This document shows positions 1-64,000 of a DNA stretch of 64,000 nucleotides, one piece after another (position 1 is the stretch's first letter; each line of letters opens with the position of its first letter). The notes below the pieces were generated by a model. It was not told the origin of the DNA. It did not search any database and saw only the letters and a program-made list of their open reading frames with translations. The stretch comes from Phoronis australis. Lineage: Eukaryota > Animalia > Phoronida. The position numbers were made by a program, and so were the translations under genes. The DNA lies in the NCBI GenBank assembly GCA_002633005.1, contig NMRA01000055.1:434001-498000 (forward strand). Reading direction: 5' to 3'.

Positions 1-75
1 TGGTCCGACTGACTCATTTCCAAATTTTTCTCAGTCATGATTCCTGAAAGTGTGATCTAACATATTGTTGCCTAC

Positions 76-203
76 CTCCAGTAAGTCGATCATGCGTGTC
101 ATTTGACTGTAGATGAGAACTCGGTGACCCTCATCCTTTAGTCGAGCCAGTAACGAGTCCAGCACATGCAACTTGCCAGCATCTGTTACCAGGATCTCCT
201 TAT
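76..203 (-). CDS. INO80: INO80 exon (helicase C-terminal lobe start)
   Basis: ttcttcag|ATAAGGAG...CTGGAG|gtagg; 128 nt; [43 protein letters not shown]. Confidence 0.95.
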
Positions 204-3200
204 CTGAAGAATAGAAAACAATACACCCTGACATCTACCATGGAAGGAAAAGGAGGAACTCAGGTGTGAAGCAACCTGGAGACAGATGATACTGTCCAAG
301 ATGTCTGACACCTTGGCACAAAAGCTGGGTCCATACCATGACACAGACTGATGCACATCTCAGTTAAGGAACCAAGAAACACATCTTCCTTTTATTGACA
401 CATTGTCAACAACATTATTTAACCCCTGTATTCACTTTATTTCAGGTAAAATTAAAATATCAGGTTGTAATCTTTAAAATACTAGAAGTTCTGAAAACTT
501 TCCCATGAATAATTTGATGGCTAAGAGATGACACGAGTTTCTTCAGGTGTTTTGTGCAAAGGACCACACCTGGCACTGGCAGCCAGTGGCCAGGGAGGGG
601 GGGGGACTCCTATGAAACAGTCGCCATTTAGAAGGGTATTGTACAGCCGGCACACATCTGATAAACTATGGAAGAGGAGAAAAGGACAAGTACTCTTTTA
701 TATCAATGCTAGCATATCTAGATTTAGCAATCACCAATTTAAGTGTATTTCCTGAATTTTCAATTTGACCACACATTATATACCCTCACAATGGTAACAG
801 TTACATGGAATACATCATGGAAAATGAAGTACTCTGGCAACGAGCTATGATAACATGGTACCTGGAAGTAGAGGCTCAGACAGTAGTTGTACAAGTGGTC
901 TTGAGTTTATATTTACCTTGTATACAAAGGTCAAATACATGAAGGTTTAATTACTGGACATGACACCCACAGAGTGGAGTATTATAGACAATAGCTCTTA
1001 TACAGAGTTTAACACAGTAAATTCTTAATGAAGAGCAGCCATTTCATACATCACCTTTCTTTTTGGTTGATTAGCTCTGCTGGCTGATGAAATTTAACAA
1101 TTCGCTCACACGATATTATAATGGGGGGAAGCATCCAAAAGTGGTTATAAGCATTAGACAATTGAATAATACCTTGAACTAGCTCAATTGAAGTATTTGT
1201 ATGAGTGTTTTGCCCACAGTTTGCGGGTACCCCACCGTAGCTACATGTAACTTTGAACTGATACAGCTAATTGAGATGGTAGCTCTCTGTTTACACCAAG
1301 CCTTAATAGTACCATTCCATGGATTTCGATATCCCAAAAATATTTCAGGAAAAATACATGGGATTAATTGGACATATGGTTACGTCTCCGAAGGATTCAT
1401 GAATACCGGAAAGTTAGGTCGCCCCAATTGGCAAGACATGACACTACACAATCAGTGCAGTACAAAGCATGCTCCAACCACTGTATCAGGCGATGCTTCA
1501 AAACAAGCACCAAAGTTTTGGCTGCTTTAGGCAGTGCTGAAGCGGAGCAGTGCCACTGGAGGTGATGGGTGGGGTGGCTGGGGGGATGATTTTCCCTCAC
1601 TTGAAAAAATTCCCATCATAAGGCACAGGCACCTTTCAATCTAGCAAGGAGGGTTATGGCATGACTTCTATTTTATAGTTCTGACCAACAGTGATAATTT
1701 CAGACACTGTTCAGCAAGGAGTGGACAGTGGTCAGTGTGGGTAAAGAATAGGGAACTGGTTAACCCTTATCCTGCTAAGCCTCTATTCAGACAACTTTCC
1801 CTGTGTGCTGAGCTAAGTAGGTCACCACTACCCCTGTACACTGGGCTGTTACGTAGGTCACTCAGATTAATGATCTAACATTTTTAAATTGGAAATTTGA
1901 AAGGAAAATGTCAACTTCACAGAAAAGTAGTCTGTATGAAAGTTGTTCAGAATTTAATGGAGATTTTAACCATATGCATATCATTATCATAGCCTTGCTG
2001 TAAATAAACCTATAAACTTTAAAACTGGACACACTTGGTTTTTATCTGTTTTGGAACATGATAACATCATAGTTGACACTCAAAAACCATAAAAAACAGT
2101 TTTAAAAAGGGAATTNCTTGTAATTGGAGACAAACCAATGTAGTAGCTGTGTCAGGACTTGCATGACTTTCTTTGTTCAATAGCATGTGAACACCCCTGC
2201 ACTTGTCATAAACTAATCTAAATTCTGTTCTCCACATTGAGGCTGTAAACATTGGAAAGGCATGGTTGTGAAGTGAGGATTTTTGCATCTAGTAAAGCCT
2301 GAAGCTGAGGGTCTGTGCGAGTTAAAAGTGACTCTAACATTGAGGAGAATATGGCGCAGATTTTTGTGACCTGCTAAGTATTTTTCAGAAGGGGAATGGA
2401 GTCGATATTCGATTCCAAAATCTAGGCATCGAGGGCCCTGCATATAATAAACGGAAGCAGAAACTATAGGTGGCCAGACTTATAAATGCAACCAATGCCA
2501 GATCTCTGCCAAAATCTGTAAATATTATGTACAAAGATGGTAAGGACGGGTTGGGCATAAAAACAAATAAGGACAAAATTTTGCAAACACAACGGCCATC
2601 TGCAGACATGACATCTGTGTAGTAAGGCCATAGCCAGAGTATTCACAAGTTCTTCCTCGGAATTGGGTCCCACTCTTTAAATGCTGCAAGAATATGAACA
2701 TGCGAAAACAGTGCCAAAGAGAATGTCTCACCTACCAAGAACAAAAACACCATTAGACTGGGCACAGCTGAACCATTTGAAAGCTTAAAAAGTACTGTGA
2801 TCTTAAAAAGATGATTTTTTATGTGAACTAAGCAGCTTACAGCAACTGGGTCTTAGTAGATTAAAATAATTACAATCTCAAACGTTAGCATTGTTTTACT
2901 ACAGACAATTTTGATTAAGTTAAGACTGCTGCCAGACCTATAGGAAAACACTGATATTATCCTCTGTCTGAAATCCAATACACAACAGGGTAGACATTCA
3001 AAATGGCTCCAATAGTCGGATTTTAAAATCAATAGCAATTAGCTAAACCATCTTAAATAAATTGAAATCTGTCATGTGTGTTGAGCACAAAGACACTAAC
3101 AGTCACACAAGAACTAGCAGCCATGTAACCAATGATATGTTTCAACAGTTTTAGAGCATTATCTGCACAACAACAAGCATGGTAGAATAACCAATATAGA

Positions 3201-6200
3201 ATACAATATGACAGATAGGTGAAATTTCATCTTTCCATAATTTCATAAAAGACAGGTAACACTAAACTGACACTTCACCATTTTAAAAATCTTATTCTAT
3301 ACGTTGGCACCAGACAAAGTCTTGGATAGTTATGGTCATTCACAAGAATCTTAAAACCCTTGGGAAAATGAAAAAATATCAATTTTTACAATTATTTTAG
3401 TTCGAAAATGGAGAGATTTTACCACAATTTATCAGACAAGAGATATACAAATTTCAAACAAGAGTAGAGGAGGTAAAGTGCCCAGACATTGTCAGATTTG
3501 TGCCAGTTATTATAAATTTCAGACATTGTCAGATTTGTGCCAGTTATTATAAATTTCAGACATTGTCAGATTTGTGCCAGTTATTATAAATTTCAGACAT
3601 TGTCAGATTTGTGCCAGTTATTATAAATTTCAGACATTTTAGTCCTATTCAGAAATTGAACAAATATTTAAGATAGAGTTTAGCATTTTCAAATTAACCG
3701 ATGACCATATTTTTACTGTTCATGTGACTACACAACAAGTTGACGGAATTAAGTATCAGTCATTATGCGTTAGCAATAATTATTGCTAGAATTACTGAAA
3801 ATAGTTATTTTCCTTAAAGTCCTTATCTCAAAGGGCATTCTAGTTCAAAAACTTAACAATATATACCAAATTAAGTAATATGTAACATGGCATAATGTTC
3901 ACATCCTTTCTGTTATCAAACTAAAAGCCTTTTTAGCACAATTTTGTACATCGGGCGAGATCGGAAAATCATCGACTATTACCGTCTATTTCCGAGACCT
4001 GAATTCCTGCGTGTCAGTTCAGGAACGATTCCTGAATGGCCGTGATGTTGTCCTTGAAAACAGATTGAACTCACTGTGAGCGTAAATGCGTTGTTATTTT
4101 GTTTGGTTGTTTTTGATTCCCATTTTGGTCCTTTTTATACAAACTTGATTACCAATTGTCCAAATTTTACATGTTCTTTGACGAATGGTATTTAATAGAT
4201 AATCATAAGTTTGTGAAGTACGTCGCATCTCCCGTAGCCAACGCTCAGTTCGGTTAATGAGGTCAACCCTGACTCATCGCAAGGGTATGTCAAATTTCAG
4301 CAACAGTACCCGTTTAGGTAATAAATTAGAAGAAAAAATTTTCTTGATAAAAAATGTCTTACCTTTATTGCCATATCATGAAACTGATGCAAAGTACCAG
4401 CCTGAAGTGAGCAATTGCCATGTGACTACCCGGACGTGTGAGCGCACGGTGCATACTTGGCAGCAAATGCGGCTTTACTGGCCGTTAAAAATGTAAAGTA
4501 AAAAAAAACATCCACATACAGCGATGTTTCAACAAACAAGAACAAGTTTTATCTCAAAACATTGAGCTCCACACCTCAGTTGCAATAACGCGCACCTGTG
4601 CTTGATTTTGCTGCATCAACACTGTGACCGGCACACTGACACAGTGACCGGCACACCACCACAGTGACCGGCACACCACCACAGTGACCGGCACACCACC
4701 ACAGTGACCCGCACACCGAGACAGTGACCGGCACACCGACACAGCCAAGTAACTCCCCTGCAGCTGCCGTGACTCTTCGCAGGGAAAATAATCACTTGCT
4801 AAATTGGCTTTGATTTTCAATTATCAGGGAAAATATATATTTTAAAAACCTCACAAAAACTTACAATAGACACCGGTGACCTAAAGTCGTGAATATAAGC
4901 ATAATAAGCAGCTGATTGTCATACAACCCAATGTCCGTTAGCAACTGCTCATGTGGTATCATATACATATATCAGCCTTCACAAATATGTTTTTCCAATC
5001 TTGACCCTTGTTTGTCTCCGTAAGCACAGTTTTGAAATTGTCCCTGAAATCCCCAGCCATTTTGAATGAGGCCCTAAAGTTGTGACCATTTTGTTTAGAC
5101 GGAAATATACGAAGTAACCCAACACAAATCAACTACAGTGCTTAGTTACTCTAGACGACATAAAAACGCATTGCATTGTTTATTAATTCACTTTCAAATG
5201 AAATAAATTGTTATGTCTTTTACACCCAACTTCGATGTGCACAGACGTTTTCAATGAGGTTGTTTACAAAAAACGCTAAGAACCCAGCATCAATTATTTC
5301 TCTGTATTTTATTGCTTTAGTTTACAAAACTTGATCAACCCTGGGACATTTTGATACATTGTTCAAGCCACCCCTGGAGCGCGTGTTTGAGTAAATCTGA
5401 ATGATTTTTAGTTTCGAAAATATATTTTGAAAATGTACAAAAAAGTGAATTAGTGAAATATGCTGTTTTAAGATACATTTGTAAAAAGAAGCCCCCCCCA
5501 AGCACTATTTATTTTCATATTGTGAATATCAACTCGTCCAGGTATTCGTTTGACGTTTGTGAGCAGACGAACGCTGGAAACTTCAACGCTAGATGTGGCG
5601 GGACCAAGCAGAAGCGGAAATAAGATCGTTCACAACTTTAGGGCACTCACGACTTTAGGGCCTCTGACGCTATAAGCCTCTGTTGTCTAAATATAACAAA
5701 TATAACAATTCCACATCGCAAACCTGGGGGAAGGGAGTGTAGTGAATTTTAGTCAATGAGTTGAATGTCGGCAATTGGAAAATATTACAGTGTTGGGAGC
5801 ATGTCACTCATTCAAGGCCCGCGTAGCTAATTAACGTGTTCATGTGGCTACGTGGAGCACAGATGTCCGCGCAAGGCAGGCTAGGCAGTCCAGCTAAGCC
5901 AGGTAGCAGCAGCTTAAACGGGTTTTGGCAAAGTGGGAATTATTCCTTTTACTTTAAACTCAATAATACTTGTATTATACCATTTGACACCATGGCAAGT
6001 TTTCTTCCTGAAGTTATTTCGCCACCAAATCGTATTCTGTAGGCAGTCAGTAGCCCGGCTCTAACAGAAGTAGCAGGAGACCACCGCTGGTATCTTAGTT
6101 TTCGTCTAAATTTATTTTCTATATTTTCGCAAGTTTAATTGTCAGGATATTCTAACCGTATAGCAATTTTTTTTTCAATTATTTTGATGTTGCATGTTTG

Positions 6201-9200
6201 TTGTTCTGTTTATACCATTTCTTTACCAGAGTTATTCACACCCAGTAAAACACGCGTGTAGCCTAGTCCGCCATAGTTGGACAGTTGGCACAGGACTGTG
6301 ACTAGTCCGTACCTTTATGCAAATGTCGGAAAATATTTTTGTATGTATAAGGCATTTATGATTTGAACCATTCATTCCGATAAAACAGCTGGGGACAGCA
6401 TGCCTTCGTCTTTTGTCAGTGCCAGTAGTCTTGATCCGCCCGCGCTGGGTCATCAGCTGCAAGTCCGAGTCCGGCAAAATAATTTCTGTCAAAATTTATT
6501 TTGCCACATCTTCAGTAAAAATTGTCCCTATCTTGGTTTTATTAACATAATGTCCGCTGTCGATTATTTTATTCCCGTTTGCCGGCTGGTAACAGACACT
6601 GCTCCAGTCGCACAGCTGGCGTATTTAAGCCTGAGTTCCTGAATGAATTGTTCTTCTGGTTTCACAGTTATTTCAAAATGGTGGTGTTATCTTCGGGTCG
6701 GAATCATGAGTGACACGTTTATTTAAACTTTCTTCGACTACGGATTGTGTATTGGTTACGGGATAAGTACTGCGTGGTTCCTTATAATGTCTTCTAACCA
6801 TTTAATAAGTGTTAAAAACGTGTGCTTCTAAGACTGGCAATGCCAAATTATTCCAAGTATAAATGCATCACATTTTTAAACACCCAAAAATTAATTCTTC
6901 ATTCAGGCAGCTCGCAACAGTTGAATGCAAATTGTCTTACATTTTTCTAGTCTGATTGGTTGCACTCGCTCACTCGAGAACCAGATGAAAAAGGTCAACT
7001 TTTTAATAGCCTTTCAAGACATAGTAACCGCAAGTTACCAAGATACTCTAAATTAATTTTCTGCTAAAACAACTGTACAGATATGGGGGAATGAACTCAG
7101 CAAGCAGTAAGTGCTCTATCAGACACACCTCAATAGATACAAAACTACAAAGAAATGCACAAAGCCTCAGATCACATAATCTTCAAAGCCATGAGACCAA
7201 TTGATGTCTGTACTGGAATCTTCCATGTGGTTTCAAATATGACATTCTGCATTACCATCTTTTTAATAGTACAATCAATACATTGCAAAAGTGGTTTTAA
7301 CAGTACACACTTTATCAGTCCTCACAGTGTTTTAGGGATTATCTCCCCTTTACCGTGACATGAAAGCAGTTGCATGACGAGACAAAAATTAAAGTCTTGT
7401 CTGTGTCTTTTATTGTCCACAAATTCATGGAGTCTAAACTTATGGAAACATCGTAAGTAGGGTAGAGATTGGGCAGAGAGTTCTTGGTTTGAGTGAGGTG
7501 TCAGAGAGGCAGTTTGGGTGATAGTCAAGAGAATGAGTGAAGATACTCAGAAGGAGTCAGGTGGCTCCTGAATGACAGGAAAACTATTCAACAGTAAGAT
7601 GTAGAAGTTTTGATGAATATTGTTTTGCCTCCAGTTATTCCTATGAATGAATGGTAAAGTACAACATTATAAATCATCTAATTTTTAAATGATCAGTTGT
7701 GAAAATTTCAGCATTTCTGATATGTCACTGTTCTAAACTGAGGGAAATTGTAAATAAAAGGGAAACTTATCAATATTGTTAGTTGGATATTATAGAAACA
7801 AGTGCACATCAAAGTGTGAACACATTTGTCTCACTGCCAGTCAAGCTCACCTGATTACTTACTATAGTAACAGACTACAAAATCAAAGTACTTGTGTAAA
7901 GTTTTTGACATTGTGGGTAAACAGTCCTGCATCAGTCTCTGCCACATTATTATACATTATTATACATTATTATACATTACTATAGGCAGTACAAACTAAG
8001 TAGAGTTTGTGCAAAACATTCTACAACTTGCTATTCAGTTTACAAAGCAACTGAAGAAGAACAGTACAACTCGATTACAAACAACAAATGAAAGTTGTAC
8101 GCTCAAAAATGTTGCATGAAGACCATGCCAGGCATAAATGGGTCTTACAAACAAGAGAACACAAATACAACAGAGTTTAAAACAAAAAACAATGAGATGT
8201 CAGTGTGAACACACGCGCACACAAACTCCTGCATAACTGAGATGACTTCAATTGAACCAGCTTGATAAAGTCTAGTTCTAAGAAGCAATCAATCAACACC
8301 CTATCATAACCATGATGTATTAGGTAATAATATGAAGCATCACCATGGCCAGAAGGGCCCACTGGACATGATCAAATAAAAGATCACAGATGACCTTCTA
8401 AGACAGCTCATATTGCATAACATTCTGGGCTATAAATGTCAATCAAGAATTGAGTGATCCATGTGCACACCACATCATGGTGAGCAGTGGCTATTTTATG
8501 AAATAGTTTTATCTAGCATTGAAAAAAGTTTTAGAATTAACAAACAATTCTTTGCAAGGTGACCACACTGCTTAATAATCAAATGTCATGAAACAAAAGT
8601 TTACCATTTATGGATCCTCAGTTTTTAAAGCAAAAATTACAAAGCAGATGGCTGAAACAGGCGGATGTAAAAGTAAATCAAGAATATATAAAATTAAATA
8701 AAAAAGAATATATTGATGGTGTCTAAATGTATTTCATTCATTTCAATCCCTCACACACCTATCAGATGAAGAACTGTCTACCACCCCAGTTGGTTATCAG
8801 TATGTCTATTTATAATACAAAAAGGGACATCTCTGCCACAGTGAGCACCTTCTCAAGTGGCTCGGTTATCTTCAGGATACAATTTTAGAACAAGCTAAGA
8901 GGGGATATTTTATTTCTCAAAATAATTACAAAATGCATAACCCAGAGATGGTCGATCTGATTCATACGGAAATTTCAGATAGTATACTTGGTGCCCTGTT
9001 CTCCAAAATGCTGTTATAAATTGCTTTTAAAATGCTCCAAAAATTACAAAAAAATCAAAAGTTGCATAAGACGACAGCAAAATTATAATTTTGAAAACTT
9101 TAACAGCATTTTATAAATTTTATCTTGGACATTTATATCAAATAAAATTTAGAAATGTTACTGATAACGTTGTTTGGCTATGAATGCAGCATTTTTGCTT

Positions 9201-12200
9201 CATTTTACTGACTCAAGTGGTTGCAGGTTGGTATAAAGAGAAAAGTGAACTTGTACATACTTACTATCCCAAAATACGATGTACATTTACCCAGTTACTA
9301 TCCCAAAATATGATGTACATTTACCCAGTTACTATCCCAAAATATGATGTACATTTACCCAGTTACTATCCCAAAATATGATGTACATTTACCAAGTTAC
9401 TATCCCAAAATATGATGTACATTTACCCAGTTACTATCCCAAAATATGATGTACATTTACCCAGTTACTATCCCCAAATATGATGTACATTTACCCAGTT
9501 ACTATCCCAAAATATGATGTACATTTACCCAGTTACTGTCACAAAATATGATGTACATTTACCCAGTTACTATCCCAAAATATGATGTACATTTACCCAG
9601 TTAAATTCTATGTTTATGAAGATATTTTGTTAAATGTACAGTCTTGTTAATAAGCCTTTACACTACATGAACAAACATGCAAAAATATCAAATAACAACA
9701 CGTGCTTTTGATTGAAAGCAGCATCTGTCATTAACCTTAACCTTTTACACCACTGGATACAACCCCCCCCCCAAGACACACCAATGCTGGAGTGGAAGGC
9801 CTTTCACACTTCATGAGGAGTTTTCTGACAAAAATTCAAACATTGTGAATAACAAACAAGTGGAATAAGACACATTATGCATTGTACATCTTCATCCTCC
9901 ATCTTAATTCTCATCACATCTCCAGCATCTTAATTTTCTGTCAAGTTAGAAGAAATAGAAGAAAGATTACGGCACTTAAGTTAACTGTGAGTGACATACA
10001 TTTGCACAGGGTGATCCCCAAAACATTTTTTTCAAATTTGGTGGTCCACAGAAGACCTTTCCACAATGTTTTAAGCAAATGAGGCATTTTGCAGTAGTTA
10101 CTTTCTTCTAATAATGTCTTGTTTTGTTTAGTAAAGTGTCAATGATGAGTTTTAGTTGAGTGACTGTAAAATTTAAATACAACAATAACAAATAACAATA
10201 ATAATTTACAACTTCACACAAAATTTTATGTGCTTGTTTCATAAGTCACGCTACCTTAGCTTTCTGAGGAATCCATTAGATGCTTGCACAAAATTAAGTT
10301 TTAAGTAACGTTATGAATTATGTTAATTCTGATCACCAGTGTCACGTGACTCTCTGTGTCATGTGACTCTCTGGGGGCTGAGGCGAGAATCTGGTGCTCA
10401 CTTTGTATAATACAAATAGAAATGAAGGCTGATCACATAAGAAATAGTTGAAGCAGTAAATACCTTATCATATCCCCAATTCATTCCATTGCACACAAAG
10501 ACAGCTTGATAATGTAAATTTCAAAACAACCTAAAATTAGTGATGACAAACAGATCAGTGAATATAACATATCAAGTCGAGCAGAACTATCGATTTCTCA
10601 TCTAGAATTTAATTTCTCCCTATATATAATTTTATGTGATAGATTGCCTTTGTCTGTAAGACTGTTGGATTTAACAACTTATGTAACAGTGTTCAACTGC
10701 TTGTCAAATAAAAGTGAATAGCAAGCAGATTATATGAAACATGAGAGTCTTATTCAACACAATGACATTCAGGAGACAGATGCAAACTATCAAAAGTAAG
10801 AGAGGTGTTTTCAACAGAAATATCGAAAAGTAGGTGATATGAAGCACTAAACCATGGAAATCAGACATCGCTCTTAGAGGAAATATGCAAGAGCTTATCT
10901 GTTGCCATGGTGTGCATTTCAATATTTCTGTCGCACACGATAACCATATGGAGTTGTGTGTAAAAGCAGACCAAGTATTTTTTGTAGCCTTATCAGGAAA
11001 GAATGCATTTCACAGAAAAGCCAATCAGACTGTCAATGCTGCAGCAATAGCTTTTAAGATAAGTGATGGCGATAAAACCAGCGCAGTATGATATGTCACC
11101 ATATGGTGACCACTTGAACATTTGCGACTTGCACAGATGGAGACAAATCATAGGCTCACACTAGACTTCTAAATGTTTTAGACAGATTGAATAAAACATC
11201 TAAAATCTGCACATTTATTCACAGAAGACTTTGTTTTTGCCATTATCCTGCACTTAAACATGTTATTGCAGTGAACATATTTTTTTACATTACCACTTTC
11301 AGATATTGGAAGCAAAACAAGTACGTCATGGATGCTTGCATTTGACTGGCACTGAGAGTAGACATGCGAGTATGTTTCAGAAATTAATTTTTTATCGATG
11401 AAATGCGAAGCGTTCGTCAAGTTGGTGAATTGGTTTTGATTTACCATTGCCAGTTCCTCCCAGAACTCTCCATTGGCGACTCAACTAGACCAAGGCCAGA
11501 AATCTCCACACAACAGCCATCAATAATTTCTATAAAAAGTATTTTTCCTTCTAAAACACTATCATTTGCTATGATAATTCTATAGCAAAATATGATGAGG
11601 ACTTGTTCACTTATGAAATCAGTAGCCCAAGTATTGTGTTGAACAACCTCAACAGAGTTCAATGAACAAGTGACTTTAATGTTTACCACAAGATGGCACC
11701 ACCAATCAATACCTAATCGGCAAAAGCACAGTATTAGACAGCAGAGTATTGAACTATGTGAGCAGATGACTCTGAATGGCAGTGTTCTAAACAGAATAGC
11801 AAATCACTGCTTGTAAATGATACTTAAATCCATTTTGCACAGAAATAAACCAAAAAGGCATTCACTTTTAAAATAACTGAGAAATGTATATTCATCATTC
11901 TTTACATTTTTCCGTTAATTGTACATTTTGCATCAAGTTTTGCATGCTGTCCCCAAGCGCAGGCAACATTTCAGTGAAACGACACATGTGTAACTACCAT
12001 AACTGATCTATGTTGTATTCACTCACCTATATTATATTATACCATGATTATTATGTCAGTTGAACAGCACGGAATGTACAATGACAATATTTGTAGAATT
12101 TCACACAAAAAATCATGAATCAAGTGACAGTAGAGCACTGTTATACTGAGGACCCTTGTTGACTAAAAGTTAAGCCAGAGATAAATTGTAGACTTGCAAA

Positions 12201-15200
12201 ACTCAAACATTTCCTCTTAGTTGTGTTACTCAGTTGACCCATATTCCATAACCATTACCACATATATTCTGTTATGTAATCCCACATGCTGTCAATCAAA
12301 TCCAAGAGTGACAATAAACAAGGTTTGATTGTGTGCTCTCAATAGGGAATTGAAAGGGTCTCTAGAGAGTGACACTTGGCCTCATCACATGAAAGTTATG
12401 ATGATGAGCATCATGACTATAACAGAATGAAATGAAAATGAATGAAAAACATCGACAACCATGATACTAATTTCCATGATGAGATGATCATTGAAGATGA
12501 CAAAATTGATCAAAAATTATAGCCTTGCACAGTATCAACAAGTGCAGCAAGGAATCGGTCAACAAGAGCAACGCAGAGCTTTGAAATGCGCCCACTGTGG
12601 TACTGAACAGTTAGGCTGTGGCCGCGGCCAATTTGCACTCCCGAAATATTAAAATCTAGGGCTAGGCCAGGCTTGGGGGCATTTTTTAGTTAGGTATTGT
12701 ATGTAGACCAAGTGAATGCAATTTGTTTGTATTTGTGAACATGCTGAGAATGAAAAAGACCACTTTCTTGGCTGTAGAAATTGACCGCGATTTCAGGTAG
12801 CCCTCAAACAAGCCAGATTTTCAAAAAAAAAAAACTAGTTGGTTGACAGTACTTTTGGACCACATTTTTGGTATCGGTAGGAAATTTGCTTTCGAAATCT
12901 AATGTTGGCTTTAGTCGAGCATCGGCAGGGAAGTGGTGATATTGAAAAGTGCCGATTTTGCATTTTTTGCCCTTATTTTTCTTAGTCTAGCTTGGTTTTC
13001 AGAGGGAGTGAAAGGGCCAAAATTACAAGAGATAACAAAGTTTCTGTGCTCATCTGTAGGGTTTGTGATGTGAAATGACTAAAAACTTTTCTTTATTCGC
13101 ATGCAGGTCTTGACAGAGTGAAGAAAGGGTGAAGAGTCCATTGACGTGTGTTCCGATAGGCAAACCCCTGCGAGAACTGTACTGTGCCTCCATAGAGTTG
13201 TTTATTTGTATCATAAAAATGGCCACAAGATAGCACAAAATACATTGCAATTATCTGAAAATGGGAACATGCCATCATTTATTTAATAGAAAGCTATTTA
13301 CTAAATTTCATAAAAATCTGTCAAGGAACTTCAGAGAAACAAAGGAAAATAGAAAAAACGAAATTGCCACTAGGGAGAACAGTGTTCGTTAGAGCCGTAT
13401 GAAAGTCATCGTCTGTTAACTTCAATCGTTCTCTTCATACTGAGAACATATACACCAATTTTCAAAATCATCCTTGGAATGGTTTCGTTGATAGAAGCGG
13501 ACGCCAAATAACAGACTCAAAAACAAACAAAAATTGCCCGTTAAGTGGTGCAAAATACCTTGAATCCGTCAGAAAACGGGAGTATATCGTCATCTCACCA
13601 ATAGATGCCTATAATCTAAATTTTGTGAAATTCCCTTGAGGACCTTTGAAGATGCAGAGGTAAACGCAAAAAACTAAAATTGCCACTAGGGGGTACACCG
13701 GTACTCAGATCCGTCCGAAAGTTGTCGTTCATCATCAACTTCATATAAATACACTTGTTAAACTTTGTAAAGATTCTGTAGAGGGTTTTGGAGATACAGC
13801 CATGGGCGCATAAAAACAAAATTGCCATTACGATGCGCCACAGTAGTAGAAGTCGTCAGAAAATCATCGTCAGCCATTCTTTTCATAGTAAGAACATACA
13901 TGCCAAATTTCACAATCATCCTTAGAGGGGTTTGGTTGATAGAGGGGTATGTGGACGCCAAAGAACAGACAGCAAAAATGGCCACTACGTGGTGCAAAAT
14001 ACCTTGAATCCATCCGAAAACAAGGCGATAGCATCATCTCAATAATAGATGCTGACCTTTGAAGATAGAGGTAAACGTAAAAACTAAAACTGTCACTAGG
14101 AGGCACACTGGTTGTTGGATCCATCCGAAAGTTCGCTCACACTGTCGCATCCATAAAGGAAACATATGTGCCAAATTTCATGAACATACGTCAAAGAGTT
14201 TTGGAGATAGAGCAGCTGACGCCGGACGGACGCCAGACGGATGCCGAACGGACGGGGATGACGGCATAATAGTCATCAAATAAGAAAATTTCGATATATT
14301 CACATAACGAATATCAGAATCATTCGTCAAAGGACGCCAGAGAAATGGCTCGAAAAAAATCAATTAAAAGAGCAGTCACTGAAAATCTACTCCAGCACAG
14401 TAAACTGTAGTGAAAAATGGCCTACTCCGGAGAGCACTGAGCAAGATCTAGCCACACACCAAATTTCAGACAAATCCCTCAAGGCACTACAGAGCTATGG
14501 CTTCGCAAAACGAAAAATAAAAAATGGCAGCCGCAGTGCCATCTTCCATTCGAATTTAACCAAAAACAATACGACTCAAGCTATTGGCGAGACAAATGTG
14601 CAAATTTCATGTCCATCTTATAAGAAATGCGACCTGTAGTGTGCAAACAAAAAACATTAACAAAAACATTTTATGACAGAGTAACATTCATCATCAACGG
14701 AAATTTTTAAAACTAGAGGTCGCTATGAACTCAAAATTCAGTTAGAACTGGAATCCGATAATAACTGAAAGTAACTTTGCAACTTGTTTTAAGCAAGTCA
14801 TTGCATCACTTTTGGCTACTTTCTTCATGGACCGAATTTTTATCACTCATCGAGTCCTGAGGATTTGCATGTCAAAGACCCAACGAAAACACTGGTCTTC
14901 AGTAACAGACAACTGTCACCAAGTGAAATCACAATGACCACTGGTAAAGAATTTTGAAAGCTTCCATGAATGTGGGAGTGAATGTAGGTTTTGTTACGTT
15001 GATAGATATGGACACAGTGGTAAGATGAGAGGCAGGTGATGTCAGAAACCTAAACTGAATATGATATTGTAAGTGCATATCTGCACTCTGCAGGCTCATC
15101 AGTACGTTTGTACTCAGTTGACCCACTTATAGAGCAACAACAAATGATCGAGCACAAGCAATGAATCACCATGCCAACCAGGAACCACTATAAACCATTC

Positions 15201-18200
15201 TCTGGTGTTAAAAACGTCCACTATCTTCACAGGTATATTTACTCTACCTAAGTAATGTCATTGTATTCTTATCCATTGTCTGCATTGAAACTGGTTGCAA
15301 TCAATTGCTTGAAATGTCCCTGATGGTCACACTGTGTTGATGCCTGAAAGTAACCCACCAGCTTTTGAATTAAATTAAAGCCTATCTTGAACAGTAACAC
15401 TTGTAAATTTGGATCTTGCATTATGTTAAGAGCATAGTTCTGAGCCCACTAGTTCCATAAACTGCCAAATGTAACGAACTGTTTGGCGTATTGGCTTGCT
15501 TTTGTCTACGTCACCGCGAGAATCACCTTTTAAAGCAAACACCTGCAAATAACACCTGTACAGAGTGGTGTTCTATTCAGACCCCTGTTCAACACAACTG
15601 TTATCGGCCTTTTGTTGGGATCTTGATGCAAGATGGCACGAAAAGGCAGCTTCACCTATCATTTGACGGGTTACATGTTTGCATGATTGAACTCGCATTT
15701 TCTTATTTTACTAAGGCTTTGGTAGGTCTATCTGGTGAGCCCAATACATCTAAAATAACAAAATTCCGTTGAAGTTAGGCTGTAATATTCTTCACAACAT
15801 TCACCTATTTAAGCTTAAGTGACATTTTCATCACATTTGTTAATGGTAATTTCCCTTCTGGTCTCAATTTTACACAGTTCTTTGACAAACTGCTTTTCTG
15901 ATCACCCATGAAATGTCGTTGATTTCCACGTTCTTTGGCAATTCTTGGTCAACCAACTCAGTCAAGTAGGTTTGCCACCTGGTGATTACATTAAACGATA
16001 TTGACCACAACTACATTAATATGAGCAGAAGAAGGGAAATGACAAAAACTAGTCTAATATTTCTGCACAATTAAACAAGAGCAACGCGGAGCGTTGAATG
16101 CGATAAATACACTTGCTAAATTAAGTGAAGATCCTGCAAACGGTTTAATAGATACAGCCATGAGCGTAAAAAAAACAAAACTGCCACTAGGAGGTGCCAC
16201 AGTAGTCTAACTCGGAAAATCATCGTTAGCTGTCCACAGAAAACGGGAGGATAGCATTATCTCACTAATTGGTGCCTATATACTAAATTTTATGAAAATC
16301 CATTCACGACTTTTGGAGATACAGAGGTAAACGTAAAAAACTAAAATTGCCACTAGGGGGCACACCAGTAGTCGGATCCATCCAAAACTTTGCTCATGCT
16401 GTCCCATCCATGAAAAGAACACATGTGCAAAATTTCATGAATATACGTCAAGATATTTTGGAGATAGAGCAGCGGACGCCGGATGGACGGACGAACGGAG
16501 ATGACGGCATAGTGCGCCCACATATAAATATGTGGGCACATAAAAACATACAGCAACAATTGTTGATGTAAACTGACCCAAACCAGGCATCAATCAAAAA
16601 CAAACAAAAGGCTCAATCTATTAGACACATACCTGGTGTATAAACATTGGAAAAGCCATGTTTGGAGGCAGAACCGTAGATGCCACCTATTGACGGCAAA
16701 TAGAAGCACGGCCTCGACCAGCGAATCACTTCAGCAGTCTCAGGCAGACCATAGAGCAGCGACTTCCAGGCGTCAAGACTTCCGCACAAACTGTCTCTCA
16801 TGTTATCCCACATGGCACTACGATCTGATGCATGCCAGTCACGTGATCGGCACATGACCTGTGAAATACGGAAATACACAATCACACAGAACAAACTGGT
16901 ATTAACAATGAACTAAACTGAAGATTAGATAAGATCCTACTTGGTGTAGCCTAACAAAGATCATACATTCCAAATTTAGGCAATAGTCTCTTTTGTTCTT
17001 TGTGGCTTGTTTCTTAGTGAACCTACATCTCCACACAACGTTTGCTGCGGTGTGCTTCTATGGGTGTTTTTAGTATCATAAAAATGACCATTAGATGGCG
17101 CAGAATTCGTCAAACCTGAGAAGGTGGCACTGTCTCTGTAATACACAACAATTTGCCAACTCCTGAGATATAGATGTAAATGTAAAAAACAACTGACACT
17201 AGGGAATACAGGTATAATCCAATTCGTCTGAAACTCATTGCCATCTGTTGCCATCTCTATAGGAGCCCACATGTAAAACTTTGCAAAAATCCTTTAAAAA
17301 GGGTTAAGCAAATACAGCCGTAAACGCAAAAAAAGCAAAAATTGCCCCTAGGTGACGCCAGATTAGTCGAAACCATCTGAAAATGAACGTTGGCCGGGGT
17401 TTTCGCATCAGGAACACAACCCTTTATTTTCGTAATTATCCTTTGAGTGGTTTAGCAGACAGAGGCAGATGTCAAAAAACTACACAAACATTTTTAAATG
17501 GTCACCAGGCGGCGCAGAAAAATCAAATCTGTCCGAAAATGGGAAGGCATTGTCGTCTCCTTAATAGAAACCTATTTGCCGAATTTCATGAAAAATAAAT
17601 TAATGAACTCTGAAGATACACAGGTGAACATTAAAAAAAACATTTTGCCACCAGGGGCACAGTGATATTTGGATCAGCTCGACGCTTGTTACCGTTTGTC
17701 GTCAACTCCACAGAAAAACATATTTCAAATTTCATAAAGCTCCTTCAAAAGGTTAACGAGATTCGGCTACAAAAGCGAAAAACAAAATCGGCACTAGGGG
17801 GCAACACACTATTCGGACCCATCCGAAAGTTAATGCCAGTCATGGCCTCCTCATCAGGAACAGATCTGTAAAATTTCATAATGATCCTTCAAGCGGTATG
17901 GCAGATAGAGAGGTGGACGCCAGAAAACAGAAGTAAAAGCAACAAAAATGGCCACAAAGTGGCGTAAAATTCACCCAATCCGTCAGAAATATATTGTTGC
18001 ATCATCGCTTCCTTATTAAAAACCTCTTTGCCAAATTTCATGAAAATCCATCAAAGAACTCCAAAGATACAGAGGCAAACGTAAAACAATAAAATTGCTA
18101 CTAGGGGGCACAGCAGCAATCGAATCAGTCCAAAACTTGTCGTCATTGCAATCAGCCCCATAGGAACACACCTGCCAAATATCAATAAGATCCTGCAAAC

Positions 18201-20686
18201 GATTTAGGATATACAGCAGCGGACGCCGGATGCCCAGAGGTGACAACAATATAGATACACATATAAATATGTACTTCGGGAGCAAGTTTTCGGTTATACA
18301 GAATTTGTTAAATGCACGACACTTTTCATTGTTCATAGTCTTTATTCCGTTGCGTTCATACTCTACTCTCAACTGGACATAGATACAGTAACTGACCTAG
18401 CGACATAATTAAAAGACACACGATATTTCGAAACATACTTGTTTCATTCTCAAGTGAAGATAAGATGACGCACGTAAAATCACCCGTCAAGAAATTGTGG
18501 AAAACACGTCAATTCGCTACGTGGAGCAAGATGTGCTGCGTTTGAAAGTATTAGAGTCTCTTTTAATTGCTTTTGAGAAGCCTATTTTGAATGAGCAGCA
18601 AACAGGGTCGCGCCGCACGTTACACTTGTTTGCGTGACCTTCCTGTTACCCCAATTCTTTAGTCATTCTTTGCAGTATTTCACCCCCGCCGTGTCTCACT
18701 GTGTGTGTCGTCAGTTTATACTCTGTGGTGGAATTACTGCGTCATTTTATCTTCACTTGAGAATGAAACAAGTATGTTTCGAAATATCGTGTGTCTTTTA
18801 ATTATGTCGCTAGGTCAGTTACTGTATCTATGTCTATGTCCAGTTGAGAGTAGTTTTGTTCCGAAAGTATGAACGCAACGGAATGAAGACTGTGAACAAT
18901 GAAAAGTGTCGTGCATTTAACAAATTCTATATAAATATGTGGGCACATAAAAATTAAGAAAGTGACCATTCATCTACACACTTGTTTGCACACGTGTTGA
19001 ATAGTCCTTTTGCGAGTTTATAACAATAACGCGAGATTATGTGAGACTCAACTGTGACGTCACGGGAAGTGGGGCAATAGCTTTTCGTTTGGCCATTTGC
19101 CCAATACGGTAGCAGAGTGTATTCTGTTATTCTCTTCGAGTTTCTAGCCGTTTAGTTCGAAAAATGCCAAACAAGCATTGCTGTTATGGCTAATGAAATT
19201 CAGATTCGCACTACAATACGTTCAATCGCGTTCTGTGCTAATTTCGTCCCGTGTATTTTAAACGGGAGGTAGGCGAAATCCGCTCACTGATAAGTTTTCA
19301 CCTCGTCAAAAAATACATTCTACACCTAAAATTATCACCTGAAACTGCGCTTACTTCCTTCAGTGATCCTTTCTGCTTCTAAACATATCTTCGATGAAGC
19401 ATAGCTACGGGAATTCAGGTGACTTTGGCGAAGAATTCCAACTCCACTTTGTGGGTAGCCTACTGTTAACTTTGACCCAGCGCGATAACCAAAAAGTATT
19501 TCGACTGAGTCAGGGGAGTGCGAGGCAAAGGCTAGCGCGAGACTGAGCGAAGTGCGAGACCTGGCGCGTGACACTTGCAAAATAGCATGAGAAAATATCA
19601 GGTGAAATTTGTAAGATTTGTCTCCCTTGGACTTTTTTTCGTCAACAGGCGTGATTTCACGTAACTTCCTCAAAATGGCGCCCCGTGAGAAAGCGAGCGA
19701 ACCGCGAGGTTTTCATGGATATGTTTAAGTTATTTGTAGACTAAATTGTATCCAGAGTCAGAGTATGTGTTAATTATAACTCCATGTGCTCATATGCATG
19801 TTTCATTTGATTTTATTTGCTGTATTTGAAGTGAGTAACCTTTTATGGGGATACACTATCGCCCCTGTATGCCTGCAGCATTCAGGCCTAGACTGGGTTG
19901 AGTTCCAATTTCAGTCCGTTCACACCTTCGCACAACATAACAAGTTCACATTTTCTTCGTCCATTCACAGTTATTCCACGATCCATCTACCATCTCTAAA
20001 GTTGTGTTAACGTTTTAAGCGTAAAATTCACCATAAGAACTCCAGTAAGATTTAGCGTGTGTAGCAAAGACTCGGGGCAAAACAAGAGCAATATGGCGGG
20101 TTTTGCCCCCCTTCCGGTGACGTCACATTGACTAACGAGAAACTCGCAAGTGAGCTATTATGGAAACTCGACATTAATAGCTTCCACAAGGGGCAAACTG
20201 ACTCTGGTCTCCTCTGTGCTACTGAATATGTCACAGAGCATAACTGAACACTGATGGGGGAAATCAAAATCATCCACAGTCATATCACAGGAATTAAAGA
20301 TAGGATGATAACTTCTGGTACATTTTCACATTAGATTTTATAGCAATGTTATGTATTACCACATACGTTATTTCATTGTCTATTGAACTAAGAATTTGTC
20401 ACTTGGCATAATTCAACTTTACTAGGGTCAACCAGATTCAAATTCACTTAAAGAACGAAGAATATTTTACATTATTAACATAAATAAGCTAAAAACACTT
20501 TGGAAACACCCGAATCTGGGACTGAGTTTCAATGGTGACTTTACATACCTTGGGAACTGAGTAGTACAAGTGAGGAGGGAGATGTGTTGGTTGACACTCA
20601 AAGGTCACCGGGTCACGCTCAACATGAGGGTGTTGGGGGGCTAACTCAAGAGCCAACTCTGATGACTGATGCGAGCTCGAGAGCTT
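76..20686 (-). CDS. INO80: INO80 chromatin-remodelling ATPase, partial (3 internal exons; gene extends beyond both window ends)
   Basis: Exons 20549-20686, 16633-16858 and 76-203 splice in frame (phases 0/0/1/0) to ...[16 protein letters not shown]|[15 protein letters not shown]...[18 protein letters not shown]|[43 protein letters not shown]. This matches the INO80 insertion region and the start of the helicase C-terminal lobe (human [36 protein letters not shown]). Confidence 0.93.
3483..3638. repeat. 37-bp tandem repeat, about 4.2 copies
   Basis: cagacattgtcagatttgtgccagttattataaattt at 3483, 3520, 3557 and 3594. Confidence 0.95.
4620..4744. repeat. 20-bp minisatellite, about 6 copies
   Basis: acagtgaccggcacaccacc unit with minor variants. 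Confidence 0.93.
9261..9603. repeat. 34-bp minisatellite, about 10 copies
   Basis: ttactatcccaaaatatgatgtacatttacccag, near-identical units. Confidence 0.96.
12561..14272 (+). mobile_element. Helentron/HINE-like non-autonomous element, copy A (unrelated insert near 12600-13100; 3' hairpin missing)
   Basis: Starts aacaagagcaacgc...tgcgcccac; degenerate internal units containing aaattgccactaggggg; (gacg)n microsatellite near the 3' end. Confidence 0.65.
16074..16546 (+). mobile_element. Helentron/HINE-like element, copy B
   Basis: aacaagagcaacgcggagc start; ggacggacg microsatellite; terminal hairpin gcccacatat-aa-atatgtgggc followed by ataaaaa. Confidence 0.72.
16633..16858 (-). CDS. INO80: INO80 exon
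   Basis: tttcacag|GTCATG...CCAG|gtatgt; 226 nt; the DRSA...GSL..K.LLYG.PE...GG pattern aligns with human INO80 CNDRSAEY...GGSLAAKQCLLNGAPE...GGLWSIRPQNGWS. Confidence 0.9.
18273..18928 (+). mobile_element. Penelope-like retroelement, 5'-truncated, with inverted pLTR
   Basis: 18468-18637 encodes the C-terminus of the GIY-YIG ORF ([11 protein letters not shown]...LHLFA*), followed by the pLTR and ORF N-terminus. 18273-18467 is an inverted copy of the pLTR. Flanked by the direct repeat atataaatatgt (18261-18272 / 18929-18940). Confidence 0.88.
18754..18791 (+). ncRNA. Variant minimal hammerhead-ribozyme-like motif in Penelope pLTR (inverted copy at 18419-18456)
   Basis: cac-TTGAGAA-tg-aaac(aagtat)gttt-c-GAAA-tatc-gtg: closing stem, CUGANGA-like box, stem II and GAAA. 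Confidence 0.5.
19000..20159 (+). mobile_element. ISL2EU/Harbinger-related non-autonomous DNA transposon with a decayed THAP start
   Basis: Imperfect TIRs aatagtccttttgcgagttt / aaactcgcaagtgagctatt; subterminal inverted gacgtcacgggaagtggggcaa / ttgccccccttccggtgacgtc; 19164 ATG reads [13 protein letters not shown] (THAP-like). Superfamily is inferred. Confidence 0.55.
20549..20686 (-). CDS. INO80: INO80 exon
   Basis: tttttcag|AAGCTC...CCCAAG|gtatgt; 138 nt; ends [16 protein letters not shown], like human C..TELPSFLCVASPR, immediately before the next exon. Confidence 0.8.
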
Positions 20687-23499
20687 CTGAAAAAGCAAGT
20701 GAAACATGTAACAATGGCAAAGCGTTCATGTTCGCACTCACGCAGATTNCCTCTGACCTCGAGAAGAACTGAAAGTTTGTTATTTCTTCAGTCCAAGTTC
20801 ATAAACTTCCGCTCACGTCATGACCGGAAATATTATGACACCAATCTGAAGAAATAACGAACTGCCAGTTCTTTATAAATATTACATCTACTGAATATTC
20901 GAAACTAAATTTATAATGGCAAGTGATCAACATAGAAACTTGGTTCTTGGGCAGAAAGCGCAAATTAGTTGCAACTTCAACTATTCCTAGAAAATAAAAA
21001 ATTGTCACTGAAAAACAAGCCATGACTAAAGATTATAGTTGTGCCCAATAGAAGATACGTCCTGTCAACTTAGCTTATGCAACAAATGCTCCATTGGATG
21101 AACGTGGAAACCCACAATAAAATACCGCAAAATGAGATACGAAAGTTGGATCTATTTATTTGTTTACTTATTTAATATCGACTGACCACACTAGCGGTAA
21201 TTAAATACAGCACAACTAGTGTGAAAAATTAACATTAAACAAAAGCGAATAGATATACTAAGACACGAATTAAAAGTAAGAATGGTAAAGAAGACTAAGG
21301 TACAAGAAAAAAATGAAAAATAAACTAAAAGCGATAATCAATGTAAGGATGATACGAAAAAAGCAATTCTTCAAACAAAAGGAATCATGTGTTTGCAGTT
21401 ATACTGCAGTGCATAACGAATCTCAGAAGAAAACTTGGCACAAAAAATAGTTATCGACGACAACTTGAAATAAATTTGAGTAAGAAATAATCTTCTTTCA
21501 TTCTGACCGGAAATTGTCTAAGCTACCCAATCAACACAGCTCAAATACACAAGAACACAGATCAACTCATTGACTCACAAACACGGCCCGTCAGACCCGC
21601 TCTCACAAAACACGGCTCACGCACCCTAGCAACACAGATCACTGACTGAAACATAACGCACCGTGCGCAGGAGCTGCAGCACAAACGTGTTTGCGATTCA
21701 GTGCCTGCATGGTTGCATGAAACAATCCCCAGTTGGCGAATGACCTCCATTTTGTCTTTATCATGGGCTACTCTTTTACGTTAATTTCTAATAATATATT
21801 TGAAAAATGAGCCTTTATTTCAATGAAAATGAATGGGAACTTAGTCTTTAAATTAGGGACGTTGCACGAAAAGGCCCCTATTCAACACAGAACTAGTATT
21901 GTCGGTGTATCTCAAAGCAAATGAAGACAAATTGGTGTTTTGTAAGTTCAATGAGTATTTGTACAAGTCCACAAATGCGGTGGATATGGTTGAGTCCCTA
22001 TTTAGGACGGCTTCGTGCTGTAGTATTGATTGCACACACAGACCCACTGGGTGAGGGGCGGGAACAACCCCAGGTTTTCAGGCAAAAATATGGAAATTCG
22101 GGAAACAAGAAAAGTTCGGACAGCGCAGAGTCCAATGAATAATACGGGGAATAGTTCAGAAGCCGTATCGACAGTAAAATGCATAAAACAGACAACAGAC
22201 AATAGAGTGTGTCGAAGTAGGTAAAATTTCCAGTTGCCCAAGAATGTCGTGCAACATTTTTGTCAAGTTCTACAGCATCAATACACGCAACTCAAACAAT
22301 CAAAAATGTGAAAAATGACAACCATCCAATAGCACAGACGAAGGTTTGAGTTGGAAAGCTAAAGAGCAATGTTTGTGAATAATACCCGATAGTGTCATAA
22401 TGGCAAAATTGTCGATATTTTCGCCTGAGGAATCACAAGGGTAGTATTTTTGAAGGTCGCTTGAAGGTCGTTATTAGGAAACCACTACTTCTAAAATGCG
22501 AAGTTTTTCTGAGAAACTAGCTGTGTATATTAAACTGTCAGACGTGATTTTTTTAGAATTATTTGTGAGAAGTTTTATCGACGGATTTCAATGTCATCGA
22601 AGTATTGACGGTCACGAACGAAACTTTCTACGTTTTTTCCTTGTTTTTTTAAATACAGGTTTGGCGCTAAAACCGTAATAGGCTACATCTGGAAATCACT
22701 AGAATTCATGTAACTAAACACGACTTCTGGAAATTTTTCGGGAAGTGTCCAAAAGCCCCATGAGATTAGGGATAACTCAAAGCCCATGAGGCCTCCCGGG
22801 TCTCATGCTCACGGCCTCACACTTGCGAGCACGCCGTTTAGAAACGTAGAAAGATTTTTCATTGAAGAATGCGGCTATAAATCAAATTTTGCACCTCAAC
22901 ATGTAAACAATGGCATGTTTCAGGTGACTCAACGCATGTCAAGGGTTCACTATTTGTTTACATGTTTGTGCGTCTAAGGAGAATCAACTAAAAGTCCTTA
23001 TTCATACATAATTTTTGCCAACTATACATAAATTCGTAATAAATATGTTTCAATGAATGTTGATGCAGATTGAATTTTCACTGTTCCCCCAAAGATCAAA
23101 TTTAATACATGACTTTTGGTGGGGTGTTAACCACAGTTCTCCAACGGGAAGTGTTCGCGTATCCTAAAAAATGTTTTGCTGTGTCCGGAGGGGTCACTCA
23201 GTTCGCTTGTGGGTGACTCTATGAGAATTAAAGCAATGTTTCGGTGCATGTTGACTGAAGTATGTTGACGAAATTCGGGTAAAACTTTAGGCTATCATAC
23301 GCCCACCTCTCCCAATCGGCAAAGTTCAGAGACACCTATGGGTGCGGTTTGTAAGGCTAAGACGTGTTTGTGATTGCGGGGCCTTGGTTCTGAATCATTG
23401 TTCTGAGCGGTGTTCATAAGTGCGGAGCCACATTGTGAGGTCGGATACTCTGCCTATATTATAAATCCGCTTTCCATCAAAAAGATAACTAAGTTTTAA

Positions 23500-23682
23500 C
23501 AGTGGCGTATTTAGGAGGGGGGGGGGGGGNNNNNNNNNNNNNNNNNGGGGCAAGGGACCATGCCCCCTAAAATTCTTCCAGTAATTTTCATTTGTCAGAT
23601 CGGGGTCGAATGTCTGACATCCAAAATCCTGGCTAATACTCTGCCCTGGCCCCACCTAACTCGAGATCTTGAATCCGCCGCA
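23500..23682 (-). mobile_element. hAT-like MITE (same family as 60542-60861)
   Basis: cagtggcgtatttagg... and ...aatccgccgc termini; similar in reverse to 60542-60861; contains an N gap at 23530-23546. Confidence 0.5.
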
Positions 23683-25943
23683 GTTTAGATCATTCATTGC
23701 ACTGAAACTATTCTCAAGTTGTTCCTTACGCTGATGAGGAGTGATTTCCGGGTTTTGCAAAAACTGACAGTTCGTTATTCTTTAATTGGAAAGATTACCA
23801 TGTCGGCGATATAGAATGACACGCCATGAGATGGCAACTTGTGGTACCTGGTCCAATGCAATAACGAACTGTTAGTATTATGAATGTTCTGAAATCGCCT
23901 CTAAAGTGAACTAAGGAACAATTTGAAAACAATTTCATAACGATGACTGACATCTACCAAAGTTTTTCTGTCACGTAAGGCGAGAGTAGACGGTTTAAAA
24001 ACCTTCTTCAATTAGAATTTTGTCCACAGTAAGATATTTACTTCAAATAGCAGGGGAGTCCCAGTGTTGTAAAAATCTTGTGTAAAATCAAATTTAAAAG
24101 TCACAACAGAGAAAAAAGAAAACAACCAGTAAAGACGAGAAGGCTGACTGGAACATCTACTCGTGGCACCGGCAATCCGAAGCCAGATAATGCCTCCGAC
24201 CAAACTCGGTTTCATTGATGTCACGGGCAAGGTTCAATGCAATGTCCAACATCAGGCACTCAGGCTTACGGAGGTCCCCAATTTTTCGGTAGATCTGTGA
24301 CGTTAGCCAAATTTTATTGGGAATATGATAAGAATTTTTTTCAAGTGTAAAAACAAAATCGTTTGGTTTTTTTCAAGTGTAAAAACAAAATCGATATTTT
24401 TGTACCAGCAGTGGTTTCCGACTCTGACATAAGTTTATTCGACAGCGATGAGATAAATAGTTCATTGTTCGACTGAATCTAAGTTCACGTTGATTGCAGC
24501 GACACCTTTTGCGTAAATACGATACAACAACGCAAATCAGACATACTCCATAAACCAATGGCTAAGAAGTGCCTAGTGCTAACAGAGATTTGAAATTTCC
24601 GTGGAAGGTTAGGCATAAATTCAGCTACAAAACCGTGCCGGGTGTTAAAAAACTGAGTCTAGCTTTTGACATCCATTGAGCACACTCGCAAAACTGACAC
24701 TAAGTGACGTCACGGAACTAATACATCCTTCCATTGATTCCCAGGTGTCAGACAAATATGTCACGTCAACAGACTAATAGACGATGTTTTCTAATAATAA
24801 TAGACATGGATGTCAAATTTTGTTGTGAGATGATTAAATTACGTCACGTAATCAGAGTAATTGACGATTTTTTCTAATTATAATACACACGGATGTCAAA
24901 TTTTGTCCGCGTGAAATCATCAAAACCTATTATGTAACGAACTTACTTTCGCGGAACAAGTGGACCCTCCAGAAAATTTAACATTTCTCAATAATGTTTG
25001 GTTATCATATATTGTACTATGCGTTGAATTTGCTTTAATTGCCTATCGTGGATTTCAATCCACACATTTTTTATACTGCTCATGTCAACACAACCCACTA
25101 TGCTGAAATTTGAAAACTCAGCACGGGAACAGTAATTTTTATTTCATCTATAATCCAGGGAGATCTTCACTAATTAGAATTAACTTCGAAGTATTTTAAG
25201 GAAAGATGTCGGCACGCGTTGTACAAAAACGAAGCTGGCGCTATATAAATGGGGGTGCGTGCTATTAGAAGTTATATAAAAATGCCTGGTTGATTCAAGA
25301 CTGCCTTGAAGACTACTACGACGGAACAACACAAAATCAGTCTTAGTAGAATGACAGTCATAAAATCGGGCATGCATTAACTTCACAGCATCAGCAAAGG
25401 CCACTGCTCGTTGTTTTTTCCAAGAAACAATCCAAGGGCAGTCGACGATTGCACCAGGTGAAAAGACAGACTATTTTTTAAGGAATAGCTGGATACATTT
25501 GCCGTACGTGCGCCGACAACAATAACGACCTCTATGTGCTGCTAATTAGAAACGTGATAGCGAGTTCAAGAACAGTGCCGTTAGTTTACAAAAATAGTTA
25601 GAGGGGTTCCATACCGTGCCCATGAATTTAAACGGCAATCAAACCACGTTCCGAGAAACTAAATTTTGGCTTAGATAACTTACTACTATGATAAAATTGA
25701 TCTTAACTTGTTTCTTATTCAGAAGAGGGAAGCAAGTTTTGGTCGTGTAAACATCTGGCACATGGTCATTGCTATACACCATGCACCATGCACAGAATGT
25801 CCGTTTCGTGAAAAGTGACTAAAGACTCAAGTCAGAAACTTGGTCTTATACTCCACACAACTATGTCTGAAAAATACTAAAAATCATGCTTGAGCAAAAG
25901 TGCATGTCTCTGAGAATAACCATATAGCAGCTACTTACATCGA

Positions 25944-26132
25944 TAAGTGTTATAAATTGTTTTTAAACTGTGACCTGGTCACAATTGGCTAAACTTTTTT
26001 CAACAATAGTAATATGGGAGTCAAGATCCAATTTCTGGGGTAAGTGTTATAAATTGTTTTTAAACTGTGACCTGGTCACAACTGGCTAAACTTTTTTCAC
26101 CAATAGTAATATGGGAGTCAAGATCCAATTTC
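25944..26132. repeat. Tandem duplication of about 97 bp
   Basis: taagtgttataaattg...gatccaatttct at 25944 and 26041. Confidence 0.92.
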
Positions 26133-27918
26133 TTTTATAACTGAAGTCACTCTCACAAAACACAACCCTGATCTCAAGCAAAAACAAAATGTCAGTTCTT
26201 TCGAAGACCTGCAGTCATAGACATTTTGGTAAAGGAACAATTTGAGACTAATTCCATAACAGCAAGTTGCAGAAATCAGATAAAAAAATTGTCATGGAAG
26301 GCAGGTTTATAGCCACGGTAAATGCTACAATCAGCTTTTTTACACCCCAATGTAGTTGGCCAAAAGCATCAAGGATTTTCGAACAGTCACCAAAAAGACG
26401 CATTGGTTCAATAAAGGTTTTAATAATAATTAAAGAGCAATAAACATATTTTAACATGATACATTTCATTGGGTATCCTAAATAACATCATCAACACATT
26501 AACAAGTGGCAAAAATTGGCATAAAATACAATGACGACCAAATCTGGACATTTATGTCAGAAACATTATAAAAACATCAACATAAAATAATTGACCGCTG
26601 CCTGAGTTAAAAAGTAACATTACAATATCACTCAACAACATCACTATCAAAAATCTCTAGTTTAAGTGTTGCCACTAGAAAATACCAATCAATGATGTCC
26701 TACCTCTGCGAGGCATCAACATTATGAAACTTTAAATTCAAAACAGAAATTTCTTACACATACACTTAATGATTATAATATTTGTTGAGGTATTTCTCAC
26801 AGCCATCAAAAATAAATTACAAGCAATAAATAAAGATTGTCACAAAATTCACCAAATCTTATTCAAACATTGTTAATATTGACTACAATAGTAACCGAAG
26901 GTCATGTAAATTTCAAACTAAGGCAGTTCACAAAGAAACACCGACAAACAGTCAAATGAAACCAATTAAATGAACAAGCCTTCTGATATTTTCAACTTAC
27001 GGCTTATTTTATCTCGTTACTTTTTTCTTAACAGACAAAGGTCTATGGACGAATTTCCAAAAGTTTTCATTCAATTAATTGTTGCAATCAAGGGAATGTG
27101 AATTATTTTAAAAGTCGCCTTACTACAACAAAGGACTAAAGGACAAAATTTGTCATATTATGCATGTGATTGAGGTACACAGAAATCGGCTTTAGGTCAG
27201 CACAAATATCACAAAAAACAGTGCTTGCAGAGATCATTCGCCTTTGTAATGTGTAATGTATCACATTGATTGAAGGTTATGTAGGCTCCAAGAAAATGTC
27301 CAAATTAGCTTATTGCAAAAGATCATACATTAATAACAAATGGTCACCTGACCCTGCTAATGGCAAATTGGTGAAAAGTTGAAAACAAAATTCTATAGGC
27401 TTTCTAGTTTCGTAAAATACATACTTTTACAGAGTTAAAATCTGTTATTTTGAAGACATTTAGTTAAATACAAAGACTTGTTGATACAGTCCTGCGTAAC
27501 CTTGAGAAAGAAGTAACACTGGGCATTACAATAATACTTAGTCACTATAGACCACGTTCTGGGGTTAGAAACATCAAGTTTCTCCGTGCGTGTATTTGCT
27601 CCACCAAAACCTTCTTTTTGCATTCTACACTTGACATTGTGGTGATTTGTATGCCATGGTTTACATGTGATAATTCTGCACAAGCCATGCTGTTCTAAAA
27701 CAGTATGGCAACTGTTTACAGTTTTAGCACCAATAACTTGCAATTACTAAAGGAAACACTGCACCTTTTAACAGCTCTTGTTAGATTTTGTTCCATTTAC
27801 TTTAATCCAGAGGAATTTTAAGCACCATTTTAGTATTTAGACAGTTTTAAAATACAGACAACTCACAATATTTTGCACATGACAATGTTAGAACAAACCA
27901 TATAACTGAACACGTCCA

Positions 27919-28092
27919 TTAATCTTCATGTTTGCTCAATTGGAAGACAGCCACAGCGCCACCTAGCCTGGCTCCAGGTCGCGAGCTGTGACTGGCTGTG
28001 ACGGTGAGAAAAGAAAATCTTTCAGATGGCACCACAGTTACGGCTGTACCGAACCTCGCGCCATCCTCACCAAACTCCAGCACAAGATCAGC
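27919..28092 (-). CDS. GPLD1: GPLD1 exon 20 (stop codon)
   Basis: ADLVLEFGEDGARFGTAV...SSRPGARLGGAVAVFQLSKHED*; compare human SSRFGSS...RSSLGARLSGALHVY. Confidence 0.92.
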   Translation of the reverse strand, partial: ADLVLEFGEDGARFGTAVTVVPSERFSFLTVTASHSSRPGARLGGAVAVFQLSKHED

Positions 28093-31000
28093 CTGAAACA
28101 AGCAACAATCTTTAGAGAACACCTTCTTTGGTCACTTAATCTAGGCGCAAATGCATAGAAATGCGCTCAGCTTGCTGTCTCAAGTATATGCTAGCTAAAC
28201 ACAAAAGTCGATGAGGGTTATCTGCAAAAAATGAGACAATACGGTAATGGCCTCTAAACTACATTGAAGGTTGTAGTAATCAGTGCAAATTCAGTACACA
28301 AGGTTATCATGAGTGAGATCGGTTGTCATCAGGTGATGCAATGATTAATTTCCATTGGCTACCGAAGGTAACCGCCTAAGCACTTGGCTCACCTCAACTG
28401 CATTCTATGAGGATTTAGGCTCGCCAGGCGAAAAGAAATCGAGCAAGTGAGATACTCGCTTCATCACCTCACGAGGCAAAAACTTCAAGGTTCATTTTGG
28501 CATTTTAGAAGCATGTTCTTCTGTCGGCAATTGGCCATATTAAGTATCTGAGTCTCCAAATGTGAACATGAACAACTTATTGAGATTTTTCTTGACATTT
28601 TTCGAGGCCTAGCTAAACTTCCATTGAAGCGCAAATTCAAGCATAGTTTAAACAAAATCTTACTAACATAAATGCAGATTACACATGAAAAACTGATTCC
28701 AGAACTTTCCATGACAGTGTTGGCTGAACTAGTGACGGCAGCGAGAAATGTTTCTGACGCTTAAAAAAATTTACTGATCAATTAAGACAGAGACGATGTT
28801 CTTAAGATACCATCTATTTCCTGGACATTTTGCTGGCCTTTTAACCAGAATTCCACAAATTTTCCGGAAAGCTCACAAAATTTCAGACCTTTTCCAGACT
28901 GTAGCGACTATAACCAGTCAACTGGATTCAGCATTGTACTAAAAATGGTTCCATTTGAAATGATTAGAGTGAAATATTACATAGGCTGACATTGACTGCC
29001 TTCTACTTGAAGAATGTAAAACTTGTTGCAAATCCCAGTTAAGTACATCACATAGTTAGTTGGGATTTTGAAGAACTGTCATCATGAATTGAAGACACAC
29101 CAGAGCACAGATCGACAACAAGTTCTGGAAATCAGTAAGTTGTTATTGTCCCAACTTACCACGTGGGCGGGGCAAGGCTGTATGAACTCTTTGTCACATC
29201 TATCAAATGTTGCATTGTAAATTGGAAAAAATCTGTCCTGAGTGATGTTGGAATGAAGATAGACATAGGCAATACCTTGTTCAGCTGAAAAAAAAACATA
29301 CAGAGTACACACCAGTCCAGGCTGCTTTTAGACTTAAGAAGAGCATCTGACAATATCAATCGTAGCACAAGTTATGCATTGCAGAAAATGCATTCCAGCA
29401 TTACTGTAAAGTCTCACCAACTTAGGACACAATATGACTGAAATGAAATCTTAAAATTTTACTTTTCTGCACGAAGCATAAGTACCACCAAACTTAAATG
29501 CTTTGCCATGTTCAAATTTTGTACCACAGTCACCATAAGACAAAGTTGAAAAAATTGTCACAGCAACAATTAATTGGTGACATTTTTGTACTGCATTACA
29601 CATACAAACAGAAACATAATGTGAGTAGCCATTTTCATTACAAAGATTATAGAAAAATGAGTTGGGCTCATAAATTAAGCAAAACAGTGGACAGTCATTT
29701 GATCTTCTAGTTACTAGTATGATTGTAATTTCCAGATAGACCAGCAAAACATGTAATTGTGCAGACACATACCTCCACTTATCTCCTCTGTAGGGTCCAC
29801 TGTTCTAAATGGAGAGGTGACTATAAGATCATCAAGGCCTTCATCCAGGAGATCTGTAAACTAAGTGCAAATGAACACTGGTTAGAGAGTACATTTGCGT
29901 TTAGGCCAGTGTAGTGAGGTGTATCAAACCCAGGGGCATGTTCCAAGAAACTGGCTAAGTTCAGTTTTGACTTAAGTCTAAGATTTGTGTCAACTTCCAA
30001 ACTTTGAAACTTCCACATCCAGTAAGTTAGTCAAACTTAAGTAAAACACTGAAGTCAAACGGAACGGATTTAAGACAAATTGAAGTTGAGTGTCTTAAAA
30101 TTGACTTAAATTTGAGATTTGTCTTAGCCAAGTCAATTTTCTTGGAATGGGCCACAGACAAATAAATCTATACCCTTAAAACTTAAGACATTAAAAATAA
30201 AATGTTTAAAATAACAGTGTCCAAAATTCCAGTCTAGTGCACAAGTGGAACTTTTATTTTGTTAAATTTCCCAACAGAAAAAAGATTAAGAAAATTTCAT
30301 ACTATTATAAATTTGATGTGTACTGTGTAGATGTCATAAAACAACAGTTGATGAAGTTTACATAATTTGAAGAAAAGTAATCAAAAAGTTTGAAAAATAA
30401 AAACATGGCAATTTTAACAATTAGTTTTGTAAAGAATTGTCTTAAGTCTTAAGGTACTAATTCAAACCACATACTGTAACAGTATTCGCCGTAATAACCG
30501 CCCATGCCCCTATAAGCGCCCCCACGCGTTTTCAGACTTTGCTGAAATAAGCGCCCAGTCCATGAACGTGTACATGGCTTTGCGAACAATGACGTACCTT
30601 CAGTCCTAAAACTCGGCTACAGTAACGTCTTCAATTTATCAAAAAAGTTTTGCATGGGTCTTCTAGACCACCCGCGGCACTGCTACGTTTGTATTTAGCC
30701 GTGACTATACACTTCAAAGTAACACAGCGCTTCAAAAAGAACGCAACAGCGTTGCTACTTTCGCGACGACCGTGTCTCACTATGGTCTGACCTTTCAGTA
30801 GACACATCGACTGTCTCATGAATAAAAATAACTCGGTGTTGAACGCACGTGGCCAGAAAGCGCGCGCTACATATAGGAACCTAGCTGTCATCAAAGACAT
30901 TAGTCGGGAACTATCCATGATATTCATGAAACGGGTAGCATAGCATCGGTAAGAAATGAATATTGGCCCTAATTTCCGACAATTTCTAATACTATAAAAC

Positions 31001-34000
31001 ATGTTTGCGTTATTTTTTAGATGGATTGTTTGATTAAACATAATGGGCAATCTAACTAGCTAGATGTGTCTAAAGAAATTTGCACAAGCAGTAGGCCTAA
31101 ACCAGAGCATGTTTCATTCAGCACTTGCCGGTCTCGTGCTAAAAACATTCAACATTTGTTTTGGTAAGGCCCATATTATGCCGCCCATATTAGTCGCGGT
31201 GTAGCTGGATGCGTACGTAACTGTCTGACAGTTATTTTTCGATGTAAGGGTGTGTAAGCATTCACTGTCAGTTGTCATTTTATCGGATTTGCGTGAGTCG
31301 AAACTATTTTTATTCAAGCATTGAAGTCGCCATATCGAAGACGGCGATTTTGAGGCAGTCAGTCGGCGAGTTTTCGCCCTGGGATTTCAGCACAATTTTC
31401 TGTAAAATGATCGTAATTTAGCAGCAAAGTTTGATAGCAATGCACCACAGCTTTGTTGGAAGTCTTTCATAGATTACAGATACGTCACAGAATGTAAATT
31501 TGATGAATCTTAGCTTCCGATTTCACCCGTTTCGGAGACTGGGTTTCAACCGCCTTGGGTTATAATAAGCGCCCCCCCTGAACCGAACTTTTCTAAGCGC
31601 CCTGGGCGGTTATTACGGCGAATACGGTAGCAGAATGCAGTGACACCTATTGGAGAAGCTGGCACCAAATACTTTTGTTGAAGAAACCAGATTAATTGAA
31701 ACAGCTACCAGTTTGACGATCTTAATAAAAGCATTAGAGTTCACATGAATTTTGATCAACTGCGATTTGCATATTAACCTTTTTGATGTCAAGATTCATA
31801 AAATTGTTAACGTATGGTGAGGACTACATCTGGTCTCAATATCAGCCATTATTTACCGAAAACAGCATTAAATCCATGCTTACTGTCAAAAAGCAAGTTC
31901 CGGCAGTTCTTCCTGGATCCAGACGTCACTTCTAAACTGAGTCAGGGAAAAGATAAGACCAATTTCATTATGCTAATTGGCGTACATGACAGAAGCATGG
32001 GTTTACTGCTGCTTTAAAAGCTTGGTAAACTCTCATTCTTACCAGAACTTTACTGCCAAATCGGTCGAAGAGCCGGTCACCATAAAACATGACCGACCTG
32101 TACTGGACATTCCTCAGCAAAACCGACACGTTGTAGACAGAGACGCCACCTACCTGCGGCAAGTAGGTTTTATATCCTTCCACCAAGCCAATGGTGCCTA
32201 AAGAATTTTACATGACTTGCTTAACAAACAGTGACATTTCGTTCTAACAAAAACAAAATAACTACCAAACGGATAATTAATTAGGCAGAAAAACATCATT
32301 TTCTCAAAAATTCATTTGTAGCTTCAGGGAGAGGAACAATTACTTGGACATGTCTCTGAATTGCAGCTCCCATCCTCCAAACCCCGATTCTGAATCACCA
32401 AGCATCAAGACGCAGTTCAAACTTCAAGACCACTTCCTTAAACTCCACACACACACTGCAAAGCTCCATGCCCAGTCACCTAACTTCAGTACCAACCCAT
32501 GGGTGCATGGCTGGAGTTTGGTTTGTTCACTGCGCAGACGTTTTTTGCATGTGAAGAGTTTACGGATGTGGCTAAGGAATTTGAACCACGCGTCTGATTT
32601 TGTGCTGGTAAAAGATTAGGTTTAGAGGATTGAAGCTGGAATATAGAGGCGCGGCTATGGAATCGTTTCTACTCCCTGAGCTTGGCAGCTATGTTTTGTC
32701 ACGGATCCCTTTAGTACTGGATTCCTGGCATTACAAATTTGAAAACTACACAAGGATTTTTACCTGAAGGAATCTACATAAAAATCCACATTTCAGATTC
32801 GATTGTGTTTCTTTTTAATAGTGAAATGCCAGGAGAGACCCAGTTTACTGTTTGACAAACCCAACAACAAAAAATAAACATCTGACCACAGACTCCAAAT
32901 CTGAGGGACATTCAATTTCTGAAACTCCATTAAAAGGTTTCACAGTAAAAATGTAAATTTTTACTTTTACTGAATAATTTGAACAATTGTATCCGTCATA
33001 GTCCAAACAAATGTTATCACCCTGTTTTAAAAGCATTCAATGTGAAAATTTTTATACAGCTATTTTCTCATAAATGTATAGTGACGACATAATGGAATGC
33101 GCTTAATCACTAGATGGCAGTAGAGTACTTGGTGGACAACGTTCAGCGCCACCTACAGTTCACGCCTGTGATTTCTATGCAGATTTAACAAGGTACTGGG
33201 ATTTTACAGCGTTTTTTTATAAATTCTCTACAATCAACATGCCAAATGATTCATGTTTTGTTTTTGTCAACTGGCGCCATCTTGTTGACCAGAACTAGAA
33301 TTTGCTTCAAGCAAAAAGTCGCTTTTCCTGCTAGAAAGTTATATGTCAGATGTTTGCAATTCACACGAGTCTCAAGACATTTCATTAAATAACTTACTGA
33401 GCCCAGTTTGAGCAATCGCCAACATGTCTGTATACTTCTCGTAAGGGGTACCGATGGAAAAGCTAGATCCTAGGTTCTCGAATTCCGTTTTGCCAACAAA
33501 AACGTGCCTGGGTTTACGAGAGGGCAAGAGTTGGTCGTAGACGAAAAACTTTCCAGTTCTCTGAACATCATCTTGAGAAAAGCTGCAGTTTGCCCTAAAC
33601 ATGCAAAAGGAATTGACAGACACAGATGATCAAATGCATGGTGGTGGGTAATCCACTCACAGCATGTCGCAACCACTGCAAGCTATCACTTAGGAAACGA
33701 CCGCTGCATACAACTAACCAGATTGTGTACACAGGACACAAATATTTGCAGAATTTGCCCTTTTTTAATCTTTCAAAGGCTTCTAACTTTTTTGTGAATG
33801 CCACAATTTTTCAAAATAATGTCTGATGGTTGCCTGTATCCAAACCTTATCAAGGTGTTAATTTGGTATTACATATCTTTCATGGAAAAAATTACAAAAT
33901 AAAATGGCACCTGTCGGCCATATTGAGTCCCGAATTGGTGAGATTTTATCATAAGTGGTGTTTAAGATAGAGCATATATAGTTTGACTAAGGAGATTACT

Positions 34001-37000
34001 GGTCACTCATTACACGATAATTTTCACACGACTCGACAAAGCGAAATGGCATGAACAGATCACGTGACACATTCTTGTAGCAAGCCGAGGCGTCCATTAA
34101 TGCTCCCACTCATCATTCCCACAATGCTACCGAAACACAGTGTTATATACAAACTTTAAGTCAAATGACCATCAAAGTGCGTAGAATGTTCGATTATCAT
34201 ACACGAAAGTTGTACGTCAAAAATCCGTGTGCAAAGACAGAACTGTGACCGCTGTTAAATCCATCTGTAATAGCCAGTCAAACATAAACACCAAGAAAGC
34301 ATACCTCGCACATTTTCTGTAGGTTGGAGAGCCGATCATAAGCCAAATGCCTGAGAAACTTGTTCTCTTGACACCAACACTGTAACCATACCAACCGTAG
34401 TCCTGGTCACCACTAACCGACCAATCAAAATCTGATGTTGATAACATGTGTCCGGCTGTAAAAATAATGCAAACACATTGCTTTGAACACCTTATACTGA
34501 AAAGTACCCATTAATTATTTGCAACAAGATAAATGACAGTATCACAAGATATTAATTTACACCATGTTACTTGTTTTAATACAACAGGTGTTTTTCCAAC
34601 ATTAAGAACACAAACTACTTTTAATAACTATAACTTCAAAACAATCTTAAAAATAAAATGCAACTCCAGAACTGTATTGGGACTTAATTCTATGTGGTAT
34701 TAAACACAGAAAAAGGATGATTACAAACTGGCAACTTCGAACAGAAAACTACATAAGACCAGCGTAGGTACGTAAAGCTACCACTGAAACAAAGACCATG
34801 TAAATGCATAGATCCACAACACGTTTCATCTCTGACACAATGAATGAAGAATTCCTTAGAAGTGGGTATAACCAGCCGCTAACTACTTCAATCCATGTAT
34901 CCCAAATCCAGACAAAATCAGTTTGAGGACATACACTCACCAAACGATTTCTTGGCGTAGATGACTCCTACCAGACCCCGCTGGGAGCCCCCCGCTGCCG
35001 CATACGGGCTTCCAATGACCAGGTCAGCACAGCCATCTCTGTTAAGGTCACCACCGGCCAGACTCCACCCAAGGTTGCAGTAGGTGCTCTGAATTTAAAG
35101 GAACACTACCCAATTTAAAGGAACACTGCCCAATTTAAAGGAACACTGCCAAATTTAAAGGAACACTGCCAAAATTTAAAGGAACACTGCCCAATTTCAA
35201 AAGTAAATACACTAGTTACACAGGCGTAAATTGACCTATCGCCAGGATTGTGAGTGACGGCTAAACTGACCAATTAGAATGCAGCATTATTCAAACACCT
35301 TCGTTTCCAAGCCGCCATTTTACCCGACAAACAACACGTTGCCGGTTAAAAGTTATTGTTTGTTAGTCGACAATACACAAGGGGGCAGAGCTTGCGATAG
35401 GTGAATTCCCACAGCAGTTTGTTAACAGAAATTTGGCACGATAAGAACTGTACGATGACACTTGGCTTTCCTCAATTTCCATCCAAGGTAAATGGCCTAC
35501 TATGTTGCACACCCAGCACAATTAATGAGAAGCAGAATACTGGTGGACTATTAAACACAAAGTCTAATGTAAACTGTAGACTGTAGATAACAAAACTAGC
35601 CAAACTAGAACGATAACACCAGCAGCCTGCGGTGTCCACAGGAGATGTAGTTGCCAACAGCTGGACGCTTTCTTTGAAGATAGCGACGGATTTTAAGGTT
35701 AGCAAACCGGTTGATTTTCCACATCACGACTGGTGTGGGTGTCAATGTGGGATTCTTTTGATGGCAAACGGGATAAAGCGGGTGGGAATCAAATAAATGG
35801 CATACGTACGTGATATAATCTGAGTAAATTCTACCCATTCCCAACCCATGCGGACAAGCTCATGCGTTTTGAGAATGCGCTTGGTCCGACAGGGAATCAG
35901 GCAATACAGTTAAAGTGTCACTTGTGGAAGTCACTTTAAATTGTGACAACTGTCATGCCATAACGCTTTAAAGCCTAACTTCAATGGATTTTTGATATTT
36001 TTGATTATAGCACTGAGCAATCCAGATGCTCCTAGTTTGGCGATATTATGGCTCAGAGGCAATCAGAATTGTGTTCTAAATAGGGATGGGACAGTACACA
36101 ATCATGTTTAGGAATTCCATTCCATTCAATTTCTTAAAAGGAATTGCATTATTTTTCATTTGATTCTAGTCTGTCAAATTAATTCCATTTTTCTCAAACA
36201 CTTCTAGGTCATGTGATGAGGTCAACAGATGGCGTGCTGACCAGACTTAAATGTTTGCAAATTAATACTAAATATATCGACATTTCTCATCTTCACTGAA
36301 TGCATACTGTCTACAAAAGTTTATGGGAGATATGTAAAAAGCAACCGAAACTTGTAAAACATGTCTATATGATTTCAAAATACCTTAAGCTAATTATTAA
36401 CAACTGACACACATCACTGCCTGTATAAATGTGGGCCCAGAAAAAAATTACCGAACACTGTATCGTTACATCTGGCTTGGGCGACAAACCATGTTGACCA
36501 TGACCATAGTAGATGTATACCTCACCCTGAAAATAACACAGGATCTTGATCAGACCTTGAACTAATGAATATGTAAATCTTGAACTTATGAATATGTAAA
36601 CCTTAACCAAGTGTGAAAAGATGGATCATAAACATGTTTAAGTCTGGTCCACACGCCACCTGTTGGCCACATCAAGTGGCGTGCGGAACATTTTGAGTCT
36701 TTGAACTGAGCTCCAACACAAAACACAGGCCAAACAATAAAACACCATACTCTTAAAAGAGATGCCTGGCTGCCAGAAGAAAGTCTAAAAATCTCCGAAG
36801 TCTCTTTGAAGATTTACAACAATTCTTCACATATTTAGCATACAATATGGTGGACAAGGAATTTTTTTCATCAATTTCCTCGTAAAATATAAAGACAAAG
36901 AAACTACTAGTCTACAGTTAGCTTGACTTGTAATGTGTAGACATGTTATTTTGCAATTCACAACTTTATTACGTACCTAACGTGAACAAATTTGTGCTGG

Positions 37001-40000
37001 TTACAATTTCCTATTTTCACAACTCACCCGATAAGTTAATTCAGGGGAACCAACAGAGGGCGCACTCACAGCCAGGTCAGTCACACCATCACAGTTGAAG
37101 TCAACGGCTGCCAATGACCATCCAAACTTCCCATTCTACATAAAAGAAATATGGCGACAAGCTCAAAAGAATGATAAGTCAGTTTTGGGTGGCACCGGGA
37201 TTTAAGACTTTTCTTATTTCAACTTTTCTGTATTGAAAGCCACAATAAACAAGACGTTTCAGTCTTGTTTGAATTGTCCAACAACAAGCCACATTTGACC
37301 ATAAAAGAAAACTTTTACCCTATGGAGGTATACACGGATGTCAAAGCCTATACAAAGTTGTGTTTATACCCAAAATTAGGTGCATTAGCCTATATGCAAA
37401 ACAATTGTGAAATCTAGGAGGAAAATATGACAATAGCGTGTCAATGAAACTTTACACGTTGATGAGAAAATCATCATTGGTAGATCTCCCAGTAGGACAT
37501 CACCAAGGCTGAGTATCATATTTTTATGGATAAGCCCCCCGTGATAGATTTTAGAAGTGATGTCGAAAAGGAAACACTAAAGAAATTTAAGATTCTAAAT
37601 TTGGCAGATGTAAAAATATTATTATCTTTAAAAAAACATCATTTTGGAAACACAGGCATTGACCAAAATATGTGCATATATGGAGAAAGAGAGCAACGAG
37701 CATAACCGTGCATGTATACAGTATAGTACCTGGTGAAGTCCAAGCCTTGAGTCATTGGCGATCAGCTCGATGACATCATCCACCAATGGTAGACCTTGCC
37801 CCGAACCATGTATAAAGTAAACCCTCCCAAGGCCTGCACTATGACCGGGGGCCCCAAAAGCAACATCAAAATGGCCGTCACCATTGAAGTCAGCTGTCAG
37901 AAGACTTCTACAATAATTGTCAAAGAATAGTACTAATTACAGTTATGTACAAGCCAAAGTATTCAGACAAAAGGATCTAGAATGCCCCATCGAGTCAGCC
38001 GGGCAGAAGCCAAATTCATCCTCTGAGCAGTCCTTGAACCGTTATGACAGAGAATGAAGGCAAATAAACAGGGAAGTTTGTGTTTAAGCCAGTAATTAGA
38101 ATCTTGTAGATGTAACGGGAAAACATATTTGGTCCTGTACTGTACAAACCTTCCCAAATCTGCATACGGCTCATTAGTTCTGTAAACTGCGTTTGGTCTT
38201 CTGTATTTCCTTTCTTCCCTTCCTTGCTGGGTATTGCTTGCAGTTTGTTGCAGGCTCTTCCATTTGAGGAGTTCCAAAGTTTCCTGAACGTCAAGAAAAC
38301 ATGACATTGCAGCAAGCACAGTTTTCACAACCAGACAGCAGAAATACAATGTAATCTCACTCAAACTGTTATTTCGACATCAGTTACTCAGAGTTAAACT
38401 GTTATTAATATTAAAGTGAATATTCAGTTTGGTTCTTTATAATTATTTTCCACCATAAAATGTTTGACCCTTCATATCTCATCTAAGTTACCAGTAACTC
38501 TTTCTTCATTTAGGCATTGTACATTAATTAATTGAAAGCTCTAAAAACCTTGACATGGTAATAAATAACAATCAAGATGCCATAAAATCTCACCAATTTA
38601 GGAAGCAATATGGCCTAGAACTGAAATTTCATTTGATCATTTTTGTCATGCTACAAACGCAACGCCAAATTAAATGCTCCTCTATGTTCAATATCTGTAC
38701 CACAGCAACCATCAGACCAAGTTTCAAAAATAGTGGCGAGTCACAACTGTACAACGCTTAATGTCCTTGAAAAATGAAAAGGGCAATTTCGGCAATTATT
38801 TTTGGTCGAAATTAGTGAAACTTCACCGTAATAAGCCAAGTCAGATTGTGTATAAAAACTTCAATTTGCAGAATGAGATGCTTTTCCTGACTCGCTGGAC
38901 ATCACAAGATGAACACACTGTCGCAGAATTGTTACAACAAAATAGATAAATAGTGAGGGCATACTCCTGAATCACTTTTTGTTAATATCACAAACTGGAT
39001 TTAAAAGTTTTGGCGGAACCCTTGGCATCAAGTTGTGCTTTAAAGTAAAAGCACTTCATGCTGCGTTCTCATGATGTCCACGTCGCGTCGGCTCAATCCA
39101 TACAGTCTAGGCTCGACAAAGTACCCATTCTTCAATGACTGACCATTCTCCACATCATTCACTACCTGTCGAGTCTTGCTACAGCGAATGAACAACGGAC
39201 TGCGAGGTACACTGCAGGAACTGTAAATACGTAGCAATTAATACATAACTATAGTATGTTTATTTTGTTGTATCAGTTGTACAAAATTACACAATTATAC
39301 AATACATTACAAAAACGCATGTATCTACATCGTCTCTTCTGCCAACAGTCAGCTAAATTTAAATTATCACCTTCAGCATGACATTATCAAAATGTGTATA
39401 CTGTGAACATCTATTTGACAATTTGAAACCTTCATTAGAACTCGTCAATTAGAAAAGTAGAAATTCCCAATAAATGCATTTCCATGAGACTGCATCATTA
39501 TTTTCTTGACGAACAACTTTTTATATTTAGCCTAATATTGAAATCACCTATGAATCCCAATTTCAAAGAATTAAATGTCAGAGAATAATTTAATAATTTA
39601 TGATTTTCAATGACAATCCAAAATTAAGACTTTTATGGATAGTTTCATTACATTTTCGCAATTGAAATCACCTTTGAGTCCCAATTTTAAGGAATCAAAT
39701 GAAATTAATTTTTTAGTGACTGTCAAAAAATAAGACTTTTTATGGGCAGTTAACGGCCATACAATTTTACTGATAGTTTAAAAGCTACGCATGGTAACAA
39801 ATACATTATGAAAACAAGGCAAAAATTACGAATTCTTCCCATTGAAAGCAATAAAACTTTTGAAAATTACCTATCCCCTTCATTCAATATGTGTATAGCC
39901 TCGTCCCATATGTTAGTCGTCCATACTGCCATGTCATTCATTCCTCCCAGAAAGTAATCAGAGAGCTGATGAACCAGGAACGGGCTCTTGTAGGCGAAGT

Positions 40001-43000
40001 CAGGGAACAGCTGTGTGAAAGAAATGAGGGATGGATACATGTCATGGAAAGGTATAATCCAGGAGTTTTGATTAGACTTCATGAGTCAATATCAAAGTTG
40101 TTAAAAAATTACAGCAGGTCTTTCTGTAAAATAGCCATGTGTCGAATCTAATACTCCCATTTTACAGTTTCATGAGTGGTAGAAAACAGCCATGTGACTG
40201 ACCTAACTTTTGAAAGGCTGGGCCACTAAGACACCTCTGAGTCAAGTCAGATGAGGAAAGAATGTACCACCCAGCTTGTCAAGCTTTTATGTCCTTGCAA
40301 CTAACTCACTGTGTAAAAGAACAATTTTGGTGGCATTAGAATGATGAATAACTAACTTCTTTGATGTGGAATAGTGATAAGCATGGCAGCAGGCAGACAA
40401 AAGCCTGGTCAGTGCACAGCATTGTGGGTAACTATCCCAGAACCAGAGTGGCATCATGGTACTTTGGGATGTGGCTATATCAGGGTTCAAACCACCTGAA
40501 GCTCTAAAAAGTAAGGATTTTGGTTGACTTTTTAAACCTTTTGCTATAATTTGAAAAAATTTTCTGTGTCCTTCATTTATCCTTAAATTTAAATTGATAT
40601 TCCTGGATTTCAAGCACTCGTATGAACACTGGAAAATATAGACTACATTAGCGACAGAAGACGTTTCTAGAATTGACGTTGAAAATCCAGCATCTGTTGT
40701 GATAACCATGTTAATAGATAGTAAGAAACAACAAGTGACATGGAATATTTCTACATAACAAGACACAGAGATGAAACAACAGATGAAATGTAAACAGAAA
40801 GCAGAAAACAAATAATTACAATGTCTTCCATTGAAAGAAATCGCACTCTCAAGTGCACGCACAGATCAACAATTTTCAACGATTGCGCGACAAAGAGCAA
40901 GAGATAACGTAAATGAAAAAGCACACTTACCTTCTTGATGGCCAATTTCTCACCAAGTCTAAAAAATTCATAAAAGAACATGATAAGCAGTAGAGAACTT
41001 GGCATACCAACAAAAACCAAACAATGATACTAATTTAGTTGCCGGTTATTAGTAAGGTCAGCCAATCAAATGTATGAATTGAAAAATCGATTTCTAAACA
41101 TGTAATCACAAGACATGTACAATGAGCATAGTACTATCTAAAAATTCAGTGTACACTCCCATATTACACACGTAGCAGTCTCGCATCATTGTGAGGTTTA
41201 TTTTCAGAAAACTATAACATTACTGAGGTGTAAATGCAGATGGTTCATTTAGTGCAGTAGAAATCATGAAATAAAGATGTTACATCAAGATGGAGAGACG
41301 TTCAAAGTAATTATGCAGACGCATAGCTAGTACTGGATTTAACTTGATTGGGAAAACATTTTGAGCATCTGAAAGCTCAATTTTTGGAAGGCAGGACCAC
41401 ATGATTTTGTTATTTTTGACACAAATTGGGTACACGGAGGCCAAAAATTATTCCTCAGACATCAAAACAACATCCAACAGACAGTGCCTTACCTAGCAAG
41501 AAACATGATGAGAGTACAGTCCTCGATCACCTGACGTGTCATGTTTGTATGTCCTGAGTAATACAACTGGTAGATATTGAACAGATCATCAACGGGGATA
41601 TACCTGTCATCAGACAATAAGAAACTTGAAGATCATTAGGCGTCGAAAGTGAAGCACCAGTTGAAATCAGTTTGTTAAGTAGTGTGGGTGGGTGAATTTC
41701 TAAGCAATTGTAACTTAAATATTTCAAAAGCCACCATTGGGCCAGATACTAACTCTGGTTTCCGTACCGCAAAGGGACGAGAATTAACTCATCTGGATGG
41801 AATGCTAGTCTATCACAGGTTCCAAGTTATGACTGGTACTCATTCATGGCGAGTTGACAGGTCAAGTGCTTTGCTGTAGGGTAATAATCGGATGTAACGT
41901 GCCGGCAATTTGCGAACCAGTTTTCTCTGCTGAAATAACAGGCCTCTAACTGGTTCTCAAAATGCAGGCACTAATGTGACGTCTGATGCACCGCAAATGA
42001 CATCAGACCACCTGCACTGTTTTTTTTTAATGTGACGGGACGTTAGTAACTGTACGTTTTTTGCTATGCTTAGTTAGTCGTTATCGTTCATTTATAATTA
42101 TGCTAATGTCTTTGTTGTGTCTCAATGCACCTTTGTTATGTGGGCATGCGGGCGCGACTGTATGTGTTGGACACTTCGCTAGCGACAGGCTTCAGAGAAG
42201 GGTGTGTTTCCTTCTTTGGCAAATGTGAATTGAGCACATGTAATTTTGAACTGAACTGAAATGTGTGTGTATTAAAGATGAAATACACATTTTGGTGTTC
42301 TTTGGAGATTTGATTTGTTACACTAAAGAGCACAAGAGCATTACCACCATCATCACAAATAACGCAGACACAAATTTTGAAGAAACCTGGAAGACATTGT
42401 GACAAGCAACTCACCACGGTGCTGTACTGTTGATGTAGTCAAGGTTCAACTCAAACTCATTGACAATGTCGCCGCCAACGTCACCGGCACTGTGTGCTTT
42501 GTCAAAAGAACCATGGAAATCGGTCTGTAAAAAAATACAAAGAATTTCGTTAATCTGTAAACAATCTTGACTTTGACGTTATTTAATAGATAATCTCATG
42601 TTCTACGTAAAAGCATGTTTTGTTACCCTCACTCACGTTGCAAACTTTCGAGGCAGTTTACCTTATATTACGCGAGTTTATCAAGTTTGAGAGTACGTTG
42701 TAGTTTCTTGAGTTTATCAAGTTTGAGAGTACGTTGTAGTTTCTTGAATTCTGAAAACAATATAGCGCAACAAGATAATTTTGTTTGAGCAAAATCATAA
42801 ACAAAAAATAAACAGGAAGAAAACTTTAATTACTTCATTTCTTGAACTGCTGTCATTAACAAACACACAATGAACTTTTGAACATTTTTGACAATGTCAT
42901 TAGTTTTTGAAAAGTGAAAAATGGCTACGGGCAACAATTACTTATATTCCAATTTGAGGAAGCTTTACCGCACATCAAAATTATTTTTGATCATGTCAAC

Positions 43001-46000
43001 AAGATACACCCTCATGCAGTATTCACCAGATGCTGCGTTTTTACACCATGTGACGCATACTAAAATGGAAGCCTAACCTTTTACCTTAGATAGGTTGTAA
43101 GAAATATAACTAAAGAAATAAAAAAACAGATTCATCTTATTTTTTAAATGTACATTGTGCCTTGTTCAGAACAAATTTTACTAACAGTAATGATTAGTTT
43201 GAAAGTCTACAGCAAACAATATGCACGTATATGCGGGTGCACAATGCACAAGTACATGCAGGTGCAAAATGCACATGCAGGTGCATAAAGACTCCTATCA
43301 AGCCGCTTTACCATCCCCATTGTAGACAGGAAGCCCTGATCAATGCCGAGACTGTGCCAGGAGACATCGGCCACCTGATGAGAAACGAATCCGAGCATGA
43401 ACGCAATCAGCTTCCTCGTCTCCTCGTTCCAGGGCTGAGGGTAGGTGGTGCGGATGTAATCTAGCGTAGTGGACAGGAAGGGTGACCAGTGGGTGTCCTC
43501 CGACACTTGGTGAAACACACCTGAAGAAGGAAGACTTCTGGGATACCAGGTTGACACAAGTGGCACAAAGATTATAATTTTTTTGTCAGACAGACTTGCT
43601 GTCCACAGGCGGGTCATTTATGCCAGCAGTCAGTTCATTTTCTTTCCACCAATACTGCATTATAAGTGGCGTAATGAAATACTTTATCACAGATACTTCG
43701 TCACCAATAATTCACTCCTGTGATTTCGATGGAGACTTAAGCAGCTGAATCTCACAGCATTATATTTGCCATAATCATGTTACGGGATATTAAAATGAAT
43801 CACGTAAAATCACCTGTGACTGAAAAAAAAGTCAACTCGGCTTCTTTTGCTCAACAGTCAACTGGTTCTCAAAATGCAGGCAAGTTATATCAAACTATTG
43901 CCATTTCCAGTACTCGAAATGTTAGGAGCTGTATGTCGGACATTTGTTATTGGTGTTAAAGAATGACTGCATTAAACTCGCTAAAGCCCGCTCTCTCCTA
44001 TGCATGTTTGTCCTCTGAATTTAGTTGTCCGGCTACAAAAATATTAGAGAAAATGCCAGCACTTTTGGAGTAACCCAAAAAGTGCCAGCAAAAATTACCC
44101 TTGCAACCAATCACATTACCGTCAATTAACTTACTACCAAGAATGCTAACATTTAAGCCAGTATGACAATACTAGCGTAATGGAGATTCTTCAAAAAGTT
44201 CCCCATTCCTCACTCACTGTTTCAAACTGTCTCTAGAGTGAATTTAATAATACAATTTGATGTTAAAAATGTTGACATTTGTTTTACACAAATTCCAGCA
44301 CGCATTTTAAATCAAATTGGTTGCTCTAATCAGAACACTTGAGTCCATTTGCATGTCAAATAATTTCTAAAAGAAACAGTGATGACATTCACTTAACTGT
44401 ATAAAATTCAAGCTTAAAAATACACAAGCAAGGCTTACGCCTGCGTGCCGGTTGAGGGTATGCCCAAACCACTATTTGTAAGTGACTATTTAATTCCATC
44501 TTACTGGCTTCCATGGAAAACTTTCACGAACTGATGGCAACAAAGCCACAAAGAACTGAACACCGTAGTAAAAGGCTGTAAGAATTTTATAATGTGGTGG
44601 ATAACTGACACTCCACCTTATTTGAAATTTCTTAAAAAAACAACTTTAAAGAAAATTTTCTTTGCTATGGATCATATACAGAATTTGTTGAATACACGAC
44701 ACTTTTCATTTTTCACGGTCTTTATTCCGTTGCGTTCATACTTTCTGAACAAAACTCTACTCTCTACTGAACATAGATACAGTAACTGACCTAGCGACAT
44801 AATTAAAAAGACACACGATATTNAAGCGAAAGTCCGCCCCGTTGCACAGTGTAGTGTTGTTTATGAATTTGTATGCCCTATGAATGAATGTCTTCGTTCA
44901 AACGTCAAACAATGTTACATTGGTCAAACGGTTTGCAGTCTTTCCCGTCGGTTATCCATGCATCTTCAAAATGGCGCCATTCAAGATCATTTTCTGCAAT
45001 ACCACGCACGTAAAATCACCCGTCAAGAAATTGTGGAAAACACGTCAATTCGCTACGTGGAGCAAGATGTGCTGCGTTTGAAAGTATTAGAGTCCCTTTT
45101 AATTGCTTTTGAGAAGCCTATTTTGAATGAGCAGCAAACAGGGTCGCGCCGCACGTTACACTTGTTTGCGTGACTTTCCTGTTACCCTAATTCTTTAGTC
45201 ATTCTTTGCAGTATTTCACACCCGCCGTGTCTCACTGTGTGTGTCGTCAGCTTATACTCTGTGGTGGCATTACTGCGTCATTTTATCTTCACTTGAGAAT
45301 GAAACAAGTATGTTTCGAAATATCGTGTGTCTTTTTAATTATGTCGCTAGGTCAGTTACTGTATCTATGTTCAGTAGAGAGTAGAGTTTTGTTCAGAAAG
45401 TATGAACGCAACGGAATAAAGACCGTGAAAAATGAAAAGTGTCGTGTATTCAACAAATTCTGTATAACAGAAAACTTGCTCCTTATGGATCATATACTAA
45501 ACTATTATTACAAAAGCAACGCGGAGCATTCAAATGCGCCCACGAATGCATCGCAAATGGTGTGCTTTTAGGGTTGTTTATTTGTGTCATAAAAATGGCC
45601 ACTAGATGGTGCAAAAACTGTACAATCCATCCGAAAACGGGAACATGCCATTGCCACTAGGGGGATCCACCTGAAAGTCGTCATTGTCAGTTTTTAGCCT
45701 CATATAAATACACCTACTAATTAAATCTAATAAAGATCCTGCAGTGGGTTTAGGAGATACAGCTATGGACGCAAAACAAAACAAAACTACCATTAGGAGG
45801 CGCCACAGTAGTCAAAGTCGTCGGAAAATCATTGTCAACCGTCATCTTCATAGTAAGAACATACATGCCAATTTTCACAATTATGCTTAGAGCGGTTTGG
45901 TTGATAGAGGGGTGGACGCTACAAAACAGACTCGGAAACAGTAAAAATGACCACTAGGTGCCACAAACTACGTCGAATCCATTCGAAAACGGGAGGATAC

Positions 46001-48538
46001 TGTCGTCTCACTAATTGATGCCCATATACCAAATTTTGTGAAAATACGTTGAGGACCTTTGAAGACACAGAGGTAAACGTAAAAAAACTAAAATTGCCAC
46101 TAGGGGGGCACACCGGTAGTCGGATCTGTCCGAAACTTTGCTCATGCTGTCCCATCTATGAAAGGAACACGTGCAAAATTTCACGAACATACCTCAACCG
46201 GTTTTGGAGATAGAGCAGCAGATGGACGGACGGACGAACAGAGATGACTGCATAATGCGTCCACAAATAAATATGTGGGCGCATAAAAATAACCTTCCCC
46301 ATATTCAAAGCAACAGATGAAAAAATATGGTGAAGCCAGTTTGAAGGTATTACTAGAGGGTGTCATGTGACAACTCAAAAACATATCACAAAATATTCCA
46401 CAGGCAAGGACGTGAATGGCATCACGAGAAGCTTGGCTCAAGTGAAAAACTGTCATCTCTCATAGTACAAAAAGAGAATTTGAATGGACTTTGAGACAAC
46501 TAGCTCTAGTGAAAAACTATCATCTTCCAGTCGAAGGGAAGGCATGGATCGGGTCTGAGAAACAAGATCACTTTTAATAAATTTTAAAAATCTCACCATG
46601 GTAACACACAGACGAGTAAAAGGAGTCTGGATAGGTATTGCCAGCTTGGAATGCATCTTGATTATTTTCTATCACCTGCAAACACACATTTATTTCATAA
46701 AACTACAATGAAAATGAAACACCTATAGGGCAAAATCAGAAGAAACTCATATGACGAACACCAAATTATTTACGGCATTTTATTTTACTTTGATGTTGAC
46801 AATTTATGATCCATCCATAAAGAGCTGAATATAACTTAAAGTAAGATACTATTAACATGCTGAACACTCAAGGCAGATTTTAACTACAACTTTCCCAGTT
46901 TTTCATAAAAGGGTGATGCTGGAAATAACATATTATTTGGTCGTTTATTCACAGATAAAAATTACAGCACTATGCTCATCAGCAAAACATAACTGTAACA
47001 AGTTTTTATGGAAATTCTATAGAAATGAAACTTGGCAAAATCTTAACCCAGTCGTAGATTATTTGCAGAAAGTGCATGTCCTAGGTTAATGACAAAAATA
47101 CCTTCTCAAAGGCAAACAGTATTAGCCAAAAGAGTACAACAATGGCCTGGAGCTCCTCGTCATAATGACTGGGGTGAACCTGAATTCACAATCACAGTAG
47201 TCTTCTCTCATGATTGAGAACTAAGGGTGAATTTAAAGAAAAGTTGATAACATAGCCAGGCCATTCTCTAATAGAATTTTGCCTCCTTGATAGTTACTAC
47301 ACCTCATTTTTGCTGTCAAAAGAATTACGCGCCAACGGAGAAATGATACTTTGTCTGATCACTAATTTTTTGTACTATATGCCCTTGATTGTCTATTCAG
47401 CCCTACCTGTTTAAAGTCTGTCTTGTGCTCTGTTTTGTGCTGGAAGAAGCTCAGTGCTCTGTGACCTACAATGAATTTGAACACCTAAAGAAACTCAGGT
47501 TTTTGCCCAGTTTAGCTGGCAACAGAAATATGACACGAGAAATCAATCAACAGAAAAAAATCATAAGCAATTAAAAATCTCAAATGACTCGAGAACGAAA
47601 ACCTGCAGCGAAAAGTAACGAGCTCTATGTACATTCTAAATTTCAGAAGACACCTCTCAGATGAGAGCAAAGCAAGGCAAAAATTCAGTAAAAAAAGGCC
47701 CGCAAAGTGCCATTCTCGGTATGATTTCGACCATGAAGAACAACAGACCGCTAATGATTGATGAGTTGTCCTCTTGTGAGCAAATTTCATGTCGATCAGA
47801 CAAGAAATGTAGCACTGTACACTGTTAGACAGTACTACCGTCTCAAGTAACGTCATATCACACCATGGAATACGACGTCACACCACCGACCAGGCAGTGT
47901 TAAAAATGGCCAGTTACTGATTTTGGGAACTGAAAGAGGGACTGCTAAAAAAAGTTTGATAACGGGAGTATTTGTTCGAGTTGCCGGGAAGGAATTAAAG
48001 ACATCAATGGACTCCAAACGTGTCCCTCTACGTGCATAATTTAAGGTATTTAGAATGTGACTTTGATGTTTTAGTCAGTGTGATTCTCCAAACAGCTTCC
48101 ACACTGTCTCTACTGAGCCAGCTAGCGACAGTGGTCACTGACTACACCTATGCTACAGTACAGGAAAGCACATACAGCTGGATGGCTGGCTACAGGAAAT
48201 GTTACTCAAGGTCCTAAACTCTCAGGTTAGTCTTATACTCTTATAGGTAGGTATTCAGCCACCTAACTGCATGAAGACTATCTTCAAAATACACATCTGT
48301 ATTTAATATACAGGTTTCCACCAAGGCTAATAGGTAGGGTACAGTTTTAGTAGCCCTGGTGCAAAGCTGTGTCCTAATGGGAATGTGTATTTTGACGACA
48401 GTCTTCATACAGCTAGCTGGCTGGCTACAGTTGTAGTAACTTCCAAATACCTATTTCAGTATGAGTAGTAATGCCACAACCATATACTACACAGTAAATG
48501 TTGAGCAAAAGAGACAAGAGCAAAGCAATTGCAAACAT
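27919..48538 (-). CDS. GPLD1: Phosphatidylinositol-glycan-specific phospholipase D (GPI-PLD), 20 coding exons
   Basis: Signal peptide followed by CGITTHTEIGHRAL, then QDAFQAGNTYPD, SEDTHWSPFL, SHQVADVSWHSLG and DFHGSFDKAHSAGDVGGD (zinc-dependent phospholipase domain). FG-GAP repeats follow (ADFNGDG, VDFNCDG, GDLNRDG), ending in the C-terminal GARLGGAV. All junctions are GT-AG and phase-consistent except exon 9 (see findings). Confidence 0.96.
29160..29284 (-). CDS. GPLD1: GPLD1 exon 19
   Basis: AEQGIAYVY...RCDKEFIQPCPAHV. Confidence 0.9.
29773..29860 (-). CDS. GPLD1: GPLD1 exon 18
   Basis: FTDLLDEGLDDLIVTSPFRTVDPTEEISG; compare human LSDLDDDGLDEIIMAAPLR. Confidence 0.9.
29933..30154. mobile_element. 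Short palindromic MITE (Harbinger-like termini)
   Basis: ggggcatgttccaagaaa ... tttcttggaatgggcc, with internal inverted symmetry. Confidence 0.5.
30480..31627. mobile_element. Tc1/mariner-pogo-type non-autonomous element
   Basis: TIRs cagtattcgccgtaataaccgccca / tgggcggttattacggcgaatacgg; TA follows the right end; repeated taagcgccc subterminal motifs. Confidence 0.8.
32043..32197 (-). CDS. GPLD1: GPLD1 exon 17
   Basis: ...LPQVGGVSVYNVS...FYGDRLFDRFGSKVL; compare human FSGDRRFSRFG. Confidence 0.9.
32310..32745. mobile_element. Degenerate foldback/MITE-like inverted structure
   Basis: Nested imperfect arms: atcctccaaacc/ggtttagaggat and cagggagaggaacaatt/aatcgtttctactccctg. Confidence 0.4.
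33398..33594 (-). CDS. GPLD1: GPLD1 exon 16
   Basis: ANCSFSQDDVQRTGKFFVY...GKTEFENLGSSFSIGTPY... Confidence 0.9.
34305..34455 (-). CDS. GPLD1: GPLD1 exon 15
   Basis: GHMLSTSDFDWSVSGDQDYGWYGYS...LMIGSPTYRKCA(R). Confidence 0.92.
34941..35088 (-). CDS. GPLD1: GPLD1 exon 14 (FG-GAP)
   Basis: STYCNLGWSLAGGDLNRDGCADLVIGSPYAAAGGSQRGLVGVIYAKKSF. Confidence 0.93.
35092..35197. repeat. 20-bp minisatellite, about 5 copies, abutting the GPLD1 exon 14 acceptor
   Basis: aatttaaaggaacactgccc units. Confidence 0.93.
36452..36526 (-). CDS. GPLD1: GPLD1 exon 13
   Basis: GEVYIYYGHGQHGLSPKPDVTIQCS; 75 nt, phase 0-0. Confidence 0.92.
37028..37135 (-). CDS. GPLD1: GPLD1 exon 12 (FG-GAP)
   Basis: NGKFGWSLAAVDFNCDGVTDLAVSAPSVGSPELTYR. 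Confidence 0.93.
37730..37907 (-). CDS. GPLD1: GPLD1 exon 11 (FG-GAP)
   Basis: SLLTADFNGDGHFDVAFGAPGHSAGLGRVYFIHGSGQGLP... Confidence 0.92.
38150..38283 (-). CDS. GPLD1: GPLD1 exon 10
   Basis: ETLELLKWKS...RRPNAVYRTNEPYADLG(R); compare human SPLASYFLSFPYARLGW. Confidence 0.82.
39020..39220 (-). CDS. GPLD1: GPLD1 exon 9 (donor uncertain; apparent frameshift near 39056)
   Basis: SCSVPRSPLFIRC...KNGYF...DIMRTQH, then the frame hits a stop; candidate donors at 39166, 39055 or 39020. Confidence 0.7.
39871..40010 (-). CDS. GPLD1: GPLD1 exon 8
   Basis: LFPDFAYKSPFLVHQLSDYFLGGMNDMAVWTTNIWDEAIHILNEGD. Confidence 0.94.
40931..40958 (-). CDS. GPLD1: GPLD1 exon 7 (28-nt micro-exon)
   Basis: tttag|ACTTGGTGAGAAATTGGCCATCAAGAAG|gtaagt; (R)LGEKLAIKK, matches human MYGEMLAVSK and bridges phase 2 to phase 0. 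Confidence 0.88.
41493..41603 (-). CDS. GPLD1: GPLD1 exon 6
   Basis: (W)YIPVDDLFNIYQLYYSGHTNMTRQVIEDCTLIMFLA(R). Confidence 0.92.
41740..41880 (-). mobile_element. SINE fragment resembling the conserved central domain of invertebrate tRNA-derived SINEs
   Basis: ctggatggaatgctagtctatcacaggtt...ctggtactcatt...aagtgctttgc resembles the reverse strand of widespread marine-invertebrate SINE cores (from memory). Confidence 0.4.
42415..42524 (-). CDS. GPLD1: GPLD1 exon 5
   Basis: TDFHGSFDKAHSAGDVGGDIVNEFELNLDYINSTAP(W). Confidence 0.94.
42674..42747. repeat. 36-bp tandem duplication
   Basis: gagtttatcaagtttgagagtacgttgtagtttctt x2. Confidence 0.9.
43312..43520 (-). CDS. GPLD1: GPLD1 exon 4
   Basis: GVFHQVSEDTHWSPFL...SHQVADVSWHSLGIDQGFLSTMGM. 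Confidence 0.95.
44680..45483 (+). mobile_element. Penelope-like retroelement with GIY-YIG endonuclease and inverted pLTR
   Basis: About 44850-45173 encodes SVVYEFVCP...CYIGQT..LSRRL.MH...LE...I..EKP.LN.Q (GIY-YIG). The pLTR follows, then the ORF N-terminus MSLGQLL...FRKYE...[11 protein letters not shown]. 44680-44822 is an inverted copy. 14-bp TSD tatggatcatatac (44666-44679 / 45484-45497). Confidence 0.92.
45290..45327 (+). ncRNA. Variant hammerhead-ribozyme-like motif in Penelope pLTR
   Basis: Identical to 18754-18791. Confidence 0.5.
45510..46289 (+). mobile_element. Helentron/HINE-like element, copy D
   Basis: acaaaagcaacgcggagc...tgcgcccac start; internal units; ggacggacggacg; terminal hairpin ending atatgtgggcgcataaaaa. 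Confidence 0.72.
46597..46675 (-). CDS. GPLD1: GPLD1 exon 3
   Basis: VIENNQDAFQAGNTYPDSFYSSVCYH; ttgcag|...|gtgaga. Confidence 0.93.
47407..47465 (-). CDS. GPLD1: GPLD1 exon 2
   Basis: ttgtag|GTCACAGAGC...AAACAG|gtaggg; (G)HRALSFFQHKTEHKTDFKQ. Confidence 0.9.
48451..48538 (-). CDS. GPLD1: GPLD1 exon 1 (start codon, signal peptide)
   Basis: MFAIALLLSLLLNIYCVVYG-CGITTHTEI G|gtattt; 88 nt. Confidence 0.92.
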
Positions 48539-49834
48539 TTTGTGATCGTTAAACTATTATTAGAAGTATCATCTCCAACACTACAAAGTCCATGATGACC
48601 TTAGAGCGCCACCTATAGATGTTTGGGGTAACAGCCGCCAGGAGGCGATGCTTTGTGAGCTTGCTCGGACCAAGCTATGGCTTGGACGCTTTTGAGTGAA
48701 CTTATATTCATTCAGGCAATCAGGTGAACTTTTTGTTCAACGTGAAGAATTTTTGCAATTAATGGCCTCATTATCACCCATTTTTTCCTTTTACCTAACT
48801 TTTGTCGAAGAATAGGAGGAATATGTGAATAGTTAAATCAATTATTTTTTGGCGAATATGATCGTCAATTTAATTGAAAAACACCATGCTCTAAAATTAC
48901 GTTATTTTATTAACATGTAATTTGATTAAGTGAAGTGAGCGTGATTATTTGAGTGAACTTGTCAAGTTTCCTCGATTAAAGACTTCTTCAATCATTTTAG
49001 CCAACACCAGCGTCAAGTGTTCTCATATGTCTTACTCGGCGCATAAACGTTTATCAAAGGCACTGATAAAGCTTTGAACAAAACACGTGGCAATAAAGAG
49101 GCCGGAGACCAAAACAGGAAAAATGATCGCAGAAATAATGCAACATGAGAGCGAAATTTTTTATATTTTATTTATGTGCGTAATTAAGACTTGTTGGTCC
49201 TCTGAAAATCACCGAAGGGACTCCACCAGTCTTCTAGTCATAGCGGACAACAAAGGAGAAAAGATTACCACAAAATCGTAATGACACTTTTCATAACCAG
49301 CCGACTGAGCGGACAAGATCACACAAGATAGCATGAAGTTTTGTATGTGACAGGGAAAATTACTATACGCCCAATTCCCTTTAATCAACCAGAAGCCATA
49401 CACAATAACAGTAATAAATAATTAAAAATGTATGAATGTAAAAAGGTAGCGATAAATATTTAAGGTGATAATAAATCCGTCACTCTGAATCCAGGAATGG
49501 TGACATCAAAAAATAATCATAACAGTCAAATAGGCCTGTTTCTGATAGTTAACCCCCAGTCGGAATCCAGACATAATGGAAGTAATAAATATTGATAACG
49601 ACTCCACACGAAGCTAATAGGATGCGCCTTGGTCAGAACAAAAAACTATCGTGAGCGCTGGTTCCACTGGAGTGAAATTTGACAATAAAAATTACATTGT
49701 GATGAATGCATTTTGAGATTCTAGCATATTGTATAGTTCATTGAAATGATTGGTATGTATGATTACATAAGTAACAATTTATCTAGTATTTATTCTGGGG
49801 AAACTCATTTTACTTCTATTATTAATTGCTGTGG

Positions 49835-49836
<2 letters not shown>

Positions 49837-49883
<47 letters not shown>

Positions 49884-50168
49884 NNNNNNNNNNNNNNNNN
49901 NNNNNNNNNNNNNNNNNNNNNNNNNNNNNNNNNNNNNNNNNNNNNNNNNNNNNNNNNNNNNNNNNNNNNNNNNNNNNNNNNNNNNNNNNNNNNNNNNNNN
50001 GTGTGTGTGTGTGTGTGAATGAATGTATGTATGTATATTGTATATGTATATTGTATATGTATATTGTATATTGTATATTGTATATGTATATTGTATATGT
50101 ATATAGTATATATTGTATATGTATATTGTATATTGTATATGTATATTGTATATTGTATATGTATATAT
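49837..50168. repeat. (GT)n microsatellite spanning an N gap (49884-50000), followed by a (TATATTG/TATATG)n repeat
   Basis: Read directly from the sequence. Confidence 0.97.
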
Positions 50169-50744
50169 CCATGCAGTGCTCTTATCGTATTTTATGTTAG
50201 GCGCGACGTTCAGCTAAGACCAGAAAGTGGTCGGAGACCATTGTGTTCTTGATTGTTTTTTGGATCATAGGTAATAATATCCGTAAAAATAGTAAAAGCC
50301 AGTCCCCAATGGACACTACAATAAATGATGTGACAATGGAGATTAAACATTTTACAAACTAACACTTAATTAGTCGCAACCGATATGATAATTTATTCAG
50401 AAATTGAGCATCGAGGCTGTCAAATAAGAACGTGATGGGCGACAACGATCATATCCTTTAATGACGTCGCCTTCATCACGTTTTTTGTTGTACTCTGAAA
50501 AATATATGAATTACATATCTCTTTAATAAAGTTTTACAGCTGTTGTTTGAAGGACGTGTAGATATGTTGATGTGTTAGGGGCCAGAGGCGTACATGTACA
50601 AACGCTAAACTCTTGTCGATTAGTCGCCAGCATGTATAATTATAAGACGTGCTTTTCTGCCTCTCTCGACGTGAGCATCTGCGGCCATTGCATGTCAATG
50701 TGGGCAGCACTTGATCTTTATTCATGCTTCAAAATGATTATGCG

Positions 50745-50892
50745 GGCCTGCGTTCCGTAGACCCAAAAACTCGCGAAAACGCAAGATCCGACACAAATCT
50801 TCGCGAGATATCGTCATGTATTACAAGCACAGAATGTGATCACATTGCATTTTCTTGCGAGTGTCTTTGGTCTACGGAACGCAACGCAGGCC
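50745..50892. mobile_element. Short hairpin MITE
   Basis: ggcctgcgttccgtagacc...ggtctacggaacgcaacgcaggcc. Confidence 0.6.
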
Positions 50893-51006
50893 AATGAGAC
50901 TGGCATGAAGACGCTGGGATATAACTGCAATGACGTCGAAACAGTGCAAACGACACAGAAATAATTGAAACAACCATTGTACCTTTTATTTAGTTACAGC
51001 TTCAAG

Positions 51007-51019
51007 ATGATAGCTCCAT
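51007..51019 (+). CDS. TP53I13: TP53I13-like probable first coding micro-exon (whole exon 51000-51019)
   Basis: tttagttacag|CTTCAAG ATG ATA GCT CCA T|gtaagt. The phase-1 donor fits the phase-1 acceptor at 55466 and completes a signal peptide. Confidence 0.6.
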
Positions 51020-54000
51020 GTAAGTATAATATAAATCAAATTAAAGCAAAAAGTTCTGGTTACATTAGTTGTGCCTTATATACTTTTCTCAAAATTCTTT
51101 CTCAGAAAACGGGTACTTTGAACTTCTCATCATGTTTTCTGAGATTCTGTAAAATAAATTCGCGGTAAGTTTGTTTCCCCTTGTTCGACCAGACGGAAAC
51201 CCGTGGGCGACTTCATTTGAAACCTGACAAAAGAATGATTTTCGCACTGTAAAGGCAGTGTTTTTGTAATAAAAAAGTAGCTAAATGAATTATATTTCCC
51301 ACCGATCGAACCGTCCAGAGGAGTGAAGGTGAAGCGAGGTAATAAGGATTGTCTACACTTATTCCGAAAATCTGAAGAAGTCTTTTGGAATTTTATATTG
51401 GGTGTGAATGCCAGTGTACTAAACTTTTACCTCTATTATTCAAATACAAGTGTGGGGAATGTTTCATCACGAATGCATGGAAATCTCCGAGCTTCCAATA
51501 TAAACAGAATGATAGATTATGTTCGTCATGGATATGACGTGTTCGTGTGCGTATGCGTGTGCGTGAATATAACCTGTTTGTACAAGTTTTAGTCAGTTTG
51601 TGGTGTTGAAAATGCAAGACACACTCCTAGCTCCTTCAGATTCCAGTATTCAAAATTTCATTAGGTTTGATGGTGATTTCTTTGTTCATTCGTGCAAGGT
51701 TGAGCAGTAAGTCCATCTAAAGTTGATACGCATCCGCCGTCAGTCAAAATGTTACTTTTGTTACCGAACTCTTAACGGTTAGAAAACTGGTTTCAACTAA
51801 TTTTTCACTAAGATTAAAAGTTCATTAGCAAGCTCATTAACTAACTGACTTAACGTCTCATTCTCGTGGACCAAAAGCAATAGTTGCAAAGGCTGGGTGA
51901 TCTTATTCGTAGGCATATCAATACACTAAAGACTTTTGAACCTATACACATCAACTTTATTCAAAGACAGATTTGGTCTTCCAAAGACTGTCACCACCTG
52001 GAATTCCCTGGAAACCATTGACATGTTTTACATTCGTTTGATACCTTGACACTTCAATGCTTTTCCGAACAGTCACAAAACCAGGCCTTCATGACAAGTT
52101 CGCTACCCGGCATCAGGTTTTTCAGGCGATGCACTCGACGAGATAATTGAGATACAGAGGAGTTGTATTGAATAGAAGGATTGGTGTAATTATACAACTC
52201 ACAGTTCTCCACATGTCCATGAGGACAACTCGGGTGAAAACAAAAATGGTCGCGGCGGCATATTTTGAGAGACTTCCACGAGTAATCTGTCAACGACTTG
52301 GAAAGTTACTGTTCATGAGAATAAATGAACATTGCAAGTGAATTTAAAGGCGAAGGCAACCTTTTTTCATGTCATTTTGAGCTAAAATAAGGTTGGTTGG
52401 TTATCCTAGACATATTTTCCACTTAATTACAGTTTTTCGTAATTTTATTAATTACTCGTCCTCTACTCCGGAAGTGACGTTTTGGGAGGCAAGCGTTTCC
52501 CGCCACTTGGTTTTGCGTTGAGTTTACCGTGCAAATCTGTTCTATTCTACTTTTGTTTTGTGCTGTTTTTCAACAATTGTCGCCACCACTTTCCATCGAC
52601 GAGTATTCTGCGGCAAGATAGGTTAGTAGAGAATTCAACTACGTTGGATTTAGGGAATGTTTAGTGTGTTGTAAGCTGAAAATCATGGGCTGGAGTCGAT
52701 GACCCGTATCACAGTGACAGTAGTGTGAGTGACGGAGACCTTGTTCACGGCAGTGGTGACGAGGAATTTTTTCACGGACATTCAGTGAGTGGGTACATGT
52801 TTGAACCGAGTATAACGAGGTAGAGTACGCACAGGCACAGGCAGTTGTTGAGAGAAACGGGGCGGCTATACTGAGGACAGACGTGGTGACACATCTAGGT
52901 GCAAATGCACTGTGTGCGTTGTTATGCCTACCTCAATGGAATGCTGTTCAGAGTTCGACGAGGCCAAGCCACTACTGGAAACGGTTACGTGGACCTCCGG
53001 CATACCACGAACAGAGGAACAACTGTCCCACTTGCCAGAGTGTCCCGCGACACACTCCCACTGGATGGTGACCTGAGCACCCAAACTGCTTACATCGTGT
53101 CGTGTGACTCCCTCGTCATACACTTGGCACCTTATAAATAGCTCCAACACTTTAGACAAGTCCACAATAAACTTATCAAAGTTTGGCTCACCGATCTGTT
53201 CACTGGACGACCAACTGTCCTCTTCACTGGGTGTCGAACTGGGCCTCTAATCACTCCCACTACTCAATATCGCTGCAGGGCTGCTTAGAGGCTCTGGGCT
53301 GGAGACAACAGCACAGGGCGAATCACTACTGGTTCCAGGAATGGCACGCTCTGGGGTACATTCGGAGGCACGGGTGACAGTGGATGAAGTGCCTCCACTG
53401 GCTCCAGTCACTGTACTGGCCACAGCTCGCGAGCCTTCTCTCTTCAAAAACGCACTTCTCAGGGGGTGGCGACGGGGCACTGCCGGGAATCAACACAGAC
53501 GGAATGGCATCCTTCTTCAGGCGTTGTTTCGCAGGACCTTCATCAGTTCAGCGTACAAATCCCTTTCGTAATCGGACGGCAGAAAGTGCTTGCCACACAC
53601 ACGGTAATTCTCGACTGCTTTGTACGTTGCGTGGACGGGTAACGCTGCGTTCTTCACACGAACGAGCCAAGTACGGCGAAGTGTGTCATCCATCGGAAAG
53701 CGATGCTAAGGTACTCCCAAAGAGCGTGTGAGACGATAATTAGTACATCCCGTTACTCAGCAACAGTGTGGCATGTTGACTGACTAGTAAATGAAAGCAA
53801 ACGACGACGTAACTTAACACAACCGAGGTAGAACATTGGCTGACTCGGCAGCTCTCACAGTCAGACTATCTGAAAAGAAATTGGCGCGAAATGCTTGCCT
53901 CCTAAAACGTCACTTCCGGAATAGCGGACGAGTAATTAACAAAATTACGAAAAGCTGTAATTAAGTGGAAAATATGTCTAGGACAACCAATCAACCTTAA

Positions 54001-54231
54001 TTTAGCTCAAAATGACATGAAAAAAGGTTGCATTCGCCTTTAAGTATGGACTATCATTAATTCCCTATGTTACGTGAGTTTGATGGGCCTGCGAGATGAT
54101 GAGTAATTAAAATAAAATGAAATGTCGAGTTATCTGCTATTTGTATAGTCACGAATTGTTGAGATAGGACGCATTTCGGAAGGAGCCTTTCGAAGACCGC
54201 CACGAGATCGTGCTTTCCTTTCCTGTATAAA

Positions 54232-54269
<38 letters not shown>

Positions 54270-57200
54270 TGAGTGCGAGTGCGTGCACGCGTTTGTGTAT
54301 TAGCACTTCCTCCGTTTTGTCACAAAACATTGACCTTTAAGTTCTTTAACATCAGAATAAAGTCTAGCCCAAGTGTTGGTGTTGTTAGTGCGATATACCT
54401 TGTCTATTAGAGCTTTACTGAAAACCACCCTGTAAATAAAGGATGTGAAGCTATGAAAGCCAGTGTACAGTCCTCAGTGTGTAGATCTTCTTATGAAACA
54501 CGTGATGCTACCACTGAGGTACCCTTACGCTCATCTAACAAGTCCAAAATGTCAATATGTTATCAACCTCTAATTCTGTAATGAATTTCAAGTTAGGATG
54601 CCTCGTGTTTAAGTATACCAAAAATTCCTGTGCTGACTGCTGATGTTCAAATATACAAAATATATCATCCACAAATCGTCGATAGAAATAGTCTCAACAG
54701 GCAACTGGCACGTACACCACGTACAGATTGTCATTGTTAGTTTAGTCTATTGTTACTGTCCTGTAATTGACTGTGTCTGTTGTTGCGCCTAGCAAGGTGG
54801 CTGAGGATGATGATGCAATTGAATTGCTGGTGTCTCAAGGGATAGGACATACTATACGACAGCCTCTGTTTCGGGTGGCATCCTTACTAGGTTCTCCGTG
54901 TGCGATATCACGGAGTATAGTGACTAAGACCGGTTACGTCCATCCCTACTCAGGGGGTCTTTTGTCAATGTATTGTTTGCAGCATGTTTGGAGAGAACCC
55001 TCTGGTGTTGGACTATTTTACAACGCGTGACTGCTCTTTTGTTTGAGATTTGCTTTTATCTTTTGTTCTTCCAATGATAATTATCCTGTCGTTTGTGTTA
55101 TTTGATTGGTGGATTATGGACTAACTGAAACAAATATGTCTCCGAATAATGTTCATTTCCGGGTGGGCTCATGAAATAAATATTTCTCCGAATAATGTTG
55201 ATTTCTGGGTGGGCTCATGGGAAAGTGGGGTCTTGTGATCGTCAACATCATTCGTCCCGTGCTTGACCCTGTCGTGTGCTGTCCTGTAAATCGTTCTTGT
55301 GATGGATTCCCGTATATCCTACACATGTTGCCAGAAGCCCTCGAATTTCGGTCTGCCAAGTCTGTAAATTCACTCCGTTAGTCCTCAAACTTAAGTGAAC
55401 CATACGGCACACTGAATCAATCAAAGGGTAAACGTTAACTACGACTTGTGTTGTGTACATTCTAGCAATACTTTTCATCCTGCTGGTGTCATCGCTCGCC
55501 GTTATCTACACCCATTGTCATAGTTTGAGCGACGTTAAGCATATTCGTTCTGGTATTGCTGTGCCTGGTTGCGACACAGGAAAGGTGAGTAACACATGAG
55601 GTTGATATTGTTATCTCGTAAGATAGAAAAGAAACCTTTTTAACTTCCGGTGCCACGCCAAGCACATATGATGACGTCAGCATTAAAACACATCACTTCA
55701 GGCGTGCGTTCAGTAGACGCTAGGACCTACGCTAGGACCTAGCTAAAGCCTAGTCAAAGTCACGTGTTCTCATTTAAAATGCACGGCAATATCTCACGTA
55801 ATCTCGAGCAGTCTTGCTTTTTAGCGAGGTCCTAGTGTTACTGAACGGGAGGCGGGTCTAGAGGCACTTCCGGTTACACACATATAATGTCTTCCGGTTT
55901 AATAATGACGTCACTTTGATCAATCGTCCGAATGATCGATGACGTCGCTTTCGGGTCTATTTAACCTACTTAACGTTGACCCTTGACCTCCATTTCACAT
56001 GTGATTTTTGTTTTATCTCCCTTCTGTTCGTACGGCATGTGAACGATGTGTAATGATAATGAACTATTGCAAAACAAGCAAAATAGTTAGACTATTAATA
56101 TTTTGTGAAACAGACAAACACAAATAGTTAGACTATTAATATTTTGTGAAACAGACAAACACAAATAGTTAGACTATTAATATTTTGTGAAACAGAAAAG
56201 TACCAACTTCACGTCTTTGCACATTCACAAGTCATAATGGATGTTCATTCTTCTGTGTTTGGCAGTTAACACTTTGTTGCTGGTGAATAAATCAGCTTAA
56301 CGTGGTTATTATGCCAGACGTAACTAGGTGCCACCAAGATATAAACGCATTTTTGATTTAAAACGTTAAAATTCAAACCAAAGCAACAACACAAGTCTGT
56401 TTACGATGTTCACGAATGAAGGTGTACCAAAAATGTACTCACACTTCGAATAATAATTTGATTGCTTATTTACGTAATTCATAAAGCGAAATTTGTTAAT
56501 CCAAAGTAAATGCTTCGTTTAATAATTTGTGAAGAAGATTTATAATGTTTGTACTTCCGTGACGTACTTTTCAGTTTCCGTGATAAAATTTCTTTCTCTC
56601 AAATCGAGTGTTTTTTTCCATTCCCGTGCATACAGAGCACGTGCTTACAGTCACAATAAGCAATAGTCGTACAGAAGGCCCCTGGCGCACAGTCAGATCC
56701 GCGAGAACCTAGTTTGAAGTCTCAGTGTGGCAGTGAAGTATTTGAGACACCCTGTATATACCATACACAACGTATTTCCTACAGAGTAATTTTTCATACA
56801 TTTTAGGATAATCTGACTAAAGATTTCGACCCATCCTGGGAAATAGAGTACAAGTGTTTGGGAGAAAGGTTCAAACCTAACAGTCCGGTAGGTATCCCTG
56901 AAATAGAAGTTGCAGTGCGTAGTCAGCCAGTTGGGACTGCAAAGTTTACAAAGTGGCACTGACGGCTTAACACTGGAAACAAACCTTATTAATTTTTAGC
57001 ATGTTGGCAAATACCAACGATGACAAAATAATTTGAATCTTTGAAACAATGCTTTATGACCAGTCTCAATCCTACATGGCTCAGGAAACACGTTATGTAA
57101 AGCTGCTCAGAGTCCGTTGAATGGGCAAAACTGACTAATGATAAGTGCGGAAAGATTGGACCGCATAAATTATTTTGTAATAGAAAGTTACATTACCTAT

Positions 57201-60200
57201 GGAAAGGCATGCCTTCGTTCATATTTGCAGAATCACTGAGAGGCCTTCGAAGTCACAGCACCGTTAGGACTACCAGGCTCGAAATCACCGCTATGATTTA
57301 AGAAAATTTAAGATAAATCCCATGACGAGATCTCAATATCACTCCTGAACATTCAAAATCGTTTGGTCTCCGAAATTTCACATTTGTAAACAATTCATTA
57401 ATTTAACCAGTAAATCAGGACTTAATTGTTACTTAACTCTTTTACAGGCAAAAGCAGTTTCAATTTGTCAGCCGCGACTGGAAGAGGTATGAGTTGCTTA
57501 ATTCAAACTATCGTTGTTTGAAATAGATTTTCATATATTTATTTCAAGTATAAAGTTAAAAGTACTTCAGGATGTTTCGGGATCTTCAGTCTTGAGGGTC
57601 TACTATAACGTCAGGATGGTTAGATATTGTCGTCGGCCAGAGGTGCAGACGGTAAGATCTTTGTAAAGCTTACGCAAGTGGTATTGAATTCCAAAAGCTA
57701 CCGTCACACCTATTCGGAATTTGCAAGAATTCAGCATAACTGTCCCGAATAAATTTCGTTTTTCAAAATTCGAGCTATTTTCCTGCTGACTCTTCAAATC
57801 GGAGTATATTCTTATTGGTTTGTAATACTGCCGTTCGACTACATTGCGCTAAACGAATGATTCGTGAGTATTTACGGTGTATTTAACTATCGAATGCACT
57901 TCATACAGAGTTGGAAAACGGTACAATTATATAGGATGTAGTAAAAATGTTCTAATGACTACCAAAAGAATGCACTTCGAATGCTATGGGAAAGCGGCCT
58001 GATTGTTGCCCGAGTGCCAGTCGAAGGCTAGTTGTAAGGCGTCGTGAATTCTGCTCCCTGTCACTCAAGGTGTACTGGAAAGGCTTCTGGAGAAGCTTTC
58101 TGATATATTACGAGAGAAAAACATCAATAAACGAAGAATGGCTAGCAAGACGAGAGAAGAAGGTAGCACGGACATTACAGCAGACTTATGGAGAGTCTCA
58201 GAATCTTTTTTCACATATCTAAGAAGAGACCCTACAATTTCTGCTGAGTTAGTGCCAAGGGTAGGACCAAGGATAAAGAAACAGGATACTGCTACACAGA
58301 CACTACCTCAAGTCATTTCTTTGAGATTCCTGGCTCCAAGAGACAAGTATCTCACTCATATGTGAAACTTTTGCGTGGCACGGAACTCTATCAGCCTCAT
58401 CATCCATGACGTCAGCCAAGCTGTTATTGAAGAGTACAAGGATGGGACTACTACCTTCATCAGTACTCTAGAGGAACGGGAACTCGTTGAGGAGGTCTTC
58501 AAAAACAGATGGAGCGTTTACCATTCCGTGGGGCTCTAGATATAACACATATGACCACCAGGAAACCTGCCAAGAACTGGTCCTCGTGCTACAACTACAA
58601 CGTCATATCCACTGTGGTGCTGATAGTCCTTGTTGATTGAAACTAAACCGAGTTTGTAGATGGTGCTCAGATATCAAAAACTGTCTGTGTTGATGTGAAC
58701 ATTGGATTTCATGAGCCACAACCTACTTCCCAATATGAAGGTACATCAGCAGCCGGTCGCGCTTTTATGTGATGCATTGGTCTTTACACTAATCCCGGAC
58801 TCAGTATTTGAAGGCCATCAGAACGCTCCGATAGCATAAAAACTTATTAGACAATCGTACACCAAACCAATCCGCACGAACCACTGAATTATACGTACGA
58901 ACCACATTCTAATCTTTGATATTGATTATACCGCTGAAGATCGGTAGATAGTGATGATTCGTTGATCGCGCGGACGATTTGTGTTTGCAAATACGCATCA
59001 ACGGATTTGTGGGGGTAACTGGGTAGAATTGTGGATGTTCAGCCTCCGTGTCTATAGGTAGAATATGCGTATTGTTCAATGTACGTGTGTATGATTGCTT
59101 AGTAACCTCGAACTTGGTTACGGACTAACACTGTCTGCTCCTCGGTTGACATTGTTAAACCGAATATCGATATTTTCTTAACGTTTACTTCTTTCTTCCA
59201 GATAATGCATGTTTGCATGGAGTATGAAATATTTTATGCAGAAATGCCGCCATTAAGGTAACTTGGATCAAAATTTTTTTTCAACACTTTTCAGTCCGTG
59301 ACCACACCACTAAACTTTATTTGAGACTCGACCAGATAACTTCGTGAAACGCGCGCCACTCTTCAAGTACATTTTTTTAATTTCACGCGCTATGCCTAGA
59401 TTTCGACTAGTCATGTCAGCACTGTTTAAGGCAATAATAAAACTGCTTTGTTGATGGAGGTTATGTTGTTTATAATCATCCAAAAATGCCTACTTTAGTT
59501 TATACCCTCTTTCAGAGATAAGTCGAAGTAAGTGCTCACTTTTAAGATTCCTTAAAGTCAAAATGCATGAAAACTACTATACTCTAACGGACACGTTTTC
59601 ATTTTAATTGTTTTGCCAAACAATGATGTCTTTTATGTCTCGAATTAGTAATAGTATTATAACATTTTCATACGCTTACGCATTCGCGTTCACTAGCTTT
59701 TCGGACTATTTATAGCGGACCTCACCGCCATGTTTGGCCCGAGTTCGGCGAATACTCGTACCTACCGCCCCAACGCTGGGTACACGGAATAGAGGTAAGA
59801 AGCGATGATCTGTTCTTATCCTGATGCAGTTTTCAACGACAAATGTGCAACTTGAAACCCAAAAGCGCTAGGGTTGTGGAAATAATAGTAATACCATTTG
59901 CCATGTCTTGAAAGTCATCCACGCTACTTCCAAGAAACTTTCTGGAAATGTTAGGTGTGGTAAAATGCACATGTAAATGTTCAACGTCGAGTGCATTTTT
60001 ATTATTTATCACTCATTCGTGTAAGACCTTTTGGTCATATCAAATGTTTGTAACTATAGTCATCGCACATAAAATAATGCCAGCTCTTAGCCAGATAGTC
60101 AATAGAAAGTTAATTAACAAAAACAAGACGCTGTGCTTCGTATTACGACGTTTCGACATTACTTCCCATCACAGTGCATAATACATTAATGGACATCCAA

Positions 60201-62774
60201 CCTCTATCACTGCTCTAGCTTGTATGTCCCAATAATGGATTGTTGAACTGCCTCGTCTTCGTATATATGCTATAGCATCAGTGTAGTGACTGTATTACTT
60301 ACACCTGATGATGATATTCAGAAATATTGAAACGTCGTAATATGAAGCCCAACGTCTTGTTTTTTTGTTATTTAGCTATCTATAAATATTTATCAGTTTG
60401 ACTAAAAAGGTAATTCAAGTTGATTTCATGAGGTCATGATAATTATTTTGAGTAAAATATCTGTTGTCGTTGGTTCGAAATGCGCGAGATATGTTCAATC
60501 ATTACCTGATGTAGTGCACAACGCTCAGTTTGCATCACAACCAGGGGCGGATCCAGGATTTTGAGTTAGAGGGGGGGCAGGGCACAGGAATAACCAGAAT
60601 TTGGGCAGATGCGCGCGCCCAGTCTAAAATGTGGGGATGCTGGGGTCTAGAATATTTGGGTTTGCGGACCTGTTGACTAAAAAAAGGTGAACGGGGCTTG
60701 TTAAGGGCCTATGCATTGATTATTCACCCCCCCCCTGAGCCCCCCTGGATGCGCGCATGTGCTCTAGTCAGCAATTCGCACCCGAAATCCCAAATGGTAT
60801 CTGGTAGAATTTTAGGGTGGGGTGCAGGCATGGCCCCCTTTCCCCCCTAAATCCGCCACTGATAACCCAGTAGAATTGTTTTTCTTGATACCAGCCCGAC
60901 ATGAAATGCCACAAATTAATTAAGTGATTTCTCACGTGAATCTAGAGAAAGGTGGGCGGAGGAAGTGACGTAACACGCCAGGGGTCTGTTTCATGAAAAT
61001 GGCCTGAAGAGTTAAGACCGAAATTTGGTCTTACACTTCACACAATTACTTTTGATGAAAAAGTTAAAATCTTACTTGTGTTCAAGTCCAAAGTCTCTGA
61101 GACCATACACATTAATTACTAGTTACCGAGATAATTTCTATAAACTATTTCTAGACTCTGATACACTCATAATTATTTGGCTAAACCTTTTTCAGCAAGT
61201 GTGTAGTGAAAGCATAAGACCAAATTCCAGTCTTAAGTTTTAATCACTTTCATGGAAAAGACCCCTAGCTGTGCCCTGTTGCATGAAACAGTCCCAAATA
61301 GGGACTCAACTAAGTTCCCTAAATCTTTTTCGTATTTGTTTCGTTCTTTAGGCACAGATGAAGTATTTTTTTCTATCAGTTTATGTTCGTTATAAGCTCT
61401 TCTTTGACTAATGGCATTTTTAATTATAACTTATAACTAAGCCCTTAATTCAGTCAAGACAATTTGGGACTTACTCCTTAAATTAGGGGCGCTGCATGGA
61501 AAAATCCCGTCTTACTTTCAATAATATTGAGAATACAATGTAGAGTTCACTCTCGATTTGTATCAAAGCCAAAAATCAACTTAGTAATGAGACTCAAACA
61601 ACATAACAAAGGTAAAGACCACAAAATTCGTCAATCGTAAAGGCCCTTTTGCGGAAATATCCCTCCATGAAAGCAACATATTTTCCACAATTCTGCGAAC
61701 GAGTTGAAATTTCGGTCAAACTTGTGCAAACCACAAGCACATGCTTTTACAGACAAAGAGCGCGTTTCTGTGTATTAAATTTATTCGAAAGCAACACACA
61801 TGTCGACCTCTTACAGATATTGCCGCCACCAACAGTCAGCTTCTCATAGCTTGTTTCAGAGGGTTTTAACAAAATGGCGCCTTTGTTCTATTAGGTCACT
61901 TTCTATATCTACAACTTTACTTCTGTCCACAGCACGGAGCCACAGCCCTTCTCTATCATCCATGCGCCGATCCCGGAGAGGTAGATTCTTTACGCCAGCT
62001 CCTTGTCGGTTGTAAGCGACGCCACATCATCACGCCGTACCGAAACCTCACAAGAGAAAGGGTTATTATGATTATTATGTCACTACAAATACCAATAACC
62101 GTATATTTATGTAAAAATGCAAAAATATTGGTCATGTGATTCTTGTTGTAAAACGTTTTGCTGAGAGTTTTGCTACGTATTTGATAGGTTAAATCTTGCA
62201 CAAATTTCCATAGAATTGCGTCACTGGAACTCTTATAAGCTATCATACCAACGACTGGTGGACGTCTGAGTGACGGACTCCAGAATGTGTTTCAGAATAA
62301 AACGTCATCCAGTGACTGCTGTCACCCTGGTAACTCAGTAAAACTGAATTTGTTTACTTTTACAAACTCACAATCAGCTAAAACAGTCATTATTATCAGT
62401 TGTGATAATTGAACTTCAGTCTGATTGTATGTCTAATTTAGCAGCATCTCTTTTTGCAAACACATATGATTAAACACACGACACGGCGTTGTCTTACACA
62501 AACTCCCCCGTATTCGAGGCAATCTTTTTACCAGTTTGCAACAGACAACACCGCGACATGTTCATTCGGTTTTATTTCAACCTTTTCCCCAATCCTTAAA
62601 ATCAGTACCACTGACATGGCTAAACCGATCACCGAGGCTTGGGGACGGGGCTGGTTGTATTCGTACATGTTTGACAACGCTCAGTCGTTCTTGCAGCCGC
62701 TCGCTTTGGTTTCCTGGGGCTGCAAGTTGGAAATGGGAACCCCGGATTTGGAAATGGCCAAGGATTTTATCAAG
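51007..62774 (+). CDS. TP53I13: TP53I13-like / DUF3105-domain secreted or membrane protein, 3'-partial (8 coding exons seen)
   Basis: Spliced product: MIAPSILFILLVSSLAVIYTHC...PGCDTGK|DNLTKDFDP...YKC|...|IMHVCM...PPLS|GPHRHVWPEFGEYSYLPPQRWVHGIE|HGATALLYHPCA...CKRRHIITPY|PLALVSWGCKLEM. The GxHRxxWxxxGEYxxxPxQRW, EHGxxxxLYHPC and PLALVxWG motifs are characteristic of this family. Confidence 0.88.
52685..52950 (+). pseudogene. Decayed KolX / P2X7-C-terminal-like Cys-rich ORF, 5' part
   Basis: With frameshifts: ...GYMFEPEY...EDRRGDTSRCKCTVCVVMPTSMECC, matching the YxFEP...RxGxTxWCxCxxCxxMPTxxEC pattern. Confidence 0.65.
52955..53774 (-). pseudogene. Decayed THAP-domain transposase 5' half
   Basis: C2CH THAP signature with in-frame stops and a frameshift; KFIVDLSKVLELFIRC...QWECVAGH...VRGMP. 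Confidence 0.78.
54234..54265. repeat. (GT)n microsatellite
   Basis: Read directly from the sequence. Confidence 0.95.
55466..55584 (+). CDS. TP53I13: TP53I13-like exon
   Basis: ttctag|CAATACTT...GGAAAG|gtgagt; ILFILLVSSLAVIYTHCHSLSDVKHIRSGIAVPGCDTGK. Confidence 0.8.
55706..55848. mobile_element. Short hairpin MITE
   Basis: cgttcagtagacgctaggacct ... aggtcctagtgttactgaacg. Confidence 0.5.
56081..56195. repeat. 41-bp tandem repeat, about 2.8 copies
   Basis: aaatagttagactattaatattttgtgaaacagacaaacac. Confidence 0.93.
56807..56887 (+). CDS. TP53I13: TP53I13-like exon
   Basis: ttttag|GATAAT...AGTCCG|gtaggt; DNLTKDFDPSWEIEYKCLGERFKPNSP. Confidence 0.82.
57448..57486 (+). CDS. TP53I13: TP53I13-like small exon
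   Basis: ttttacag|GCAAAA...GAAGAG|gtatga; AKAVSICQPRLEE, 39 nt, phase 0-0. Confidence 0.65.
58130..58790 (+). pseudogene. Decayed PIF/Harbinger (HARBI1-like) DDE transposase
   Basis: Across frameshifts: FFTYLR.DP...ELVPRVGPRIKKQDT...SLRFLA...F.VARNSIS......QAVIEEY...F.NRW...H.VGALD..H...KP......YNY....VVLIVLVD. Confidence 0.82.
59202..59257 (+). CDS. TP53I13: TP53I13-like exon
   Basis: cttccag|ATAATG...TTAAG|gtaact; IMHVCMEYEIFYAEMPPL(S). Confidence 0.88.
59716..59794 (+). CDS. TP53I13: TP53I13-like exon (DUF3105)
   Basis: GPHRHVWPEFGEYSYLPPQRWVHGIE. Confidence 0.92.
60095..60385. mobile_element. Old Penelope-like pLTR remnant (inverted pair) with hammerhead core
   Basis: aacaagacgctgtgcttcgtattacgacgtttcga (about 60122-60156) is inverted at 60327-60361; CTGATGA at 60305 and GAAACGTC at 60329. 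Confidence 0.55.
60542..60861 (+). mobile_element. hAT-like MITE
   Basis: caggggcggatccagga ... cctaaatccgccactg termini; G/C-run rich. Confidence 0.6.
60980..61266. mobile_element. Harbinger-like MITE, with a similar element directly after (about 61270-61510)
   Basis: ggggtctgtttcatgaaa / tttcatggaaaagacccc; inner arms ttaagaccgaaatttggtctta / taagaccaaattccagtcttaa. Confidence 0.6.
61933..62061 (+). CDS. TP53I13: TP53I13-like exon (DUF3105)
   Basis: HGATALLYHPCADPGEVDSLRQLLVGCKRRHIITPYRNLTRER. Confidence 0.92.
62697..62774 (+). CDS. TP53I13: TP53I13-like exon (DUF3105)
   Basis: ttgcag|CCGCTC...ATCAAG|gtaaat; PLALVSWGCKLEMGTPDLEMAKDFIK. Confidence 0.92.
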
Positions 62775-63002
62775 GTAAATATCAGAAATTAGTTAACCAG
62801 AACACATAGTATTGCATTTCTAATTACATCTGGTATGCCAAAACATCCAAAGGACTTTTCCTATAATGGATTTTGCGCTTTTTGAGTTTTTGTATAATAA
62901 TTTTATAACTCAAAATCTAAGCAGACAACCATTTTTTGGGAAATAATTGAAATATTCTGAATTTTAAAGAAAAATTAATGTCGCTATTGGTTTCCCACCA
63001 CC

Positions 63003-63632
63003 TGATGTCATCAGTGGAAGACGTTGATCAGTTGACAGTGTGTATATAATGTCGGATAGTAGTGATTTTGTAAGTTACTAAGACTTAGAGAACGGGACTG
63101 ACGAGTATTATGAAGACACGTATGGAGATGCGGGTAAAATCGACGCTCAGGCAATAAGTGAAACTGGTAATGAGTTAAATCTCGCCATAGCGGCAGACTG
63201 CGTGTCTGAGGTCGTACGAAATCGACTCTCCCGCACCGGCGTCTTCGGTGAGTGAAGCCAAGTCGGGGCCAACTCAGTTTTTTCATTGAATCACGATTTA
63301 ATTTTGTAACCACTTTTGTGTCGATTAATATGTGTCCCGAACTAATCGAAGTTTTTACCCTGACTGTCAACGCCCAGTCGCGAACAGCGGACACTGATTC
63401 ATCTCTTCAAATGCCTTGCTCGACCGTGTGCTGCCATACCCGTCGTGTGCTATGCACGAATATGTGCCATTTCTAAGCGATCTTAGGTTCTTTTGGAAAC
63501 GCAAAAACAGAAATATTGTCTGACCGATTGCAATCACTGCATTCCCCCATATGTAACTTTTCATAATACTCAGTCGAACTCAGTTTTCGAGACCACTGCG
63601 GCTCGCGCAGACCGGATCCACTGATGACGTCA
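63003..63632 (-). mobile_element. Decayed THAP-bearing DNA transposon remnant
   Basis: Inverted tgatgtcatcagtgga (63003) / tccactgatgacgtca (63617); minus strand 63564-63420 reads GECSDC...SVFAFPKEPKIA*KWHIFVHSTRRVW. Confidence 0.55.
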
Positions 63633-63899
63633 CACAAAAAATTTAGTTTTTTTAATTTTTGCATTTATATCTTGATTAAAAGTACACAAATTGAAGAAGA
63701 AATATCATATCAAAATTGTTGGTAAACGAATTCAAATTCTTGTGACCATGTTGTGAAGGGTTTAAACAACACGTGTTTTTAAAACTTTGCATAAATGAAA
63801 GTTGGTGTTTTTTCACAGTTTTGGTGAAAATTTTCTCCCTAGTTCATTACCTTTTGACGTAACACTAAAAAGAAACGTTTTTGTGAAAAATAAACACCT

Positions 63900-64000
63900 C
63901 ATAAAATGTTTCATCATGCCGTCATCACCGTCTGTCAGTCTCCGTTCTCCTTCGACGTCCGCTTGGCGTCTAGTGTCCGCTGAACACCTCGTGAAATTTT
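63900..64000 (-). mobile_element. 3' part of a Helentron/HINE-like element, copy E (runs off the window)
   Basis: Reverse complement of aaaatttcacga...cagcggac...gacggtgatgacggcat, as in copies A-D. Confidence 0.5.

What the first reader, a model, noticed from the sequence alone, without database searches (positions are those of the whole stretch)
20687..64000. Two whole genes, one on the same strand, apparently nested inside a >43 kb INO80 intron
Seen: the most upstream INO80 exon here (20549-20686) has a splice acceptor and encodes a mid-protein segment, so the N-terminal majority of INO80 (DBINO, ATPase lobe 1) must lie at higher coordinates. I found no INO80-like exon from 20687 to 64000. 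That interval instead holds a complete 20-exon GPLD1 on the SAME strand and a TP53I13-like gene on the opposite strand. Known: nested genes are mostly antisense and small. Inference: in this arrangement INO80 transcripts must skip about 20 valid exons and read through the GPLD1 poly(A) site, which implies mutually exclusive expression, special splicing control or chimeric transcripts.
Basis: partly seen in the sequence, partly recalled or inferred. Interest (0 to 1): 0.8.

Follow-up and report, generated by a model that had tools for sequence, protein, structure and literature searches.

The report
Twenty-exon gene inside INO80's intron
In this invertebrate the mRNA of the chromatin-remodelling gene INO80 joins an exon here to an exon absent from the next 43 kb, which instead hold a complete, expressed 20-exon GPLD1 gene facing the same way, so GPLD1 likely sits inside one giant INO80 intron, an unusually intron-rich case of same-strand nesting, unless the assembly is misjoined at one of two gaps.

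Summary
Partly confirmed. Three INO80 exons lie at 20549-20686, 16633-16858 and 76-203 (minus strand). No other INO80 exon is in the window. RNA reads splice the first exon to an upstream, in-frame, INO80-like exon whose end is absent from the window, so the species makes a normal INO80 junction. Between lies an intact 20-exon, 840-aa GPLD1 on the same strand, transcribed in the same three samples. The opposite-strand DUF3105/TP53I13-like gene is not whole here: its last exon was not found before 64000. Nesting itself is not shown. No genome, DNA reads or same-species synteny were available. My odds: true nesting 0.58, misjoin 0.32. Likely mechanism: GPLD1's 19 donors use up its 19 acceptors, so INO80 needs only read-through of a weak ATTAAA poly(A) site. 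No chimera was seen among few reads. Fly Ino80 also hosts genes in its introns. In flies same-strand nested genes are mostly intronless, so a 19-intron case would be an outlier.

The parts
76..203 (-). INO80 exon C (conserved helicase lobe-2 segment)
   Evidence: (E 1e-18)
204..16632 (-). INO80 intron B-C, 16.4 kb (GPLD1 median intron 771 bases); holds the single N at 2116
   Evidence: the B-C junction is inferred from phase and protein colinearity, not seen in reads
16633..16858 (-). INO80 exon B
   Evidence: contig piece 16633-16845; A-B junction in reads
20549..20686 (-). INO80 exon A, spliced at both ends; its upstream partner exon is not in the window
20687..64000 (-). Inferred INO80 intron of more than 43.3 kb; donor outside the window
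   Evidence: inferred; contiguity untested
20749..20749 (.). Single N, probable contig join, 62 bases from exon A's acceptor, beside a hairpin repeat at 20764-20873
23500..23683 (.). Short repeat copy with imperfect terminal inverted repeats; the 17-N gap (23530-23546) lies in its poly-G run
   Evidence: both halves colinear with a sibling copy near 60770-60865
26405..27918 (-). GPLD1 3' UTR; ATTAAA at 26424 is the likely poly(A) signal (end approximate)
   Evidence: stranded depth 5.8-11.3 in bins 26405-27738 and contig pieces 26469-27529; hexamer scan
27919..48538 (-). GPLD1 (GPI-specific phospholipase D), 20 coding exons, 840 aa
49884..50000 (.). 117-N gap inside a (GT)n microsatellite; the T-over-A strand skew ends near here
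55432..62774 (+). DUF3105 (TP53I13-like) gene: 7 exons found, start codon and last exon not found

Best explanation
The INO80 mRNA joins exon A to an exon outside this window, and a complete, expressed 20-exon GPLD1 lies in between on the same strand, so GPLD1 (and probably the DUF3105 gene) is likely nested in one INO80 intron of more than 43 kb. How it would work (inferred): a polymerase from the INO80 promoter copies all of GPLD1. Each GPLD1 acceptor has its own donor 0.2-3 kb upstream, including exon 1's donor, so the 19 inner introns would pair among themselves and leave only INO80's far donor and exon A's acceptor. The bottleneck is then GPLD1's poly(A) site 5.7 kb before exon A, a non-canonical ATTAAA that would be leaky. 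Transcripts that read through give INO80 mRNA; those cut there are lost. If INO80's donor took GPLD1's first acceptor instead, a stop follows after 4 codons, which would send the RNA to nonsense-mediated decay. GPLD1 itself is likely made from its own promoter near 48.6 kb.
For: Shown: 3 reads in X2 and 1 contig in X4 carry the same 30 letters beyond exon A's acceptor. These are absent from the window, are in frame, and resemble the Ser-Pro-Lys-rich linker at this place in 16 aligned INO80 proteins. GPLD1 is intact and transcribed on the same strand in the same runs. INO80 has a 16.4-kb intron nearby against a GPLD1 median of 771 bases. The two single-N joins that can be checked (2116, 44823) lie between exons in the right order and orientation. 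The 17-N gap lies in the poly-G of one repeat copy whose halves align in order with one sibling. Minus-strand T-over-A skew has the same sign on both sides of that gap (+0.105 +/- 0.048 and +0.092 +/- 0.029) as in INO80 intron B-C (+0.057 +/- 0.016). Entry at GPLD1 exon 2 in phase 0 stops after 4 codons. Fly Ino80 carries several genes in its introns (PMC9659042).
Against: The upstream exon was not placed on the genome (no genome held), and no DNA run was listed. Two joins lie between exon A and GPLD1, both at repeats. The skew vanishes beyond 50 kb (-0.018 +/- 0.015 over 50.2-64 kb), which gives no sign of minus-strand transcription there; the proven A-B intron is flat too (-0.015 +/- 0.03). 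In flies 72.5% of same-strand nested genes have one exon, the rest a median of one intron, and such hosts are less often essential (PMC3814207), so the prior for 19 introns in INO80 is low. Nine of 19 GPLD1 acceptors are phase 0 and would give in-frame chimeras. No step of the splicing or read-through mechanism was observed.
Confidence: 0.58

Rival explanations
1. Scaffold misjoin at the single N at 20749 or the 17-N gap: INO80 is an ordinary gene whose 5' part lies elsewhere, and GPLD1 is an unrelated locus joined on by the assembler.
For: Both joins sit at repeats. Reads of other copies pile onto 23607-23656 and near 20775-20879. The assembly is fragmented: notes exist for 62 windows on 57 pieces. 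An intact INO80 mRNA is expected here too. The arrangement is a far outlier among nested genes. There is no minus-strand skew beyond 50 kb.
Against: 2 of 2 checkable single-N joins in the window are right. The repeat at the 17-N gap is only about 180 bases and 72-81% like its sibling, so read pairs would be expected to span it (inference). Skew is continuous across the gap (weak, since it is also expected just downstream of GPLD1).
Confidence: 0.32
2. Only GPLD1 is nested. The 117-N microsatellite gap is the misjoin and the rest of INO80 follows it on another contig, so the DUF3105 gene is not nested. This is a sub-case of the best explanation, and its probability is part of that 0.58.
For: Cumulative minus-strand skew rises from 1 to 50 kb and then turns flat or slightly down. 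Both sides of the gap are plain (GT)n.
Against: GPLD1's own 5' end lies 1.3 kb from the gap and explains the same change point. Opposite-strand transcription of the DUF3105 gene and young transposons would also flatten the skew.
Confidence: 0.1
3. The three exons belong to a recent 5'-truncated duplicate or a rearranged haplotype of INO80, and the transcribed copy lies elsewhere.
For: No genome was available to count INO80 copies.
Against: 8 of 12 reads on exon A are at least 99% alike, the rest 95-99%, and no recurring difference is listed; the contig piece has 0 differences over 135 letters. All three exons are open with intact splice sites.
Confidence: 0.07
4. INO80 is truly split in the genome and its halves are joined by trans-splicing.
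For: The junction exists in RNA while the upstream exon is absent from the window.
Against: Cis-splicing over a long intron, or a misjoin, explains the same data more simply. Such trans-splicing is known for few genes (recalled: Drosophila mod(mdg4), lola).
Confidence: 0.03

Closest known systems
Drosophila Ino80 as a host gene (CG18493, CG3734, CG31244, CG31245; PMC9659042: abstract, passages, sections 2.5 and 3.1, figure legends and supplement part 1 of 2 read)
   Same: Same host gene; a very long intron (intron 8) with other genes 'within its introns'; the host is spliced normally across it (exon 8-9 qPCR).
   Different: The guests named there are not described as GPLD1 or DUF3105 genes. 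Their strand and exon number, and the position of intron 8 in the protein, were not in the text I saw, so a shared intron position is untested.
Same-strand nested protein-coding genes of flies and mammals (PMC3814207 passages; PMC8467205 passages)
   Same: A whole gene inside a host intron on the same strand: 29% of fly pairs, 76 of 296 human and 55 of 248 mouse simple pairs.
   Different: In flies they are 72.5% single-exon, otherwise a median of one intron, often testis-biased, and their hosts are less often essential. Here the guest has 19 introns, spans 22 kb and is conserved across animals.
Host/nested pairs whose nested gene shifts host polyadenylation (two imprinted loci cited in PMC11694760, passages and one section read; H13/Mcts2 and Herc3/Nap1l5 are recalled names)
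   Same: A nested transcription unit and its poly(A) region decide whether the host transcript is finished.
   Different: There the switch is imprinting and the guests are intronless (recalled). Here the guest is multi-exon and no switch has been shown.

Membership tests
Nested (intronic) gene pair | Host exons lie on both sides of the guest on one DNA molecule | not testable with these tools
   No genome, no DNA run listed; the upstream exon end was not found in metagenome contigs (0 stretches)
Nested (intronic) gene pair | The host mRNA splices across the interval | tested here: met
   3 reads and 1 contig join exon A to an in-frame INO80-like exon absent from the window; this is also expected under a misjoin
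Nested (intronic) gene pair | The guest is a whole gene with its own transcript and 3' end (GPLD1) | tested here: met
   840-aa open model; stranded exon and UTR depth ending near 26.4 kb; the 5' end was not covered by reads
Nested (intronic) gene pair | The second guest (DUF3105 gene) lies wholly inside the intron | tested here: inconclusive
   Last exon and start codon not found in the window; expression not tested
Nested (intronic) gene pair | Arrangement conserved in relatives | tested here: inconclusive
   20 GPLD1 and 10 INO80 look-ups shared no species; 0 of 30 metagenome GPLD1 loci carry INO80 or DUF3105 matches, but most are short and of unknown taxa
INO80 ATPase | Colinear match to the lobe-2 insertion and helicase C segment of named INO80 proteins | tested here: met
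GPLD1 (GPI-PLD) | N-terminal Zn_dep_PLPC domain followed by FG-GAP repeats, full length | tested here: met
   PF00882 E 2.5e-8, PF01839 E 2.7e-10; 49% to Lingula GPLD1 over 835 aa
TP53I13-like / DUF3105 | PF11303 domain | tested here: met
   orthology to human TP53I13 not tested
Read-through chimera INO80-GPLD1 | Reads joining exons of the two genes | tested here: inconclusive
   None among the 4 listed records at exon A's acceptor; one search showed only 15 of 96 joints; INO80-donor-to-GPLD1 joins could not be looked for

The most novel reading that the evidence does not exclude
A conserved 19-intron gene sits on the sense strand inside an intron of a core chromatin remodeller, and works as its throttle. 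GPLD1's introns splice out among themselves inside the INO80 pre-mRNA, its weak poly(A) site sets the share of transcripts that reach exon A, and mis-entry at GPLD1 exon 2 is a built-in decay route. GPLD1 activity would thus tune INO80 dose in cis.
Probability: 0.22. Interest if true: 0.75.

Novelty: new variant of a known kind. Interest (0 to 1): 0.45.

Why it matters
Same-strand nested genes are thought to be purged when they carry introns, because they disturb the host's splicing (PMC3814207). A 20-exon, 22-kb conserved gene inside INO80 would be a strong exception. It would give a natural test of how a splice donor waits across 19 foreign acceptors and a working poly(A) site. Together with the fly case it would suggest that INO80's long introns repeatedly take in genes. 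If it is a misjoin, it is only an assembly error to fix.

Tried and rejected
No whole genome is held. No RNA holder was listed by index and no DNA run was offered; three raw RNA runs and one contig set came by species label. The 20-kb read lay was swamped by repeats and showed 15 of 96 joints and 24 of 1,902 loose ends, so GPLD1's own junctions and rare chimeras were not visible. Exon B as a homologue query found nothing. Synteny by accession or contig length failed for lack of a shared species (representatives). Metagenome scans: 0 hits for the upstream exon end; 30 GPLD1 loci, none with INO80 or DUF3105. CpG depletion does not discriminate: o/e 0.47 in intron B-C but 0.89 in the proven A-B intron and about 0.9 in the questioned segments. 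A target-site duplication at the gap repeat could not be read with confidence. Earlier notes held nothing near this place, on INO80, or on look-alikes. Papers: 'INO80 + GPLD1 + nested' 0; 'nested gene + Ino80 + intron' 2, unrelated by their listing; the GPI-PLD search listed 12 of 28, none holding that term. Searches gave only the fly Tel paper and two genome papers. The Lingula genome paper's 3 held supplements had 0 hits for the gene names. For PMC11789643 I saw only the file list, and its data archive is too large to read. PMC3814207's supplement was unavailable; these unseen files may list the fly Ino80 guests or orthologue positions. The bacterial promoter scan is irrelevant. Rejected: missed INO80 exons in 20.7-27.9 kb. 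A possible frameshift at the end of GPLD1 exon 9 was considered; a weak GT donor keeps the frame without it.
Full report
What is in the window. The DNA is animal. Its GPLD1 is closest to that of the brachiopod Lingula among the 10 proteins compared (49%, next 44%), so a lophotrochozoan is likely. Ten full-length INO80 proteins and a 16-protein profile find three INO80 exons on the minus strand: A 20549-20686, B 16633-16858 and C 76-203. They cover about residues 990-1160 of ~1,490. Nothing else among 3,499 stop-to-stop stretches scores better than E 2.6, although the missing 5' part includes the highly conserved ATPase lobe. About two thirds of the protein must be encoded outside the window.

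RNA evidence for INO80. Twelve reads (X1 5, X2 6, X3 1) and one contig (X4, RNA only by guess) lie on exon A. All run off it, and the flanking intron has no depth. At the donor side, 3 reads each in X1 and X2 continue into the start of exon B. At the acceptor side, 3 reads in X2 and the contig continue with the same 30 letters; about two X1 reads reach that edge but fall under the listing limit. These letters have no match in the window at up to 3 mismatches (best 11 of 30). They read in frame with exon A and resemble the Ser-Pro-Lys-rich linker at that place in other INO80 proteins. So the species makes a normal INO80 junction, and the exon directly upstream of A is not in 20687-64000 unless it is hidden in a gap.

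The guests. GPLD1 has 20 coding exons from 48538 to 27919, all introns GT-AG, 840 codons open, with the expected Pfam domains. The exon 9 donor is weak and unverified. Reads of the same orientation as on INO80 cover its 3' UTR (mean depth 5.8-11.3 in bins 26405-27738, near 0 in the other orientation) and the bin of exon 16 (1.6-7.0) in all three raw runs. Exon A has depth about 1-5. Both genes are thus transcribed in the same samples. The UTR ends near 26.4 kb, where the nearest hexamer is ATTAAA at 26424. The + strand gene is a DUF3105 protein with 7 exons from 55432 to 62774. Its last exon was not found before 64000 and its first frame lacks an ATG, so only one of the 'two whole genes' is shown whole.

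Is the DNA contiguous? This is the open point. No genome is held and no DNA run was listed. The gap is in the poly-G run of one ~180-base repeat copy whose halves align in order with one sibling. That is what a true short gap looks like, but a join of two copies would look similar. The two joins that exon order can check (2116, 44823) are right, which is a small sample. Strand skew (T over A on the minus strand, repeats and exons masked, block bootstrap) is +0.057 +/- 0.016 in intron B-C, +0.105 +/- 0.048 and +0.092 +/- 0.029 on the two sides of the 17-N gap, and +0.073 +/- 0.014 in GPLD1 introns. It is -0.018 +/- 0.015 beyond 50.2 kb. This fits continuity up to about 50 kb and gives no support beyond it. 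It is weak either way, since the proven A-B intron is flat (-0.015 +/- 0.03). CpG content does not discriminate. Synteny could not be tested: 20 GPLD1 and 10 INO80 look-ups shared no species, and 0 of 30 metagenome GPLD1 loci carry INO80. My odds are a judgement, not a computation: nesting 0.58, misjoin 0.32, duplicate or rearranged copy 0.07, trans-splicing 0.03.

How it would work (all inferred). An INO80 pre-mRNA would contain GPLD1's 19 donors as well as its 19 acceptors, at a median spacing of 771 bases. Nearest-partner pairing would use them up and leave INO80's far donor for exon A, whose acceptor is as pyrimidine-rich as the best GPLD1 acceptors (14 of 17; GPLD1 7-14). What remains is the poly(A) site 5.7 kb before exon A; a non-canonical hexamer would let part of the transcripts through. 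The upstream INO80 exon ends in phase 0. Joining it to GPLD1 exon 2, the first acceptor met, gives a stop after 4 codons, while 9 of the 19 acceptors would give in-frame fusions, and GPLD1 exon 19 could join exon A in frame. No chimera was seen, but only 4 records were listed at exon A's acceptor, displayed 15 of 96 joints, and joins from the outside donor into GPLD1 could not be looked for.

Comparison with what is known. Nested genes are common, near 10% of fly genes. Of the nested fly genes 71% are antisense; same-strand ones are 72.5% single-exon, otherwise a median of one intron, and hosts of intron-bearing same-strand guests less often have lethal phenotypes (PMC3814207, passages). Human and mouse coding pairs are 74-78% antisense (PMC8467205, passages). 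Across all annotated mammalian pairs the orientations are broadly similar, and nested genes can cause early host polyadenylation (PMC11694760, passages and one section). Drosophila Ino80 itself holds several genes in its introns and is spliced normally across intron 8 (PMC9659042); whether that is the same intron position is unknown. I found no paper on INO80 with GPLD1 nested (open-licence library only). Same-strand cases in this scan's earlier notes were mostly intronless guests (unchecked AI notes). If real, this is a known kind of arrangement in an extreme form: a 19-intron conserved guest in a core chromatin gene.

Verdict. The RNA junction is new support that INO80 is intact and that its next exon is elsewhere, but it cannot tell nesting from a misjoin. 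Interest 0.45; 0.75 if the throttle reading holds.

Noticed in passing
window 204-16632: INO80 intron B-C is 16.4 kb, about 20 times the median GPLD1 intron; I saw no gene in it by eye, and 6 of its longer frames were scanned by Pfam with no convincing hit.
   Followed up: partly
window 55429-55584 (+): The first exon of the DUF3105 gene encodes a signal-peptide-like stretch in a frame that opens with ACG right after a stop and has no ATG: an unfound upstream exon, a non-AUG start or a base error.
   Followed up: partly
window 39055-39010 (-): GPLD1 exon 9 ends at a weak GT donor; a shifted frame just beyond it also looks protein-like, so a one-base error or another donor is possible.
   Followed up: partly
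window 52400-53800 (-): THAP-domain frame (PF05485, E 3.9e-7) with further frames, between the two head-to-head genes; probably a DNA transposon.
   Followed up: partly
window 57900-58900 (+): Decayed frames resembling a PIF/Harbinger transposase (recalled motifs; no Pfam hit) inside an intron of the DUF3105 gene.
   Followed up: partly
window 44675-45466 and 18200-18930: Element with 148-base perfect inverted repeats and a GIY-YIG-like frame (PF20815, E 4e-4); a 98% alike 300-base copy lies in the INO80 A-B intron.
   Followed up: partly
window 48538-55432: GPLD1 and the DUF3105 gene are head to head, 6.9 kb apart; DUF3105 exons are not CpG-depleted (o/e 1.0) while GPLD1 and INO80 exons are (0.59, 0.62).
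   Followed up: partly
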